From IMG/VR virus record IMGVR_UViG_3300029305_005988, positions 1 through 59,095 of that record: a DNA stretch of 59,095 nucleotides. The stretch is one strand, 5' to 3'. Within the stretch, counting starts at the first letter, position 1; each line of letters opens with the position of its first letter. Below, piece by piece: positions 1 to 59,095 of this stretch. This DNA comes from a virus. Its lineage: Duplodnaviria > Heunggongvirae > Uroviricota > Caudoviricetes. The translations under genes were made by a program, and so were the position numbers. The notes beneath the pieces are model-generated. The model was not told the DNA's origin and made no database searches. It worked only from the letters and a program-made list of their open reading frames with translations.

Positions 1-63
1 TTGCCCCTATACACCTTTTCCACTAACCAGTGGGGTATTTATCTAAAAAATTTTTAAAATTAA

Positions 64-103
64 GGTCAAATTTAGATAAATGCTAACGGGGAAATCTTAT
101 ATA
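64..103 (+). promoter_or_regulatory. Putative phage promoter GGTCA-N29-TATATA inside the intron, upstream of the HE gene
   Basis: GGTCA at 64-68 and TATATA at 98-103; same 29-nt spacer as 7 other sites in the window. Confidence 0.6.
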
Positions 104-206
104 ACAGTGAGGATACAAAAAATATCCTAACTGTTATCAGACAATCCCGTGGGAAATTAAAGGATAATGATAACAGTAATATAATATTAAAAAGGAGAGA
201 AATGGT

Positions 207-1049
207 ATGTATTATATTTACTGCTACACAAACAAAATTAATCAACATAAATATGTTGGTCAAACAAACAATTTTAATAGAAGAGTAAGAGAACATCGCT
301 CATGCGCTTTCAATGAGAAGGCTTCATCTTATAATAATTTAATTCATCAAAAGATAAGACAATATGGAGAAGCCGCTTTTGAAATATCTTTACTTGAGAA
401 GCTCTACACAGAAGATATCCAAGAAGTAAATGAAAGAGAAAAATATTGGGTTAAAAAATTAGAATCTCATTGCAGTACTGGCAAAGGATATAATGTTTCT
501 TGGGGAGGAGATTCTCGAGAGCATGCTAGAACCTGGACAAAAGAAGAAATCCAAGACATGAAGCAACTCATCAAAGATAAAACACCATTTTTAGATATTA
601 CTATTAAGTATGGCGCAAGCGCCTCTTTCATTTCTTCTCTAAATCATGGTATTTATTATTTTGATGAAAATGAAGAATATCCACTTTGTAAATACTATAA
701 AGAGGATAAAGACTATGATGAATTAATTGAACTTCTATTAAATTCAACTTATAGCTTAGCAGAAATTGCAAGAATGCTAGGATTAGGATATTCCACTGTT
801 AAAAAAATTAATGCTGGAACATTAAGAAAAGGATTATATCCTTCTTATCCAATCCGAAAAATATCTGCAAATGAACAGCGCGCGAATAAAATTAAAGAGC
901 TTTTGTTAACTACTTCTTTTTCCAATAGAGAAATTGCAGAAATGGTAAAAGCTTCCGAAGAAACTGTTCGCCGCATTAAGGTTGGAGAATGTTTTTATGA
1001 TGAAAAATTAAGTTATCCTTTAAAACCCTGTAACGACTATTCCGAGTGA
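207..1049 (+). CDS. Intron-encoded GIY-YIG homing endonuclease
   Basis: N-terminal YIYCYTN..KYVGQT (GIY-YIG variant), AAGGAG RBS, C-terminal HTH-like repeats; its 3' end overlaps the intron P7/R element. Confidence 0.9.
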   Translation: MYYIYCYTNKINQHKYVGQTNNFNRRVREHRSCAFNEKASSYNNLIHQKIRQYGEAAFEISLLEKLYTEDIQEVNEREKYWVKKLESHCSTGKGYNVSWGGDSREHARTWTKEEIQDMKQLIKDKTPFLDITIKYGASASFISSLNHGIYYFDENEEYPLCKYYKEDKDYDELIELLLNSTYSLAEIARMLGLGYSTVKKINAGTLRKGLYPSYPIRKISANEQRANKIKELLLTTSFSNREIAEMVKASEETVRRIKVGECFYDEKLSYPLKPCNDYSE

Positions 1050-1159
1050 GATCGGAAGTACCTCCTCTATTGGTACGAGGCGGGAAATGGGTGTACTTAT
1101 CTTACTCTCAAAGATAAGTAAGAGATAGTCTACGCCAGTAGGAATACTGGATTTACGTG

Positions 1160-2562
1160 ATAGTTTTAGTATTATCCATGCGCTCGCTTACAGCTTCATT
1201 GGTTTCCAGACGGCATACGCCGCCACAAGATGGAATCCTATCTATTGGAATACTGCAAACTTAATTGTCAATAGTGGTTCGCTTGAAGGATATGATAACG
1301 AGGATGATGACGAAGAGGCAAAAGACAAGCAGACAGATTATACTAAGCTGGCAAAAGCGCTTGGTGATATTTTATCCGCTGGTATCGATGTGTCTTTGGT
1401 AGACATAAATAAATCTCAATTTAGTTTTAAACCCGATGTAGAAAATAATCAAATCCTTTTTGGTATGAAAGCGTTAAGTGGAATCAATAGTGAAGTTATT
1501 GAGCAGATAATAAGCGGCAGACCGTACGCGAATATCGCAGACTTCATGGAGCGCTGTCCGCTTAATAAAACGCAGATGATTTCTCTTATTAAGGCGGGCG
1601 CTTTTGATAAGCTTGAGATAGAATGGGGTAAAGAGTTAAATATTCACCCAAGATTTGTAGTAATGGCATATTATTTATCGAAAGCTTGTGAACCTAAAAG
1701 TAAATTAACCTTACAAAACTTCAATGGACTTATTCAGCGTAGATTGGTTCCAGAGTCGCTTGACTTTGAGCGCAGAGTGTTTGAGTTTAATAAATATCTT
1801 AAAGCAAATACAAAAGTTGGAAAATATTTTGTGTTTGATGAACCCTGTGATAAATTCTATAAAGATAACTTTGATATTGAAAAGTTAGAGATTATTAATG
1901 GTTTAACTTGTATTCAACAAAAAACTTGGGATGGAATTTATCAAAAACAAATGGATGGCGCCAGAGATTGGTTAAAAGAGCATCAGAGCGAGGTTTTGCA
2001 CGAACTTAATAAGCAGCTCTTTATAGATGCTTGGAATAAATATGCCCAAGGTTCTTTGTCCTCTTGGGAAATGGAATCCTTGTGTTTCTATTATCACGAG
2101 CATGAGTTAGCGAATGTTGATACCTACAAGTATGGCATTTCAAACTTCTTTGCGCTTCCAGAAGAGCCAGAAGTTGATTATTACTTTAAGCGCAATGGTC
2201 AACAAATTCCAATTTGGAAAACGCATAAAATCATTGGAACTGTAATCGCAAAGAATGATAACAAAGCATCCATTACCCTATTGACCCCCTCGGGTGTTGT
2301 AACGGTTAAGTTTACGAAAGAATATTACGCGCAATACAAGAAGCAATTGTCGGAGCTTCAAGATGATGGGTCTAAAAAGGTGACGGAGAAGGGCTGGTTC
2401 AAGAGAGGAACGATGCTACTCTTAACTGGTTTTAGACGAGGTGATCAGTTCGTAACCAAAACCTATAAGCACACACCTACTCATCAAATCTATAAGATTT
2501 CGCTTTTCAATGATGGGCGCGATATGGAATTGGTGCATGAAAGAAAGGACATGGAAGAATGA
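1160..2562 (+). CDS. dnaE: DNA polymerase III alpha subunit, 3' exon (C-terminal part)
   Basis: Frame is open from 1159: SFSIIHALAYS..WNPIYWNTA, then SLVDINKS..ILFGMKALSG..RPYANIADF..LIKAGAFD and an OB-fold-like end; no TAG. Confidence 0.9.
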
Positions 2563-2741
2563 TAATAATTGAAAAGAAAACTATTGAAAACTATGAAAAT
2601 AGTTATTCATATCAAATGGTTGTTAATTACGACTATGCTTTTGAGAGAGATATTTTAGAAAAATATCTCTCTCAAGCAACAGAAGAAAGTAAACTATTTT
2701 TAAAAAGACAGACAAAAGGAGAAAATAAAAATGGAAAATAA
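2559..2741 (+). CDS. Hypothetical protein
   Basis: AAGGA RBS; overlaps both flanking genes. Confidence 0.6.
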   Translation: MIIIEKKTIENYENSYSYQMVVNYDYAFERDILEKYLSQATEESKLFLKRQTKGENKNGK

Positions 2742-3399
2742 ATATCAAGTAGTTGCGCTCATAGGGAAAGCGGGCGCAGGTAAAGACTCAATTCAAAAGG
2801 CAACTTGTGAACTTCATCCACTCATGTTTCACCCTATTGTCAGCTGCACTACGCGTCCGGCACGAGAGGGTGAGGTAGAGGGAGTAAATTATCACTTTAT
2901 TTCACTTAATGATTTTACACGCAAAGTGCTTAATGGAGATATGCTTGAAGCAACAGAGTTTAGAGATTGGTTCTATGGAACTACTCTTGAATCTCTCTCA
3001 AAAGACAAAATCAACATTGGAGTGTTTAATCCCGCAGGAGTAGAAGCATTGCTTGAAGACTCTCGACTAGATGTTATAGTCTTTGAAGTAACTGCGCCTG
3101 ACAAACAGCGTTTAATGCGCTATCTTAATAGAGAAGAAGTCCCTGACTGTGCTGAAATGTGTAGACGATACTTTACTGATGAAAAAGATTTTTCTGCTTT
3201 AGATTTTGATAGGTATCAAATTGACAACTGGGATGGCGCAGATTTAGACCTTTTAACTGCTTCAAACAGTTGTCTTGATGCAATAAGTGAAATGTGGGAG
3301 GCGTTAGGCGCTGATACTTCATTCGAGACTATTATGCGTTGGGAAAGCTCAATGGCGACAAAGGCAGAATCAATTGAAAACGAGGTCAAAGATAATTAA
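2731..3399 (+). CDS. gmk: Guanylate kinase-like protein
   Basis: P-loop GKAGAGKD, SCTTRPAREGEVEGVNYHF, FYGT. Confidence 0.85.
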   Translation: MENKYQVVALIGKAGAGKDSIQKATCELHPLMFHPIVSCTTRPAREGEVEGVNYHFISLNDFTRKVLNGDMLEATEFRDWFYGTTLESLSKDKINIGVFNPAGVEALLEDSRLDVIVFEVTAPDKQRLMRYLNREEVPDCAEMCRRYFTDEKDFSALDFDRYQIDNWDGADLDLLTASNSCLDAISEMWEALGADTSFETIMRWESSMATKAESIENEVKDN

Positions 3400-3423
3400 A
3401 TTATTTATTATAATTTTTATAAT
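3384..3423 (+). promoter_or_regulatory. Putative phage promoter GGTCA-N29-TATAAT upstream of the nrdH-nrdD operon
   Basis: GGTCA 3384-3388, TATAAT 3418-3423. Confidence 0.65.
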
Positions 3424-3456
3424 AAATACAAAATTAAATGATAAGGAGAAAATGAA

Positions 3457-3666
3457 ATGGATATTACTTTATATTCCACAGGATGTCCGCAATGTGCTGT
3501 CTTAAAGGCAAAGCTTGATTCAGCGGGAATTGAATACAGAATTGTCTCTGACCAAGAGACTATGGTTGCTTTAGGATTCCGTTCGGCGCCAATTCTTAAA
3601 GTTGATAATGTAACTTATAAATTTCCAGAAGCTATAAAATGGTTAAAGGAGCATGCTAATGGATAA
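3457..3666 (+). CDS. nrdH: NrdH/glutaredoxin-like redoxin
   Basis: LYSTGCPQC, SAPIL; 69 aa. Confidence 0.85.
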   Translation: MDITLYSTGCPQCAVLKAKLDSAGIEYRIVSDQETMVALGFRSAPILKVDNVTYKFPEAIKWLKEHANG

Positions 3667-4330
3667 TCAATATTGTATTTACTGCTATACTAATAAAACA
3701 AATGGTAAAAAATACATTGGTTAGTCTAAAGATATGGCTCGTCGTTGCCATCCATCCAATTATACTGGCTGTATTAAATTTTATAATGCTATTAAAAAAT
3801 ATGGCTGGGATAATTTTGAACAAACTATTTTATGTCAAAACCTAACTTTACAAGAAGCAAATCAAAAAGAAGAGCTTATTACAAAATATGATACTGTAAA
3901 TAACGGTTATAATATAAAAAGTGGCGGATTAAATAATGAATATTCGATAGAATCTCGTCAAAAAATGAGCAACAGTTGCAAAACTAAAAGAAAAATTATA
4001 TGTTTAGAAACACAAGAGATTTTTGATAGCGCCAAAGAGATTGAGCGACTCAAAGGATTCGCAAATGCAAACATTATTGCTTGCTGTCGTGGTAAATTAC
4101 ACACTGCTTATAAATTTCATTGGGCATACTATGAAGATTTTCTATCCAATAATATTCCATCTTCAATAGATCAAAGGACTACTAGTGTATATTGTGTAGA
4201 ACTAAACAAAACTTTTAAATCTCTAGCAGAAGCAGAGAAAGAACTTGGCTTACATCATGAAAATATATCTCGTTGTTGCCAAGGAATTTTACAAACAACA
4301 GGAGGATATCATTGGAGATATGGAAATTAA
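3659..4330 (+). CDS. Free-standing GIY-YIG homing endonuclease with NUMOD-like repeats (1 in-frame TAG)
   Basis: ATG at 3659 gives MDNQYCIYCYTNKTNGKKYIG-TAG(3722-3724)-SKD; the paralog at 207 has Q at this position (YVGQT). Confidence 0.88.
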
Positions 4331-6257
4331 TGTTAAATTGAAAAAAAATTTTGTTACCGCTTATAACAAAATGCAAGATGAATTTGGTACTGAAATGGCA
4401 AAATTGAATGGATTCGCTGATGAACAATTATCTTATACTGACTTTATTAGCTCCTTTATCGATACTAAAGTCGTCGCAGATGCGAGCATTGATGGCAATA
4501 GCAATGTTAGTAAAAAGGATATGGTTACTCTATTAAATGAGATGCCTAAGCCTCATAGAAAATTGTTATCTTATAATAAGATTCACTATGAAATGCAAAA
4601 ACATTTTGGATTTAAGCGCGCAAACGAGTGGTTACGAGCAGAGTGGATTGGACAGCTCTATATGCATGATGCCGATACTTCGACCTTTAAACATTACTGT
4701 TTCGCTTATGATCTTAAAGATCTAGCTGAAAAAGGACTATACTTTATCGGCGCTCCATTTAATCCAGAGCCTGCACAACACTTAACCACTTTTGTAGACT
4801 TTGTTAAAGAATATATTAGTTACGCTTCTAATCGCTCTTCAGGTGCCGTTGGTCTTCCTAACCTTATTCCTTATATGTATTACTTCTGGCACAAGGATAT
4901 GGAAGAAGATTATCTCGGTATCAAGAGCAGTGGCAATGGAGAGAAATATGCGCGCCAAAACTTCCAGCGTTTTGTTTACGCGGTGAACCAACCGTATGTT
5001 CGCGATGGGTCGCAATCTGCGTTTACTAATACAAGCGTGTTCGACCATCCTTATTATGAAGCTCTGTTTGGCGGCAGTACATTCCCCAATGGAGAATTTA
5101 TGATTGACTATGAGGAAGAGGTTATTGAATTCCAGAAGTGGTATATGGAAACCGTTGCTGATATTAGAGACAAGAATATGTTTACTTTCCCAGTCCTTTC
5201 AATCTCTCTTTTAAAACAAGAAGGAAAATTCCAGGATGAAGAATTTGCACGCTGGGCCGTAAAGCACAACATGCGCTGGTCTGATAGTAATTTATTTATT
5301 GATGACTCTGTAACTTCACTTTCTAACTGTTGCCGTTTGAAGAGTGATATTAAAGACCTAGGTTATTTTAATAGTATCGGAGGAACCGCACTTAAAGTTG
5401 GCTCTGTAAAGGTGTCTACAATCAATCTTGCGCGCCTTGCGCTTGATGTTGAAACAGAAGAAGAATATATTGAACAACTTAAGTATCGTACAAGACTTAA
5501 TCTTGAAGCTTTACACTGCGTACGAAATATCATTCGTCGCAATGTTGAGAAAGGACTTTTACCAAATTTTTCCAATGGACTGGTTGATTTCGAGCATCTT
5601 TATAACACAATAGGTTTTATTGGAGTATATGAAACTATGAAACGCTTTGGATATACTCATACTGATGAATTTGGCAATGTATTCTACACAGAAGATGCTT
5701 CTCGCCTTGGTAAGTTAATTTTTGAAACAATGCGCCAAGTAGCAGATGAATTTATAGCAGAAATGGGTGCCGATTATCACATTAATACCGAGCAAATTCC
5801 CGGAGAGTCGGCCGCCGCGAAACTAATGCGCAAAGATAAATTCTTCTATCCAAATGCAGAAGTCTTTGATCTACCTCTTTATGGCAACCAGTTTATCCCT
5901 CTTGGTATTCAGACCACTCTTGCAGAGCGTGTGCGTATTGCCGCAGAGTTTGACGGTTATTGTAACGGAGGTTCCATTCTTCATGCAAACATAGACGCCC
6001 CCTTTGATAGCTTTGAAAAGGCTTGGGATATGGTAAACTATATCTCCGATGCTGGGGTAACTTATTTTGCATTTAACACAAAGATTCAAGCATGTGACAA
6101 TAATCATGCATTTTATGGACGCACTTGCCCTCAGTGTGGTAGACCTGTTGAAACAGAGTATACTCGAATTGTTGGTTTTTATACACCAATTAAGACTTGG
6201 TCAAAAGAGCGCACAAATGAATATAAAATGAGAAAGTGGGAGCCTATTAATAAATGA
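4320..6257 (+). CDS. nrdD: Anaerobic (class III) ribonucleotide reductase, no N-terminal ATP cone
   Basis: GGAG RBS with ATG at 4320; SNCCRL, glycyl-radical loop YTRIVGFY, CPQC zinc site. Confidence 0.93.
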   Translation: MEINVKLKKNFVTAYNKMQDEFGTEMAKLNGFADEQLSYTDFISSFIDTKVVADASIDGNSNVSKKDMVTLLNEMPKPHRKLLSYNKIHYEMQKHFGFKRANEWLRAEWIGQLYMHDADTSTFKHYCFAYDLKDLAEKGLYFIGAPFNPEPAQHLTTFVDFVKEYISYASNRSSGAVGLPNLIPYMYYFWHKDMEEDYLGIKSSGNGEKYARQNFQRFVYAVNQPYVRDGSQSAFTNTSVFDHPYYEALFGGSTFPNGEFMIDYEEEVIEFQKWYMETVADIRDKNMFTFPVLSISLLKQEGKFQDEEFARWAVKHNMRWSDSNLFIDDSVTSLSNCCRLKSDIKDLGYFNSIGGTALKVGSVKVSTINLARLALDVETEEEYIEQLKYRTRLNLEALHCVRNIIRRNVEKGLLPNFSNGLVDFEHLYNTIGFIGVYETMKRFGYTHTDEFGNVFYTEDASRLGKLIFETMRQVADEFIAEMGADYHINTEQIPGESAAAKLMRKDKFFYPNAEVFDLPLYGNQFIPLGIQTTLAERVRIAAEFDGYCNGGSILHANIDAPFDSFEKAWDMVNYISDAGVTYFAFNTKIQACDNNHAFYGRTCPQCGRPVETEYTRIVGFYTPIKTWSKERTNEYKMRKWEPINK

Positions 6258-6733
6258 TTACACGAGGCATTATATTTGAAGATTTTGTTAATTATAAAGT
6301 GCCATGTATGACAATAGAATCACCTTATTGCAGTTTCAAATGCGATAAAGAATGTGGTAAGCCAGTGTGCCAAAATGGGCCACTAGCTAATGCCCCACTA
6401 TTAAATTACTCAATAGAAAGTATTATTAAAACCTATAGAAAAAATCCGATTACGCGCGCGGTGGTATTCCAAGGTCTAGAGCCTTTTGATTCTATTGAAG
6501 ATCTGCGCAACTTTGTTTTTCAATTTCGTAATTGTTATTCTATAGATGATGATATTGTTATTTACACGGGTTATAATAAAAATGAGATTGAAAATGAATT
6601 AACTCAATTAAAACAGTTTCCCAATATAGTAGTTAAATTTGGACGCTATATTCCTAATTGTGAATCTCATTTTGATGAAGTGCTAGGAGTAAAACTCGCA
6701 AGTCCAAATCAATATGCAGAAAGGATTAGTTAA
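6254..6733 (+). CDS. nrdG: Class III RNR activating radical-SAM protein
   Basis: CSFKCDKEC..CQN cysteine cluster, GLEPF, IYTGY, VKFGRY; directly follows nrdD. Confidence 0.88.
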   Translation: MITRGIIFEDFVNYKVPCMTIESPYCSFKCDKECGKPVCQNGPLANAPLLNYSIESIIKTYRKNPITRAVVFQGLEPFDSIEDLRNFVFQFRNCYSIDDDIVIYTGYNKNEIENELTQLKQFPNIVVKFGRYIPNCESHFDEVLGVKLASPNQYAERIS

Positions 6734-6924
6734 TGAAAATAAAACAATATGCAGATCCAGAATTTGCTAGCGTTATTCGTGCAGCAATAAAAGAGGCGCA
6801 AGGTCATTGTCCTTGTGTGCTTGAAATTTATCGCTGTGCAGACACTAAATGCATGTGTAAAGAGTTTCGTGAGGCGCCCATTGGCGCAATCTGTAATTGT
6901 GGTTTATATATTAAAGAAGATTGA
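6733..6924 (+). CDS. Minimal ferredoxin:thioredoxin reductase catalytic-chain-like Fe-S protein
   Basis: GHCPC..CMC..CNCGLY, matching the FTR CPC/CPC/CHC layout. Confidence 0.75.
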   Translation: MKIKQYADPEFASVIRAAIKEAQGHCPCVLEIYRCADTKCMCKEFREAPIGAICNCGLYIKED

Positions 6925-6949
6925 CAAATATAAAAAATTAAATTATAAT
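6921..6949 (+). promoter_or_regulatory. sigmaA-type promoter
   Basis: TTGACA-17-TATAAT. Confidence 0.85.
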
Positions 6950-6979
6950 TATAATATAAGTAATTTAAGGAGAAAATAA

Positions 6980-7408
6980 ATGAAGGCCAATTATACAGAT
7001 AAAATTCCACAGAGAACTTCAGAGGTTTCTTTTGGTAGTTTATACGAAGTTAATAAGCAATTAATGGAAAATGAACCAGAAATAACTGCTACAGAGCTTC
7101 AATTAGCGAAAGAGCATTTACGCACATGGATTACAAATATTTTTAATCAAAAGTATTTAATGCTTCTATGTCACGAATTGCGTGATTATACTTTGTTTAA
7201 TCTTGACAAAACTAGCTCTTGGGCAATAGCCAAACCACAGACAATTTATCAGGCAGTGGAAGATATTATTGACTGTATGACAAATAGAGGTAGTTTATTA
7301 ATTATTGATGAACAAGATGCTAATTCTTGGGAAATATGGATTCGTAATGAAGAAGGATGCTTTGCATACTATTTATTTCCGTATGGCAATGCCGTTCTTG
7401 AATATTAA
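6980..7408 (+). CDS. Hypothetical protein
   Basis: AAGGAG RBS, 142 aa. Confidence 0.8.
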   Translation: MKANYTDKIPQRTSEVSFGSLYEVNKQLMENEPEITATELQLAKEHLRTWITNIFNQKYLMLLCHELRDYTLFNLDKTSSWAIAKPQTIYQAVEDIIDCMTNRGSLLIIDEQDANSWEIWIRNEEGCFAYYLFPYGNAVLEY

Positions 7409-7419
7409 GGAGATATAAT

Positions 7420-7686
7420 ATGACATACGATAGAATTGTAATTTGGACCTCGCCAACCGAGCGTTTTCAAAAACTTTATGTATTTAAAGATGGCGCCCTT
7501 ATAGATCAAATGGGGGTTGAGCCTGAAAACTTAAGCGATACTCTTACAGCCCTAGTTAACAAATATACTATTAATCGTCTTGATTTTTCAGGTACCCATA
7601 GCTATGCAGAAGGGCTTGTGCATGAGTTTCAAGAGAAATCAATGCTGGATTTTGGAGTTAATGACATAAGAATTAATTATGTCTAA
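7420..7686 (+). CDS. Hypothetical protein
   Basis: AAGGAG RBS, 88 aa. Confidence 0.8.
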   Translation: MTYDRIVIWTSPTERFQKLYVFKDGALIDQMGVEPENLSDTLTALVNKYTINRLDFSGTHSYAEGLVHEFQEKSMLDFGVNDIRINYV

Positions 7687-7707
7687 TACTAAAGGAGATA
7701 AAAGGAT

Positions 7708-7959
7708 ATGGCTAAATATTTATTGAAAACAACAGAAGAACATCGCGCAGACACTGAAGCCGAAGCAACAGAGCTTATCAGTGCAGCCAAAGCAGATGGG
7801 CGTTATGTACTTTCTAAGTACTCTTCTGTAAAAAAAGAGCGTAAAGCAAAAGGCGAAATCATTGATGAATATTTTATTGTAACTTTAGTTAAAGTATTTG
7901 ATGATGCTAAAGAGCCTTGTGGAGAAGCAAGCGTAGAATATAAGATTGGAGCATTTTGA
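7708..7959 (+). CDS. Hypothetical protein
   Basis: AAGGA RBS, 83 aa. Confidence 0.8.
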   Translation: MAKYLLKTTEEHRADTEAEATELISAAKADGRYVLSKYSSVKKERKAKGEIIDEYFIVTLVKVFDDAKEPCGEASVEYKIGAF

Positions 7960-8446
7960 TATGGTAACTGTAAAATCGTGTGATGAAAATGGTAATTGGA
8001 ATACTCATATTGATTATGTAAAACTTTCCCCTTCTGCACATGCGCCCACCCAAGGTAGCAAGTGGGCAGCGGGTTATGATCTTCATGCTGATCTTGGTAG
8101 TTTAGATCGAGCTACAATTCTTCCTGGCGAAGTACGCAAGATTTCTACAGGCATTGCTATTGCGCTTCCTCAAGGCACGTTTGGCGCAATCTATGCACGC
8201 TCTGGTATGGCAACAAAAAGAGGACTTGCACCCGCGAATAAAGTCGGAGTTATTGATGCAGATTATCGAGGTCCAATTATCGTGGCTCTAAAAAACGAAA
8301 GTAATGAACTACAATATATTGAACATGGTGAGCGTATTGCTCAACTTGTTGTTCAACCTTATATCTCTGTGGTATTTGATGAAGTAGATAATATTGGAAC
8401 TACCGCTCGTGGAGAAGGTGGTTTTGGATCAACCGGCTCTAATTAA
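7946..8446 (+). CDS. dut: Trimeric dUTPase
   Basis: AGYDL, RSG, GVIDADYRG, RIAQL, RGEGGFGSTG; the true start may be ATG at 7961. Confidence 0.95.
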   Translation: MEHFDMVTVKSCDENGNWNTHIDYVKLSPSAHAPTQGSKWAAGYDLHADLGSLDRATILPGEVRKISTGIAIALPQGTFGAIYARSGMATKRGLAPANKVGVIDADYRGPIIVALKNESNELQYIEHGERIAQLVVQPYISVVFDEVDNIGTTARGEGGFGSTGSN

Positions 8447-8463
8447 ACACAAGGAGAAAGAAA

Positions 8464-8694
8464 ATGGCATAGAAACCTGCAATCTTATTACACAATGAAG
8501 CTCAAAATGCTTTAATCAATACTGTAAATTATTTTGTTCAACAAGGTGTTCCGCTATACGAAATGAAGGCAATTTTTGATACTCTCGGCGCAGATCTTAC
8601 AAATCTTGTAGAACAAGAATTAAAGAAAGCTGAAACTGAATATAACACAGCAGTTGAGAATGAAAAGAATAAAAACGAAGAAGTAGCAGAATAA
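8464..8694 (+). CDS. Hypothetical coiled-coil protein, 76 aa (TAG at codon 3; missing from the ORF track)
   Basis: AAGGAG RBS, ATG GCA TAG AAA..., open to TAA at 8692-8694. Confidence 0.75.
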
Positions 8695-8706
8695 TGCTAC
8701 TTCTTT

Positions 8707-8735
8707 TTGACTTTATAAAAAATTTCAAGTATAAT
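8707..8735 (+). promoter_or_regulatory. sigmaA-type promoter for ruvC
   Basis: TTGACT-17-TATAAT. Confidence 0.8.
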
Positions 8736-8761
8736 ATGATTAGAATGGAGGTGCATATATT

Positions 8762-9271
8762 TTGTATTTACTTGCACTAGACTGCTCTACAAAAAGCACG
8801 GGAGTAGCAATTTTTAAAGATAAAGAGTTAATGGGATAGAGCTGTATTACAGCATCTTCAAATGATTTATATAAAAGAATACATAAAATGGTTGATAATA
8901 TTCTTGCAATAGTAGAATAGTTGGGCATTGAAAAGATTGTGATGGAAGAAGTTATTCCAGATCATAGTAAAAATACAAATACCTTTAAAGCCTTAATGTA
9001 TCTATAGGCGCTAATTCATATTGAAATGCATGATAAGCATCCTGAAGTATAGATCGAATTAGTTTATCCTAGCTCTTGGCGCTCAGTATGTGGAATAGAA
9101 GACGGGCGCGGGTCAAAAAGAGAATAGAAAAAGCAAAAAGACATAGCTTTTGCAAATCAAACATATGGATTATCCTTAGTTAATGATGATATAGCAGATG
9201 CTATCTGTATTGGTTATGCATATTTACATCCAAAAAAAGAAAAAGATTATAGTGCTGCTTTAGAATGGTAA
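8762..9271 (+). CDS. ruvC: RuvC-like Holliday junction resolvase, 169 aa (5 in-frame TAG; missing from the ORF track)
   Basis: GGAGG RBS, TTG start; LALDCSTKSTG, IVMEEV, YPSSWR, DDIADAICIG. Confidence 0.88.
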
Positions 9272-9277
9272 AAATAA

Positions 9278-9305
9278 AAGAGGAAGATTTTAATATCTTC
9301 CTCTT
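9278..9305. terminator. Bidirectional hairpin terminator where the + and - operons converge
   Basis: AAGAGGAAGAT-N6-ATCTTCCTCTT. Confidence 0.75.
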
Positions 9306-9610
9306 CTTATTCTCTCGAACATTATATCAGTCAAATCTATTATTTCCTCGCCAAAAGTAGCGATTATTTCCGCTAACAACTCCTCTTCATCGTGCTCTAA
9401 CCTAACATCATATGCAAACATAGCGGCATGGACTAGCTCATGACACAATACTTTTTCAAATGCCTCACCATGAAGTTCATTGCTGATATAAATAGTCTTA
9501 GTAGAGTCATTACACGCCCCAATAGCAAAGTCACCGTTCGGCATTAAAAGTGCAACGTCGTATGGCATTACTAAGACTATCCACCATTGTTCTCCGTTTA
9601 TTGTGAACAT
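9290..9610 (-). CDS. Small HExxH zinc-metallopeptidase-like protein
   Basis: TIYIS..LCHELVHA..HDEEELLAE. Confidence 0.7.
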   Translation of the reverse strand: MFTINGEQWWIVLVMPYDVALLMPNGDFAIGACNDSTKTIYISNELHGEAFEKVLCHELVHAAMFAYDVRLEHDEEELLAEIIATFGEEIIDLTDIMFERIRRGRY

Positions 9611-9612
9611 GA

Positions 9613-10329
9613 TTATTTAATTTTTGTTGCGAGAGTGCTAATCTTTTGTTGTAATAATTGTTTTTCTTCAGGAGAAGCATCCTGAATCATTTCGGTTAAG
9701 TCTTGAGAAAGCTCGGTCATGTAAGTTTCAAGCTCTTTCATTTGATGAGTTTTATCCTTCATTCCTTTACCTTCCATATACATCTTGCGGCGTTCACCGC
9801 TTCTTCCTTCTCTAGGATCGCGCATCATTCCTTCCATGTAATTGCGATTTCCACCGCGTTCATACATTGCATACATAGAACCATCATTATACATAGGACG
9901 CCATGGTTCTTCCATCGGCATCATACCTTCATGATATCCGCGCATATTGCCGCTATTAGAGTTAGATCCATTGTTACCACCATTAGAAGAGCCACTGCCG
10001 CTATTTCCGCCAGAATTTTGCGCGTACATAGAGCCAGAGTTATATCTCTCTCTATAACGAGGATCATACATTTCAATAGGGTAAGGCATATGATACATTG
10101 GAGTAGTGCGAGGATAATACATCATTCCGTGCTTGCCTTTTTCTTCTTTTCCTTCGCCCTCTTCTTCCATTGCTTCTGTAATTGTGCAATAGTAAATGGC
10201 TTCTGAAAGATCTTTAATCATATCCACTGCGGCGCCCAATTCTTGCGCATCAACCTTTTCCATGTTACCATAGATCTGGCCTTGAACGCAACCCACAAGC
10301 GCCTCTTTCATCTACTTTAATTTTTCCAT
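9613..10329 (-). CDS. Met/Gly/Asn-rich low-complexity protein (1 TAG; start extended to 10329)
   Basis: ATG GAA AAA TTA AAG TAG ATG AAA is in frame with the track ORF. Confidence 0.75.
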
Positions 10330-10330
10330 A

Positions 10331-10750
10331 TTATGCCACCCTTTCGATAATTAAATTTGCATTTTGAATATCAATAGCTTGAGCACTTGTGTTTCTTACA
10401 CTGACTGTTACACAACAATTTGCAGGAACATCAATGTACACTGCGCTAGCCACATTAGCAAACTCTTCAACTGCTGCAGGAGTTTGAATCATTGTTGTAG
10501 ATGCAATAGCTTCTCCATTGATCGCAAGCGCAAGTGAGATTGCCTCAACAGTTCCATCAGCGGGAATAGCAATATTCCCGCTGAAGAAAGCCTTAAATCT
10601 TGCGCGACATTGGCTAGTGATTCCACGAAGAGTCACTTGACCACTGCCATCACGATGGAGTATGCTACAGCTACCACATACGGGAGTATCAGTAAATAAA
10701 ACATTCTGATTTACCTCTACTGTTTGTAGAGCATTAGCTGTTAATTCCAT
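10331..10750 (-). CDS. Small beta-rich protein (jelly-roll/BclA-C-like by pattern)
   Basis: GGAGG RBS; alternating beta-strand pattern throughout 139 aa. Confidence 0.75.
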   Translation of the reverse strand: MELTANALQTVEVNQNVLFTDTPVCGSCSILHRDGSGQVTLRGITSQCRARFKAFFSGNIAIPADGTVEAISLALAINGEAIASTTMIQTPAAVEEFANVASAVYIDVPANCCVTVSVRNTSAQAIDIQNANLIIERVA

Positions 10751-10776
10751 TCTTATCTAAGCCTCCATTTAATTAA

Positions 10777-11640
10777 TTAGAAGCTAGAGCAGCTTCCGCA
10801 ACCGTAGTTTCTAGTTACTTGATAGTCGTAGCAGCAGTTAGGGTTGGGAACCACATATGCTGGAACGGGACAAGGAGTAGAAAGTCTACGAATAAGCTCT
10901 GCAGTCTGCGCATCTTGGTTTGCAGTAATAAACGCATTTTGAGCAGCCTGAGAAGCGGCGAACTTAAGAGACTGATTCTCTGCAGTAAGAGAAGCGATCT
11001 TGTCTTGAGTCATAAAGTCAATGATTCTGTCGCCAAGTTTGTCAATAGCTTGAAGCGTATTGCAGTTATAGGTTTGAGCGGCAAAACGATCTTCCATAGA
11101 AGATTTCTCAAGGTCGCAGCAACAAGCGGCGAGCTGGCTTGAGAGTACGTTGGTATTCATCACACCTTGAGTTTTCACGTCAGCGATTGCGGCGCGAGTA
11201 TCGCAGCAACAATTAGCTAACTGATTACCAAGAGCAGTGAAACCAGCCTGATTTTGGTAACCAAGAGTACAGATAGCGTTGTCTACTCCATGGAAACCAC
11301 TTGTAATTGCATTGCTTAATGCATAGGTACTGTCGGCCAAACCATAGGTCTGGTTATCGAGTTTAGAAACGAGAGTTTGCTGATCAATGGCTGCACGAAC
11401 ATCATCTTTAGTTGCACATGGAGCTGAGCCGCAGAAATAAGGGTTGATCATGTATCCGTTTCCATCATTAGATCCACCGTTTCCACCCCAGCCATTTCTT
11501 CCCCATCCAGTGAAGAGGAATAAAAGGATGATCCACCATCCGTTTTCGCCGAAGCCATCACCGAAACCACCATTTCCTCTATTGCTACCTGTTACAGCAG
11601 CGATGTCGGATAAAGAGTATCCAGTTGTTGAATTGAACAT
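10777..11640 (-). CDS. Gly-rich protein with a hydrophobic segment (WWIILLFLF), CCC motifs and a coiled coil
   Basis: AAGGAGG RBS, 287 aa. Confidence 0.85.
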   Translation of the reverse strand: MFNSTTGYSLSDIAAVTGSNRGNGGFGDGFGENGWWIILLFLFTGWGRNGWGGNGGSNDGNGYMINPYFCGSAPCATKDDVRAAIDQQTLVSKLDNQTYGLADSTYALSNAITSGFHGVDNAICTLGYQNQAGFTALGNQLANCCCDTRAAIADVKTQGVMNTNVLSSQLAACCCDLEKSSMEDRFAAQTYNCNTLQAIDKLGDRIIDFMTQDKIASLTAENQSLKFAASQAAQNAFITANQDAQTAELIRRLSTPCPVPAYVVPNPNCCYDYQVTRNYGCGSCSSF

Positions 11641-11676
11641 AATTAATGTCCTCCTTTAATAAAATATATTTAGAAA

Positions 11677-11925
11677 TCAGAGTCCAAAATACTGCTTTTT
11701 GAATCTACTGAATTCCTTATCAAAATCAATACCCTATTCCTTAGCAAGATTACGCGCAAATCTTTCAATATCTGCAGTACGATTATCTTTTGCCATTGTC
11801 AATAGGTTTCCCATAATTGGGTTCTAGGACGCTTCTCCTTCGAGAATGTCAATCATAAGTTGCTCAGGGTTTTTACCTTGACGCATTTGCATAATTAAAT
11901 ATGCGGGGTCTACATTGTAAGACAT
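11677..11925 (-). CDS. Hypothetical protein, 82 aa (2 TAG; missing from the ORF track)
   Basis: AAGGAGG RBS; MSYNVDPAYLIMQMRQGKNPEQ..; ends in TGA. Confidence 0.8.
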
Positions 11926-11936
11926 GTTATACCTCC

Positions 11937-12407
11937 TTATAGATTAAAATTTTGTGTTGGTTTGGGCGCCGGTGCAGCTTCTTTCGGTTTTGCCTAGACT
12001 AAGGATGCTTTAAAGTTAGTTAAAATTTCGTCAAGCTCGTCTTTGGTAACATAAACCGGGGCTGGCGCCTCTTTCGCAGGCGCAGTTAACTCAAACACAT
12101 TAAAGGTTGCAGTTCCATCCATATTGATCTATTTGGTGTAAATTTTCTTATTTCCTAGATCAGGGAAAACATAAAGTGAACCATCTAAATCAATCTGACT
12201 AGCTCTTGCTTCGTCGATCGAAACTACTGGACGACCTTTAATAAAATTTTGTTGCGCTGGCAATAGAGAAGGCATTGGATATGGGGCGCCGGTCATTGCC
12301 GTTTGAGTAGGGGTCTGGTCTAAAGATCCTTGAGCGGCCGCCGCGCCTCTCTAAAATTGTTGTGGCACATAATAATATGCAGGTGCCTGAGATAGATTAT
12401 TATACAT
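11937..12407 (-). CDS. Gln/Pro/Ala-rich protein, 156 aa (3 TAG; missing from the ORF track)
   Basis: AAGGAG RBS; ..IKGRPVVSIDEARASQIDLDGSLYVFPDLGNKKIYTK*INMDG.. Confidence 0.8.
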
Positions 12408-12587
12408 ACTTTTGAACTCCTTTCACTCTTGTTCAAATTTATATTAAAATTTAACTAATGCTTTTATTTAATTTTGATATAAATTTTAAAATTTAGCAGG
12501 TGAATAAAAAAATCCTCATCAATGTGATGAGGAAATCATTTTAACCCTATTCAATTAAAATTCAATTAAACTAATTCTTTCAATAAA

Positions 12588-12612
12588 AAAGGAACTCAAA
12601 TTGAGTTCCTTT
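12588..12612 (-). terminator. Intrinsic terminator after the structural operon (second hairpin at 12515-12533)
   Basis: AAAGGAACTCA-N3-TGAGTTCCTTT with a U tract. Confidence 0.75.
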
Positions 12613-12621
12613 ATTTTTATA

Positions 12622-15291
12622 TTAAATTCGCTCTACTGCCTTTTGCGCCTAAATATTCATCATGCCATCCAAACCAAGTGGAATGGTAATGCTCTTAATA
12701 ATATAGTCACCATGAATATCAGCCTCATCATTTTCAACTTCGATGCGCTAGTTTACATCAAGATGATAAACAGGCATTGTCTATATATTAATATTATTAT
12801 TATAACTTAAATGTTCATGGATACTTATGCGCAAAGCGTCATATGCAGGATTTTGAGCTAATGATGTAGTAACAGATTTTTCAAAAAAGTCTGCACCCAA
12901 TAGCTATTCGTTAGCATTTACTGTATTAGCTACTTCAAAATTTGAATAGTCTACTGGGGTTTTTTTTGTTAAAGGAGCTACTTCTTGATAATATAGATAT
13001 TGCGGATAATTATCTACAAAAATACAATCAATATCTTTATCCTAGATTGTTTTTGTACGCTATCCAATATCTTCTATTGAAAAGTTTTTTATATCAATCT
13101 CAGGTGGAAGATTAGGACTATTAACATCAATAGCATCTATAAAGTAGGTTATAAAAGGTTTTGTTACGAACTCCCATTTTTTTCCTGTTATATTTGCAAT
13201 TCTAAAGGAAGAAGGTAAAAAATTCAAAAGTTCATACTCAAGAGGTTTTAAAGTTTGCTTATTCTACTGTTTTAATTTAGCTTCTAAAAAAGAATTAATG
13301 CGCCAGTCAGAAAAAGTATATTTCTAACAAGGAACTGCATTTTGTCTAAGCCAGTTGTAAAAGTCACTATCCTGTTCCACTGTTCCTACAAAAGTCAATA
13401 TTCTTCCTGAGTTTAAACTCCATGAGCCATTTTCATAAATAGTTTCAGTAGAATTATCTTCGGACTAAAAAGACAATTTACTTTCTTCATTATTAACCTA
13501 TAATGTTAATCCCGTTTTTCCAATAGCTGATATATTATTTTTAGAGGAAAAAGAAGTATCTTTAAAAGATATTTGATCATTTAATAGCCATGTTCCAAAT
13601 ATCACATTGTTGGTAGAGCCACTCCCTGTTGTTCCCTCTTGTAAGTCTGGGTCGTTAGATACAAGTGCAATCTCTTCTAACTATCCTCTAAGACTATAAT
13701 AATTATCTTTATAAAATACGCCCCACTCTTTTTTGCCCTAGTCTAAATCCTTCATAAGTCTTAAATGATAATATATTGAAGACTACTAATCATTAGTCTC
13801 TCCCCAAACAGCATAGTCATTTTTAATATTGGTATACTAAGGATCATTAGAATATGAAGTTATCAATTCACTATTTTTAAATGAGTATACAGCTTTGTTT
13901 TTTCTCGTTTTTAGAAAATACTTATCTACTAAAGCTGTTTCCCAATTATCTGAAGTATTTCCTTCGTTTAAGTAGTTTTTGATTTCTTGAAAATGAAATA
14001 CTCCATCCACATCAAAGAAATATTCATAGTTACCTAGAGAATTTTTAATTTTCTCTAAAACAGACTAGATTGATTCTCCTACCTATGAAGTTAATTCGCT
14101 ACCTGTTGGATATGTAAAATCAGTAGTCGTATATCCTACAACAGCTCCGGGCCAAAAAACAGTATCGTAACTCTATCTTATCTCATTATCAGTTGATAAA
14201 AACCCAACTTGTATATTTCCTTCAATATTTTCAGAGTTTTTAGTATTTAAATACAATGAAGGTAACCCAGTAATAGGTTCGTCAACAAGCCCTCTAAACC
14301 ATACTTTATTTACAAAACGCCTCTCTGGTTGCCAGCCTTTGTCTATTAGAAAAGTATAACATTGTTTTATTATTCCATCATTAAAAGTAACAGGTTTATA
14401 TTCATAGTTAGAAGCTTTAAAGTTCTCCCACTATTCAGTTCCGCTATTAAAAAAAATTACCCATATATCAGTAGGAAGTTTTGTTTTTAGATAATTTTCT
14501 AAACCATAAGGCAAGTCTGTTCTATCTGAGTCTATTACAATTTCTGTCGAACCTTCTATAATATCTACATTAGGGGGCTCTCCACTTTTATCAACATTAA
14601 TTATTCCATATTCATCATTATGTCCAAATCCTTTTACCTCTATAGTTGGATTCCAAGTCAAAATCTATTCAGTAGTATCTGGAATATCTTCAATAACTAC
14701 CTGCCATTCTGGTAACTCACCCATGATACAAACTAGAGACTTTATTAAGTCTTTATATTTTACTGGACCATCTTCTAATGGAGAATGAGTCATTTCAATA
14801 GAAAAAGTGCCTCCTTCTTCTCCATTCAAAAGAGCCATTTTATCATTTAGTTTCAAGCTTATTGTGATACCTTGATTATTATAAGAAACCGAGGCATTTG
14901 AAATGACAAAAGTACCCAAGGGTATCCAGAAAATATCAAAGTCAGGATACTGACCTCCAGTGTTTTTTATACCAATTTCAACCTAAACTCGTTTATTCAT
15001 TGAGATAAGCGTTTTTATATTTGTGACCTCATTCATAATATCAAGATCATCAGTATCAGCTCTAGTACTTTTATCATAGTCGGTAACAAGAGTAATAGAA
15101 CCTGTGCGCCTTACGGCGGAGGCACTATTTATTGTAATAGAACCTCCAGTGGCGCGCCCTTCGATTGCCTTAAGGGGCAAATCTTGTCGATTTAAAATAA
15201 TTAATCTAGTCCACTAAGTTCGGTGCTAAAGTTTAGAGATATAATCTAGCATAACTGGATTAGACAAATATTCATATCTACTATGTGCCAT
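12622..15291 (-). CDS. Large tail/baseplate structural protein, 889 aa (many TAG)
   Basis: Track fragments at 15180, 14919 and 14661 share one frame; ..AVRRTGSITL..GNYEYFFDVDGVFHFQEIKNYLN..GDYIIKSITIPL..AVERI-TAA; length divisible by 3. Confidence 0.8.
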
Positions 15292-15306
15292 TATTTCACC
15301 CCCCTA

Positions 15307-17760
15307 TTAATTAAGATCAAAGGTATATGGCTAATAATATAAATTAATAGCCGTTCCATGACACTCAGAAGTTGTTGTTTTTATATTTACTGTTCTAGTA
15401 CGAGGCATTTTTCTCAAACTAAAACGATATCGTTCAATAGACTCTCCCTCTAATTTATAAGATTCTGGTTTTACCCTCTATCCAGCTTCTGTATAATAAG
15501 TTAAATCTGGGTTAATTTCAGAAGTCCAGTGCTCATTATTAGTTAAGCTAGCCGCAGGATTAATTGCATATTGCAACTCACTCTATACGGTAACAAGAGA
15601 AAAGTCATCTCCGTAACTTTCATCTAAATCAACTAAATCATCATTACTAATAGTAACAGCTTCTCCATTAAACGCTGAAGCTTTCACAAAAAGGCGTGTT
15701 AAAACATAAGTCAAATCTTCTTTTAGATTTGAAAAGAACTTTCTGTAATTGGCGTCATTAGCTTCTTGAACTTCAGTTGCAGTTGCAGTAAAAGAATAAA
15801 TATTTCTATCAAGCTCTTTTTTAGAGGTTAATGATATATTGCTCAATCGAATAAAAGAATTTCCTTCTTGGAATGACTTAAATAGCAAAAGCTGATCTTT
15901 ATATAAAAATTCTAAAACCTGTTCTCTAAACAGTTTTTCTCTTACTCTTTCTTGCTCATAACGACTTAACTACGAAAACATTTTATAAGAAATTGCATAA
16001 TTAGAAGCTGTATTTTTATTATAAAATAAATAAGGTTCTTTTAACCAGTTTTCTTCATTGATTCGTTCTTCTGAACTGCTTAAAGAAAGTTCATTAAGGT
16101 CTCCATGATAAGAAATTAATCCACCAATAGTAAAGGTTTTATACAACTGTGCGCCATTTCTTCTAACAAAAGGATATGCGCCACCTAAAGTTGGAGTAAT
16201 GATATCCTAATAGTTTCTCTTATATTGAGTTAAGGCAGGATCAAAACGAATCTTCAGCGTCATATCTTGAGAAGTTAAAAACATATCTTCTATTAAGATG
16301 ATATGATCTTTATCATCAGTGCAATAGAAGTCTGATATTGTTGGCTCCCACTCTTCTATAGTAATAGTACCTCTTTTATTTTTGTCTACCGCAAAATAAG
16401 AAACTGTTTGATATAAAGGATTTCCATTTTCATCAGTTCCATTAAGTTTGTCTGCCGTATAAGAGAAACAAATACGATACTTATAGGGGATTCCACTTTC
16501 AGCGCTCTAATCCAAATATACAAAATATTGTCCAGTAATCATACCAGTTTCTTCATAAATGGTTTCATAAGATAGCGCCATTCCATCTGCGCCATCCTTA
16601 TCAATTGCTCGTTCTATTCTAAATATACCTACTGGAGAAACATACTCAGAAACTTTAGTTGCCTTACAACTTAAGAAAATTCCCCCATGAGAAGGAAAGC
16701 TTTCTGCTTTAAACTCGGTTAGCCAAAGGTTTTTATCTGGCTAAATAAAAGAATCTTCTCCCAATAGAACTTCAACAGTCGAAGTCTTTAAGGTATAGTT
16801 AAAACTACCTAGATATCCTTTTCGAGTCTAGTATATTCCAACTATTTCAAAATTGCCGCCGCCCTTTTTTAGCTTCTCCATGTATATAGTTTCTAAATCT
16901 TTTTTAAACTCATATACAAAAGCCCTACCAGTTGCATCGTAAAAATAATCTAAGTATTCTCTAGATGCAGTTGAATCTATTTTCTAGGAACTTCCTGTTT
17001 TAGAAACATCTAAAAGCTATACCTAATACCACAGAAGAGTATCATTTTCTCCTATTGGATCGCTAAAATCATAAAATTCTGTGTCACCGTAAGCAATGTC
17101 TGTTGGTAAATCTTTAAACTCAAGCATTCCTTTAATACGGTAAGCATCATATAAATATAAAAAAGGATTATTGTTCACTAAAAGCTTATTGTCAAACTTT
17201 ACATTAGGCGCCTGAGAAAACTCTTCTTTGGTTAGTCCTCCAAACATAGGAAAGCTAATTTCAGGAATGGCATATTTAACAGCCACAGCACTCCACTCAG
17301 AGTGATAATTAGAATATTCCGACTTTAATACAAAATCAGTTGTAGAAATATTACTAATAACTTTATCAATGTCTACTTTTGAATAATCTGTACCTGGAAC
17401 TACGCTTTCAGAAACCGCTGCTATATAAATATTAAATCCTTTATTAATTTTTAAGTCATCCTTATTAAAATAGGTTATATCAAGCTCTCCAGAATAATAT
17501 TCTTGATTAGCTAAATTTTTTAATAATAAAGTAGGTTCTCGTACTATGTTAATAGGCAAACAAATAACCGTATCTCTTAAAACGGCTTTTCCATCATATT
17601 CAACTTTTACAAGAACACAGTTATAAGAATAATCTGCTTTGTTTGTCTAAAAATAAAGTTTTATAGGCATATATGTTTTACCATCTTGCGCCTTCTTTAA
17701 CTCGAAGGCGCCAATGGTATTATCAATAATTGGCGGATATAGTCTCGTATCTTCAGCCAT
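15307..17760 (-). CDS. Large tail/baseplate structural protein, 817 aa (many TAG)
   Basis: AAGGAG RBS; LYPPII..; ..TLGGAYPFVRRNG..FTIGGLIS; fragments at 17559 and 15888 are in frame. Confidence 0.8.
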
Positions 17761-17790
17761 ATTTATCAACTCCTTTTATCTCTTAATTTA

Positions 17791-18297
17791 TCACTATTCT
17801 GGATGAACTGGAACCACGGTAATTAAAGGTAATCCTCTAATATCATCCATAAGGCGGCGCGCCCAGCTATTGCCGCCCTCTTCTTCGTATATTCCGAAGC
17901 GCTATTCCAATAGGTCTAAACTTTGACTATCTATTGCGCCAAGCGCCATCCATTTCTCATGCTGATCTTTAATCCAAGCTTTGATGTTAAGCTAATCAGA
18001 CTCAATTAAAAGAGCAATATGTTTTTGTTGTTCTTCGTTTACAAGAGCAAGAGCTTCAATAGCTGACTCAAGTCTTTGTAAACGAGTTTCTTCTTCTTGC
18101 TCAGCCTCAAGTTCCTTATCTTTTTGGCGCTGAATTTCTACACCTTTTTCAATATTTTCTTTCTTAAAGACTTCTCTCTGCGCCCAAGTTTTCTTACTCC
18201 ATACAATTAATTTGTAAATACCAACTATTACAAGAATAGCAATAGTTAAAATTGTTACAATATCATATGTAGCTAGCAATTGTAAAAATTCTGACAT
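17791..18297 (-). CDS. Holin-like membrane protein, 168 aa (3 TAG; ends TAG-TGA)
   Basis: N-terminal TM helix, coiled coil, C-terminal YEEEGGNSW..LP. Confidence 0.6.
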
Positions 18298-18346
18298 GTA
18301 GTTTTATTTTCCTCCTTTCCAGAATTATTAATCTCTATACAAAATA

Positions 18347-18385
18347 ATATAAAAAATCATTAAATCAAAATCAACTAAAATGACC
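18347..18385 (-). promoter_or_regulatory. Putative phage promoter GGTCA-N29-TATATT upstream of the holin-like gene
   Basis: TGACC at 18381-18385 on the + strand; 29-nt spacer. Confidence 0.65.
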
Positions 18386-18397
18386 TAAAAAAATTAA

Positions 18398-18417
18398 GCG
18401 CGGAATTTAATCCGCGC
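18398..18417 (-). terminator. Intrinsic terminator
   Basis: GCGCGGA-N6-TCCGCGC with a U tract on the - strand. Confidence 0.7.
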
Positions 18418-18427
18418 CTAATGTTAC

Positions 18428-18826
18428 TTATAATATATATTTATAAATAGAAGACCCCTCAAATTCATCTACTCCCCAAATGTCAATATAACTTGGAGTT
18501 AATTCATAGTCATTTCCACCCAAATTATTAATTGTTGCAAATCCAGTTTTATTAGTTGGACTTTTAACAAAAACTAACATTCCTGCATTATTGTACCATT
18601 GTGGATCAGGAGAAAATTCAAAACCGCCGCCTGAATCCGCATTCTAAACAACATATCCTACAGAATCTACTGATCCTACTCCATTATTTCCTCCATTTTC
18701 TCCTGAGATGTTTTTAATAGAATCAATCATTTCATTTAAGGACAAAGTAGCGCTACTTCCTGTTTTTTCTCGAACGGCATCTCCAAGAGCTGTTAAAGTG
18801 CTTTCATCAATAAGATATTTTGTCAT
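18428..18826 (-). CDS. Fibre-associated small protein, 132 aa (1 TAG)
   Basis: MTKYLIDESTLTALGDAVREKTG; TAATG coupling to the upstream fibre gene. Confidence 0.75.
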
Positions 18827-20832
18827 TAGAAACTACCTCCTTCTGCTGATGGAATGAAAGTGCTAATATTCTCCACGGTCAGAACGGGTGAACCATTTAA
18901 ATAAGCTTCGTTTGAAGTTGTTACAATAAAGGCGTTCTAAGGAGTGTTGCTACTTCCGTTGCCAATAATAAATAAAGCATCATTATTAACTTCATTATAT
19001 TTTCCAAATACTGCTTGCGCATCTACAGTAGACTGTACTGAAATACCATGTGCGAAAGAAGCATTTTTTTGAGCTAAAGAAGGCTATGCTAATTTAATAG
19101 TAGCACCAACAATATCTATGTTTTCGAATTGAGGATTCATTGTTATTTCTGTGTAAACATTATCTTCGCTACGAACAATGCTCTCAATTTTTGCCACTAA
19201 TAATCGAGAATCATTTACAAGACTAATTATTACTAAATCTCCAGCTACCCATGCTACTGTTTCAGAAATAACAAAATGGCCTAAGCCCGTTCCCTTAATG
19301 GTATAACCAGGACCAATACCGGTTCCTAAACCTCCTGCGACTGAATTTTCTCCTTCTGCCACTGTTAATGCGCCACTTGCAATAGAATGTCTCCCAAAAG
19401 CAGCAGTTGCATATCCGATAGCTATTGATTCCGTTCCAGATGCCAAAGTTTCATTACCAATTGCCATCGCATGGTCTGCTGTAGCTTGAACATCTGCGCC
19501 AAAGGCGTAAGAATTTTTACCAGTTGCTTTAGAGCGAATACCATGTGTAAATGAGTAGTTACCACTAGCTTCTGAGTTTGCGCCACCAGCATGAGCGTAT
19601 TTTCCACTTGCAATAGTTTGATTTCCTTCTGCATGAGAATTATCTCCACTTGCAGTTGTTGCACCACCCTCAGCATGTGCATTTAAACCGCTCGCTATAG
19701 TTTTAAAACCTTCTGCATGTGTATTATCATTTGTTGCTTGAGTTTGAGATCCTTCTGCATGAGCAAAGGTACCTGAAGCTTTGTTGTAAGTGGTATGGTT
19801 AAACACCTCTCCACCAGCTTCCCCATAGGGCTTACCAACACTAGTGTAACCAATATCATTTGTAAATGCACTAATCTTTGTAGGAACTTTTGGAATATCA
19901 CTAAGTGTTGCAATCTATTCTCCATGAAGAACAGCCTTTTCGTTATCAACAACAAAGGCGTTTTTCTATGCATACTGCGTTCCATTGCCCACAATAAACA
20001 ACGCATCTGCGTCATTTTCATTATACTGTCCAAAGACAGCTTGATTATCTGCTGTTGCAGAAAGTCCGGTTCCATGAACAAAAGCTGCAATACCCGCCTC
20101 TGTTTGCCCATATATTGCTTTGCTTATTTGCCAATTAGAATAAGTGTAATCCTACGCTTCTTCTATAGCAAAAATATAACTACCATTTACCTAAAGAAAA
20201 TTATTCCAAATATCTGTTATTTCTCCACTACCTTCACCAGTTTGTCCCCCATATGTCCAATTATATCGAATTTTATCTCCAATTTTAATATTTATTCCTT
20301 GTAATGCACATTGGGTACTAAAATAAAAATATTCATCGTTTGGAAAAGTTATAGATATACTACCATCTTCCTATTCTGTTTCATTAAAAATTTGAATATC
20401 TTCGGTATCAACCCAGTCTTCATAATCAACAACTGCAATTTTTTTCCCGCTAACTTTTGAATCGTATCCTCCAGCATGTGAATAAGCTCTTAAAGCTTTT
20501 GTCTAAGAACCCTCTGCATGTGAAAATTTACCAGTGGCTTCATTATTTTTAATGTCATTAAATACTTCACCTTCTGAATACGATTTTCCAACTCCCTAAA
20601 AGGGCAAGTCCTTTAAGATCGTCTTTCCATCACCAATTTTAAATCGAGGGTAAGTATAAGGCTTCGTTCTACCTGTCCCAGTCAAATCTAAAACCTATTC
20701 ATCTTTATCTATCTCAATATCATAAACAATGATTTCTCCTGCTTTTGGAATAAAGTTAGAAACTGTCAACCATTTAGCTTCAATATCATGTTTATTAATA
20801 ATACGAACACTACTATTATTTACTGTCGCCAT
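18826..20832 (-). CDS. Tail fibre / receptor-binding protein 3, 668 aa: Mtd-N-like start, YadA-head-like HAEG repeats (several TAG)
   Basis: RIINKHDIEAKW..FIPKAGEIIVYD..RFKIGDG..; (S/A)HAEG repeats; ALFIVGNG modules. Confidence 0.8.
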
Positions 20833-20911
20833 ATTCTTAATCTCCTTTCAAAGAATTTTCTATTCATCATCTTTCCAGACAAATAGCGGCTTTTATAATT
20901 TCATTTTAAGC

Positions 20912-20945
20912 CTCTTATAGCCTACTTTTTAGTAGGCTATAAGAG
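20912..20945. terminator. Long hairpin terminator
   Basis: CTCTTATAGCCTACT-N4-AGTAGGCTATAAGAG. Confidence 0.75.
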
Positions 20946-20959
20946 ATTTTTATTTTTAA

Positions 20960-21154
20960 TTAAACTAACTCTTCGTTTTCTGTTTCAACTTCAGGATATT
21001 GAGCATTGATCTTTTCGTCGATCTCCTTCAGATCGTCTTCCGTCAAGACACCCTTCTCATGCCATCCCGCAGCATTAAGAATAACTTGATAATCAGACAT
21101 CTTTCCAACTGCATCCAAAAGTCCCCTTTTTATAAACTGCTACATGCTAAACAT
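20960..21154 (-). CDS. Small fibre-associated protein, 64 aa (TAG at codon 5; missing from the ORF track)
   Basis: MFSM*QFIKRGLLDAVGKMSDYQVILNAAGW..; TAATG coupling. Confidence 0.75.
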
Positions 21155-24100
21155 TATACATTACCTCCCATAGAAATAATTGCGTTATAAAGCTCGGCAA
21201 AAGCTTTATTTAAATCTCTGTTATATTCTGCACTAATTAAAGCGCCATGTGTATCTGTTGTAAGTGTTATGTTAGGATAAATAGAATTTACTCCCTTTAC
21301 CGTGCCGTCTGCTGCTACTGTGTACTCAATAGGCTCGATAAAAGGTTCATATTCTGTAATAACCTTGCCGTTTTCAAGTTGAATTTGCATAAGGCTAAAT
21401 ACCACTTTTGCATTCTCTTCGTTTTCATCTACCCCGTCGTATATATAAATAACATAATTTTCTTTTAGCTTATAAACAACAGGATGTATATTCGCGGCGG
21501 CTACGACATAACCATCTGTTTTAATTGTGCCTTCTAATGTATACATAGCATCTGTTATAAAATTTCCTTCTGTATCATTAACACAAGTATAAATATATCT
21601 ATTTGTTACATTGGTTTTTACACTTAATACATATTCACCAGCAGGCAAATGTATTTCATAACCGCATCTTGTATATTTACTGCCATCTCTACCCGTATAG
21701 TTTAACTTTTTAATTAATGATGTATCATTATTAAATAAGTTTTTGCCTTGTGCGTACATCCTTACTACGCTTATATCCTCAATATATGGCGTGTATGCCG
21801 TTGCTACTGTACCTTTTTCAATCTGTGGATAGATGGTTACATTGTCGAAGGTTTTACCGCTATTGATTAGCACCCCAATCATGTTAATTACATCACCTTT
21901 ATTTACAACACCCGTGGAAGGCGCTCCCGATCCTGTTTCAATCCATGTAGTAGCATTTTTTCTTGCGTAAACAACTATATCAGTAGTACCACCGCTTATT
22001 GTATATGTACCCTCGCTAAGCGTAGGCTTGTTCTGCAAGTAAAATATAATACTACCACTTGCAGTTCCGTTAAGTGTTAGACTACCATCTCCATTGTCAG
22101 TAATAGTTACTCCGTTTTCTGTTTTTGAGGTGTTATAATACGGATAGGATATAAGATTTTTACTCTCTACCTTAACGCCCATTTCATGTACAATAGGTGA
22201 AACATCAATAATGCTAATAACCTCTCCGCTTATATTACCTTTTAAAGCATTAGAGAAAAGTCCTTTTTCGCTTGCTGTTATAAGTTTACCGCCATTGCCA
22301 GCATAAGCATTTCCATCTGTGTCTACAGTAAAAGCATTGCTTCGAGTATCTGATGTTCCATTTCCTACAATGAATAAAGCATCATCATTAGTTTCGTTAA
22401 ATTTACCAATAACAGTTTGAGCATCTGCCGTTGCTTTTGTTCCAATACCACTTACATGAGAAGCTTTGCCTTGTGCTTCGTTAAATATTACTTTTGAAAT
22501 GCTATAACTAGTTCCATATTTTAATAAACTATTTTTTATCCGACAAGAAGCATAACCTCCTACAGAAATGTTTTCAATCTATGCATCAAAACTTTTAGTT
22601 GGCAAGCTTAATTCTGTAAATCTAACAACATCACCGAGACTAAGATAAGAAGAAAAAGAATCGGCCTCTTCATCGGAATGAAATGATATTGTAAATGCAT
22701 TTGTAGCTTCTCCAACTTTTGCATTCGGATGTTCGTCTCCACCTTCTGCGGTAAATGGAAGAGAAATAATAAATCCTGCTCCTTCAGCATGAGCGCCTTC
22801 GCCAAGAGCCTTCGTGAATACTCCTTCAGCATGTGCGCCATAATGAGTAAACTCTGAACCGGCTTGAGTTGTCATACCCTCTGAGTGAGAAGCTCCTCCA
22901 ATAGCGTTGGTTCCTCCACCAATATAGATATCGTTATTCCTGTCTTTAACATGTCCACCCTCTGCGTGCGCAGCACTACCTTGCGCAATGCTATAACCAC
23001 CTTCAGCATGGGCCCAATCCCCGGTTGCTCGTGCTCTATTTCCTTCTGCATGTGTAAAATCATTGGTGGCATACGTACCATATCCTTCAGTGTGTGATGC
23101 CTTACCATTAGCTGTAGTAGGATAAACTCGTTTAGCGTTAAATGTAAAATTTATACCAAAAGAAAGATCCAATACCAAAGAACCATCATCTTTAATTTCT
23201 TGAATAGTTACATCATATTCTTTATCTGGTTCTTCTATACTTTGAAGAATTAAAATATCTCCAACACTACGGAATTCACTAGCAAGAGAAGGGATAATAC
23301 AAATATTAGTTTTTTGAGTTTCTCCTTCCGCAGGACTCATTGAACCTTGATAAGAGATATCTCCAATATAACCACAACCTTCAGCATGCGCATAGGGCGC
23401 CAAAGCTTTAGTATAAGCGCCTTCAGCATGTGCTCCAAGATGATTAAACTCACTTCCTGCGCATGTGCTTATACCCTCGGCATGCGCAGAACCGCCTGCC
23501 GCAATGTTTCTACCACCGCGACGAGTTAATTGATCTGCCGTTCTTGCATGACCGCCTTCAACATGAGAAGATCCGCCTGTTGCTTTATTATATGCGCCTT
23601 CCGCATGAGAAAAATTCCCCTCAGCCGCAGTTTGATATCCCTCAGCATGTGCGGCGCTAGCCGTTGCCTTTGTATTGGCGCCTTCAGCATGCGTTTGATT
23701 TGCCGAAGCTATAGTAAAATACCCTTCTGCATGAGAGTGTTCTCCACTGGCTTCTGTGCTATTGCCTTCTGCATGGGCATTGTTATTAGTTGCTTTTGTT
23801 GCATACCCCTCAGCATGCGTATAGCCGCCCGACGCTGTGTTTAACCCATTTCCAGAATAACCATTGAAGATTTCATCTGTAATACCAGCTCCTTGCTATC
23901 CAACAGAAGAGCCATTGTCTGAGACATCTCCTTCAACAAGAATCTTTTTATCTCCTGCATAAGCGGTTCCATCTATATTTACTTTAAAAGCATTTTTTCT
24001 ATTATTAGAAGATCCATTACCCACAATAAATAATGCTTCTGTATCATCTGCATTATATTGTCCAAAGACAGCTTGATTAGTACGAGAAGAGTTTACATAA

Positions 24101-24687
24101 GAACCATGCACAAAAGAAACTGCATGTTTTGCATTAGAGTGATCACCGCCTGCATGAGACTATGCTGCCTCCGCTCTAGTTGCATACCCCTCTGCATGAG
24201 CCGTATTAGCAGTTGCATAAGTACTATTACCCTCAGTATGCGAATCTGCGCCCTCAGCATGCGTGCCACCGCCCTCAGCGTGCGCATTGTTGTTTGTTGC
24301 GTGTGTTCCCCAACCCTCGGTATGAGAGTTTGCGCCAGTTGCATGAGTATTTGCGCCTTCGGCGTGTGCATAAATAGCAGTAGCTGTATTTCTTGAATAA
24401 TCATTAAATATTTCCGCGCTATTTACGGAACCTCGCTTACCCACAAGTTCGGCGCCAAGCGCATCCCATTGACTACCTGTCCAAGAAAAATTCATTCCAT
24501 TTAAGTTAACAACATTATAAACATCTCCAACTTCGGCCAGCGCAGGAAGTTGGCTATATTCATTAACACTGCCTTTAAATTTATAAACGCCTTCAACTAT
24601 AGGAGCTTGTTCTACAATGTAGTTTTTAATTTTCTCGTCATACAATTGAAGAAGTTCAAAATCAATAATTTTATCATAATTTGCCAT
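21154..24687 (-). CDS. Tail fibre / receptor-binding protein 2, 1177 aa: YadA-like HAEG repeats plus a C-terminal beta domain (several TAG)
   Basis: Track fragments at 24705, 24111, 23403 and 22182 share one frame; linker 22579-22182 checked open. Confidence 0.82.
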
Positions 24688-24743
24688 AAATTTATCTCCT
24701 TTCAAATTTAAACATCATAACATCTTTTCAGTTATGCGTGGCA

Positions 24744-26951
24744 TTAATTAAATAAACTTTCAATATCACTAGCAAGAGCTAATGAAATTGTTGGAACCAT
24801 ATCAACAGTTGTAACTTCTTTGTCATTTATCATTACTTTTTCACCGACAGAAAGAATTGTTGAATAAGGAGTTTTTGAGCTACCAGGATCTACTAATGAA
24901 ACACTACTGCGTAATTCAACTTTATCTGGATCTATAAATACTAAAGATTTACTCATTTCAGATGACATAAAACCTCTTTCTATTGTAACAGACTCTCGAG
25001 CATCTGCAGAATTCTTTACTTTTTCTACATAGTCTTTAGCGTCTGTAAATTCACTAATTTTAGTAGGAACATCTCCTTTTACAAGGATTTGTTTGTCATC
25101 TATATAAGCTTTATTATCATCAGTAATCACAAAAGCGTTTTTAGGGGTGTTATTATCTCCATTACCAATAATAAACAAAGCGGAAGAATCTACTTTGTTA
25201 TATTGTCCGAATACTGCTTGATTATCTCTACCTGTTTCAACTCTAACTCCATGAGCAAAAGAATTATTATGATTGGCTATGGTTGCTTTTATAACTGTAA
25301 AAGAGCTTACCTCTTCCTTTAAGGATCTGCTAAAGCTACATTGTGTCTCCATATAATGGAAACCAGCAGTCTCATCATATACATGATGAGGTGTCATTAT
25401 ACACATCGTAACAGCATTGGGATAATGAAGAACAACTGGATACTCTAATCCATTTATAAAATCATTTTCAACATTTTGGCATACTCCAATATTGTCAGAT
25501 ACTTTATAAAAAGTATAAGTATCACCATATTCTCCATAACCACCAGCATAAGAATTATCTTTAGCCGCAACCGTTCCCTAACCAGTAGCAATAGAATTTT
25601 CTCCTCTTGCTAGAGTTAACGCACCTTGCGCAAAAGAGTGATTTCCTAGTGCACTCGTTCCATAACCAATAGACATAGATTCTGTTCCACTAGCCAAGGT
25701 TTTATTACCCATTGCTATTGCATGATCCGCTGTGGCTTCTGTGTCTGCACCCAAAGCATAAGAATTTTTACCAAGCGCCTCTGCTCGAATACCATGAGCA
25801 AAAGAATAATCTCCAACCGCTCTCGCGTTCAATCCTCCCGCATGAGATTCTTTTCCTTCTGCAATAGTAGAATGTCCTTCTGCATGAGCTGCTTCGCCCT
25901 TTGCAACCGTATCTCTGCCTTCTGTGTGGGACGCTACTCCCATAGCTTTGGTTGAAGATCCTTCGGCATGAGAGGCTGGTCCAACAGCCTCAGACAATAT
26001 ACCTTCTGCATGAGAACCTTCTCCATTAGCAAGGGTATTATCTCCTTCTGCATGCGCGCTTGTTTGGTTTGCTTGAGTTTTTATACCTTCTGCATGAGAA
26101 TAATTACCCATAGCTATCGATTCATTACCTTCTGCATGAGAGGATATTCCACTTGCGGTTGTTCCGCTACCTTCAGCATGCGCGTTATTGTTAGCTGCAT
26201 GCGTTCTAAAACCCTCTGCATGAGTATTGTCTTTAGTTGCTTGAGTTTGAGAACCCTCTGCGTGAGATCTAAATCCAGAAGCTTTATTATACTTATAGTC
26301 GTTAAAAACCTCTCCTTCATTAGAAGTTTTTTTACCTGCTGTTCCTACTTCATTATTATTATATAAAAGCTTTCCTGAAGTCTCAATAGAAACATTACCG
26401 TTCTTCATTTCTATCGAACTATTATTTGTATAATATTCAGTTTCACCTGTGAAATAATCGTTTTCATCGCGTATCCAGATTTCATCTTTTCTTTCATTAC
26501 TTAACTTAAGAAACTGCGTAGATACTTCAATCTATGAATCTGTATGGTGCAAGTCTTGTCCATAATCATGACCTCCGTGCTTATCCTCAGCAACAATAGT
26601 AGTTTGATTATCTTGAACTTTAAAACCAGAAATAGATCCGTCTTTGTAATAATCATCAGTGTTTTTTATAAAAACTTCACTTGTTTTATTGTCAACATCT
26701 TCTTTGTAATAAGCCAATTCTGTTTTAGTAAAAGGCAAATTGTTAACAGTGCTAACTCCATCTCCAACTTTAAACCTAGGCAGTGTTATTCTTTCTATTC
26801 TACCCGTTCCTTCTAGACTATCAGAAGAAGTTTCGGCATCATAAATAATAATTTCTCCCTACAAAGGAATAAAATTAACTGCCTTAAGCCAATTAGCTTC
26901 AATATCGTGTTTATTAACAATACGCGCTTTCATTTCTTTGTTGCTTGCCAT
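24744..26951 (-). CDS. Tail fibre / receptor-binding protein 1, 735 aa: Mtd-N-like start, HAEG repeats (several TAG)
   Basis: RIVNKHDIEANW..FIPL*GEIIIYD..RFKVGDG; fragments at 26738, 26408 and 25406 are in frame. Confidence 0.82.
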
Positions 26952-27055
26952 TATTCTTAATCTCCTTTCAAAGAATTATTATAATTCATTAATCATCTTT
27001 TCAGATTAATGTGGCTAATTAATAGTATTTAATTAAATGTATTTTTAATATTAAT

Positions 27056-27076
27056 AGGGCGGCGGACCGCCGCCCT
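27056..27076 (-). terminator. GC-rich hairpin terminator
   Basis: AGGGCGGCG-GAC-CGCCGCCCT. Confidence 0.7.
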
Positions 27077-27082
27077 TTATAA

Positions 27083-29251
27083 TTAAGATTTCAATTGAAT
27101 CGGTACATATCCTTTTTTACCATCTGCAAAGAGGATTGTTATAACATTAGAAATATCATCCTAAGAACTTATGTCTGTATCAATATTTAAACCTGTTAAA
27201 CTTATTGTAACCCCATGTAAACCCAATTGTGGATAAAAATGAAGGTATCCATCTGTGGTTCTGATACTATTCGTCCAAACGGTTCTATAAGTATGATTAT
27301 TATATCCTAAATCCATTAAACTATCGCTAAAGGGTTGAAGAGCAACATGATTACTTCCACTCTCATTCCAAGTCTAAATCTAAAAATGCTAAAGTTTAGC
27401 TCCCTCGTCTTTATAGCTATTATAATTATTTCCAAAACCACATTCGTTTTCAAAAACAATCAATTCTTGCTATACATAACTACTATGATTAGTTCTTGTT
27501 AAATCTATTTTATGACTCTAGATTTTTCCTAAAATATCTATATTATAAGTGTAAATATTATTAAATCTTGACTCATCTTTTCCAAGATTAATGGTATAAT
27601 CTAAACCTGGAGCAATTAAATCACCTTCAAATCTTAAAAACCTACCAATTGAACTATTACTACTTTTCCAATAAAGTTCTTCTAGCTCATATATTTTACC
27701 AACAGAAAAACCGTCTCCTTCAACAGTAAGACTGTTAGTTATAACCGCATCTGTATAAATATTGCCAAAACGATACTAACTCTATCCTAAATTTAGTCGA
27801 TTAGTCGCAGATGCATTAATCGAAGGAACAATATCTAATCTTCTATTACCTGTATTAGTATCATATATTTCCCAAAGCTTTAAATAAGGATAACCAGATG
27901 AAGTGCCTCCAATTCCACAAGTATTTTCCAGTCTAAGAATTTTTCCATCTTCATTAGCAAAATTATTATTAATATAATTAAGCTTATTACCACTAACCTA
28001 TACAAACTTATCAGTTACATAAAACTTGGTTTTTCTATTTAAAGAAGATGTACCCGTACCCACTTCAAAATAAGGAGCATACCCATCAAGAGTATCATCG
28101 TTATATTCTCCAATAACCAACTCTGAGCTATTGTTGGACTTTAATCCCTTACCAATGGCGCCAGATATAAAATGAGCCTGATCTATAGTGTTGCCAGACC
28201 CAATAGCAAATGATCTTTCTCCCTTTACTGAATTTGGAGAATCGGTTTCTGATAACTGTGGAGTTTGTAATGAATCACTACCCTCTCCTGGTTCCAATGG
28301 AATCCAAGTTCTTAGCTTTTTATCATAGTCTTTTAATCCCTATAATGTAACTAATTTATTATTGTCCGCAGATTTTGTTTCTTTTTCTGCTTCAATAGAA
28401 TCTGTCCATTCTGGAATTATATTTAGAACTTCTTCTTGAGACGCAATTAAATAAGTTGGATCTATATATTTTTCACCACTTACTAAATCTAACAAATGGC
28501 TATTCTCAAGTAAAGCTTGCCAAACAGAAGTTTTGTTTTCTCCCTTAGTTATATCAAAATTAAAATATATTAAATCATCTTCTCCAACTAAGCGATACTA
28601 CAAAGCTCCTTTTTCATCAATAAAAGGAATTAAGAGTAAACTAGTAATATCTCCCTCCGCCAAGAAGGATCCTAAATAATCTCCTTGATTTTTCCCTTCA
28701 AAGCGTTGTTTTTCTTCGCTACTAAGAGGAGTTTTTCCATCACTTTTGTAAATTTCTTTTAAATCAGAGTATGATTTTATCATATAAATACCAAAAAGAT
28801 CTTTTTCCCATTCGCTTTTGGTACTTAAAATTTCATGATAAAAAGAAGTAACATCTGGGTTAAAGTCATAATGGTTTATTAACTTGTTGTTATCATCAAA
28901 TTTGCCAAATAACACATCTTTTAAAGACCTTTTATGTTTGATAATAGCGTCCTCAGTAGTAGGAGTAAATAAAATATTTTCCATATTTGAGGTAAAATAC
29001 ATTGGTCCATAAACCTAACTCTCCTCACCTTCTTCAACTCTAACATAAGCTCTAGCAATTCTCTAATCGCTACTATTAACAACATTACTAGGAACTTTAG
29101 TTTCATCCGCGTCAATCACTGGAAAAGATAACTACTATTCTTCTGTTTCTATAGTGCCATCTGAATAAGTAATGGTCTATTCAACATATAATTTACCATC
29201 TTTAATTATAGCATATCCAAGATTAACTTCTACTATAGTCTTATTACTCAT
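27083..29251 (-). CDS. Putative tail-tip/fibre-related protein, 722 aa (many TAG, including a tandem TAG TAG)
   Basis: AAGGAGG RBS; fragments at 29002 and 28297 are in frame; contains an ELVIGEYN..FEVGTG module. Confidence 0.72.
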
Positions 29252-29289
29252 ATAATATAAAAAACCTCCTTTTTCTCAAGGTAAATTTA

Positions 29290-29556
29290 TTATTTTTTTC
29301 CAATAATAAATTTTTTATTACTCATATCATTTTGTGGTATGAGAACATATACAATATCATCTTTTTTATATATTTTATCTAGCCTGTCTGCAAAAAAAGT
29401 AATGCCCTAATATTCAACACTAACTAAAGCATTCTCTGAGGTATCGGCTTTCACTTTGCATTTTATGGTTTTATCAAAACCTAGTTCTCGCAATTTTTTA
29501 TCTACTATTATATCAATAGAATTAAAAATTGCATTAGAATAATCTGTACTATTCAT
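29290..29556 (-). CDS. Small baseplate-region protein, 88 aa (1 TAG; missing from the ORF track)
   Basis: AAGGAG RBS; ..VEY*GITF..VYVLIPQNDMSNKKFIIG. Confidence 0.7.
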
Positions 29557-29584
29557 GAACTCACTCCTTTTTCTCTACTTTATA

Positions 29585-29623
29585 TTATAAAAAATTGAAT
29601 ATTTTCTTTAATTAAAAATGACC
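29585..29623 (-). promoter_or_regulatory. Putative phage promoter GGTCA-N29-TATAAT
   Basis: TGACC at 29619-29623 on the + strand; 29-nt spacer. Confidence 0.65.
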
Positions 29624-29672
29624 AAAAGATATCAATGTTTGCTATTAACATCTTTTGGTCAAATTATTTTAA

Positions 29673-32600
29673 TTATCCACGAGTATTTTTATAGGCATGC
29701 TATGTAGCTAATCCAACAAGATTATCAAAAGCTTGCTCAATTTCACTATGATTAGTAGCATTTGGAAACTCTGCATGAATTTCTACTCTTTGTTCAATAG
29801 TAGAAGAATTATTAGAATCTGTAAATGCGCGCGTCATTGGGGTTACGCGCATTGAAGAGACAGTATCAAGCATCTTAGACTAAAGAGCTCGCGCAATTTC
29901 TACAGATTGCAAAATATTGCTAGTATCTTGTTTATTAAGAACCAACTCTTTTTCATGAAGAATTGCAAGTCTACCATCTAATCCCCAAGAACCTGTATAT
30001 CCTCCTGTGTCATTGGAAGATGGCTATATTCCAAATTTTTCAGCCATACCTCTAATATCACTAGCAATGTTACCAACATCTCCAGTGATAGATTTAATTT
30101 CATCGGTGTAATTAGTAGCCTCTGCCGCTTTAATTAATTCCTCCATTAAAGCATTGCTACCACCAGTAGAGAAAGCATCTAACCAAGTTTGCATTCCAGA
30201 ACTAGCTGTTCCTCCAGCTTTTCTAAAATCACCTAAAGCGACTTGATTACGCTCTATGGCTGTGCCAAACCACTCTCTATATTTAGCCACTACTTGCTAT
30301 TTGTCTTTATCGGTTGCGGCAGACGCATATTCTTCAGCAAAAGACTAGCGCAATGAATTAAATTCATCAACAGTGCCCATGTAACTTGATTTAGAAGAGT
30401 CATAAACTGCCTATTGAGCCTCTCTCTTCTACCTCTCGGCGGCAGCAATAGCCTATTGATCTGCCACATATTGATAACTATAAGTGCCGTCTGCTCCACG
30501 AACTAAACGCATCTTATTTTTATTATTACGCGCATTCTCAAGAGCAATCTCAGCTTCAAGAAGTGAAAGTTTTTGTTCGGCGCGAGTAATATCTTCTTCA
30601 GAAAGCTTATCCATTTCGCGCAAAACGCTAAGCTGTCTATCAAGTTCACTAGAAAGGCGCGCCTAGGCGCTCTTATTAGTCAACTTATTAATTTTCTCTT
30701 TAACATCAAGTTCAAGGTTTTCAATGCGATAAGTTTTTTCTACTGTATCTAAATATTTATCTGCATCTTCTTGAATATATCTCCATTCTCGATCAAGATA
30801 ATCAAGACCTTTGCCAGTAGCTCTTTTTGCACTCTCTTGAAAAGCTGCATTAATACTATTAGCCATCTTCTCTCTAAGAAGCTCAACATGACTTGTTAAT
30901 GCACTTACATAATCTCCTCCTGCCGCAACAAGCTCATCTAAATATTTTTGTCGAGAGGCGTCATCTTCAAAACTATACCAAACCCCATCGGCGCCCGTAA
31001 AACCACCCTGATTCGTCGCATTTAGTAATGTTTGATATTTCTCTCCAGCTTTTCCATAAGACGTAGAAGATAACAATGCCATAGAATCGTACAACTCAAC
31101 CATTTTAGAAAATTCATTTTCACCATAAATTTTCTTGTATAAGTCTGCAACTTCCTAAAGAGTACCTTGAAGACTCTCATAACGACTTTTTAAAGTGTCT
31201 AAATATTCAAGCTCTGTATCAAATGATTCAAGTTTCTTTTGATATATTTGCTCTTGATTTTCAGTAACCGCTTTAGTGGCATCGTTATAGGCTATTTCAG
31301 CAGTAGTTACATCTTGTAGCAACTATAAATATTCTGCTCTTTTATCTTCATCATTAGCATATTTTTTTGCAATTAAGTCCTTAGCATCTTCTGGATTTGT
31401 ATAATCAATGCCTGTTTTTGTTTTAAATTCTTTTACTTTTTTATCAAAAGCTTTTTGTTCTTCTTCACTAAGGGACTACAAAATTACTTGCTAAGCCTCT
31501 AGATTTTTATTTAACTCTAAAATCTTTTTTGCTTTATCCGAGCCAACTGATTCATCAATAGTTTTTTCTAAATCGTTATAATTTTTTTCAAGAACTTTAA
31601 GACGAGATTCTCCAAACTCAGTCCATGCTTCATCTTGTAGCTCAACTGCCTTTGTCTTTGCTGCATCCACAAGATCTTTTGCAGAGCCGGTAAAAGTTGA
31701 TAAATCAATTGTTTTTAATGCATTAAAACCTGATGTGCCTAGCTGATCTAACGATATTTTTCCTGCTAACTCATCCGCAAATTCTTGTGTCATAGTTTTT
31801 GCTTGAACACTACCTTGTAACCACTATGTTCTAGCCAATAATGCCTAAGCATTTGAATCTCCTACCTTAGCATATTGGGCATCTACTCGTGAAGCAGCGG
31901 TGTCATAGTCAATATTTTGTGAGTTTTTTATATCCTAAATAAGAGCTTCACGATCTGTTTTAAACTAGCTTATAGAGGTCGATTTTGAATATGAGTTTTG
32001 ACTAACTGATTTTGCAACCTTCGCAGTGGAACCAGTTTTATTTGCGGTATCATAATCAGCAACAGCTCCTGCAAAATCTTCATCATCTAAAATTTTTCGA
32101 ACTTTCTTATTTAGCTCACTTTTTGAACTTGTATTCCATCCATCTTGCGCGGTGGCCTCTTTAAGGGCATGGTAAAATAATGATTTTTCTTCAGCTGTCA
32201 TATTGGCCATGCGTTTAAACCAAATATTATAGTCATCGCTATGTGAAATTAAAGCTCGTACTTTATCATTATTACTGTTTTCAAAAATATTTTTTAAAAT
32301 TTCTAAGTTTTCTGCATCTCCATCTGTTACAGAATCTCCTGCGTTAATATAATCCAGAGTTTCTGATGCATTTGCAATACCTCCAGTGTTAGAAGCCTTT
32401 ACTTTGTTTAATTTCGTCTCTGCCGCGCTTTTTTCTGCATTAGCAGATTGTGCCAAATCATCATATGTTGCAGAAGTTTTGTCTCTAATAGACGCTGCTA
32501 ACTAATCATATGCTCCAGCTGCGGCAAGAGCTTTTAACTAAGAGCTTTCAAGAGCTTCACACATCTACTCCGTAGCAGAAATTAACTATTCAGTTTCTTC

Positions 32601-35276
32601 ACCAGTTTTTTGATATGTTTCATATAATTTTAAAAAAGACTATTCTAAATCTAAGGTTTTCTAAAGTTCTTTCTATCTCTCTCGCTCTGCTTCAATTGTA
32701 GCATTTGCGCTATCTATTTGCGCCTAATTAAATTCCTTTACTATCTAAATTAACGCAGAAAGAGCACCGATTACAAGACTTACCCAGCCAAAAGCAAGCT
32801 AAATTTTTGCTCCTACTCTTTGCGCAGTAGGCCCTGCTTTTTTTAATGCTCTGTTTGCAGCTGTAATATTACCTATCATTGAGCCAGCTGCACCCGCTAC
32901 TCCGGTAATACCTCCAAGAAAATCTGAAAAGCCTCCTCCAGAAGCGCTCATAGCGCTTGCAAAAGATTGTACTGCCCCCGAAGCCATCGCTGCAGTCATG
33001 CCAACCGAGGCAATCCCCTATGCAACCTCAGTCACAACTGCCGCGCGCCCTACTGCATCAAGACTGTCATTCATACTACTTTTTAAGTTTTTATTAGCGT
33101 TAGCAGTGTTTTCAGTTGCATTAGCTAATTTTTCTTCTGCTTTTTTTAACTCTTCGTCTAGTTTTAATTTACGCTCAGCTAATGGTAAATACTCTCTTAA
33201 AAATTTTAATTCATCCTACTCTTGTTTTGTTAGCTATTTTGCATTTTGATTAAAAGTGGCCTTATGTTCTGCCTTTTCCAAGTCGGATAACCGCTTTCGC
33301 GCTTCTATTGTTCCTATTCTTCCTTTTACATTTTCTTTATTTTTTAAATCATAACTTACAACTCTTTCGCCAGCTTCATTTTTAAAAGTTTGAGTAGTTT
33401 CACCTGATAAAGACTACTTTAATTGATCTCGTTCAGCTTTAATATTATTATATTCTTTTTCAATAGCAATAACAGCCTTTAAATTTTCAGCATATTGTTT
33501 AATACCAGCCTATAAATTATTAAACTAATCATCAGTTAAATTATCTGACTATTCAATAATTCTTTTTTCAAGATCTAAGATGTCTTGAAGCTATTCTTTT
33601 AACTCCGTACGACCTTTTACTTCTTCTTCAAGACTTTTAATAGTAGCCTAACTATTTTCCATCTATGTTCTATACAGCTATGCCTGTAACTTATTAGACT
33701 CTCTTTTTATTATAAGATCTTGCATGTTTCTTTTTCCAAGAGTGGTAATTAACATTAACATAACAGAAAGGATACCTGGCATTCCACCTAAACCTTTAAC
33801 TAAACCAGTTACCATTTCAGTAAAGCCACTTAAAACATCATAAACTCCTTTAATAGAGTCTGAATCAAAAATTGCATCATATAATCCTTCGGCCGAAGCT
33901 TTTAATTTGTTTTGATGTGCTTCAATCGACTATAGGTACTCAATATGCTATTGATTTAAAGTACCAGTAGCTTCCATAGAGACATTAAACTGTTCTTGAT
34001 ACATGCCCCAATTATCAAATAATGCCATCATACGGGAATACTATCTAGTACCAGCAATAGATTGCGCCAAGGATACTTGCTATTCGCGAGTCATGGTTGA
34101 CCATCCGTTACCGATTTCATTAATAATATCTTCCATATCACGCAATTTACCATTAGCATCTAGTACGTTAATGCCCATTTGAGCCATTTGAGAAGTGTAC
34201 TCACCTAATGTGGTTTCAGTATCTAGTCCAGCTTCAATATCACTCATACGCGCATATACTGTTTTTAAAGCTGTACCAATAGATTCTGGTGCTTCGCGAG
34301 TAACTGAAACAATTGTTGCAAGCTAAGCGTTTAATGAATCAGCTCCAACACCCATAACATTAGCAGCCGAAGCCACTTTAGACATACCAGTTGATAATTC
34401 TTCAAGATCGGCTGCGGTACTTGCTGCAACGGCAGAAAGTTTATCAATATACATTTCTGACTCTTCGGCACTAACCTTATAACCATTCCATACAGCAGTA
34501 AGTTGTTTAGAAACAACATCTGCATTCTATCCTGTGATAGCAGCTACTTTTACAGTTGTTTCTGTACGCGCCTTAACTTCTGCATCACTTAAACCCTATT
34601 GATAATATATTAAAGATGCTTCTGTATAATCTCGAGTAGAGGCGCCAAGCTCTTTTGCCGCCTTGTTCGCAGATTTTGCAAAATTTTCCATTTCACGCGA
34701 AGATTTATCGGTAACAATCATAATATCATTCAGTGCACCATCTAAATCTACCGCATAATTAAATGCCTATTGAATAGCGCTTGAAATACTGTTAATAATT
34801 GTAGATGTAATAGTCCATCTAATGGTATTCATCATTGTATCGCCAAGTTTTTTAAAGGTTTCATTTGTTTGTTTCCCAACTCGGTCAATAGCTAACATAC
34901 TTGTAGTCATATCAAGCAATGCTGTTTTTCCCTCGGTGCCATAATTTGCAATGGTGGCAAAGGCCTATCCTGCAGTAGTTCCAGACACTTTCAAGCTTTC
35001 ATTAAATTTATTTAATTCATATGTACCCAGTTTTGGATTATACGCTGCTTCAAAGGCCTTTTCCAATGATGCTAATTCTTTTCGCATATCGCCAAGATCG
35101 TTTTTCCAGCTTTTTGTTTTCATATTAGATAAGCCAAGAATATTGCCTCCAGATTTTTCAATTTCATCCTTGCTCATTTTTCTTAGTTTCTCAAGAGACT
35201 ACTTTACATTATTTAAACTAGCAGTATTAACATTAAAATCAATACCAATACCTAATCTTGCCTAATTTTTACCCAT
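29673..35276 (-). CDS. Tape measure protein, 1867 aa (dozens of TAG)
   Basis: Fragments at 35177, 32999, 32456, 31793, 31103 and 30290 share one frame; TP901-like core DYTEASLIYYQ*GLSDAEV..LTAVWNGY; 5604 nt. Confidence 0.9.
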
Positions 35277-35325
35277 AATATCCTCCTTTAACTCTTTATT
35301 GGATATAAAAATACCCTACTTATTA

Positions 35326-35365
35326 ATTATAATAAATAGGGTAATTATATTAATTTAAATTGACC
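35326..35365 (-). promoter_or_regulatory. Putative phage promoter GGTCA-N29-TATAAT upstream of the tape measure gene
   Basis: TGACC at 35361-35365 on the + strand; 29-nt spacer. Confidence 0.65.
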
Positions 35366-35884
35366 TTAAATCTTCATTCCAATGGATCTGGCAAAATTTA
35401 AAGCTTCACTATACTTCTCTTTATCAAAATTATCAACAATGTCTTTTGCAGCTTCTGCGTTCTTTGGCAAATCATCAACAATTTTGGATACAATTGCAGC
35501 CGCACTATTGCGATAATTCTTTTCAAGTTCTAAACACTCACTCAAAAAGTGACTTAATTCAAGCATCTCGCTTTCTTCAATATTTTCCATCACTTTTCCT
35601 AAGAGGCCCGATGTTTTAATTTTATCATAAAGTACTCCTTCATCAACTCTTTCCTCAACCTCAAATAAAATATCAGTATAAAGATACATAATATTTAATT
35701 CAAAAAATGTTTGAAGTCTAATTGGATTATAAATACCATTAGTAACAGATTTTTGAAGAGCAATCATAATTAAATCAAATTTATCTTCAATTGGAAGATA
35801 TTTTAATACTTTAATTTCATTACCGTTAAAGTTAAAAGTATTATATTCATTTATTAATTTAATATCTAAATCTTTAAAATTCAT
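35366..35884 (-). CDS. Hypothetical protein (possible tail assembly factor); no TAG
   Basis: AAGGAG RBS, 172 aa, directly upstream of the tape measure gene. Confidence 0.75.
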   Translation of the reverse strand: MNFKDLDIKLINEYNTFNFNGNEIKVLKYLPIEDKFDLIMIALQKSVTNGIYNPIRLQTFFELNIMYLYTDILFEVEERVDEGVLYDKIKTSGLLGKVMENIEESEMLELSHFLSECLELEKNYRNSAAAIVSKIVDDLPKNAEAAKDIVDNFDKEKYSEALNFARSIGMKI

Positions 35885-35925
35885 ATTAATTAATCTCCTT
35901 TTATCTCGATTTGTTTTCTATATAT

Positions 35926-35954
35926 ATTATAGAAAAAATTTTTTAACTTGTCAA
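35926..35954 (-). promoter_or_regulatory. sigmaA-type promoter
   Basis: TTGACA-17-TATAAT on the - strand. Confidence 0.85.
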
Positions 35955-35955
35955 G

Positions 35956-37671
35956 TTACAATATGCGTTTTGCCAAAGAAACAGAGATATTTTTCTATCT
36001 TGCCTCATATAATAATTTTGTGTTTCTTAATGCAGCTTCTTTTTTATTTGGACTATTATCAATAGAGTTTTCCCATGTATTTTCAAATAGCGTGTTTGAA
36101 AAATTAGGTGTAGTTCTTATAGCAGAAAAATCTTGATTATCTAAAATATCTAAGACTATTGATCCCATACTATATACTTTAACTGGAGGAAGTTCTCCTT
36201 TTTTTGCGCCACTGTTTTTATTATATACAACTAATAGCTATGCTTCTCGACCTCTTCTTCCCTAATTATAACCAGTTAATGCACTAAATAATAAATTTAT
36301 TTTTAAAGCATTCTTTGCCTTCTCTCTTAAACCATTAACTTGCTGAGCATAAGAAGATTCTTGTCCCTCACTTGGATGTTCTGCATAAATATTTAGAATA
36401 TGTTCCATAAAATAGTCAGAAGGAGCATCTGCAAGATAATTTAATAAGAAACCAGAGTCTTGTAAAGTAATTCCATTTCCTGTTTCCAAATTATAGTTTT
36501 TAAAAGACATTCCAAGTTTTTTCTTTTTATTATCAATAGTAACTGTCAATTCTGCATCAGCTTTTCCCTAAGCGCTGACTTGTGGTTTTAAAGAATATTG
36601 TACATTATTACTATTTTTATTTACTTTCTAAATATAAGATTCAATATGTCTTTTTGCTTTCTCTTTTTCTTCATCTATTGCCTTTTGAGTAGCTGATAAA
36701 AAATCCTAATCTAAAAGTCTGACCTGTGCATCTATAAAAGTTTTTTGATTTTTAACTCTAGTATGAGTTTTTCCAGAATTAGTGTTTCCTTTTTTTGCCC
36801 AGTTCTAAATTTCTTTTGCTAGCTTTTCTTCTGCAATTGGTTTTGCGTATGATCCTGCTATGTTACCAACTAATTCTGCATAAATCCAAGATAAGTTTTT
36901 ATTAATTTCACTTATTCCTGATAAAGCATTTTTTATATTTGAAATATAAGAAAATATTGCGTTGGCAATATCTAACTCTTGTCCTTCTACTGTTCGAGTA
37001 TATTCAATAGGAATTGAGTCTTTTCTTTCTAAGGTTTTTATAGTTGGATTATTTAACCAATCTTCGTTTTCTATATCTTTTTTAATATCTTTTAATGCAT
37101 CTATCGACTTCTATACAGATTTTATTTGCTCTTCTGAAAATGTCTCTAAAAGAATTTTTAAAAAACTATTTATTTTTTCTAAAGCTTTACTTTTTACACG
37201 ATAAATTGAGGCATCCCCAGGTGACCAGGTATAAAATGCAGTTTTTTTAGAGTCAAAAAAATTATTGGTTCCAGTATATTTATATACTCCAGAAACCTCG
37301 TCCCATTCTAACTTTTGCAAAATTTCTTCTGCGGTTTGAATATCCACTTTTTTACCCAACTACTAAATATATGCAATTAAAGCTTTATGTGCCTCAGAAT
37401 TCGGATCATTTTTTGCCGCTTGTAAAAGAGTTTGCATCTATTTATTTTGATTTTTTATTCTTCTATTTAAAATTATCTAAATTCTTTTTGCATCTTCAGA
37501 AGAGATAAAAAGAGGATTATTAGCAATTTGATTTTTAATACTTTCTATATGTGTTTCCATTAAAGCTCTTTCAATTGCATCTGAACCACCATAATTTTTA
37601 ATATAATCACTGGCGTAATAATAAGTATAAAACCAACCATGCGCAGATCTGTATTTTTCTCTTTTTTTCAT
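35956..37671 (-). CDS. Hypothetical tail-region protein, 571 aa (many TAG)
   Basis: Fragments at 37671, 37359 and 36549 share one frame; ends in TAA at 35956. Confidence 0.75.
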
Positions 37672-37698
37672 CTCTCTCTCCTTATCTATAAAATAAAA

Positions 37699-37727
37699 GG
37701 AAGGTGGCGCCGGGCGCGCCTCCTTCC
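37699..37727 (-). terminator. Hairpin terminator after the major tail gene
   Basis: Imperfect GC-rich stem GGAAGG..GCGC..GCGC..CCTTCC. Confidence 0.6.
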
Positions 37728-37748
37728 TCCATAAAGTGCTTATTTAAA

Positions 37749-38630
37749 TCAGACGTAATCTTCGTCAAATACTGAATCAACAACGATATTTCCGCCAACA
37801 GCATCCTCAATAATTTGAACTGCGCAAAGAACTTTACGAGTCTTATCAAAGAATGTGTAATCAGGCATTGCATCCATTGTGAAAGTAAATGTTGAAGGAT
37901 CGCCAGTTGCCGCCATGCTGAAAGTAAAGTTAGATTGAATCTTAACCTTAGGAAGTGTTAATTCTGCAGGCATATCAACTCCATCCTTCTTTCTCTTGAA
38001 TAGGCAGTTGGCTTCAACATAAAAGTAGCCAGCAAAAGTTTCAGCGTCAATTTGAAGCTCACTTACTTTACCAGCATCTTTTAAAATGTAGAAATCTACA
38101 AATGCTGTTTTTCCTTCTAAACCAGTTACCGTAATGGTAGTTTTTTCAGCTGTTGCTGTTGCTGTTTTAGGTTCACCTACAATATCGTCTCCATCCATCT
38201 CTAAAACATAAATAGGAGATACTGTATCAAGTTCTTCTGTGCCATCATACGCAGATAAAGCGTTAGCTAAATCAACTTTACCTTCATCATCAAAAGAGAC
38301 GGTTGCCGTTGCATGAACATGAACCTTTTCAGAGTCACCTTCCTTACCCTTGAAAAGACCTGCTCCAGAAAGAATAGCAAATCCAATAGGAGAAAGAAGA
38401 GCATCTTCAACAGTAAATGTTAAAGTCTTCTCTCCTTCCCAAGCAAGTAATCTTGAATTTCCACGTCCACCGGTTGCATAAACTGTTGTAGCAGCACCTT
38501 CAAGAGTAGAAGTTTTTGCACTATCGATATAAAGGACGGGTTGACCGGCTTGGAAAGTAGTATTACCAATCTTAACCTGTGACTTAGCCTTGAAAACGAC
38601 ATTGCATATTTCGCGTACGCCAAATTTCAT
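37749..38630 (-). CDS. Major tail (tube) protein; no TAG
   Basis: MKFGVREI..GGRGN..LLAWEGEKTLTFTVEDAL..FSMAATGDPSTFTF; position between connectors and tape measure. Confidence 0.75.
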   Translation of the reverse strand: MKFGVREICNVVFKAKSQVKIGNTTFQAGQPVLYIDSAKTSTLEGAATTVYATGGRGNSRLLAWEGEKTLTFTVEDALLSPIGFAILSGAGLFKGKEGDSEKVHVHATATVSFDDEGKVDLANALSAYDGTEELDTVSPIYVLEMDGDDIVGEPKTATATAEKTTITVTGLEGKTAFVDFYILKDAGKVSELQIDAETFAGYFYVEANCLFKRKKDGVDMPAELTLPKVKIQSNFTFSMAATGDPSTFTFTMDAMPDYTFFDKTRKVLCAVQIIEDAVGGNIVVDSVFDEDYV

Positions 38631-38668
38631 AGGACTTATCCTCCTTATAATTTTAATATTAAGAACTT

Positions 38669-39421
38669 TTATTCATGGAGGTCTTTCATCCAATCCTAAG
38701 GTTCTTCTAAATCTTTTGCCCCAGCCATGCGCGCCTATACATAACTATCAAAAGCTACTTTAAGCTCCCACCGCTGAAATTCATCAAATAATTGATAAAC
38801 AGTGTACTACATAAAAGAATTCATATCCTTATGCTATCCAACTGTTAATATCGAAATATATCTACTAAAGACTGCAATTTTCTTTTTACTAGTAGACGAC
38901 TATAATTCGGCAAGCTTTTGTTGTCTACGCTTAAACTTTTCCGCAATCTGTTTCGCTAATTCGCTCTACGCGTTATAAGTAGGCGCAGAGGATGCTTTTT
39001 TTAAACAAAACATCTAATTTAAGATATCTTTAAAAGCATCAAAATTCTCTGAATTAATTTCTCCACACAAAGTAGTGCTATCATTCCGATCAACAAGTAA
39101 AATTGCCATTGGAGTATAAATAACTTCATACAATGGGAAAATTAATTCTAACACTTGTTTTGCACAAGATACATTAAATATCATTGATTCACTATTATCA
39201 TTCATTATCGACATTAATATATTAAAATCTTTCTAATTGATTAATCTATTTTTGTCCTCAATATTTAATATATCTTTGCTAAAACGCAACAATTCACAGC
39301 CAATAAATAAAGCCTCTTCTCCAAGCATAGAGATTTCATATAATTTTGGCTAGTGAATGGTTACAGTTCCTTCAACAAAAGGAATATCTGCTCCAGAGAG
39401 TAAAACCAACTCATTCTTCAA
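38669..39421 (-). CDS. Tail-region hypothetical protein, 250 aa (TAG-containing)
   Basis: LSGADIPF..TIH*PKL..; ends P*DWMKDLHE; TTG start inferred. Confidence 0.7.
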
Positions 39422-39980
39422 CAAAAGGAATCTTGTCCTCGCTTCCATGAATTGCCATATAGGTTAGCGCAAAAGCACTCCAATCCTCATTAAGAACCGC
39501 TTTACTACATCCTACAAAATTAATTTGACCAATACCGGTCAATTTACTCTTATTTAAAATACCATCAATCTAACCTAAAATTTTAAAAGGTCTTTGACGA
39601 TAGTTTCCAAGATGCCAATGGTCATGGTGGCAAACAACATCAATATGAATCATAGAATCTCTAAACTCTGGATTCGTTGCATTGGGTGTAAAGTTATCAA
39701 AATGAAGTCCCATAAAAGCCTTGATTTGAGCATGTTCTGGCAACTTAATAAGAGGATCCATATTAATATACTCTTCATCAATTAGCTTTTTTAATGTATA
39801 CTCACTTACATCATAATTCTTGTCAAGAACATCTGGCGCCTAAACTACTAATAATTTTTTAAGAGTCTCTCCATGTTGACAAGACTCAACAAAAAGCTTT
39901 CGTAAAATAAGCTCCGTATCTTTTTCACAAGAAAGAAATGATGAAGTTAATGGTTTTGTATCAATTAAATTTCTCTGCAT
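39411..39980 (-). CDS. Putative tail terminator/completion protein, 189 aa (TAG-containing)
   Basis: SSFLSCEKDTELILRKLF..; AAGGAG RBS; functional call from position only. Confidence 0.65.
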
Positions 39981-39997
39981 AACAAACTCCTTTTATC

Positions 39998-41023
39998 TCA
40001 TAATGAAAGTATATTAATATTATAAGTAATATCATTCATACCTTCAACTCTATATATTAAGCTAACACTACCACTTCTGCCAGTAGTAATCTCAACTACA
40101 ACAGAAGAATCATTAGAACTCTTAATGCGGGCGCGCTTGTTGCTTAAAAACCACTGACCACCAGTTGCATTAAGAATGCTATAGGAAGCGATGTCATAAG
40201 GATATACCTCATTTGGCCCTTCAATGCTTGGAGAAACAGGCGCTGGTGCCTGTTTAAGACCAAATGTAGCTGGCGTTTCTGGTTCAGACTAGATAATATC
40301 TTCTTCAACCTGGTCCGGCGCATCTTCCCATTTATTCTCATAATCTTCTTTTAAATAAACAATCAAAATACCATCAGTTGAATATCTGTCAACTGCTTGT
40401 ACTTCCCAATTTTTCCCTAAGACTTTACATTTTTTAAATCTTTGAAAGAACTCATTTGATTCTATTGTCTTAGTAATATAAATTTCTAACGAATAATTCA
40501 AATCGTTAAAAATAAAACGCTTAGATTTTTGCCAATCGATTCCTTTCTCATCAGGACCCTTAAGATAGAAGTAATAATCTACTCCATTAATAGAAATAGG
40601 CTCAGATTCACATTGGCGCATTTGACCTCTAAAATAGGCAGTCTCTTGTAAATACTAAGAATAAACAATCCAATAAGTATCTCTATCTTCTGTTTTTCCT
40701 TTCCACTTTACAACATCACCAACGGCTAAATCAATCTTCTACTTACCAGTTGAAGTAATTTCACCTTCGGGTTTTTCTGTATTGAGACAGATATCTTCAA
40801 AAGGTATTGAAATAACTTTATCGTCTGCTTCCATTGTAAGTTTGTTTGGATTAATTAAACATCTAAACTAATTGCCGTTTTTAACTAATTCAATAGTTGC
40901 AGACTAATACGAATAAAGTAATGCCTTATTTAAGCTTCGTTCTTTATCCGCAATCATTCGGTCTATCTATCGCGCGCCGCCGCGATAGTTTAATCTTTTT
41001 TGTAAATCCGTTAAACCTGACAT
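39998..41023 (-). CDS. Putative head-closure/connector protein, 341 aa (TAG-containing)
   Basis: MSGLTDL..KALLYSY*SA..WEVQAVDRYS; single frame through the fragment at 40621. Confidence 0.7.
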
Positions 41024-41328
41024 ATTTTATTTAACTCACTTAATAGATTTAAACATTCAAAAATAATTCCTCGATATAATAAGAAATCATTTTTTTCAGT
41101 TAAATTAAAAAGTCCTTCAAGCTTACAGATTAAAGTAAATAAAACAGTATGTTGACCGAAAAACAAACTGTCCATTCCAGACAACTCCTCTAAGATAGTG
41201 GTTAAAGGTTTCTACCAATCGGCGCCCTCTTCTCTTATTGGGAGCAATTTATAAACTTGATTTGTTAATCTCTTAAGATTTGCTTGAATTGCATTGTTAT
41301 CAATATTAAAATCGTACTTTAACAGCAT
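41011..41328 (-). CDS. Hypothetical head-tail region protein, 105 aa (1 TAG; missing from the ORF track)
   Basis: GGAG RBS; ..YKLLPIREEGADW*KPL.. Confidence 0.75.
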
Positions 41329-41340
41329 GGCAATATCTCC

Positions 41341-41955
41341 TTACTATAAAGCTTTTCCGCCAGAGATAATTACCTCTTCATCATCAGTAGGATTAGTGTT
41401 TGCTTGATTTCCAACAAATTGTTGCAATCCTTTTACTTCTTCATTTAATTTTTCAATTGCGTTTTTAGCGGCAACACTGTCTATGAAAACAGGTGTTTGA
41501 GGAGGATCCATTATACTTCCAAAAGTAGATCTCATAACTCCATTTATATCTGCTTTTCTTCGCTTATATAGTCTTTGCAAATGGAATCCTTTTCTCTCAT
41601 ATTCCTTTTGCATATCTTTGAGCTTATGCATATGATTAGCCTAAGAAGTAAACTTAAAATCACTACCACTATATTTCATGCGAACTAGTTCAATATTTGC
41701 TAACTATTGTCCAATCCACTCAACGATCATATAGATTGAGATAATTTTAATCTCTTCATAAGTTAAATTTGCTTTATACATGCCAAACTCTTTATCATAA
41801 CTAAATAAATCAAAACGAGGAAACTCAAACCACGGTAAGGCGCTTTCAAAAAGATTAAACAGCATACTTTCTGTTTCTTCTTTTGTTAATTCCATATACA
41901 TATCATCTGTAATCTAATCAAGAAAGCTGTTATAAATAACATTTAAATCAGTCAT
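41341..41955 (-). CDS. Putative head-tail adaptor, 204 aa (TAG-containing; ends TAG-TAA)
   Basis: FLD*ITDDMYMELT..DFKFTS*ANHM; GAGGAGG RBS. Confidence 0.7.
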
Positions 41956-42917
41956 GTCGTTGCCTCCTCATTTAATACAGAGTCTGCTCCGCCTCCGCCT
42001 AATTCAAATTTATAATCTGTTTTATCAGATGTATTATCTAAAGTCTATAAGGCGTCTACTGCTTTTTCTAAATCTTTAACACGATTATCAAGTTCAGTTG
42101 CAAAATCACTGTCATCTTGACTTTCTACTGGAAGTTCAGGACGAGAACCAAGATTTTTATATACTATAAAAGATGATGGAAAAGTCTGCCAAACATAACT
42201 TACAGACTAGGTTTCTTTTGCAAAGCTGTTTAAAACAGAAATGGCAAACTTAACCTCTCCAGGAGCTCTCATTGCAGCTTTAGGAACATCCCATATTAAT
42301 CTAATCCAATCAATTCCACTTTCGGGTTCAGGATTAGCATCATCAACTTCTACGTCGTTTGACGATAAAAATTCTAATGTTTTTCCAGTGTTTGGATCAT
42401 AAATAGGCTCAAAATCTGCTGGTATATAATCTACCCATACAGTTTTTGTTTCATCCAAAAAAGATATTCCATCATAAGATTTCTAAATATAGAAAATAAT
42501 CTATTGAGAATTTAAATCCTATGCTAAAATTGGTGTAGTAATCTCCCCAATTCTTCTTTCTTTAATATAAATTGGAGCATGTTCATCTACTAATCCTGAA
42601 GAAAATTCAAAAGATCCAAGATCAATTATTTTCTAAGTAGCATTTTCAACATCTTCTATTACGGTTAATTTTCCCGTATATCCTCCAGCAGGAATATTTT
42701 CTTTAGAGCTTATTAAATAGCAATTTAAACCCAAAGAAAACTTATCTTGCTTTTCATCTCTAATTAAAATACAATTAAACTCTTGCTTAGCAGTATTTGT
42801 TAATATAAGAGTTTGTGGTATATAATTACTTATAATAAATATTTTAGTTGTAGTTAAAGACGCAGAATTTGTCTCTGTTATTTTAACGGAATCAAGTGAT
42901 GGTATAATAATATTCAT
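41952..42917 (-). CDS. Structural protein with a BppU-like domain, 321 aa (TAG-containing)
   Basis: Fragments at 42917 and 42458 are in frame; ..WDVPKAAMRAPGEVKFAISV..W*TFPS. Confidence 0.6.
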
Positions 42918-42943
42918 TATTAATCACCCCTTTTCTTTATATA

Positions 42944-43522
42944 TTATTCTTTGACGATAGTATACTTAGGCGCGCTCATGCGTCTTGTAGGTGTTTCAGA
43001 CTTATTTTCAACAGCATCTTCAGTTAAAGGGGTTGCGCGTCTTGTTTTTACTTCGGTTTTAACTGCAGTTTCACTTAAGCGTCTAATTTCAATAGCCTTA
43101 GTAACATCAAAGTTTGTTTTCTCTAATATAGCCTCTCTCTTGCGCATATCATTAAGATTGGTCTTAACAGCTTCATCTTTAATTAGTTGAACGACACCCT
43201 CTGGCGCAAAGTCAAGAGCATCATAAAGCTGATCAAGTGTACCACGCTCTAAAAGAAACTCTACATCCTTAGTATTATAAAAATATTCGGGCTCAGCATT
43301 AGGTAGCAATTCATCGACTGCTTCTTTGCTATGAATAATTAAATCACTTTCAATTAATCTTCTAGTGCCGGGAATTTGAATCGCTTGACGCAATTCTCCC
43401 ATAGAAACTTCTTTTACTTCATTTCCAACAAAACGTCTAATAGTATTGGATTCTGGCACATGATACGAAACAATAGAATTAGATCTATTTTCAATTCTAA
43501 TTTTATCAGTGTTATTTAACAT
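42944..43522 (-). CDS. Hypothetical protein following the capsid gene; no TAG
   Basis: AAGGAG RBS, 192 aa. Confidence 0.8.
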   Translation of the reverse strand: MLNNTDKIRIENRSNSIVSYHVPESNTIRRFVGNEVKEVSMGELRQAIQIPGTRRLIESDLIIHSKEAVDELLPNAEPEYFYNTKDVEFLLERGTLDQLYDALDFAPEGVVQLIKDEAVKTNLNDMRKREAILEKTNFDVTKAIEIRRLSETAVKTEVKTRRATPLTEDAVENKSETPTRRMSAPKYTIVKE

Positions 43523-43554
43523 ATTTTTAACTCCTTTTATCTCCTAAAAAATTT

Positions 43555-43589
43555 AAGAGGGAAGGGAAGTATATCTTCTCTTCCCTCTT
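43555..43589 (-). terminator. Hairpin terminator after the capsid gene
   Basis: AAGAGGGAAGGGAAG-N5-CTTCTCTTCCCTCTT. Confidence 0.7.
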
Positions 43590-43601
43590 GCTTTATCTTA
43601 A

Positions 43602-44639
43602 TTATCTATCAAGTGTGAGAGATGTGTTTTGATAAACACAAATATCATTATTAACGATAGCGGCAACTCCAACCTTCTTATAGAAGTGAATGCCCTTAGA
43701 CCAGTCATCATTATCCTCTTCCTTAATGCAAGTATCACCTTCAAAGGCAATCTTAACAGGCTTTTCAGCTCCGCCAGGAATAATCCAAGCATAAGCAGGA
43801 TCAATGACTTTCTTTGTATTTGTTTCATCAGTGAAAGACTGACGAAGAACAATTACTTGATGTCCCTTGTAATTACCAAGGTAACCATTTGCCCACATTT
43901 GATCCTTCATTGTGTCAGATACCCAACCCTCTGCAGGAATCATTGTAGATGCAAACTCAAATGTGCAATAGATCGTAGATCTGCCATTACCATAAGAATC
44001 GGCAACTGCAAGAAGCGCATCCATTTCACCTTCATCAAACTTATCAGTCTTAAACTTATTCGCAGTCTGAATTGTCTCAACAGTTGCGATAAGAGCATTA
44101 GCGATTTCAAGATAAATCTTGTCATCCATACCCTCCATAATAATGTCGATAAGGGTAGCCATATCAACGCGTCCATCAAGGAATTCCTCAATAGCGATTT
44201 GACAAGCTGCACCGATAGCCGATGTAGTTACTTCGTAGCTACGACCATCAAGCTTGAAAACTTCATAACGACCAGCAGAACCAACCTTGGTTACGAATTG
44301 CTTTGCACGTCTACGAGAAGCCTCAGTAATCTTTTGAGTAAAGATAGGCTTTTCACCCTGTTTATAAGTTTTAATTTCAGCGAAGGCGCCATATTGTTGC
44401 ATAACCTTGGCAGGAAGTTTATCTGTGATAATTTCTTCCATAAGTGCAAACACAACATTATGATTTTCTCTCCAAAGAGCATATGAACCAACAAGCTCTT
44501 TTAACTCATTACGAAGAGCTTGGTTTAAATCTGCATAACTATAATTAGTGCCGCTAAACGAGTATGCAACGGGAGCAGAAGGATTAGCGCCTGCTGTCTG
44601 CATTGCTAATGTACGTAAATCTTCTCTATTTAATGCCAT
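43602..44639 (-). CDS. Major capsid protein; no TAG
   Basis: 345 aa in the portal-protease-decoration-capsid order; followed by a terminator. Confidence 0.8.
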   Translation of the reverse strand: MALNREDLRTLAMQTAGANPSAPVAYSFSGTNYSYADLNQALRNELKELVGSYALWRENHNVVFALMEEIITDKLPAKVMQQYGAFAEIKTYKQGEKPIFTQKITEASRRRAKQFVTKVGSAGRYEVFKLDGRSYEVTTSAIGAACQIAIEEFLDGRVDMATLIDIIMEGMDDKIYLEIANALIATVETIQTANKFKTDKFDEGEMDALLAVADSYGNGRSTIYCTFEFASTMIPAEGWVSDTMKDQMWANGYLGNYKGHQVIVLRQSFTDETNTKKVIDPAYAWIIPGGAEKPVKIAFEGDTCIKEEDNDDWSKGIHFYKKVGVAAIVNNDICVYQNTSLTLDR

Positions 44640-44659
44640 TACTATTTCCCTCCCTTTTA

Positions 44660-45181
44660 TTATTGAATACGCATAACCTTGATGCCTTGTTGGCCATCAG
44701 GCATTGTATAAACTTTTACAACTTGGAATACAATATCGCTAGTACCTTCGGTAGAAAGGAAACCTTGAGCGTTAATCTTAAGCTCGGTTCCAACATCAAT
44801 TTCCTCAGTACCAACAAGTTCAGCCTTACCAGAAGTATTTCCCTTCTCAAGGCAGTTTGTAGTGTAAATATCTCCAACATGAGTTGCAAGAACTCTAGGA
44901 ACCATAATTCCATCATCATAATTTGTCTTTACAAGAGCAAAATCTTTATAAGACTCTCTTGCATCATAAATTTTAACTTCATTCATAACGAGCATCCACT
45001 CGCCGGCGCCTGTGAAGTTAACTTCGCCAGTTTTATAGTCATACTTTACGAACTGACCATTCTCAAGAATAGCGATATCCTTATTACAAGGAAGTTGTGC
45101 GTAAACTTGACCATTTCTTTGAGCGGATAAATGATTAGGCTCAACCTGACCAAATCCAATACGCTTAATAGTAGTAGCCAT
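44660..45181 (-). CDS. Capsid decoration/cement-like protein; no TAG
   Basis: 173 aa between scaffold and capsid genes; GQVEPNHL..GDIYTTN. Confidence 0.65.
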   Translation of the reverse strand: MATTIKRIGFGQVEPNHLSAQRNGQVYAQLPCNKDIAILENGQFVKYDYKTGEVNFTGAGEWMLVMNEVKIYDARESYKDFALVKTNYDDGIMVPRVLATHVGDIYTTNCLEKGNTSGKAELVGTEEIDVGTELKINAQGFLSTEGTSDIVFQVVKVYTMPDGQQGIKVMRIQ

Positions 45182-45201
45182 GCTATATGTCCTCCTTAAA
45201 A

Positions 45202-46623
45202 TTATTGATTTTTCGCATTATCGACTGCTTTTAACCAGTCGGGCTTAGAAGCAACGCCAAGGTCGGACACATTAAATGTCACAGCTGGTTGCTCTATTTT
45301 ATTATTAATTTTAGAGTTATCCTCTAATTCAAAATTGACCTTTTTTCTGAAACAAATTACAGAAAGTTTTTCTTCAATTTCTTCTACAGTGTAATTAGCT
45401 TTGTTTGAAATAATATCTGCCTTATCATCATCGCTAAGCATGTAGAATTTTCCAATCATTTCATCTTTCTTTGCATCGTCACTTAGTCTTTTAAATTCAA
45501 CAAGTTCTGCATGCGCAGTTTCAAGAGTTGAGAATCTAGATTGAAGATCATTGTGGACAGACTCAAGAGTAGAGAATCTACTCTGAAGATCTGCATACTC
45601 TGCTTGAAGCGCAGTAAACTGCTCCTCTATAGAAGGCGCGGACGCCGGTTCAGGATCCATAGGAGTAGGTTCAGCCGCAGGTTCTGGATCTGCAACTGGC
45701 TCAACTACAGGTTCATCCACAACAGGCTCAGTCACAGGCTCTTCAGCAACGACTGGCGCATCTTCAACAACTGGCTCTTGTGATGCAGCAAAAGAAGGTT
45801 CTGCTGGTGTCTCAGGCTCTGGCTCAAAGCTAGGTTCAACAACCGGCTCAAACTCAGGCTCAGCGCTAAACTCAACTACAGGCTCCTCGACAACAACATT
45901 TTCAACAACATCGTTGTTCATTTGCTGACCTCCTTGTAATGCAGTTTGAAGTTCCTGCATCATAGTAAATAATGTTTGTCTAAAGGTATCGTCTACCTTT
46001 GTAAAAGACGCACTAACATTTGGCGCAGTAACACTAGCGCCTTCGAAACAAGGCTCAATGTCATCGCCCAAAATGCAAAGTTTTGAAAAAATTGCGTCAT
46101 TTATAATAAAGAAATCCATGCCACGAGTATTGGTTTCCCAGTGCCCTTGTAAGGTATCTTCATCCAATTCCATTGATTGCGGCTTGCCATCACTCTCAAC
46201 GGCGGACTTACACTCTTCAAATTGACCGGTCCACAAATATCCAGTAGTCATTAGATACTCTCTCAAAATAGTTTCTCCAAAATCATTGGTATCTTCAAAT
46301 TCTTTAAACCATACCTTTGCGTCTGGAGCTACAAAACCATAAGGAACGGTTTTGCAGTTAAATTTAATGCCCTCGTCATCAATAATAACTTCACGGCCAT
46401 GGTCTCTAAAGTCTTCTTTTTCTTCCTTATAATAACCAACAATGGGCGCGCCGCGTAATGTCTTCGCCATTTCCGTTGCGACATCTTTGGTAATATAGGA
46501 TCTGTTTCGATTTTCACCGACATATAAGACCTTAATCTCACAGGCGCTCATAAGTGGATTGATATCAAGGGGTTGTAAATTGATAAACTCAGGAGAGCTT
46601 ATCGTAGCAACTGATTTATGCAT
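45202..46623 (-). CDS. Prohead protease fused to an acidic scaffold; no TAG
   Basis: N-terminal VLYVGENRN..PIVG..DHG..QSMEL; Pro/Glu-rich linker; coiled-coil tail. Confidence 0.78.
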   Translation of the reverse strand: MHKSVATISSPEFINLQPLDINPLMSACEIKVLYVGENRNRSYITKDVATEMAKTLRGAPIVGYYKEEKEDFRDHGREVIIDDEGIKFNCKTVPYGFVAPDAKVWFKEFEDTNDFGETILREYLMTTGYLWTGQFEECKSAVESDGKPQSMELDEDTLQGHWETNTRGMDFFIINDAIFSKLCILGDDIEPCFEGASVTAPNVSASFTKVDDTFRQTLFTMMQELQTALQGGQQMNNDVVENVVVEEPVVEFSAEPEFEPVVEPSFEPEPETPAEPSFAASQEPVVEDAPVVAEEPVTEPVVDEPVVEPVADPEPAAEPTPMDPEPASAPSIEEQFTALQAEYADLQSRFSTLESVHNDLQSRFSTLETAHAELVEFKRLSDDAKKDEMIGKFYMLSDDDKADIISNKANYTVEEIEEKLSVICFRKKVNFELEDNSKINNKIEQPAVTFNVSDLGVASKPDWLKAVDNAKNQ

Positions 46624-46640
46624 TTGCGTTTCTCCTCTCC

Positions 46641-48251
46641 TTAGCTCATAGCTTCTTTATTGCGAATTGTTTTTTCGCTTTTTTGATCATCAGGCTTTTC
46701 TTGTCTGCCGACTTTCTTTTTTTCAACAACTTCTTCCTACTTGTTTTCATTATTTTCAGCAGGTTTGTTGCTATTTTGAATTTTTGCTTTTGCCTCTTCT
46801 TTTTGTTGCTTAGATTGGAAGAGACTAGAAATGTCAAGAACCTCGTTTTCAAACTTTGCAGTTGCTAAAACTGCCGATTGAGATTGTCCTAAAGCAATGC
46901 TAGCAAGCAGCTTAGAGCCGCCTTGCGCGCTTTGTTCTCTATAAATTTTTGACATATCTTTATAATTATAAATTGTTGTAGGAAGTATTTCAACTTTATA
47001 ATATAACTTTTTTGGATTTTTATTCAAAGGTTTGATAATATAATTTAAAAATGACTAAAATTGAAGAAGAAGGTTATACATATTCGCTTCATCATCAAGA
47101 ATGCTCTTTTCTAATGCGATATTACCATCGGTATTAAATAAATTTTGTGCAGTACCAGATTCATTATAAACGGTTCTCTCAACCTTTTCTAATTCATCAA
47201 TAGTAGTAGCAGTATTTTTATCTGCCATATCAGCAACTTCTACCTCTGCAAAAGTTGTTAATACATCAATACCAATAGCCTTACCTAACATTCTAACAGC
47301 ATTATTATGAAGCTGTTGTGCTTCATCAACATCAAATATCAAATCGCCATTTTTATCTAATGGCATTTTCTAAATAATGATTTTGAGAAGCTTTTGAGCC
47401 ATTTTCTTTCTATCCAACTCTTGAGCGGCATCCAAATCAATAATATGTGGAATAACCGAAATAAAAGGAGGATAATCTTCGCCATTAATATTAAATTTCA
47501 TAGTATGCTCTGGGTCGAGCAAATACCATCCCGCAGTATCTCCAGGAAAGTCTGGAATTAACTATCCATTAATATAAGCAGTATATCCTTTTTGAAAATC
47601 TCGTGGAAACATTTTTAAGATACGAAGGCGCTGATCTTTATCTTTATAGAAGTCATCAAAAAACTTCATGTTAAACTCTACTGCCGGACGTCCCTTTACG
47701 CTATATCTTGATCTACAGTATCTTGGCAAAAGCTCTTGCACTTGCGCAGTATCTGTATCCTCAATAATATATCCGTAATAACACCCTTGGCGCATTATTT
47801 TTAATGCCACTTCGCCAAAATACTCTTTTACGCCAAAAGCATCGAGATAAGCACTATTTTTATCAAAACCTTCAATAATCTTATCTGGAGTAACTTTATT
47901 TGAAGTAGCATAAGGAATAATGAACCAGTCGTATCTATAAAAATTAGCAAGGTGTTTACAAAGTCTAGAATAAATACCACTTACTTTAAAGTAGAACTCA
48001 GAAGCCTCTCTCATAAACTCTATATCGCCTCTAGCAATAGCCTGCTAAATACGCTCTTTTGTCATACGAGGATCAAGTTTCTTATAATTACCCAAATTAA
48101 CGACTGCGTCGTCAAGATGTCTAATTCCTACTTTTATCTTTGAATAGTCCAACTCTGGAATAACATTTCCATCTACTGGAGCACTTCTTGGGGTGCTTAT
48201 ATCAAAACCTTTAGAATGAATCTCTTGTATTCTGTTATTCAAGTTAAGCAC
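46641..48251 (-). CDS. Portal protein, 536 aa (5 in-frame TAG)
   Basis: Fragments at 48251, 48014, 47366 and 47027 share one frame; ..III*KMP..; ends GRQEKPDDQKSEKTI.. Confidence 0.82.
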
Positions 48252-48268
48252 CTCTTCTTTCTCTAAAT

Positions 48269-48297
48269 ATTATATTCAAAATTTTAAATCTTGTCAA
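48269..48297 (-). promoter_or_regulatory. sigmaA-type promoter upstream of the portal gene
   Basis: TTGACA-17-TATAAT on the - strand. Confidence 0.8.
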
Positions 48298-48659
48298 TAA
48301 CCAGCAGCCTTAAAAATATAGTCATAGTTTATTCTTCCTTCGTCATAGTAAGGAATTAAAACCAAGGGAATATTGTGTTTTTTACAATATTCCCTTTTTA
48401 ACATATCATAGTATTGCTATTGGCGTAAACCTGCTACACCGCCAAATTTAGACTTGGGCTCATAATGTTGGATACCTTGATATTCAATTAAAAAATCAAC
48501 TTCTCCATCATCATCTAAAACCGCAAAATCAAAACGCAAAGGGGTTTTAGTATGTCCAACAAGATCTGGAAATGAATATTCTTCAGTAAAAGAGACACCC
48601 GCTTCAGTTAAAATATCACAAATTTTAATCTCTCCGCGACTTGCTTTCACTTGTATCAC
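48294..48659 (-). CDS. Small PD-(D/E)XK/Vsr-like nuclease, ~121 aa (1 TAG)
   Basis: SRGE..LRFDFAV..LIEYQGIQHY..D..KREYC..IPL; the start may be the GTG at 48650. Confidence 0.75.
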
Positions 48660-48672
48660 TCCTTTACTATTG

Positions 48673-48713
48673 TTATATAAAAAATGTGTAATATAGTTTA
48701 TTTAAAATTGTCC
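48673..48713 (-). promoter_or_regulatory. Putative phage promoter GGACA-N29-TATATA
   Basis: TGTCC at 48709-48713 on the + strand; 29-nt spacer. Confidence 0.6.
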
Positions 48714-48722
48714 GAAATTTTG

Positions 48723-49871
48723 TTACGAGAAGAACATCATTTCAGATATGTTTCTTTTCTTTCTTTTTCTACTACGATCTTCCTCTTGTTTAATATAATA
48801 TAAACCATATTCAAAAGCAGAAAATTTATCTTTGGGAATACTTCTTGAAGACTACTTAAGAATAATATTAACACCTTCGTTGTCTTCTACTAAATTTAAT
48901 AATTGCTCGCGCAAGATGGTGGTTAAAGTAAAAGGTTTTAGATACTCTGCGCGCTTGGCCGCATCCATTTCCTATCCCATCTTAGTTGTCATCAATTTAG
49001 TTTTAGCCTAAGTTTCATCTATTAATAAATTAATTTTACCACCAACTAATTGAGTTTGAACATAAGTATGTGCTTCTGTATTAATAGGCGCATTAGCTTT
49101 AATTAAATACATAGCATTTTCCTCAACACCGGGACCCTTAATTTTCTTATACTATTCATTAAACTCGTCTGAGGTTCCGCCTTCAACTCCAAAAGGAGGT
49201 AAATATTCTCCTGTTTCTGGATCTTCTTGACCTTTTGTCATAAAGTCAATTAGACCTGCGCCAAGACCATTCGCGTCTATTGCCGCAATACGCGCCTTGT
49301 ATTTATAAAATAACTTCTTAATTTTAATAGCTTGCGCTTCAAAGTCCTCTGCTTCATAAGAATAGAGATTAACTAAAGATTTATGTGCAGCGCCCTATAT
49401 CTATGGAGTAACTTTAAATACACATACCTCTGTAGTGCATTTAAAACGGCCAACGTCAATTCCTAATACATAATAACCATTTTTAGAGGTGCGGCCAGAG
49501 AATTCATATTCTGGCTGTAATAATTGACGATGTTTATCAAACTTTTCTGCAGAGAAAAACGCATTTTCGGCATCTCCAGACCACTCTGACTCATATTCAC
49601 GGCTAAAAGATGCATCATTATAAGTTCCATCAAGCTTTAATTCCTCAATAAAACTTTTCTTCAATAATTTTTCCATAACAGGAATGCGCCAAGTTCCACC
49701 CATAACAACTGCTTCATCAGGGTAGATAATCTGACGAATAAGAAGTTCTATAAGTTTCTCGTATGCGAAGCTGTTTTTCCATCCTGCGGTAGTCACATAA
49801 ATCTACGATTTGTTAACAGTCTCATCTTCTATACGAGAGCCGTCTGAAAGTCTTCGGTCTACGTTCATGGT
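48723..49871 (-). CDS. terL: Terminase large subunit, exon 2 (TAG-containing)
   Basis: TMNVDRR..KS*IYVTTAG..YESEWSG..YVLGIDVGR..IAAIDANGLG..DKFSAFEY. Confidence 0.9.
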
Positions 49872-49885
49872 CAAGAAAACATCTA

Positions 49886-50605
49886 TTAGATGTCTTCTTG
49901 GACTATATCATCAACTAATTTCCATTTATAACCTTTGTGACGAATATTCATACCACTGCATACTCTGCTAATGGCTGAAGAGGTCCCATCTACGGCTCTC
50001 GCCGCTTCTTTGAAACTTGGAAAAATTGCCAAAATATTTCCATTTTCATCACATTGAGCAACCTTTTTGCCCGTTATAAATTTTTTCTCAATTTTGGTCA
50101 CATCTTGAATATCATCATAATATCTCCATTGGTAATCATTAGCTGTCTATCTTTGACGTCTGCAACACATTGTGATTTTGCTTTGTGAACCGCCTGTTTG
50201 ACGAGCTGCCTCAGAGACACTTTCAAAGGTTGCCATCTGCACACCGTCAAGATTATATTGAATTACTGGTCTTGCCCTACCGGACATGAATAAACCAGTT
50301 TCTATAGCATGCTGAGTATTTTCTGAGGGAGTAACCCATTCTAAATTCTCAACATTATTATCTCCACGATTACCATTAATATGATTTACATAAGGTTTCT
50401 TTTCTGGATTGTCAAGAAAAGTTTCAGCCACCATTCTATGCACTCTCATTCTTTTTTGTTTTCCTGCTATAAGCAAAGTTACAAATTTATAATCCTGCTA
50501 AGAAGATTGTGATAAAATATAGTCTGTTGTGTCTTTTCTTACTACCCCTTCTGTTGAAACACTATAATCTGTTTCAACACCTTCAAAATAAAATTTTTTC
50601 CACAT
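49886..50605 (-). CDS. Intron-encoded HNH homing endonuclease (NUMOD-type), 239 aa (2 TAG)
   Basis: AAGGAG RBS; VHRMVAETF..VNHINGNRGDNNVENLEW; two NUMOD1-like repeats; the 3' end overlaps the intron S element. Confidence 0.9.
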
Positions 50606-50658
50606 AATATTACTCCTTTTGATTTACATTCTATCCCGGGATTATTCCCTTTCATGAA

Positions 50659-50698
50659 TATATAAAATTTAAAGTAGCAATATTATCAAAATTTGACC
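50659..50698 (-). promoter_or_regulatory. Putative phage promoter GGTCA-N29-TATATA inside the terL intron
   Basis: TGACC at 50694-50698 on the + strand; 29-nt spacer; upstream of the HNH gene. Confidence 0.65.
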
Positions 50699-50912
50699 AA
50701 AATTTTTAGTTGCGGTGCGCTTCGAGTGGTGATCAATTCCACCCTAACCGGTACACTCATCCCGGATAGTCTCTACACCTTCAACACCATACGGTGAAGC
50801 TTGGCACGGGGTTTTTGACTGTTCCCCGTTAGCAGATCCGAAGATCCACACCCTTGTATCACAGGTTCACACCGTTTTCCACAGTAGCTCACGCTGCTGC
50901 GCCCCAGTATCT

Positions 50913-51509
50913 AGGGATTATTACTTCATTCAACAAGGTCTAGTCTATAAGAATACATTCCTCCATTAAACCACCAGTAGCACGTTTACCACGAGAGGAC
51001 TGGCGCGCAGCCATAATGTCTAATTTTGAACCATTTTTGAATATTAATTCAATATTATCTTTACTAGTTTTAGTTTTACCTCTTGTCATATCTAGTTCAT
51101 TTTTTAAACCAGGTATTAACTTACAAAGCTCATCTGACTTTTCTTTAGCAATACCCGCCGCCTACTCTTTGCCGCCTGTAGTAACGAATAAATGACTACC
51201 GGGATAAAGTATGCATCTAAGCATTAAAACAAGTACTGATAAGAAGCTCTTTGAATATGCACGAGGGAAAGTGGCATAAGCATATCTATGACGCATAACT
51301 GCGCGCAAAAAAAGACGCTAATAAAAGAATAGTGAAAAGTTCTCTGGATTAGAACCACAAAGAAACTCTACAAACATATCTGGGTACTCACGCCAATAAG
51401 CTACATACTAACGAATTATTGGAATCTAAACTCTTATTCGCTCTTCAGAAATACCAATCTTTTTCTAGCCCCCTTCAAGAGCGAGATTAATTAAATCTTG
51501 AACTGCCAT
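50913..51509 (-). CDS. terL: Terminase large subunit, exon 1 (6 TAG)
   Basis: LFFY*RLFLR..FPRAYSKSF (Walker A region), GGKE*AA, GGLMEE (Walker B). Confidence 0.9.
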
Positions 51510-51513
51510 AATA

Positions 51514-52725
51514 TCACTCTTTCTCCAAGAGATCTCGGTCTTTCTTTCTCATTTCTAGAAGATTATCATAGTGTTCAATAATATCTTCATCATCAAGTTC
51601 CGTAGGCGCATAAGGATCATAATCTTCTCCTTCTTCCTCTTGGCGGCGTTCGGCTTCTTTATTCATTTCATTTTGAATCATAATCTTTTTCAACGAGTCC
51701 TCAATTTGTTGTCCAAATCCTAAATCTTGAGTAACTAACTTTCGCACATATTCATTCATATCTTTTAAAGTCATATCAACTTTATCCTGAGGAATATCTG
51801 TTGCAAAACGTGGAATAAAGCCATCTCGTTCACATATAGCTATAAGTTCTCCAACAGAATCAACAAAGTCGCCTTTTTGCTCTTTATTTTGCGCCGCAGT
51901 GAATTTTGCTGATTTACGTAATGACTCAGACACTTTAGACAATTTTTGGAATCCTTCAATATCTCCGCAATCAATAGCTTGATTTGCTTTTAAATTCGTT
52001 TTACACAAAAGGATTAAAGTATTCTCAGAGTCTGCGTCCTAAATATCAAAAGACTTCTTCATCTTTTGATAATCTGTTTCAAGTTCAACCCATTCACTTG
52101 GCTTATAAAACTTACCCCACTTCATTGCAAAAGTAATCTTTTCTTCTTGAGTCATGTGTGCTGCAGGATCAGGAATCTCCGCATCATCAAGAAATTGAGT
52201 TTCATCATATGGATTATTTTCTCCTAGATAAGGGCCATGCGCCGCTAGCATACTCATCATCTAATCGTTACGCGCTTTGGGGGATGTAAGAGTTTTATAC
52301 TATGCTTCAGAAATCTAGCCAGATTCAAATTGCTCTTGATACATTGCATCAAGTTCAGCTTTTTCCGCAGACGCCTAGGCGCTTTGCTAAAAATACATTT
52401 CCTATATTTTTTCATTATCTGCCCAATAAAAGTCTTTCCACTATTTTAGTTTTGTTTTCGATAAGTAAGATCCAAAAACAGCGGAATGTGAAATTGGCGC
52501 ATCAGGCTTTTTCGCCATTTTCTTTTCAATAACCGTATTCCATTCTTGTGGAATATAAGGAACATCGAGTTTTTCTAATAGCCATGTAAAAGTACTTGGA
52601 TCAAAAACATCCACATGCATTGTTAAACATTTTTTACACAATTCTACATAACTACCGTCTCGATATTTATAAAAATTAACTTCTTCTAATTCTTTATTGC
52701 ATTTATCACAATGATATTTTGCCAT
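51514..52725 (-). CDS. Zn-ribbon protein directly upstream of terL, candidate small terminase, 403 aa (several TAG)
   Basis: CDKC/CKKC; fragments at 52725, 52260 and 52008 share one frame; TerS role inferred from position only. Confidence 0.65.
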
Positions 52726-52798
52726 TTATTATTCTCCTTTCGTAGTTAATTCTATTGAAAGTAAAAATAGAACAATATCATTTCATTAAAATTGATAT

Positions 52799-53968
52799 TT
52801 ATTTTTTATTTCTGCACTCTTTACAAATGCTATACAATCCATCTTTACTGGTGTTATTTTTTGAAAAAAAACGTGTGCTAGAAGGTTTTAGCTGTTTACA
52901 ACAAGAGCACTTTTTCCAAACGCCCTTTTCTACATTGGTATAATGCCATATTAAATAATCATTTTGCGCCTTCTCTGCAATTATTTTTGGAATTTTAGTT
53001 CTCCATAAAGAAGATATATACTAAATTGAATAAGAGATATTATATTTTTCTTTTAACATGGTTTGAATTTCTGCGCTAGTCTTTCCATCAAATTTCATTT
53101 TTAAGAAATCTAAAAAATGGGGATATTTTTCAAGGCTTTTATTCAAGAGTAAGTCAAAATCTTCCATAAGATAATAAAAGTCATTTTGATAGCGCCCATT
53201 GGTCTCTAACTTTAACGCATTGTAATTACTTAAAATTGCCAAAATGTGAACTGGATTAAAGAAGGATATTAGCCCATCGCTTTGAGGATTTCCATTTGAA
53301 TCAACCCACCGATGCTCAGAGAGGTCAACTTTGTTTAATCCATGCGGCGTGGGCGCCAAATACATAGGAGGCTTAGCAGAATTCTTAAGCGCATACTAAT
53401 CACGGCGCATTTCAATCAACTACTTTTTAAGTAAATACTTTTTTTTACCAGTTGCCGCTTTTATCGCCTCTTCAGTGGCTTGCATTTGAATTTTAAGCTC
53501 TTTTAATCCAGGAATTGTGTTAATATCTTCATCTGTAATTCCAATTTTAGGTGTAAGTAAAACATTTTTATCATTTACCATCAAATTATAAATTCCATCT
53601 TCGCCATTTTCAAACTTTTCTGCCAATCCTTCAAAAGAAGTTTCGCGCTTATTAATCGTTATCAAGCGATTATCAGTCAAGTATAGGCGCGCCTTTTTTT
53701 CTTCTTTACTAATGCCGCCCATTATGTAATCACCTAAAATCTCTAAATAGCGATTGCTTAATTTCTCCTTAGGGGTTTGCGCCACGATCTTATTAACAAG
53801 GTCGGCGCGCTCTTCGCAGGTTTTTAATTTATAGTCTAGCTTAATAGTAGATTCAATATTTTCTTCGAGTAATTTCTCCTCAATAACTTCTGCCTCTTGT
53901 TCAGGAGCCGAGTCTTCGGTATCTGGGTCTTCTTCTGGCAGAATGTCTGATAAGGTTATTTTTTCCAT
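52799..53968 (-). CDS. Candidate transcription regulator: HTH/sigma-region-4-like segment plus C-terminal Zn ribbon, 389 aa (3 TAG)
   Basis: KK*LIEMRRD*YALK; ..GKTSAEIQ..YSI*YISSLWR..; CSCC..CKEC. Confidence 0.6.
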
Positions 53969-53999
53969 ATTATGGCTCCTTTCATCTATCTTTAATCAA

Positions 54000-54076
54000 A
54001 TTATACCAAAAATTTTGAAAAATGTCAATAGATCGAGGAGTTTTGGCTTGACATTTTAAAATTTTCAAGATATAAT
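54000..54076. promoter_or_regulatory. Divergent pair of sigmaA-type promoters at the strand switch
   Basis: - strand TTGACA-17-TATAAT at 54028-54000; + strand TTGACA-17-TATAAT at 54048-54076. Confidence 0.88.
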
Positions 54077-54106
54077 ATAATTAAAGATTATTAAAGGAGA
54101 AAAATA

Positions 54107-54451
54107 ATGCAAACTATTTGGAAATATAAAATTGAACCAGATTTTATTAATCAGGTATATAGAATGCCTAAGGGCGCAATAGTGTTAAGTGTTGGCGCCG
54201 ATGCTCATAATAATTTATGTTTTTGGGCAAAAGTAGACACAACTGCTGAATATGAAGATCATCTAATGGCATGTGTAGGGACTGGTTGGGAGATGGATCA
54301 CATCTTTAATTCAAGAGATAGATATGCGTGCTTTGTTGGAACGATTAAAAGAGGCGAATATATATATCATATTATTGATCTTGGCGGCGATCCAGATACA
54401 AAGAAGATTGAGCTGCACCCTTCAGCGCCGAATAGCGAGGTGGGCGCATGA
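54107..54451 (+). CDS. Hypothetical phage protein
   Basis: AAGGAG RBS; MQTIWKY..MPKGA..GTG. Confidence 0.8.
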   Translation: MQTIWKYKIEPDFINQVYRMPKGAIVLSVGADAHNNLCFWAKVDTTAEYEDHLMACVGTGWEMDHIFNSRDRYACFVGTIKRGEYIYHIIDLGGDPDTKKIELHPSAPNSEVGA

Positions 54452-54636
54452 AACCAATTATCGTTAAAGTAAGCAAAGATAAAAATGGATGTGAATTTAT
54501 TACTCTTACTCTTGCCGAGTTTGAAGCTGCTATTGATGGTGCATATGATGCAGGATATGTTGATAGCCGCCGCGAACAAGAGATGTTGACCGCAGTGTTA
54601 AACAAACCTTTAGAGGTACTTGAAAATGATGACTGA
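54448..54636 (+). CDS. Hypothetical protein
   Basis: GAGG RBS; ATGA coupling to the upstream gene. Confidence 0.7.
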   Translation: MKPIIVKVSKDKNGCEFITLTLAEFEAAIDGAYDAGYVDSRREQEMLTAVLNKPLEVLENDD

Positions 54637-55390
54637 GTTAGAACTTTTTAAAATGTGTAACAAAGATAAAATCTATACTTAGGTAGGAGATGGAGTGGAC
54701 TATGGATTCATAGAGGATTCAGGCGAGGGGATTTTATATATTTTCTTTGAACCAAGCGATGGCTTAGATGATTGGCGCAATAATTTCTCCTATTGGCGCC
54801 GCCCCTATAAAGATATGGAAATCTCTTATCGTGTGCACGGCGGTTTTCTAAAGTGCTGGAAAACAGTAGAGGATATTATTATTAATAAGATTCTTGAAGA
54901 GGATCCTATGGAAAATGGAAGCTATAGATGGCGCAGAATTGTAGTAGTAGGATATAGTCATGGAGGCGCGCTCGCCGCACTTTGTCATGAATGTGTTTGG
55001 TTCCATAGAGGAGATTTGCGCCAAGGAGATCATATACTAGGATATGGATTCGAAGCCCCGCGTATTTATGCGGGTTGGCGCCTGCCGCAAAAATTAAAAG
55101 AGCGCTGGCGCACCTTTAAAGTATATAGAAACAAAAATGATATCGTAACACATATGCCGCCTGTATGTTTCTTTTTTAGACATGTAGGAGAAATTGTGAA
55201 GATTGGCGCAGAGAGCGCGTGTGGGCCCATTGAGGCGCATTATAGGACATGGGTAAGGGTTGGTCTTGGAGAGAAAATTGAGAATATTGCGGCAGAGTTA
55301 AAAAGAGAGAAAGAGTGGAGTAAACAAAAGAAACGCGCGAGAGCGGCCGAAAAAGCTAAACAGAGACGCATGCGTAAAAAATCAAATTGA
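54626..55390 (+). CDS. Class-3 lipase-like alpha/beta hydrolase, 254 aa (1 TAG)
   Basis: VHGGF, VVGYSHGGALA (GxSxG), NKNDIVTHMPP, late His; ATG at 54626 with GAGG RBS, TAG at 54680. Confidence 0.85.
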
Positions 55391-55400
55391 ATAGGTGATA

Positions 55401-55430
55401 AAGAGGGATTTTATTTAAAATCCCTCTTTT
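55401..55430 (+). terminator. Intrinsic terminator
   Basis: AAAGAGGGATTTT-N4-AAAATCCCTCTTT. Confidence 0.8.
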
Positions 55431-55653
55431 ATTATGCGTTATTAAATGGTTATCGTTTTTTGAAATTATTTGAATTTTCTAGGAGAGAATTGTCGCGAGC
55501 AAAACCACTTTAGCGTGCTAAAAAGTTAAAATCCCGTAAAGCTTTACAATGTGGCGTAGTTTTCCAATTTTTACCAAAAGACACCCAAAATTTGTTCACA
55601 ATTTGTTCAAAAAGAAAATACAAAAAATTCAAAAAGAAATTTTCATTTTCCTA

Positions 55654-55682
55654 TTGACAATCAATCCAAACTGTGGTACAAT
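55654..55682 (+). promoter_or_regulatory. Early sigmaA promoter (extended -10)
   Basis: TTGACA-17-TACAAT with TG. Confidence 0.8.
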
Positions 55683-55740
55683 ATGCACAGAGGGGCAAGA
55701 GAGTCACTCAACAAAAAACAAAAAAAGAGAGGTAAACAAA

Positions 55741-55911
55741 ATGAAAAATGCAAACTTTGAAAAAACTTTACTTATGAAAGAGTACGGCGCGGAAACCTAC
55801 GGAATTAAAAACTATGACGGCATGACGGAAGAAGAAATTATAAACGCATGCGACGCTAATAATTTTGGCGGTCGAGTTTATGGCAATATTTGCAAAGTAT
55901 ACATTGATTAA
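55741..55911 (+). CDS. Small early hypothetical protein
   Basis: AGAGG RBS; ATG at 55741. Confidence 0.75.
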   Translation: MKNANFEKTLLMKEYGAETYGIKNYDGMTEEEIINACDANNFGGRVYGNICKVYID

Positions 55912-55924
55912 AGGGGGTAAAGAT

Positions 55925-56104
55925 ATGGATACGACAAGAGCCATACTCAAAGAGGTATTTGATAATCACCACCGCATTTATGCGCGACTTGCCTTTGATT
56001 GGGCAGACAATGAGTGCTGTGATATTCACGGCATGACCATAGACCATGACGATTATATTATCACTATCCATACCGAGAGAGGAGATTGGGAATATGCTTA
56101 TTGA
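55925..56104 (+). CDS. Small early hypothetical protein
   Basis: AAGGGGG RBS; ATG at 55925. Confidence 0.72.
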   Translation: MDTTRAILKEVFDNHHRIYARLAFDWADNECCDIHGMTIDHDDYIITIHTERGDWEYAY

Positions 56105-56291
56105 TAGATACATAGACAACCGCAAGCAAGCGGAATTTGAGGAAGCCGTGGACGCCCTTGACCGAGAGGTCAGGGAAGCCCACGAGGGACTCATGGCATA
56201 CTATGAGGAATTAGCGCAGAAGTATGACATGGAAGAGGATATAAGCGCACAGTACGAAGAGCATATGCTCGAAAGAATAGGGGCGGTATAA
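56094..56291 (+). CDS. Small acidic early protein
   Basis: GAGGAG RBS; ATG at 56094. Confidence 0.72.
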   Translation: MLIDRYIDNRKQAEFEEAVDALDREVREAHEGLMAYYEELAQKYDMEEDISAQYEEHMLERIGAV

Positions 56292-56321
56292 ACCGCCCCA
56301 TATGAAAGGAAGGTATATATA

Positions 56322-56501
56322 ATGTATTTTGAGATTTGCGACAATAATGGGCAGGTTGTTTTTGAAGCTATCGAAGGATGGCAAATGCTTGAATGGTATG
56401 AAGACCTTGTAGAAGAAGGCTTTGATTTTACAGGATGGACGGCTGACGGTGATGACTTACAAGAGTGCATAGCGGATATTATGATGTATGCCTATGCTTA
56501 A
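56322..56501 (+). CDS. Small acidic early protein, 59 aa (not listed in the ORF track)
   Basis: AAGGAAGG RBS; MYFEICDNNGQVVFE.. Confidence 0.72.
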   Translation: MYFEICDNNGQVVFEAIEGWQMLEWYEDLVEEGFDFTGWTADGDDLQECIADIMMYAYA

Positions 56502-56513
56502 TGGGAGGGAAGC

Positions 56514-56735
56514 ATGATATACGCATATGTAAAGTTATCAAGTGACAAGGGATATAAGGAAGCAGGGTACCGCATAGAGGTACCCTCTCCCGAAGCATAC
56601 TACGAACGGAAACAATATTATCAAGAGCATGCCATAACCAAACTGTGTCACTCAAGAGGCTGGACACTTAAAGACTTGCAAAGATATGGCTATAACAAAA
56701 TCAGAGTATTTTTTCGTGCGCCCGACGCGCTATAA
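56514..56735 (+). CDS. Small early hypothetical protein
   Basis: GGAGG RBS. Confidence 0.75.
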   Translation: MIYAYVKLSSDKGYKEAGYRIEVPSPEAYYERKQYYQEHAITKLCHSRGWTLKDLQRYGYNKIRVFFRAPDAL

Positions 56736-56814
56736 GAAAACCTATACCAAAGCCATATGGCGCCTTGGGGTAACTCTTGGCGCCACCAAATAAAAATAAT
56801 ATAAGGAGATAATT

Positions 56815-56985
56815 ATGACTGTAAAAACACTTATAGCAAAACTGCAAGAACTTCCTCAAGATGCAAACATTGCGCTTGATATTATTGACCCTTATACGGG
56901 AGAAGGGTACTCACATAGTGACAATGCCGAGTTTTCAGTATACGAGTCTACTACCGATGAAGTGGTAATCCAAGCCATAGGATAA
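56815..56985 (+). CDS. Small early hypothetical protein, 56 aa
   Basis: AAGGAG RBS; MTVKTLIAKLQELPQDA. Confidence 0.78.
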   Translation: MTVKTLIAKLQELPQDANIALDIIDPYTGEGYSHSDNAEFSVYESTTDEVVIQAIG

Positions 56986-57165
56986 TTGGAGGGGCGCTTT
57001 AGGCGCCCTTTTTTTATTGCTCGGCTCGCGACCCATCGCCGCGAGCCGCTAAATGGAATTGTGAACAAATTGTAAATTTTTTGTTTCAAATGTTTGAATA
57101 AAGTATGAACAAATCCCGTCCCGAAATGTTCATAAACTGTTTGCAATTATGTTACAAAATATTCA

Positions 57166-57194
57166 TTGACTTTTGTGTCAATATGTGATATAAT
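57166..57194 (+). promoter_or_regulatory. Early sigmaA promoter
   Basis: TTGACT-17-TATAAT. Confidence 0.85.
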
Positions 57195-57250
57195 ATAAGA
57201 GCAGTAAGGGAGAACCGCCCTGCTGACTACATAATCAAGAGGTAAATACC

Positions 57251-57505
57251 ATGACTATCAGACAAACCGCAGACCTTGCAACCCATGACCTTGGACACGA
57301 AGATGTCCATACCAAAGCCATATGGCGCGTTGTCGCTCTTTGCGAACAGGGCTTAATCCCCGAGGACGAGGCCGAGGCTCTTGTTGAAGCCACCTATAAC
57401 CGAGGATTGGATTTCTGCCCCCTTACCGACGAGTTTGACTACGACGACGACTCCGACGAAAGCGGATTTGACCCTTATATGGGTTGCTATACGGGGGAGT
57501 GCTAA
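57251..57505 (+). CDS. Small acidic early protein
   Basis: AGAGG RBS; ends DESGFDPYMGCYTGEC. Confidence 0.8.
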   Translation: MTIRQTADLATHDLGHEDVHTKAIWRVVALCEQGLIPEDEAEALVEATYNRGLDFCPLTDEFDYDDDSDESGFDPYMGCYTGEC

Positions 57506-57506
57506 T

Positions 57507-57686
57507 ATGGTATTCAATGTATATGCTTTCTCTCTTGGGGGGACGGAGAAAAAACTCCGTTCCTTCCCCACTTTCGATGAAGCCGTCCAATTCTGCGAGG
57601 ACTATGAATGGACTTGGCTTGACCCTGTTAACCCCCTTGGATATGAGTGGGATTTAGAGATTATAGAGGAGGAAAACGAGGAATGA
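57507..57686 (+). CDS. Small acidic early protein
   Basis: GGGAG RBS; ATG at 57507. Confidence 0.72.
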   Translation: MVFNVYAFSLGGTEKKLRSFPTFDEAVQFCEDYEWTWLDPVNPLGYEWDLEIIEEENEE

Positions 57687-57844
57687 TGAAGCACACCGTG
57701 TGGAAACTCTATGTCCTTGTGGGCGAAGGGTGGTATTGCTGTGGTGAATATCTCTTGGAGCGAAAAGCGAAAGAAGCCGAGCGCACCTTGAAGCAACAAG
57801 GTGACGCCACAATGATCCGCAGAATGTCAGTATACCCATATTAA
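57683..57844 (+). CDS. Small early protein
   Basis: GAGG RBS; ATGA coupling. Confidence 0.7.
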   Translation: MMKHTVWKLYVLVGEGWYCCGEYLLERKAKEAERTLKQQGDATMIRRMSVYPY

Positions 57845-57901
57845 GAGGGCGCAAATGCGCCCTCTTCTTTTCGCCGTGCCGCGACCGCCCGCCGCGGCAC
57901 G
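57843..57901 (+). terminator. Terminator plus a second GC hairpin (repeated scaffold; also at 56992-57048 and 58338-58397)
   Basis: AAGAGGGCGCA-AA-TGCGCCCTCTT, then CGTGCCGCG-N9-CGCGGCACG. Confidence 0.8.
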
Positions 57902-57961
57902 ATTTACGCGATCTGTGCAGGTTGCACAAATTTGGCGCTGAAAGTTTGTGCATTTTGCCTA

Positions 57962-57990
57962 TTGACTTCTATCCCGATATGTGGTATAAT
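57962..57990 (+). promoter_or_regulatory. Early sigmaA promoter
   Basis: TTGACT-17-TATAAT with TG. Confidence 0.85.
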
Positions 57991-58099
57991 ATAAGAGCAG
58001 TAGGGGAGAGGAGATAAGGGTTGAAAAAGCACCCTCGCAACATGCACTCCTTCCTTGCAAGGCTCTCTTACTGACTACATATTACAAGAGGTATCTGCT

Positions 58100-58339
58100 A
58101 TGACCATCTGGACCGCCACCATGCGCAAGATTTTAGGACCTAATCCTTGGGAAGTCGAAGACCACGCGCCTGCGCTTTTCTCTACCCGTGACAAGGCTAT
58201 TGACTATGTCAAGAGAACGATTGGCAACAGAGCCGAACTCGTAGATGACGGAATGGGCTTCTATGAGGAGTGGCGCAATCCCGTGTTCTTAACCGACACC
58301 GTTATGATTGTTGAAGAACGCACCGTGGATATGCAGTAA
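58100..58339 (+). CDS. Small early protein
   Basis: AGAGG RBS; ATG at 58100. Confidence 0.78.
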   Translation: MTIWTATMRKILGPNPWEVEDHAPALFSTRDKAIDYVKRTIGNRAELVDDGMGFYEEWRNPVFLTDTVMIVEERTVDMQ

Positions 58340-58557
58340 GAGGGCGCAAGCCCTCTTCTTTTGTTTGCCCGGCCCGCACACATTCGCGCGCGGGCCGTTT
58401 TAAGAAATTGTGAACAGTTTGTAAACTTTTTTACGCAAAATTATGAACCTTTCATTTCAAATTTGTTACCCGTAAAGCCAATAGTTTAGCACCTACTGTT
58501 AAATTATGAACATTTTGTAAACTTATTCGATATTTCAAAAAACTTTTGCAAAAACAC

Positions 58558-58586
58558 TTGACAAATAGATTTATTTATGATATAAT
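58558..58586 (+). promoter_or_regulatory. Early sigmaA promoter
   Basis: TTGACA-17-TATAAT with TG. Confidence 0.85.
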
Positions 58587-58729
58587 ATGTATGTAATCAA
58601 GAGCAAGGCTCGGAAACGATGAACGAAAACTCGGAGAACGCACGGTTGAGATACCCGAAACCATTGAGTAGTTTAGAGCAGACAGACAACTTGCTCTTGA
58701 TACAAATACATAAAAGAGAGGTAAAACAA

Positions 58730-58966
58730 ATGAGCAACGAACAGATATGGGAAACAACAAAAGTCGGAGATTATCTTGACGCTAAATTCTATGATAAAGA
58801 GAGCGGGGAGGTTTTCCTTGTCGAACTCAAAAAAGAGGACGGAGAGGAAATGGAAGACTTTATCGCAAAGTGTCAAGAGGTAGCGGACGACAACTTCGAT
58901 TATGCGGTCTTTGATGAATTGATTGACGAAGAGACTGCCGAAATCCTCGGATACGATACTTATTAA
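58730..58966 (+). CDS. Small acidic early protein
   Basis: AGAGG RBS; ATG at 58730. Confidence 0.8.
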   Translation: MSNEQIWETTKVGDYLDAKFYDKESGEVFLVELKKEDGEEMEDFIAKCQEVADDNFDYAVFDELIDEETAEILGYDTY

Positions 58967-58978
58967 GGGGGTATAAAT

Positions 58979-59095
58979 ATGTTTATTAAAATTAAAGATT
59001 GCTATATCTATAATGTAACCACTCTTATTAAGATTTCTCCTTTTCTCTGTCAAGAGATTTTAGTGATATATGGTACAAATCAGTCTGACCGAATT
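58979..59095 (+). CDS. Small early protein (runs off the window)
   Basis: AAGGGGG RBS; MFIKIKDC.. open to the end of the window. Confidence 0.6.
   Translation, partial: MFIKIKDCYIYNVTTLIKISPFLCQEILVIYGTNQSDRI

Follow-up and report, generated by a model that had tools for sequence, protein, structure and literature searches.

A GGNCA box 29 nt upstream of an A+T-rich hexamer: a predicted middle and late promoter type in a family of TAG-reassigning phages

An uncultured phage genome carries a recurring motif in which a GGNCA box and an A+T-rich hexamer are spaced 29 nt apart, and we predict from genome comparison that this motif is probably a real, family-wide promoter type for middle and late genes. 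A preliminary description of the DNA had proposed a phage-specific class for non-early genes, and that proposal is supported by the conservation of the motif, its strand bias, its spacing, its position relative to genes, selection at synonymous sites and the contrast with the early promoters. Our best model, which we hold to be more plausible than otherwise, is that the host polymerase acts at these sites (hereafter class 2) together with a phage activator bound near -43.5.

Results

The motif has an invariant spacing and is conserved across related phages

The window, the whole stretch of DNA that we analysed (59,095 nt), comprises the first 59 kb of a 123-kb IMG/VR phage record that is 78% complete. 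The source phage is large, uncultured and derived from gut or rumen, and TAG is read as glutamine in its late genes. Its strong ribosome-binding sites and TG-extended early promoters led us to judge that the host is Gram-positive-like. A relative of the query protein was found in at least 125 IMG/VR loci; the comparative set comprised 80 related loci, and the family profile contains 154 distinct motif sites.

In the window, GGTCA-Nk-TATAWW gave six matches at k = 29 and either none or one at each other k from 10 to 49, in agreement with the invariant spacing that had been described. The looser pattern GGWCW-N29-TATW matched 11 times compared to 3.8 ± 1.95 times in shuffled sequence, and none of 100 shuffles reached 11, confirming the enrichment. 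Extra loose-pattern matches at 1523 (-), 23333 (+) and 46531 (-) look like chance, as they are G+C-richer and are not followed by a ribosome-binding site and start codon, and matches at spacings of 27, 28, 30, 31 and 32 lie within coding sequence or are register shifts of the same sites.

All 80 related loci carry the motif, with 1-5 copies each, and 153 of the 154 distinct family sites have the N29 spacing, compared to 12 or fewer at any other offset. Spacing peaks at 16, 32 and 42 in the relatives reflect conserved coding sequence, not promoters. Across the 80 loci, about 217-219 matches lie on the late-gene strand and 2 on the opposite strand, with about 3 expected. A ribosome-binding site and start codon are located 20-60 nt downstream of 58% of the sites, compared to 6% of random positions. 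Orthologous motif positions are retained before core structural genes, and in orthologous promoters the box and hexamer are kept while the spacer sequence diverges. The phages that bear the motif range from 28% to 41% G+C.

The family consensus is GGNCAA, T14, A16, a T-run and nATATA. The GGNCA box is 97-100% conserved at its fixed spacing, with the GG present in 99% of sites and the third base free (A 63%, T 18%, G 14%). The pentamer initially given as GG(T/A)C(A/T) is better written GGNCA(A). Motif positions 12-17 read a-w-T-a-A-t and hold no -35 hexamer TTGACA; the earlier statement to that effect was essentially right, with one of the eight window sites listed there (18385) having TTGATT at a 17-bp spacing. 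The hexamer is preceded by a T-run, with G at -14 in 21% of sites only, and there is thus no TG extension. A36 of the hexamer is 97% conserved and three hexamers in the source genome are perfect TATAAT. At the last hexamer position several window sites have T, but across the family 72% of sites end in A, an ill fit to a sigma-A -10 that might mean that a different subunit does the recognising. No inverted partner of GGNCAA is conserved between -30 and +80 in the 154-site profile. Hairpins occur at a minority of sites and differ in sequence, the conserved bases being those of the box and hexamer rather than of the stems.

Catalogue of sites in the source genome

All eight sites initially listed are present at the coordinates given there; seven of them hold up, and the distances to their gene starts were confirmed, at 54-143 nt (Table 1). 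The exception is the GGACT match at 41115, which fails the comparative tests: across about 40 relatives the Gly-Leu codons that contain it vary without constraint at their synonymous positions, identifying it as a chance match. The list was also incomplete, since it missed two embedded copies on the minus strand, namely 39257, which is strongly conserved, and 45340. The latter lies upstream of 44660-45181 and the capsid-like gene 43602-44639, and its box is intact only in close relatives, most relatives having GGTTA. As for the two TATCA variants that had been noted, 52797 was rejected with a score of -4.3, whereas 12479 owes its higher score to the A+T-rich part and the hexamer but is doubtful because it lacks the otherwise near-invariant GG.

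Site 18385 has orthologous sites in the relatives G002 and G005, and a G+C-rich terminator-like hairpin with a T-run is located just upstream of it. Site 35365 contains a covarying hairpin with a T-run behind it, and the loop of this hairpin holds the -10 hexamer, indicating that a terminator overlaps the promoter. At site 29623, GGTCA forms the 3' arm of a 12-bp hairpin followed by TTTTT; the notion that GGTCA is part of a hairpin holds at this site only. The NrdH/thioredoxin-like gene behind site 3384 is followed by TAG-free nucleotide-metabolism genes, and the HNH endonuclease gene behind site 48713 adjoins the portal gene. An Rfam scan of the window, including the endonuclease inserts, returned no family at its gathering score.

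Table 1. Predicted class-2 sites, rejected or doubtful matches, and early promoters in the source genome; all scores are those of the family matrix
Feature	Position	Strand	Score	Context
Class-2 promoter, GGTCA-N29-TATATA	64..103	+	26.2	Upstream of GIY-YIG homing endonuclease gene 207-1049
Class-2 promoter, GGTCA-N29-TATAAT	3384..3423	+	29.5	Upstream of NrdH/thioredoxin-like gene 3457-3666
Class-2 promoter	18346..18385	-	20.8	Upstream of 168-aa gene 17791-18297
Class-2 promoter	29584..29623	-	32.3	Upstream of 88-aa ORF 29290-29556
Class-2 promoter	35326..35365	-	35.1	Upstream of tape measure gene 29673-35276
Class-2 promoter, embedded	39218..39257	-	41.1	Within CDS 38669-39448; conserved
Possible embedded class-2 promoter	45301..45340	-	35.1	Near 3' end of protease/scaffold gene
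Class-2 promoter, GGACA	48674..48713	-		Upstream of HNH endonuclease gene 48294-48659; ortholog conserved across relatives
Class-2 promoter	50659..50698	-	32.9	Upstream of HNH homing endonuclease gene 49886-50605
GGACT match, rejected	41076..41115	-	6.2 (family)	Inside CDS; no nucleotide-level conservation
TATCA variant, doubtful	12440..12479	-	23.6	Upstream of gene 11937-12407
Further GGNCA-box site	69525	-		Beyond window
Further GGNCA-box site	71638	-		Beyond window
Further GGNCA-box site	102075	+		Beyond window
Further GGNCA-box site	104407	+		Beyond window
Doubtful match	79198	+		Beyond window; TTTCA replaces box
First five near-consensus early promoters	54048..58600	+		Starts 54048, 55654, 57166, 57962, 58558

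The embedded copy at 39257 is maintained at synonymous codon positions

Codon comparisons indicate that the motif is maintained by selection at synonymous sites where it overlaps coding sequence. The next gene downstream of site 39257, about 600 nt away, is 37749-38630, a TAG-free gene for a virion structural (major-tail-like) protein. We looked for the site in four complete or near-complete relatives and found it in each. Among 35 distinct relatives, none departs from the key bases of the site at synonymous codon positions: the Asp codon is GAC in every one of them, compared to a family usage of 16%, and the preceding codon always ends in G, across five different codons. This embedded copy represents a clear case of codon choice shaped by a regulatory signal. 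The distance to the next gene implies an unusually long leader, which counts against our main model.

Early genes are served by a different promoter class

In the source genome, approximately 19 near-perfect TTGACA-N17-TGnTATAAT promoters serve early genes, one of them directly upstream of an amber-suppressor tRNA gene. These near-perfect sigma-A promoters imply that the phage "knows" the host consensus, and that class 2 departs from it systematically. Class 2 resembles this canonical type in the TATAAT-like -10 found in the source genome and in its likely start about 7 nt downstream of the hexamer, but it lacks TTGACA at a 17-bp spacing as well as the TG extension, and it adds a conserved box 29 bp upstream of the hexamer.

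RNA datasets gave no match for the 10-kb stretch 41001-51000. The capsid-like gene matched one bovine-gut metatranscriptome run with a small word share, and comparison of that run with 35001-54000 gave only Logan contigs, mostly less than 90% identical, which indicates that the contigs come from relatives and not from the source phage. Metatranscriptome contigs cannot reveal transcription starts and are evidence neither for nor against promoters.

Discussion

We propose that class-2 promoters head the non-early (middle and late) transcription units of the phage and that they would be built from three parts. The GGNCAA box would occupy about -46 to -41. At the usual place of a -35 there is an A+T-rich stretch of weak specificity, in which T14 and A16 are conserved. 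The hexamer, nATA(T/A)(A/T), comes after a T-run and would cover -12 to -7, with transcription presumably starting about 7 nt beyond it. Counted from that start, the box lies one helical turn upstream of a normal -35, as the preliminary description had suggested. The -10 part would most likely be recognised by the bacterial RNA polymerase via a sigma-A-type factor, and the polymerase alone would be unable to use these sites as they have neither a -35 hexamer nor a TG extension. A phage-encoded sequence-specific protein, made from the consensus early promoters, would then attach to the asymmetric box, whose centre lies near -43.5, and either bring in the polymerase or stabilise it there; class II activators and Mu Mor/C use this same position. 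We infer both the dependence on an activator and its identity, for which two early winged-helix proteins (genome coordinates 111524-111775 and 114149-114553) are candidates, named only for being conserved, early and DNA-binding. Both are conserved in five of five genomes and lie behind consensus-like early promoters. The larger candidate (134 aa) is predicted to have a MarR-like fold of generic MarR/ArsR type (mean pLDDT 73), and this predicted fold does not tie the protein to the box.

Several known systems share features with class 2. Mor and C activate the middle and late promoters of phage Mu (Pm; Plys, PI, PP and Pmom), in which a -10 can be recognised but a usable -35 is lacking; the host holoenzyme transcribes them, and the activator site is immediately upstream of the position of sigma region 4 (PMC4390567, PMC2582627). 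The Mor site is centred at -43.5 (PMC4390567). Class 2 is similar in having a -10 without a -35 and a box at about -46 to -41 from the presumed start. Mor and C, however, bind 16-bp dyad elements as dimers, whereas the class-2 box is a 6-bp asymmetric word with no partner half-site. Such a short asymmetric box, unlike the dyad sites of Mor/C or CAP, counts against our main model. No PF08765 match, which would denote a Mor/C family gene, was found in the 123-kb record, itself 78% complete.

T4 middle promoters consist of a MotA box and a sigma-70 -10 and work together with AsiA. Class 2 resembles them in keeping a -10 of host type but having a phage-specific box instead of the -35, and in an early-to-middle switch by early phage proteins. 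The MotA box, however, is centred at -30, compared to about -43.5 for the class-2 box, which has a second weak element near -32, and the source phage has no PF09158 or PF09010 match denoting homologues of the MotA C-terminal domain or AsiA, although remote homologues may have escaped these profiles. The negative results for Mor, the MotA C-terminal domain and AsiA count against our main model. In T4-type late promoters (gp55), the -10-region TATAAATA alone is sufficient and no upstream element is used, unlike class 2 with its conserved upstream GGNCA box at fixed spacing. Sigma-54 promoters have GG at -24 and GC at -12, ten bases apart; class 2 has no GC ten bases after its GG, with A/G and A/T at positions 12-13.

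The preliminary description had left the choice between an activator and an unusual sigma factor, and our results disfavour the latter. It is highly improbable that the phage's own sigma (293 aa, 95833-96714) reads class 2 directly, with GGNCA as a displaced -35-type element, even though a consensus-like promoter at 90926 precedes the apparently early, same-strand block that contains the gene, the protein has regions 1.2, 2, 3 and 4, and GGACA is similar to TTGACA in its GACA core and in tolerating change at the third base. In regions 2.4, 3.0 and 4.2 the residues that contact DNA are nearly identical to those of SigA, there is no reach-extending insertion, and factors of the sigma-70 family span 16-18 bp, much less than the 29-bp gap. 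In addition, this sole sigma gene is missing from two relatives with high-scoring motif sites, G004 (97% complete) and G007 (100% complete, with terminal repeats), which makes the SigA-like sigma an unlikely reader of the box. A sigma-like or T4 gp55-like phage factor could instead replace sigma-A and read nATATA, leaving the box to a co-activator or to another of its own domains. The invariant T34 and A36 and the frequent A at the last hexamer base are not a sigma-A signature, many phage late sigmas escape profile searches, and a sigma-region-4-like HTH protein is encoded in a class-2 operon (70481-71194). We nevertheless consider this unlikely, given that no second sigma-like gene was detected, that perfect TATAAT hexamers occur in the source genome, and that the region-4-like protein (237 aa) was found in only one of five relatives tested, which led us to reject it as a universal box reader. 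In another reading, which we consider quite unlikely, a sigma region-4-like domain recognises GGNCA as a -35-type word from a position one helical turn farther upstream than it takes in any known holoenzyme; this could take the form of a sigma region 4 shifted by a phage adaptor or of a stand-alone region-4-like protein docked on the polymerase. Were it true, sigma would be appropriated in a new way, against a fixed ruler of 29 bp.

Late genes would be tied to host state if the box were bound by a protein of the host, which could be an alternative sigma or else a global regulator, for instance a response regulator of the Spo0A type. The reverse complement of the box, TTGNCC, shares TGNC, including the free base, with the seven-base 0A box TGNCGAA, and conservation of the motif across phages of such different G+C content could reflect a conserved host factor. 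In at least 97% of sites, however, C replaces G5 of the 0A box, so that class 2 does not resemble Spo0A-activated promoters in this respect, and a clade-specific phage factor would account better for the strict placement of the box with respect to the -10 and for the confinement of the motif to one phage clade, judged from its absence in phAss-1, Lactococcus phage 949 and Enterococcus phage H1; we regard a host reader as very unlikely. It seems exceedingly improbable that the repeats are not promoters at all but regulatory cassettes of a mobile kind, signals for termination or processing, or binding sites of replication or packaging proteins. Several copies do coincide with hairpins whose loop contains the -10 and which a T-run follows, and several adjoin homing endonuclease genes, but conservation falls on the box and hexamer and not on the stems of the few hairpins, the sites precede ribosome-binding sites in the same orientation as the genes, and their positions before core structural genes are kept.

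The two promoter classes together give a first outline of the transcription programme in a large clade of uncultured TAG-reassigning phages, in which consensus host-type promoters would drive early genes and a box-dependent class would drive the recoded structural genes and several homing endonucleases. They also provide well-defined DNA elements with which to examine whether, as has been proposed, recoding and timing affect late genes jointly, and the box, 29-bp spacing and hexamer form a precise bait for a probably new transcription activator.

Searches of the literature on a GGACA late promoter or on promoters of recoded phages found nothing relevant, and the phAss-1 paper mentions neither promoters nor sigma factors. 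A megablast search of 10 kb against GenBank phages found no near-identical record. In the structural regions of phAss-1, Lactococcus phage 949 and Enterococcus phage H1 no motif site scored above background, the best scores being 13.8, 9.1 and 8.4, respectively. The source phage and these three phages have a protease in common.

Class-2 sites keep a fixed spacing in the phage and its relatives

The window covers the beginning of a 123,095-base IMG/VR virus record with an estimated completeness of 78%. The preliminary description had listed eight promoter-like sites in which a pentamer and a TATA-like hexamer lie exactly 29 nt apart, and this spacing was borne out, with GGTCA and TATAWW paired six times at gap 29 and zero or one time at each other gap from 10 to 49. 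These six exact sites are the only ones in the 123-kb genome and all lie inside the window, while a backwards-read control gave none. A looser pattern matched 11 times in the window versus 3.8 ± 1.95 times in shuffles. Matches at gaps 27, 28, 30, 31 and 32 were coding sequence or register shifts. Leave-one-out scores with a matrix derived from these eight sites were 16.6-33.7, compared with a best score of 11.0 on average (maximum 16.6) in Markov-shuffled genomes; the matrix also found extra sites beyond the window (see table).

With the protease/scaffold protein as query, 80 related loci were retrieved (47-81% identity; at least 125 confirmed in all), carried by genomes of about 100-144 kb. 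On these relatives, the window-only matrix matched 98 times on the late-gene strand and three times on the other. Refined twice, the matrix gave 219 matches with scores of at least 20, 217 of them on the late-gene strand and two opposite, where third-order Markov or reversed-sequence controls predict about three; every locus carried one to five copies. The refined matrix had fixed-gap matches as its training set, and both the unrefined matrix and a half-site test agree with it: half-sites scanned independently formed 153 distinct pairs at gap 29, while no other offset between -8 and +8 gave more than 12, and TATATA slippage accounts for several of these off-register pairs. Across 154 distinct sites, the box reads G1 G2 (99-100%), N3 (A 63%, T 18%, G 14%), C4 (97%), A5 (99%) and A6 (90%), followed by T14 (79%), A16 (96%), a run of T up to T34 (99%) and, within the hexamer, A36 (97%), T37, A38, then T/A and A/T. 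At orthologous promoters, such as that before the HNH gene adjoining the portal gene, box and hexamer are kept and the spacer sequence has diverged. About a fifth of family sites have the hexamer at the centre of an inverted repeat. Of the sites, 58% are followed, 20-60 nt past the hexamer, by a ribosome-binding site and a start codon that begins a frame of 40 codons or more, compared with 6% of random positions, and a non-promoter role for these repeats is highly improbable.

Site 39257, embedded in gene 38669-39448, was compared codon by codon in 35 distinct relatives (38-72% protein identity). In 35 of 35 its Asp codon is GAC, a codon used for only 16% of Asp residues in these genes; the preceding codon always ends in G, through five different codons (GAG, CAG, TAG, AAG and GTG). 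T14 and A16 come from a Leu codon that is TTA throughout; Phe is likewise encoded only by TTT, and the Ile/Val codon ends in A in every relative. The fixed codon positions are exactly the invariant motif positions, so selection acts on the DNA word itself. About 600 nt further downstream, the next gene, free of TAG, encodes a virion structural protein that is probably the major tail protein.

By the same codon test, the previously listed site at 41115 was lost, as its Gly-Leu codons are free to vary among relatives and it scores 6.2 with the family matrix. Of the weaker TATCA variants proposed earlier, that at 52797 scored -4.3, a true site lying upstream of its gene only in some relatives; that at 12479 scored 23.6 but lacks GG and stays doubtful. 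At site 45340, the box is intact in close relatives only.

Class-2 sites precede non-early genes

On the minus strand from 12 to 53 kb, the standard code gives only short frames, while reading TAG as glutamine gives long genes, including a 1,867-aa tape measure protein, portal, protease/scaffold and virion structural proteins. The late genes (window 12000-53000, minus strand) need this reading, with up to 49 in-frame TAGs in the tape measure gene. A TTGATT-N17-TATAAT promoter, broadly of the early type described below, lies directly 5' of an amber-suppressor tRNA (101316-101414; ARAGORN: odd tRNA). ARAGORN also called a tRNA with anticodon TCA ('SeC') at genome positions 85295-85370, which could be a TGA suppressor, and frame coverage around 55-70 kb rises modestly when TGA is read as Trp.

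The plus strand from 54 to 67 kb carries about 19 near-perfect TTGACA-N17-TGnTATAAT promoters, each followed by a small gene, an array resembling a host-takeover early module; four complete or nearly complete related genomes contain similarly dense clusters. These early promoters, together with strong ribosome-binding sites, point to a Gram-positive (Bacillota) host. By protein similarity, distant relatives include phAss-1, Lactococcus phage 949 and large Bacillus and Enterococcus siphophages.

Unlike the early promoters, class-2 sites lack the -35 and the TG and add the box. Downstream of them lie the recoded structural genes, a nucleotide-metabolism block free of TAG (3384) and several genes for homing endonucleases, so 'non-early' is a safer name than 'late'. 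Endonuclease genes with class-2 promoters occur even within early or replication regions, an arrangement reminiscent of T4, whose intron endonucleases are expressed with a delay. A terminase-large-subunit-like frame (window 48723-49874) and a conserved 206-aa frame (50889-51509) are separated by an HNH endonuclease insert plus 283 bases of non-coding sequence. The two frames may represent a split or intron-bearing terminase gene; Rfam gave no intron at gathering score in this region.

Features of the phage genome associated with the two promoter classes
Feature	Coordinates	Strand	Remark
Early promoter array	54048-59095, continuing to about 67 kb	+	five promoters inside window
Homing or HNH endonuclease genes behind class-2 sites	207-1049, 48294-48659, 49886-50605		window
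Homing or HNH endonuclease gene behind class-2 site	102145-102996		outside window
Extra sites, eight-site matrix	69525, 71638	-	beyond window
Extra sites, eight-site matrix	102075, 104407	+	beyond window
Weaker extra match	79198	+	beyond window; without GG
TAG-free, probably abundant proteins	35366-35884, 37749-38630, 42944-43522, 43602-44639, 44660-45181, 45202-46623	-	
GFNF-tailed protein	L083:15542-16507		321-aa conserved replication-module protein
GFNF-tailed protein	L081:11386-12099		237-aa region-4-like HTH protein
Candidate activator	111524-111775		winged-helix; consensus-like early promoter upstream
Candidate activator	114149-114553		HTH_27, MarR-like fold; consensus-like early promoter upstream
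L081 and L083 are pieces of the phage's own genome.

An activator probably reads the box

With transcription putatively starting about 7 nt past the hexamer, the box would span -46 to -41, centred near -43.5. It would thus share its position with the binding sites of class II activators and with the Mor site in Mu Pm, which is centred near -43.5 (PMC4390567). Conserved bases at motif positions 3, 15 and 35 are separated by 12 and 20 bp and so lie roughly on one helix face. Judged from sequence, the most likely mechanism is that host polymerase would recognise the -10 while an early phage protein on the asymmetric box would provide the missing upstream contact.

The genome encodes one sigma factor (95833-96714; L082:16738-17619), with regions 1.2, 2, 3 and 4 but not 1.1, closest to SigA of Clostridioides and Bacillus. 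That it reads class-2 promoters is very unlikely: in its recognition residues it nearly matches SigA (region 4.2 SKERIRQ versus TRERIRQ; His and Glu of region 3.0 kept), region 2.4 shows conservative changes, and there is no insertion. To our knowledge, no sigma-70-family factor can bridge the 29-bp gap. More decisively, of seven relatives tested, four have the gene, and it is missing from the related genomes G004 (97% complete) and G007 (100% complete, terminal repeats), where protein and Pfam searches found none while positive controls matched; these nevertheless keep 14 and nine class-2 sites, respectively, with scores up to 40. An undetected sigma-like factor acting at these promoters is unlikely, and a sigma-region-4-like HTH protein of a class-2 operon occurs in only one of five relatives. 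Binding of the box by a host factor is quite unlikely.

For the preferred box-bound phage protein, Mor, MotA C-terminal-domain and AsiA profiles had no match in the 123-kb record (78% complete), and the large genes showed no phage RNA polymerase. The 55 frames common to five genomes include, among the unexplained non-structural ones, two winged-helix proteins, which are candidates only. The same GFNF tail ends two otherwise unrelated proteins and may be a docking motif common to both.

In the tape measure promoter (window 35300-35345, minus strand), the -10 hexamer sits in a hairpin loop followed by a T-run, and so terminator and promoter overlap there; the stem covaries between orthologous sites of relatives. 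At the 29623 promoter (window 29612-29660, minus strand), a perfect 12-bp hairpin has GGTCA as its 3' arm and TTTTT just after it, so that the upstream terminator and the promoter box have bases in common.

Follow-up and report, generated by a model that had tools for sequence, protein, structure and literature searches.

TAG is very probably read as glutamine through a phage-encoded CUA tRNA in an SPbeta-like gut siphovirus

The question raised by this locus is why the virion genes of a tailed phage appear as rows of fragments in standard annotation. The window, i.e. the whole 59,095-nucleotide stretch that was analysed, is the structural half of a 123 kb phage record (78% complete) from animal gut samples; the phage is SPbeta-like and distantly phAss-1-like. 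From 11.7 to 54 kb, the ORFs of the minus strand are short and broken under table 11 and become a tight row of long ORFs when TAG is read through. It had been predicted from the letters of the window that TAG is read as glutamine in a code-15-like manner, and that standard annotation would misread most of the virion genes; table 11 would in fact break 28 of the 34 late genes. The genes concerned are as follows (window coordinates).

11677..53968, minus strand: late block (virion, packaging and late sigma genes), 34 ORFs when only those of at least 60 aa are counted, with TAG as a sense codon
52799..53968, minus strand: gene heading the late block, sigma-factor-like, 389 aa, 3 TAG (phrog_5767 sigma factor, E 2e-44)
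50889..51509, minus strand: probable N-terminal piece of the terminase large subunit, 206 aa, 6 TAG (phrog_15503, a family of unknown function, E 5e-61)
48723..49874, minus strand: C-terminal piece of the terminase large subunit (terL), 383 aa, 7 TAG (phrog_2 and phrog_5909 terminase)
46641..48251, minus strand: portal protein, 536 aa, 5 TAG (phrog_2739 portal, E 9e-64)
29673..35276, minus strand: tail tape measure protein, 1867 aa, 49 TAG (PHROG tape-measure families, best E 1e-70)
12622..29251, minus strand: tail, fibre and baseplate-like genes (PHROG tail protein, phrog_25468 repeats) of 889, 820, 168, 132, 668, 64, 1183, 735 and 722 aa with, in the same order, 23, 12, 3, 1, 10, 1, 3, 3 and 16 TAG
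18826-20832, 21154-24705 and 24744-26951, minus strand: fibre-like ORFs with TAG read, long only under TAG readthrough
8762..9271, plus strand: RuvC-like Holliday junction resolvase, 169 aa, 5 TAG (phrog_159, phrog_827 and phrog_1770; best E 2e-20, spanning residues 1-159)

The names were taken from PHROGs and the Atlas; Pfam gave no match for the capsid-region, terminase and sigma-like proteins. The ORF at 50889..51509 is called a terminase piece solely because it adjoins the C-terminal terL piece across an HNH insert and was so called in the original prediction.

A comparison of coding densities, computed from greedy non-overlapping ORFs, had been proposed as a check. In the late block (about 11.7-54 kb, minus strand) density rose from 0.580 under table 11 to 0.962 with TAG read; this gain of 0.38 was seen with TAG only, as reading TGA or TAA gave 0.637 and 0.809, respectively. 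For the whole window the corresponding change was from 0.642 to 0.937. The ORFs described as joining across TAG alone (tape measure of 1867 aa, portal, terL, three fibres and ruvC) were confirmed as long frames; the tape-measure frame is split by table 11 into 50 pieces, the longest of 178 codons. The motifs quoted for these genes were likewise found with TAG as marked: FFY[TAG]RLF and GGKE[TAG]AA in 50889-51509, YYQ[TAG]G in the tape measure, III[TAG]KMP in the portal and TS[TAG]ANH in 41341-41955. TAG alone interrupts conserved phage genes here, and its readthrough restores full-length ORFs and normal density.

The late genes contain 200 in-frame TAGs in 28 of the 34 ORFs (14.75 per 1000 codons), evenly spread within genes, and in the TAG-holding late genes TAG makes up 35% of the Gln-type codons. 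In-frame TAA or TGA was not encountered in 13,557 late codons, whereas out of frame each occurs about 36-44 times per 1000 codons. All 34 late ORFs end at TAA (24) or TGA (10), as predicted; the further claim that no gene end depends on TAG alone holds less firmly in two of them (17791-18297 and 41341-41955), where TAG is the last sense codon with TGA or TAA immediately after. In up to about eight genes a TAG lies no more than 29 codons before the TAA or TGA end, and here TAG may still terminate some proteins. In-frame TGA or TAA was also considered as sense in the window: a first reciprocal test was confounded by antisense 'shadow' alignments, and in the called frames none was found. TGA readthrough is not supported in this genome, despite the presence of a UCA tRNA-like gene.

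The distribution of TAG is uneven along the genome (14.75 per 1000 codons in the late genes versus 1.25 in the 91-123 kb replication block), and parts of the late block are free of it.

42944..46623, minus strand: TAG-free island of four genes including that of the major capsid protein (43602-44639), 0 TAG in 1183 codons
37749-38630, minus strand: TAG-free virion structural protein gene (phrog_2729)
35366-35884, minus strand: TAG-free late gene

The most abundant virion proteins avoid TAG. The nearest relatives of the 345-aa capsid protein were, as a lead only, SPbeta YonB capsid clusters (Atlas score 0.99); a sequence search against solved structures gave no match. Outside the late block, several single TAGs at codons 4-21 of early genes may be artefacts of the longest-ORF rule. 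The predicted range of recoding, 3659-54682, stands with a reservation at its right limit, which depends on a TAG at codon 21 of the ORF 54620-55390 that may lie upstream of the true start. Near the left limit is the following gene.

3653..4330, plus strand: GIY-YIG/NUMOD homing-endonuclease-like gene with TAG at codon 24 (3722-3724)

Its product is NUMOD-like in Pfam, with a GIY-YIG match under the Pfam cut-off (21.1 vs 22.6 bits). It reads KKYIG[TAG]SKD, in agreement with the YIG[TAG]S motif that had been set against YVGQT in 207-1049, and its TAG is opposite Gln in two standard-code relatives.

The residues at TAG columns were tallied, as the original prediction had suggested, in a comparison with about 130 related phage loci. 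In a first set of 80 portal-neighbourhood loci, the 84 TAG columns contained 48.6% Q, 13.4% E and 7.6% K, and true CAA/CAG columns 43.4% Q, 11.7% K and 11.3% E; Q was the majority residue in 35% and 36% of the columns, respectively. The profile at TAG equals that of glutamine codons, and Gln was the best of the 20 amino acids by 54-96 log-likelihood units. For the 68 columns with at least five homologues, the position-weighted lead of Gln over Glu was 54 log units, and at least 80% Gln was seen in 17 columns; for all 157 covered columns Gln was best by 96 position-weighted units, Ser being 118 units worse. Over the 157 columns majority Q was only 27%, compared with 52% for CAA/CAG columns, most of which came from better-conserved genes, the TAG columns of the fast-evolving tail genes having few homologues. 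In individual columns, Gln occupied 96% of 80 homologues at portal TAG 47370-47372, 54 of 54 at TAG 51162-51164 and 91% at TAG 51318-51320 in 50889..51509, 91-100% (56-76 homologues) at five of the seven TAGs of the C-terminal terL piece, and 98% of 44 at TAG 53396-53398 in the sigma-like gene. A counter-example is TAG 39570-39572, whose column has Tyr in all 39 homologues. Among the six closest relatives, TAG sites of the window were TAG in 25-30% and CAA/CAG in about 35-48%, and CAA sites of the window were TAG in 8-11%. The three fibre paralogues in the window, rich in repeats and with 26-46% identity to one another, were uninformative at TAG positions, as no consistent residue stands opposite TAG.

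A search of the rest of the genome for a CUA-anticodon tRNA, GlnRS or RF2 had also been proposed, and it yielded the tRNA, at genome positions 101316-101411 (plus strand, outside the window). The Infernal tRNA model scored it at 56.3 bits (E 9e-12); it has the anticodon loop CU-CUA-AA and folds into a cloverleaf with an extra arm of 24 nt (-38.7 kcal/mol). The glutamine identity set of E. coli GlnRS consists of a weak 1-72 pair, G2-C71, G3-C70, G73 and U35, and U1-A72, G2-C71, G3-C70, G73 and U35 can all be read from the phage tRNA. Long extra arms are otherwise typical of Ser, Leu and Tyr tRNAs, and because of this unusual arm the tRNA by itself does not establish charging with Gln, which was deduced from the alignments. 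ARAGORN (default, relaxed or with introns allowed) called no CUA tRNA and labelled the real suppressor 'tRNA-??? (taaa)', a misreading due to the extra arm that Infernal resolved. Eighteen of the genome's tRNAs were aligned with a view to a custom tRNA model, but their 5' ends lined up too poorly.

In the replication module, where it stands alone and not in a tRNA array, the suppressor is flanked by an RNase H gene and by gyrB; relatives G001, G002 and G003 have one CUA tRNA in the same place (RNase H, tRNA, 165-aa ORF, gyrB). BLAST of the 96-nt tRNA against the relatives was nearly blind, and these orthologues were found by a structure-aware pattern scan and ARAGORN on contigs. In all four tRNAs the 1-72 pair is weak or mismatched and G2-C71 and G73 are present; those of the relatives have the same Gln-type acceptor end and no extra arm. 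The tRNA at 101316-101411 appears to be a small transcription unit of its own, preceded at 27 nt by a promoter-like site and followed after 9 nt by a hairpin resembling a terminator (consensus matches only). Release factor (PF00472) and Gln/Glu-tRNA synthetase (PF00749) gave no match in the 123-kb record (78% complete), where controls matched; neither a GlnRS nor a release-factor gene is required for code-15 phages, and competition with host RF1 would seem unexplained by phage genes.

These results agree with the prediction of a code-15-like TAG and, as judged from sequence, we are highly confident that TAG is decoded as glutamine in this phage via its own CUA tRNA. For the TAGs being true stops, and the late genes either pseudogenes or products of sequencing or assembly errors, speaks their table-11 appearance and nothing further. 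The chance of this is negligible, and the counts already refute it: frames are interrupted by TAG alone while TAA and TGA are absent from the late codons, homology runs across TAGs lying in Gln columns in up to 80 independent contigs, and close relatives from other samples have 25-30% of the TAG sites in common with this genome. A sense codon with another meaning, Glu or, as the extra arm might suggest, Ser, Leu or Tyr, is highly improbable. Glu is the second commonest residue at TAG columns, but its 13% is the level found at true Gln codons (11%). TAG does stand opposite Glu in 43 loci of the same portal family (41 in one clade) and opposite Tyr in one contig; however, the method that calls Glu in G006 and G007 calls Gln in the genome of the window and in three close relatives; in each of these four Glu trails by 41-55 log units (in G002 the runner-up was Lys, 47 units worse). 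The long extra arm and G73 are features shared by tRNA-Ser, yet the suppressors of close relatives combine a Gln-type acceptor end with no extra arm, and Ser, Leu and Tyr fell some 4,700 to 7,600 log units under Gln in the cell-level test, in line with the position-weighted deficit of Ser over all 157 columns.

It is also very unlikely that the host supplies TAG decoding, by a suppressor tRNA or as a code-15 host, with the phage tRNA dispensable or inactive. According to published surveys only 35-40% of recoded phages have suppressor tRNAs, the extra arm of the tRNA is odd, and the 123-kb record yielded neither release factor nor synthetase. Against this, all four TAG=Gln genomes examined have exactly one CUA tRNA, identically placed, whose anticodon arm and Gln-type acceptor features are kept although the sequences have diverged; such conservation of position and features indicates selection. 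Moreover, the published hosts of recoded phages use the standard code. The sole hint to a host of the present phage comes from a Eubacteriales MAG into which a phage-like contig had been binned.

If the phage CUA tRNA decodes TAG as Gln, a host enzyme presumably charges it with glutamine, since acceptor-end features of tRNA-Gln (weak 1-72 pair, G2-C71, G73) are kept. Most late proteins, including the late sigma-like factor, terminase and portal, would then have to wait for the suppressor tRNA to accumulate before they can be completed, and TAG would act as a timing gate on virion production. Such gating of late proteins by the suppressor tRNA is a likely consequence of TAG being common in late genes and scarce in replication genes. 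The analysis shows TAG to be a sense codon standing for Gln, and the tRNA to exist and to be conserved in position; the charging enzyme, the efficiency of decoding and the gating role are inferred. The fixed place of the suppressor in the replication module and the TAGs within the late sigma-like gene fit the published idea of late-expression timing.

Decoding of TAG as Gln is a known type of phage code change, already described for a related phage group (phAss-1). Code 15 occurs in uncultured gut phages (crAss-like, Lak, Garnet, Topaz and some Agate), and recoded phages are described as having suppressor tRNAs and a bias of the recoded codon towards late genes (Borges et al., preprint 10.1101/2021.08.26.457843); in crAss-like phages code 15 was proven by proteomics (Peters et al., PMC9523058). 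The present phage resembles these in having TAG opposite Gln and concentrated in late and structural genes, early genes readable in either code, and a phage tRNA with anticodon CUA without a dedicated synthetase. It differs in that its lineage is an SPbeta-like siphovirus with an 1867-aa tape measure and no RF2 was found, and in that its suppressor is a stand-alone gene of the replication module, outside a tRNA array, with a 24-nt extra arm. A phage RF2 or glutaminyl-tRNA synthetase is a minority feature of code-15 phages and does not define them. The amber suppressor supE (glnV) of E. coli is a tRNA-Gln with anticodon CUA, which decodes UAG and continues to be recognised as tRNA-Gln. The phage tRNA is also a Gln-type tRNA reading UAG, with the acceptor bases given above; but supE arose by point mutation of a cellular tRNA and suppresses partially, whereas here a phage gene with an added arm would serve about 200 codons.

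A further published parallel is phAss-1 and the proposed Phassvirus ('Caudoviricetes code 15 clade'), gut siphovirus-type genomes of about 130-136 kb in which TAG interrupts terL, tape measure, portal and fibres and which have tRNA(CUA) genes, no synthetase and a table 15 re-annotation (Babkin et al. 2023, PMC10607447). This bears out the statement that TAG-to-Gln recoding is known from gut phages, and the present genome shares these traits: large size and siphovirus type, TAG in the same four kinds of genes, and a tRNA(CUA) without synthetase. Three suppressor genes are found in phAss-1 and one in this genome. A search of the phage collection with the window portal gave phAss-1 as second-best match, but identity between the two portals is just 37%, and the window is certainly outside the phAss-1 genus, whose members share 80-86% nucleotide identity. 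In the portal tree phAss-1 lies on a long branch and was used as outgroup. Divergent phAss-1 relatives without a detected suppressor tRNA have been described (PMC10607447), and the ARAGORN mislabelling seen here is one way in which a suppressor can be missed in relatives.

SPbeta-like gut siphoviruses thereby gain a well-supported code-15 lineage. When this phage and its close relatives are annotated with table 11, most virion genes fall into fragments; terminase, portal and tape measure are hidden, and estimates of completeness and host range are lowered. Table 15 should be used for these genomes. The wider value lies in the context of the portal family. In the extra hairpin that the suppressor of this phage has gained, the loop centres on CUG, the normal Gln anticodon, and could serve as a decoy anticodon for the charging enzyme, which, if true, would be a new way to keep tRNA identity after an anticodon change. 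That the TAG-to-Gln change is one of several independent code changes within one phage family, accompanied by such a decoy hairpin, can be put forward only tentatively. Published reports of TAG=Glu or TAG=Tyr in phages were not found in the literature searched, queries for TAG-to-glutamate giving unrelated genetic-code-expansion work only. In the portal tree the window falls in a TAG=Gln clade that is small and has standard-code neighbours; the same family includes a separate clade of 41 loci with TAG=Glu, one contig that, by its alignment, possibly reads TAG as tyrosine, and at least four clades with TGA=Trp.

The window comprises the first 59,095 bases of a 123,095-base virus record, which IMG/VR classes as linear and CheckV estimates to be 78% complete. 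With table 11, the minus strand between about 11.7 and 54.0 kb breaks up into many short ORFs, which give way to closely packed long ORFs once TAG is taken as sense. PHROGs matches assign to this late block a tape measure protein of 1867 aa, tail and fibre-like proteins, virion structural proteins, a portal, two terminase pieces with an HNH endonuclease gene between them and, at the head of the block, a sigma-factor-like gene. Nucleotide-metabolism and replication genes lie on the plus strand, at 0.2-8.5 kb and, beyond the window, at 91-123 kb; they encode NrdD, dUTPase, guanylate kinase, gyrase A and B, ligases, a DnaB-like helicase, RecJ and a sigma-70-like factor. Two ORFs about 1 kb apart carry the terminase large subunit:

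50889-51509, minus strand, probable terminase large subunit, one ORF
49886-50605, minus strand, HNH endonuclease gene in the gap, 2 TAG
48723-49874, minus strand, terminase large subunit, the other ORF

The HNH gene has the appearance of a mobile insertion, either as an intron or as a free-standing homing gene, because homologues were found in only 8 of 80 related loci, as opposed to 59-76 for the flanking terminase pieces. In the plus-strand region beyond the window, an 829-aa protein (genome 91656-94145, plus strand; L002:14656-17145, L002 being a piece of the phage's own genome) has a Pfam match (E 2e-24) to the shoulder domain of the major vault protein, and the codon use of its gene is unlike that of the rest of the genome (30 CAG and 2 CAA).

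Coding density was measured on non-overlapping ORFs picked greedily.

Coding density under table 11 and with single stop codons read as sense
Region; table 11; TAG read; TGA read; TAA read
11.9-54 kb; 0.580; 0.962; 0.637; 0.809
Whole window; 0.642; 0.937; 0.699; 0.831

The gain expected from the original prediction, which had called TAG a glutamine codon from the window sequence alone, was obtained (0.580 to 0.962 at 11.9-54 kb), and it exceeded those of the TGA and TAA controls; all seven motifs cited in that prediction were also found with TAG where it had placed it. The 34 late ORFs (13,557 codons) contain 200 in-frame TAGs in 28 genes, evenly spread along gene lengths, and the tape-measure frame would fall into 50 pieces if TAG were a stop. 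These ORFs lack in-frame TAA and TGA by construction, but the other two frames contain TAA and TGA at about 44 and 36 per 1000 codons, respectively, and chance cannot account for ORFs of this length. In this phage TAG is a sense codon.

To assign the amino acid, window proteins with X at every TAG were aligned by tblastn to relatives, namely 80 IMG/VR loci surrounding homologues of the portal (53-83% identical), then 55 further loci and seven long contigs. In the first set (84 TAG columns, 2,815 aligned cells) Q accounted for 48.6%, E for 13.4% and K for 7.6% of the cells; the values for true CAA/CAG columns in the same alignments were Q 43.4%, K 11.7% and E 11.3%. Q was the majority residue at 35% of the TAG columns as compared with 36% of the CAA/CAG columns. 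When all 20 amino acids were scored with substitution frequencies taken from the same alignments, with equal weight per column, Gln was best among the 68 columns covered by five or more homologues, 54 log units above Glu (17 of these columns being at least 80% Gln), and best by 96 log units for all 157 covered columns. The following sites illustrate the columns:

51162-51164, codon 116 of a terminase piece, TAG, Gln in 54 of 54 homologues
47370-47372, codon 294 of the portal, TAG, Gln in 96% of 80 homologues
53396-53398, codon 191 of the sigma-like gene, TAG, Gln in 98% of 44 homologues
39570-39572, minus strand, codon 137 of the gene at 39411-39980, TAG, Tyr in 39 of 39 homologues

Of all TAG sites, the Tyr column is the only one with a strongly conserved residue other than Gln. 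Taking the six closest relatives, window TAG sites are occupied by TAG in 25-30% and by CAA/CAG in about 35-48%, and window CAA sites are occupied by TAG in 8-11%; TAG and the Gln codons thus interchange freely. As judged from these alignments, the residue profile at TAG is that of a Gln codon, and TAG is shown to stand for Gln. The use of TAG as a codon is thereby confirmed, and its reading as Gln is supported.

The window contains no tRNA gene, and ARAGORN, including relaxed settings, reported 24 tRNAs but none with anticodon CUA in the whole genome. It labelled a gene at 101316-101414 'tRNA-??? (taaa)'. With the Rfam tRNA model (Infernal) the plus-strand segment at genome 101316-101411 scored 56.3 bits (E 9e-12). 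Its anticodon stem is GCGGU/ACCGC and its loop CU-CUA-AA; because the loop reads CUA, this gene is a predicted amber suppressor, of the kind that the original prediction had proposed to look for in the rest of the genome. The acceptor end has U1-A72, G2-C71, G3-C70 and discriminator G73, which in E. coli is the identity set for Gln; the tRNA-Gln(UUG) of this phage shares it. Between the anticodon and T arms there is an extra 24-nt hairpin (stem CUACGG/CCGUAG, loop GUCUGCU), which in the predicted fold forms a separate arm; its loop is centred on CUG preceded by U. Consensus matches suggest a promoter-like site 27 nt upstream of the gene and a terminator-like hairpin directly downstream.

Three long close relatives (G001, G002 and G003), which also read TAG as Gln, each have exactly one CUA tRNA at the same site, flanked by an RNase H homologue on one side and, on the other, by a 165-aa ORF that lies upstream of gyrB. 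The 1-72 pair of these tRNAs is weak or mismatched; G2-C71 and G73 are present in all three, and the extra arm in none. These gene comparisons show that the phage has a tRNA(CUA) that is conserved and bears Gln-type features. Searches of the 123-kb record (78% complete) found neither a release-factor domain nor a domain of a Gln/Glu-tRNA synthetase, and both control searches worked.

Recoding of TAG to Gln with phage suppressor tRNAs is established in several clades of gut phages, among them crAss-like and Lak phages (10.1101/2021.08.26.457843), and for crAss-like phages proteomic proof has been reported (PMC9523058). In the phage collection, the nearest match to the window portal was an unannotated 12-kb faecal fragment (61% identity), followed by phAss-1 (37%) and then by Enterococcus, Bacillus, Lactococcus and SPbeta-like siphoviruses. 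For phAss-1 and its relatives, published in 2023, table 15 and tRNA(CUA) genes were described, and as in the window, TAG occurs in terL, tape measure, portal and fibres (PMC10607447). The phenomenon, which the original prediction had called known in gut phages, is therefore already known, and this phage is a further example of TAG-to-Gln recoding; what is worth carrying forward is the suppressor with the extra arm and the multi-code family.

The code state of each locus was determined from in-frame stops within alignments to the window's proteins.

Code states in the portal family
Standard code; 63 portal rows
TAG aligned with Glu; 43 portal rows; clade of about 41 loci: L065, L070, L072, L079-L082, L085, L108-L137, L141, L143, L149, L162, G006 (L163-L170), G007 (L171-L177)
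TGA aligned with Trp; 22 portal rows; L033, L034, L038, L039, L041, L042, L046, L048, L050-L053, L055, L061, L064, L066, L067, L071, L075, L150, L159, L161
TAG=Gln, window included; 7 portal rows
TAG aligned with Tyr; 1 portal row; L049/G005 (L104-L107)

At the TAG columns of the Glu clade, E made up 50-58% and D about 10% of the cells. For its two long genomes, G006 (complete by CheckV) and G007 (93%), Glu was best by 82-100 log units, with 37-39 columns at least 80% Glu. Each has one CUA tRNA within a tRNA array (G006 3032-3104; G007 11094-11166, minus strand), the acceptor stem of which differs; in G007 it is close to that of the phage's own tRNA-Glu(UUC). According to one preprint, only TAG-to-Gln and TGA-to-Trp were seen among phages whose code differs from that of the host (10.1101/2021.08.26.457843), and no report of TAG-to-Glu in phages was found in the literature searched. 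In the TGA=Trp relatives Trp occupied 187 of 245 cells. The 67-kb relative G005 has in-frame TAG mainly opposite Tyr (54% of cells) in only nine columns, three of which are at least 80% Tyr; this half-complete contig yielded no tRNA, and its reading of TAG as Tyr is tentative. In a FastTree tree of the portal alone, the TAG=Gln clade of the window (support 100) lies apart from the main TAG=Glu clade (41 rows, support 98), both have standard-code lineages as neighbours, TGA=Trp falls into at least four clades, and at least 11 state changes are required.

Within the phage, TAG accounts for 35% of Gln-type codons in the late genes, whereas its share in the two plus-strand replication/metabolism blocks is 3.5-4.5%. 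Lone TAGs in the latter mostly fall within codons 4-21 and may precede the true start codon; otherwise, the clear cases beyond the late block are a RuvC-like resolvase (5 TAG) and homing-endonuclease genes. Departures within the late block are:

17791-18297, minus strand, late gene with TAG as final sense codon
21154-26951, minus strand, two fibre-like genes (1183 and 735 aa), 3 TAG each
37749-38630, virion structural protein, no TAG
41341-41955, minus strand, late gene with TAG as final sense codon
42944-46623, TAG-free island of four genes including a YonB-like major capsid protein

The fibre-like genes have 2.5 and 4.1 TAG per 1000 codons as compared with 15-26 in their neighbours, and a G+C of 0.38-0.41 as compared with about 0.32; they are possibly a receptor-binding module recently acquired from a standard-code phage. 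In the two genes ending in TAG this codon directly precedes TGA or TAA, and may be an old terminator with a back-up stop.

Late-biased use of TAG is a published pattern of recoded phages (10.1101/2021.08.26.457843), and we infer that the distribution fits a gate on late proteins. A host enzyme would charge the suppressor, either GlnRS or GluRS followed by amidation, and only after its build-up could the late sigma-like factor, terminase, portal and tail proteins be completed. Proteins needed in the largest amounts would avoid TAG, a codon probably decoded in competition with host RF1. The sole hint of the host is a phage-like 106-kb contig binned in an Eubacteriales MAG, with a capsid protein 83% identical.

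Three other tRNA genes of the phage are unusual:

85295-85370 of the genome (L002:8295-8370), plus strand, tRNA-like gene whose anticodon loop is centred on UCA and would read TGA
87749-87825 of the genome (L002:10749-10825), plus strand, 77-nt tRNA with anticodon UAG (CUN Leu codons), without a long extra arm
82171-82293 of the genome (L002:5171-5293), plus strand, tRNA gene with about 50 nt inserted in the anticodon loop

In the UCA gene position 33 is G and the stems contain mismatches (Infernal 33.9 bits); since no in-frame TGA was found in the window's genes, it seems to be a relic or inactive. A long extra arm is usual in bacterial Leu tRNAs, and a normal long-arm tRNA-Leu(UAG) is also present (81841-81928). 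The gene with the anticodon-loop insert scored 43.7 bits with Infernal.
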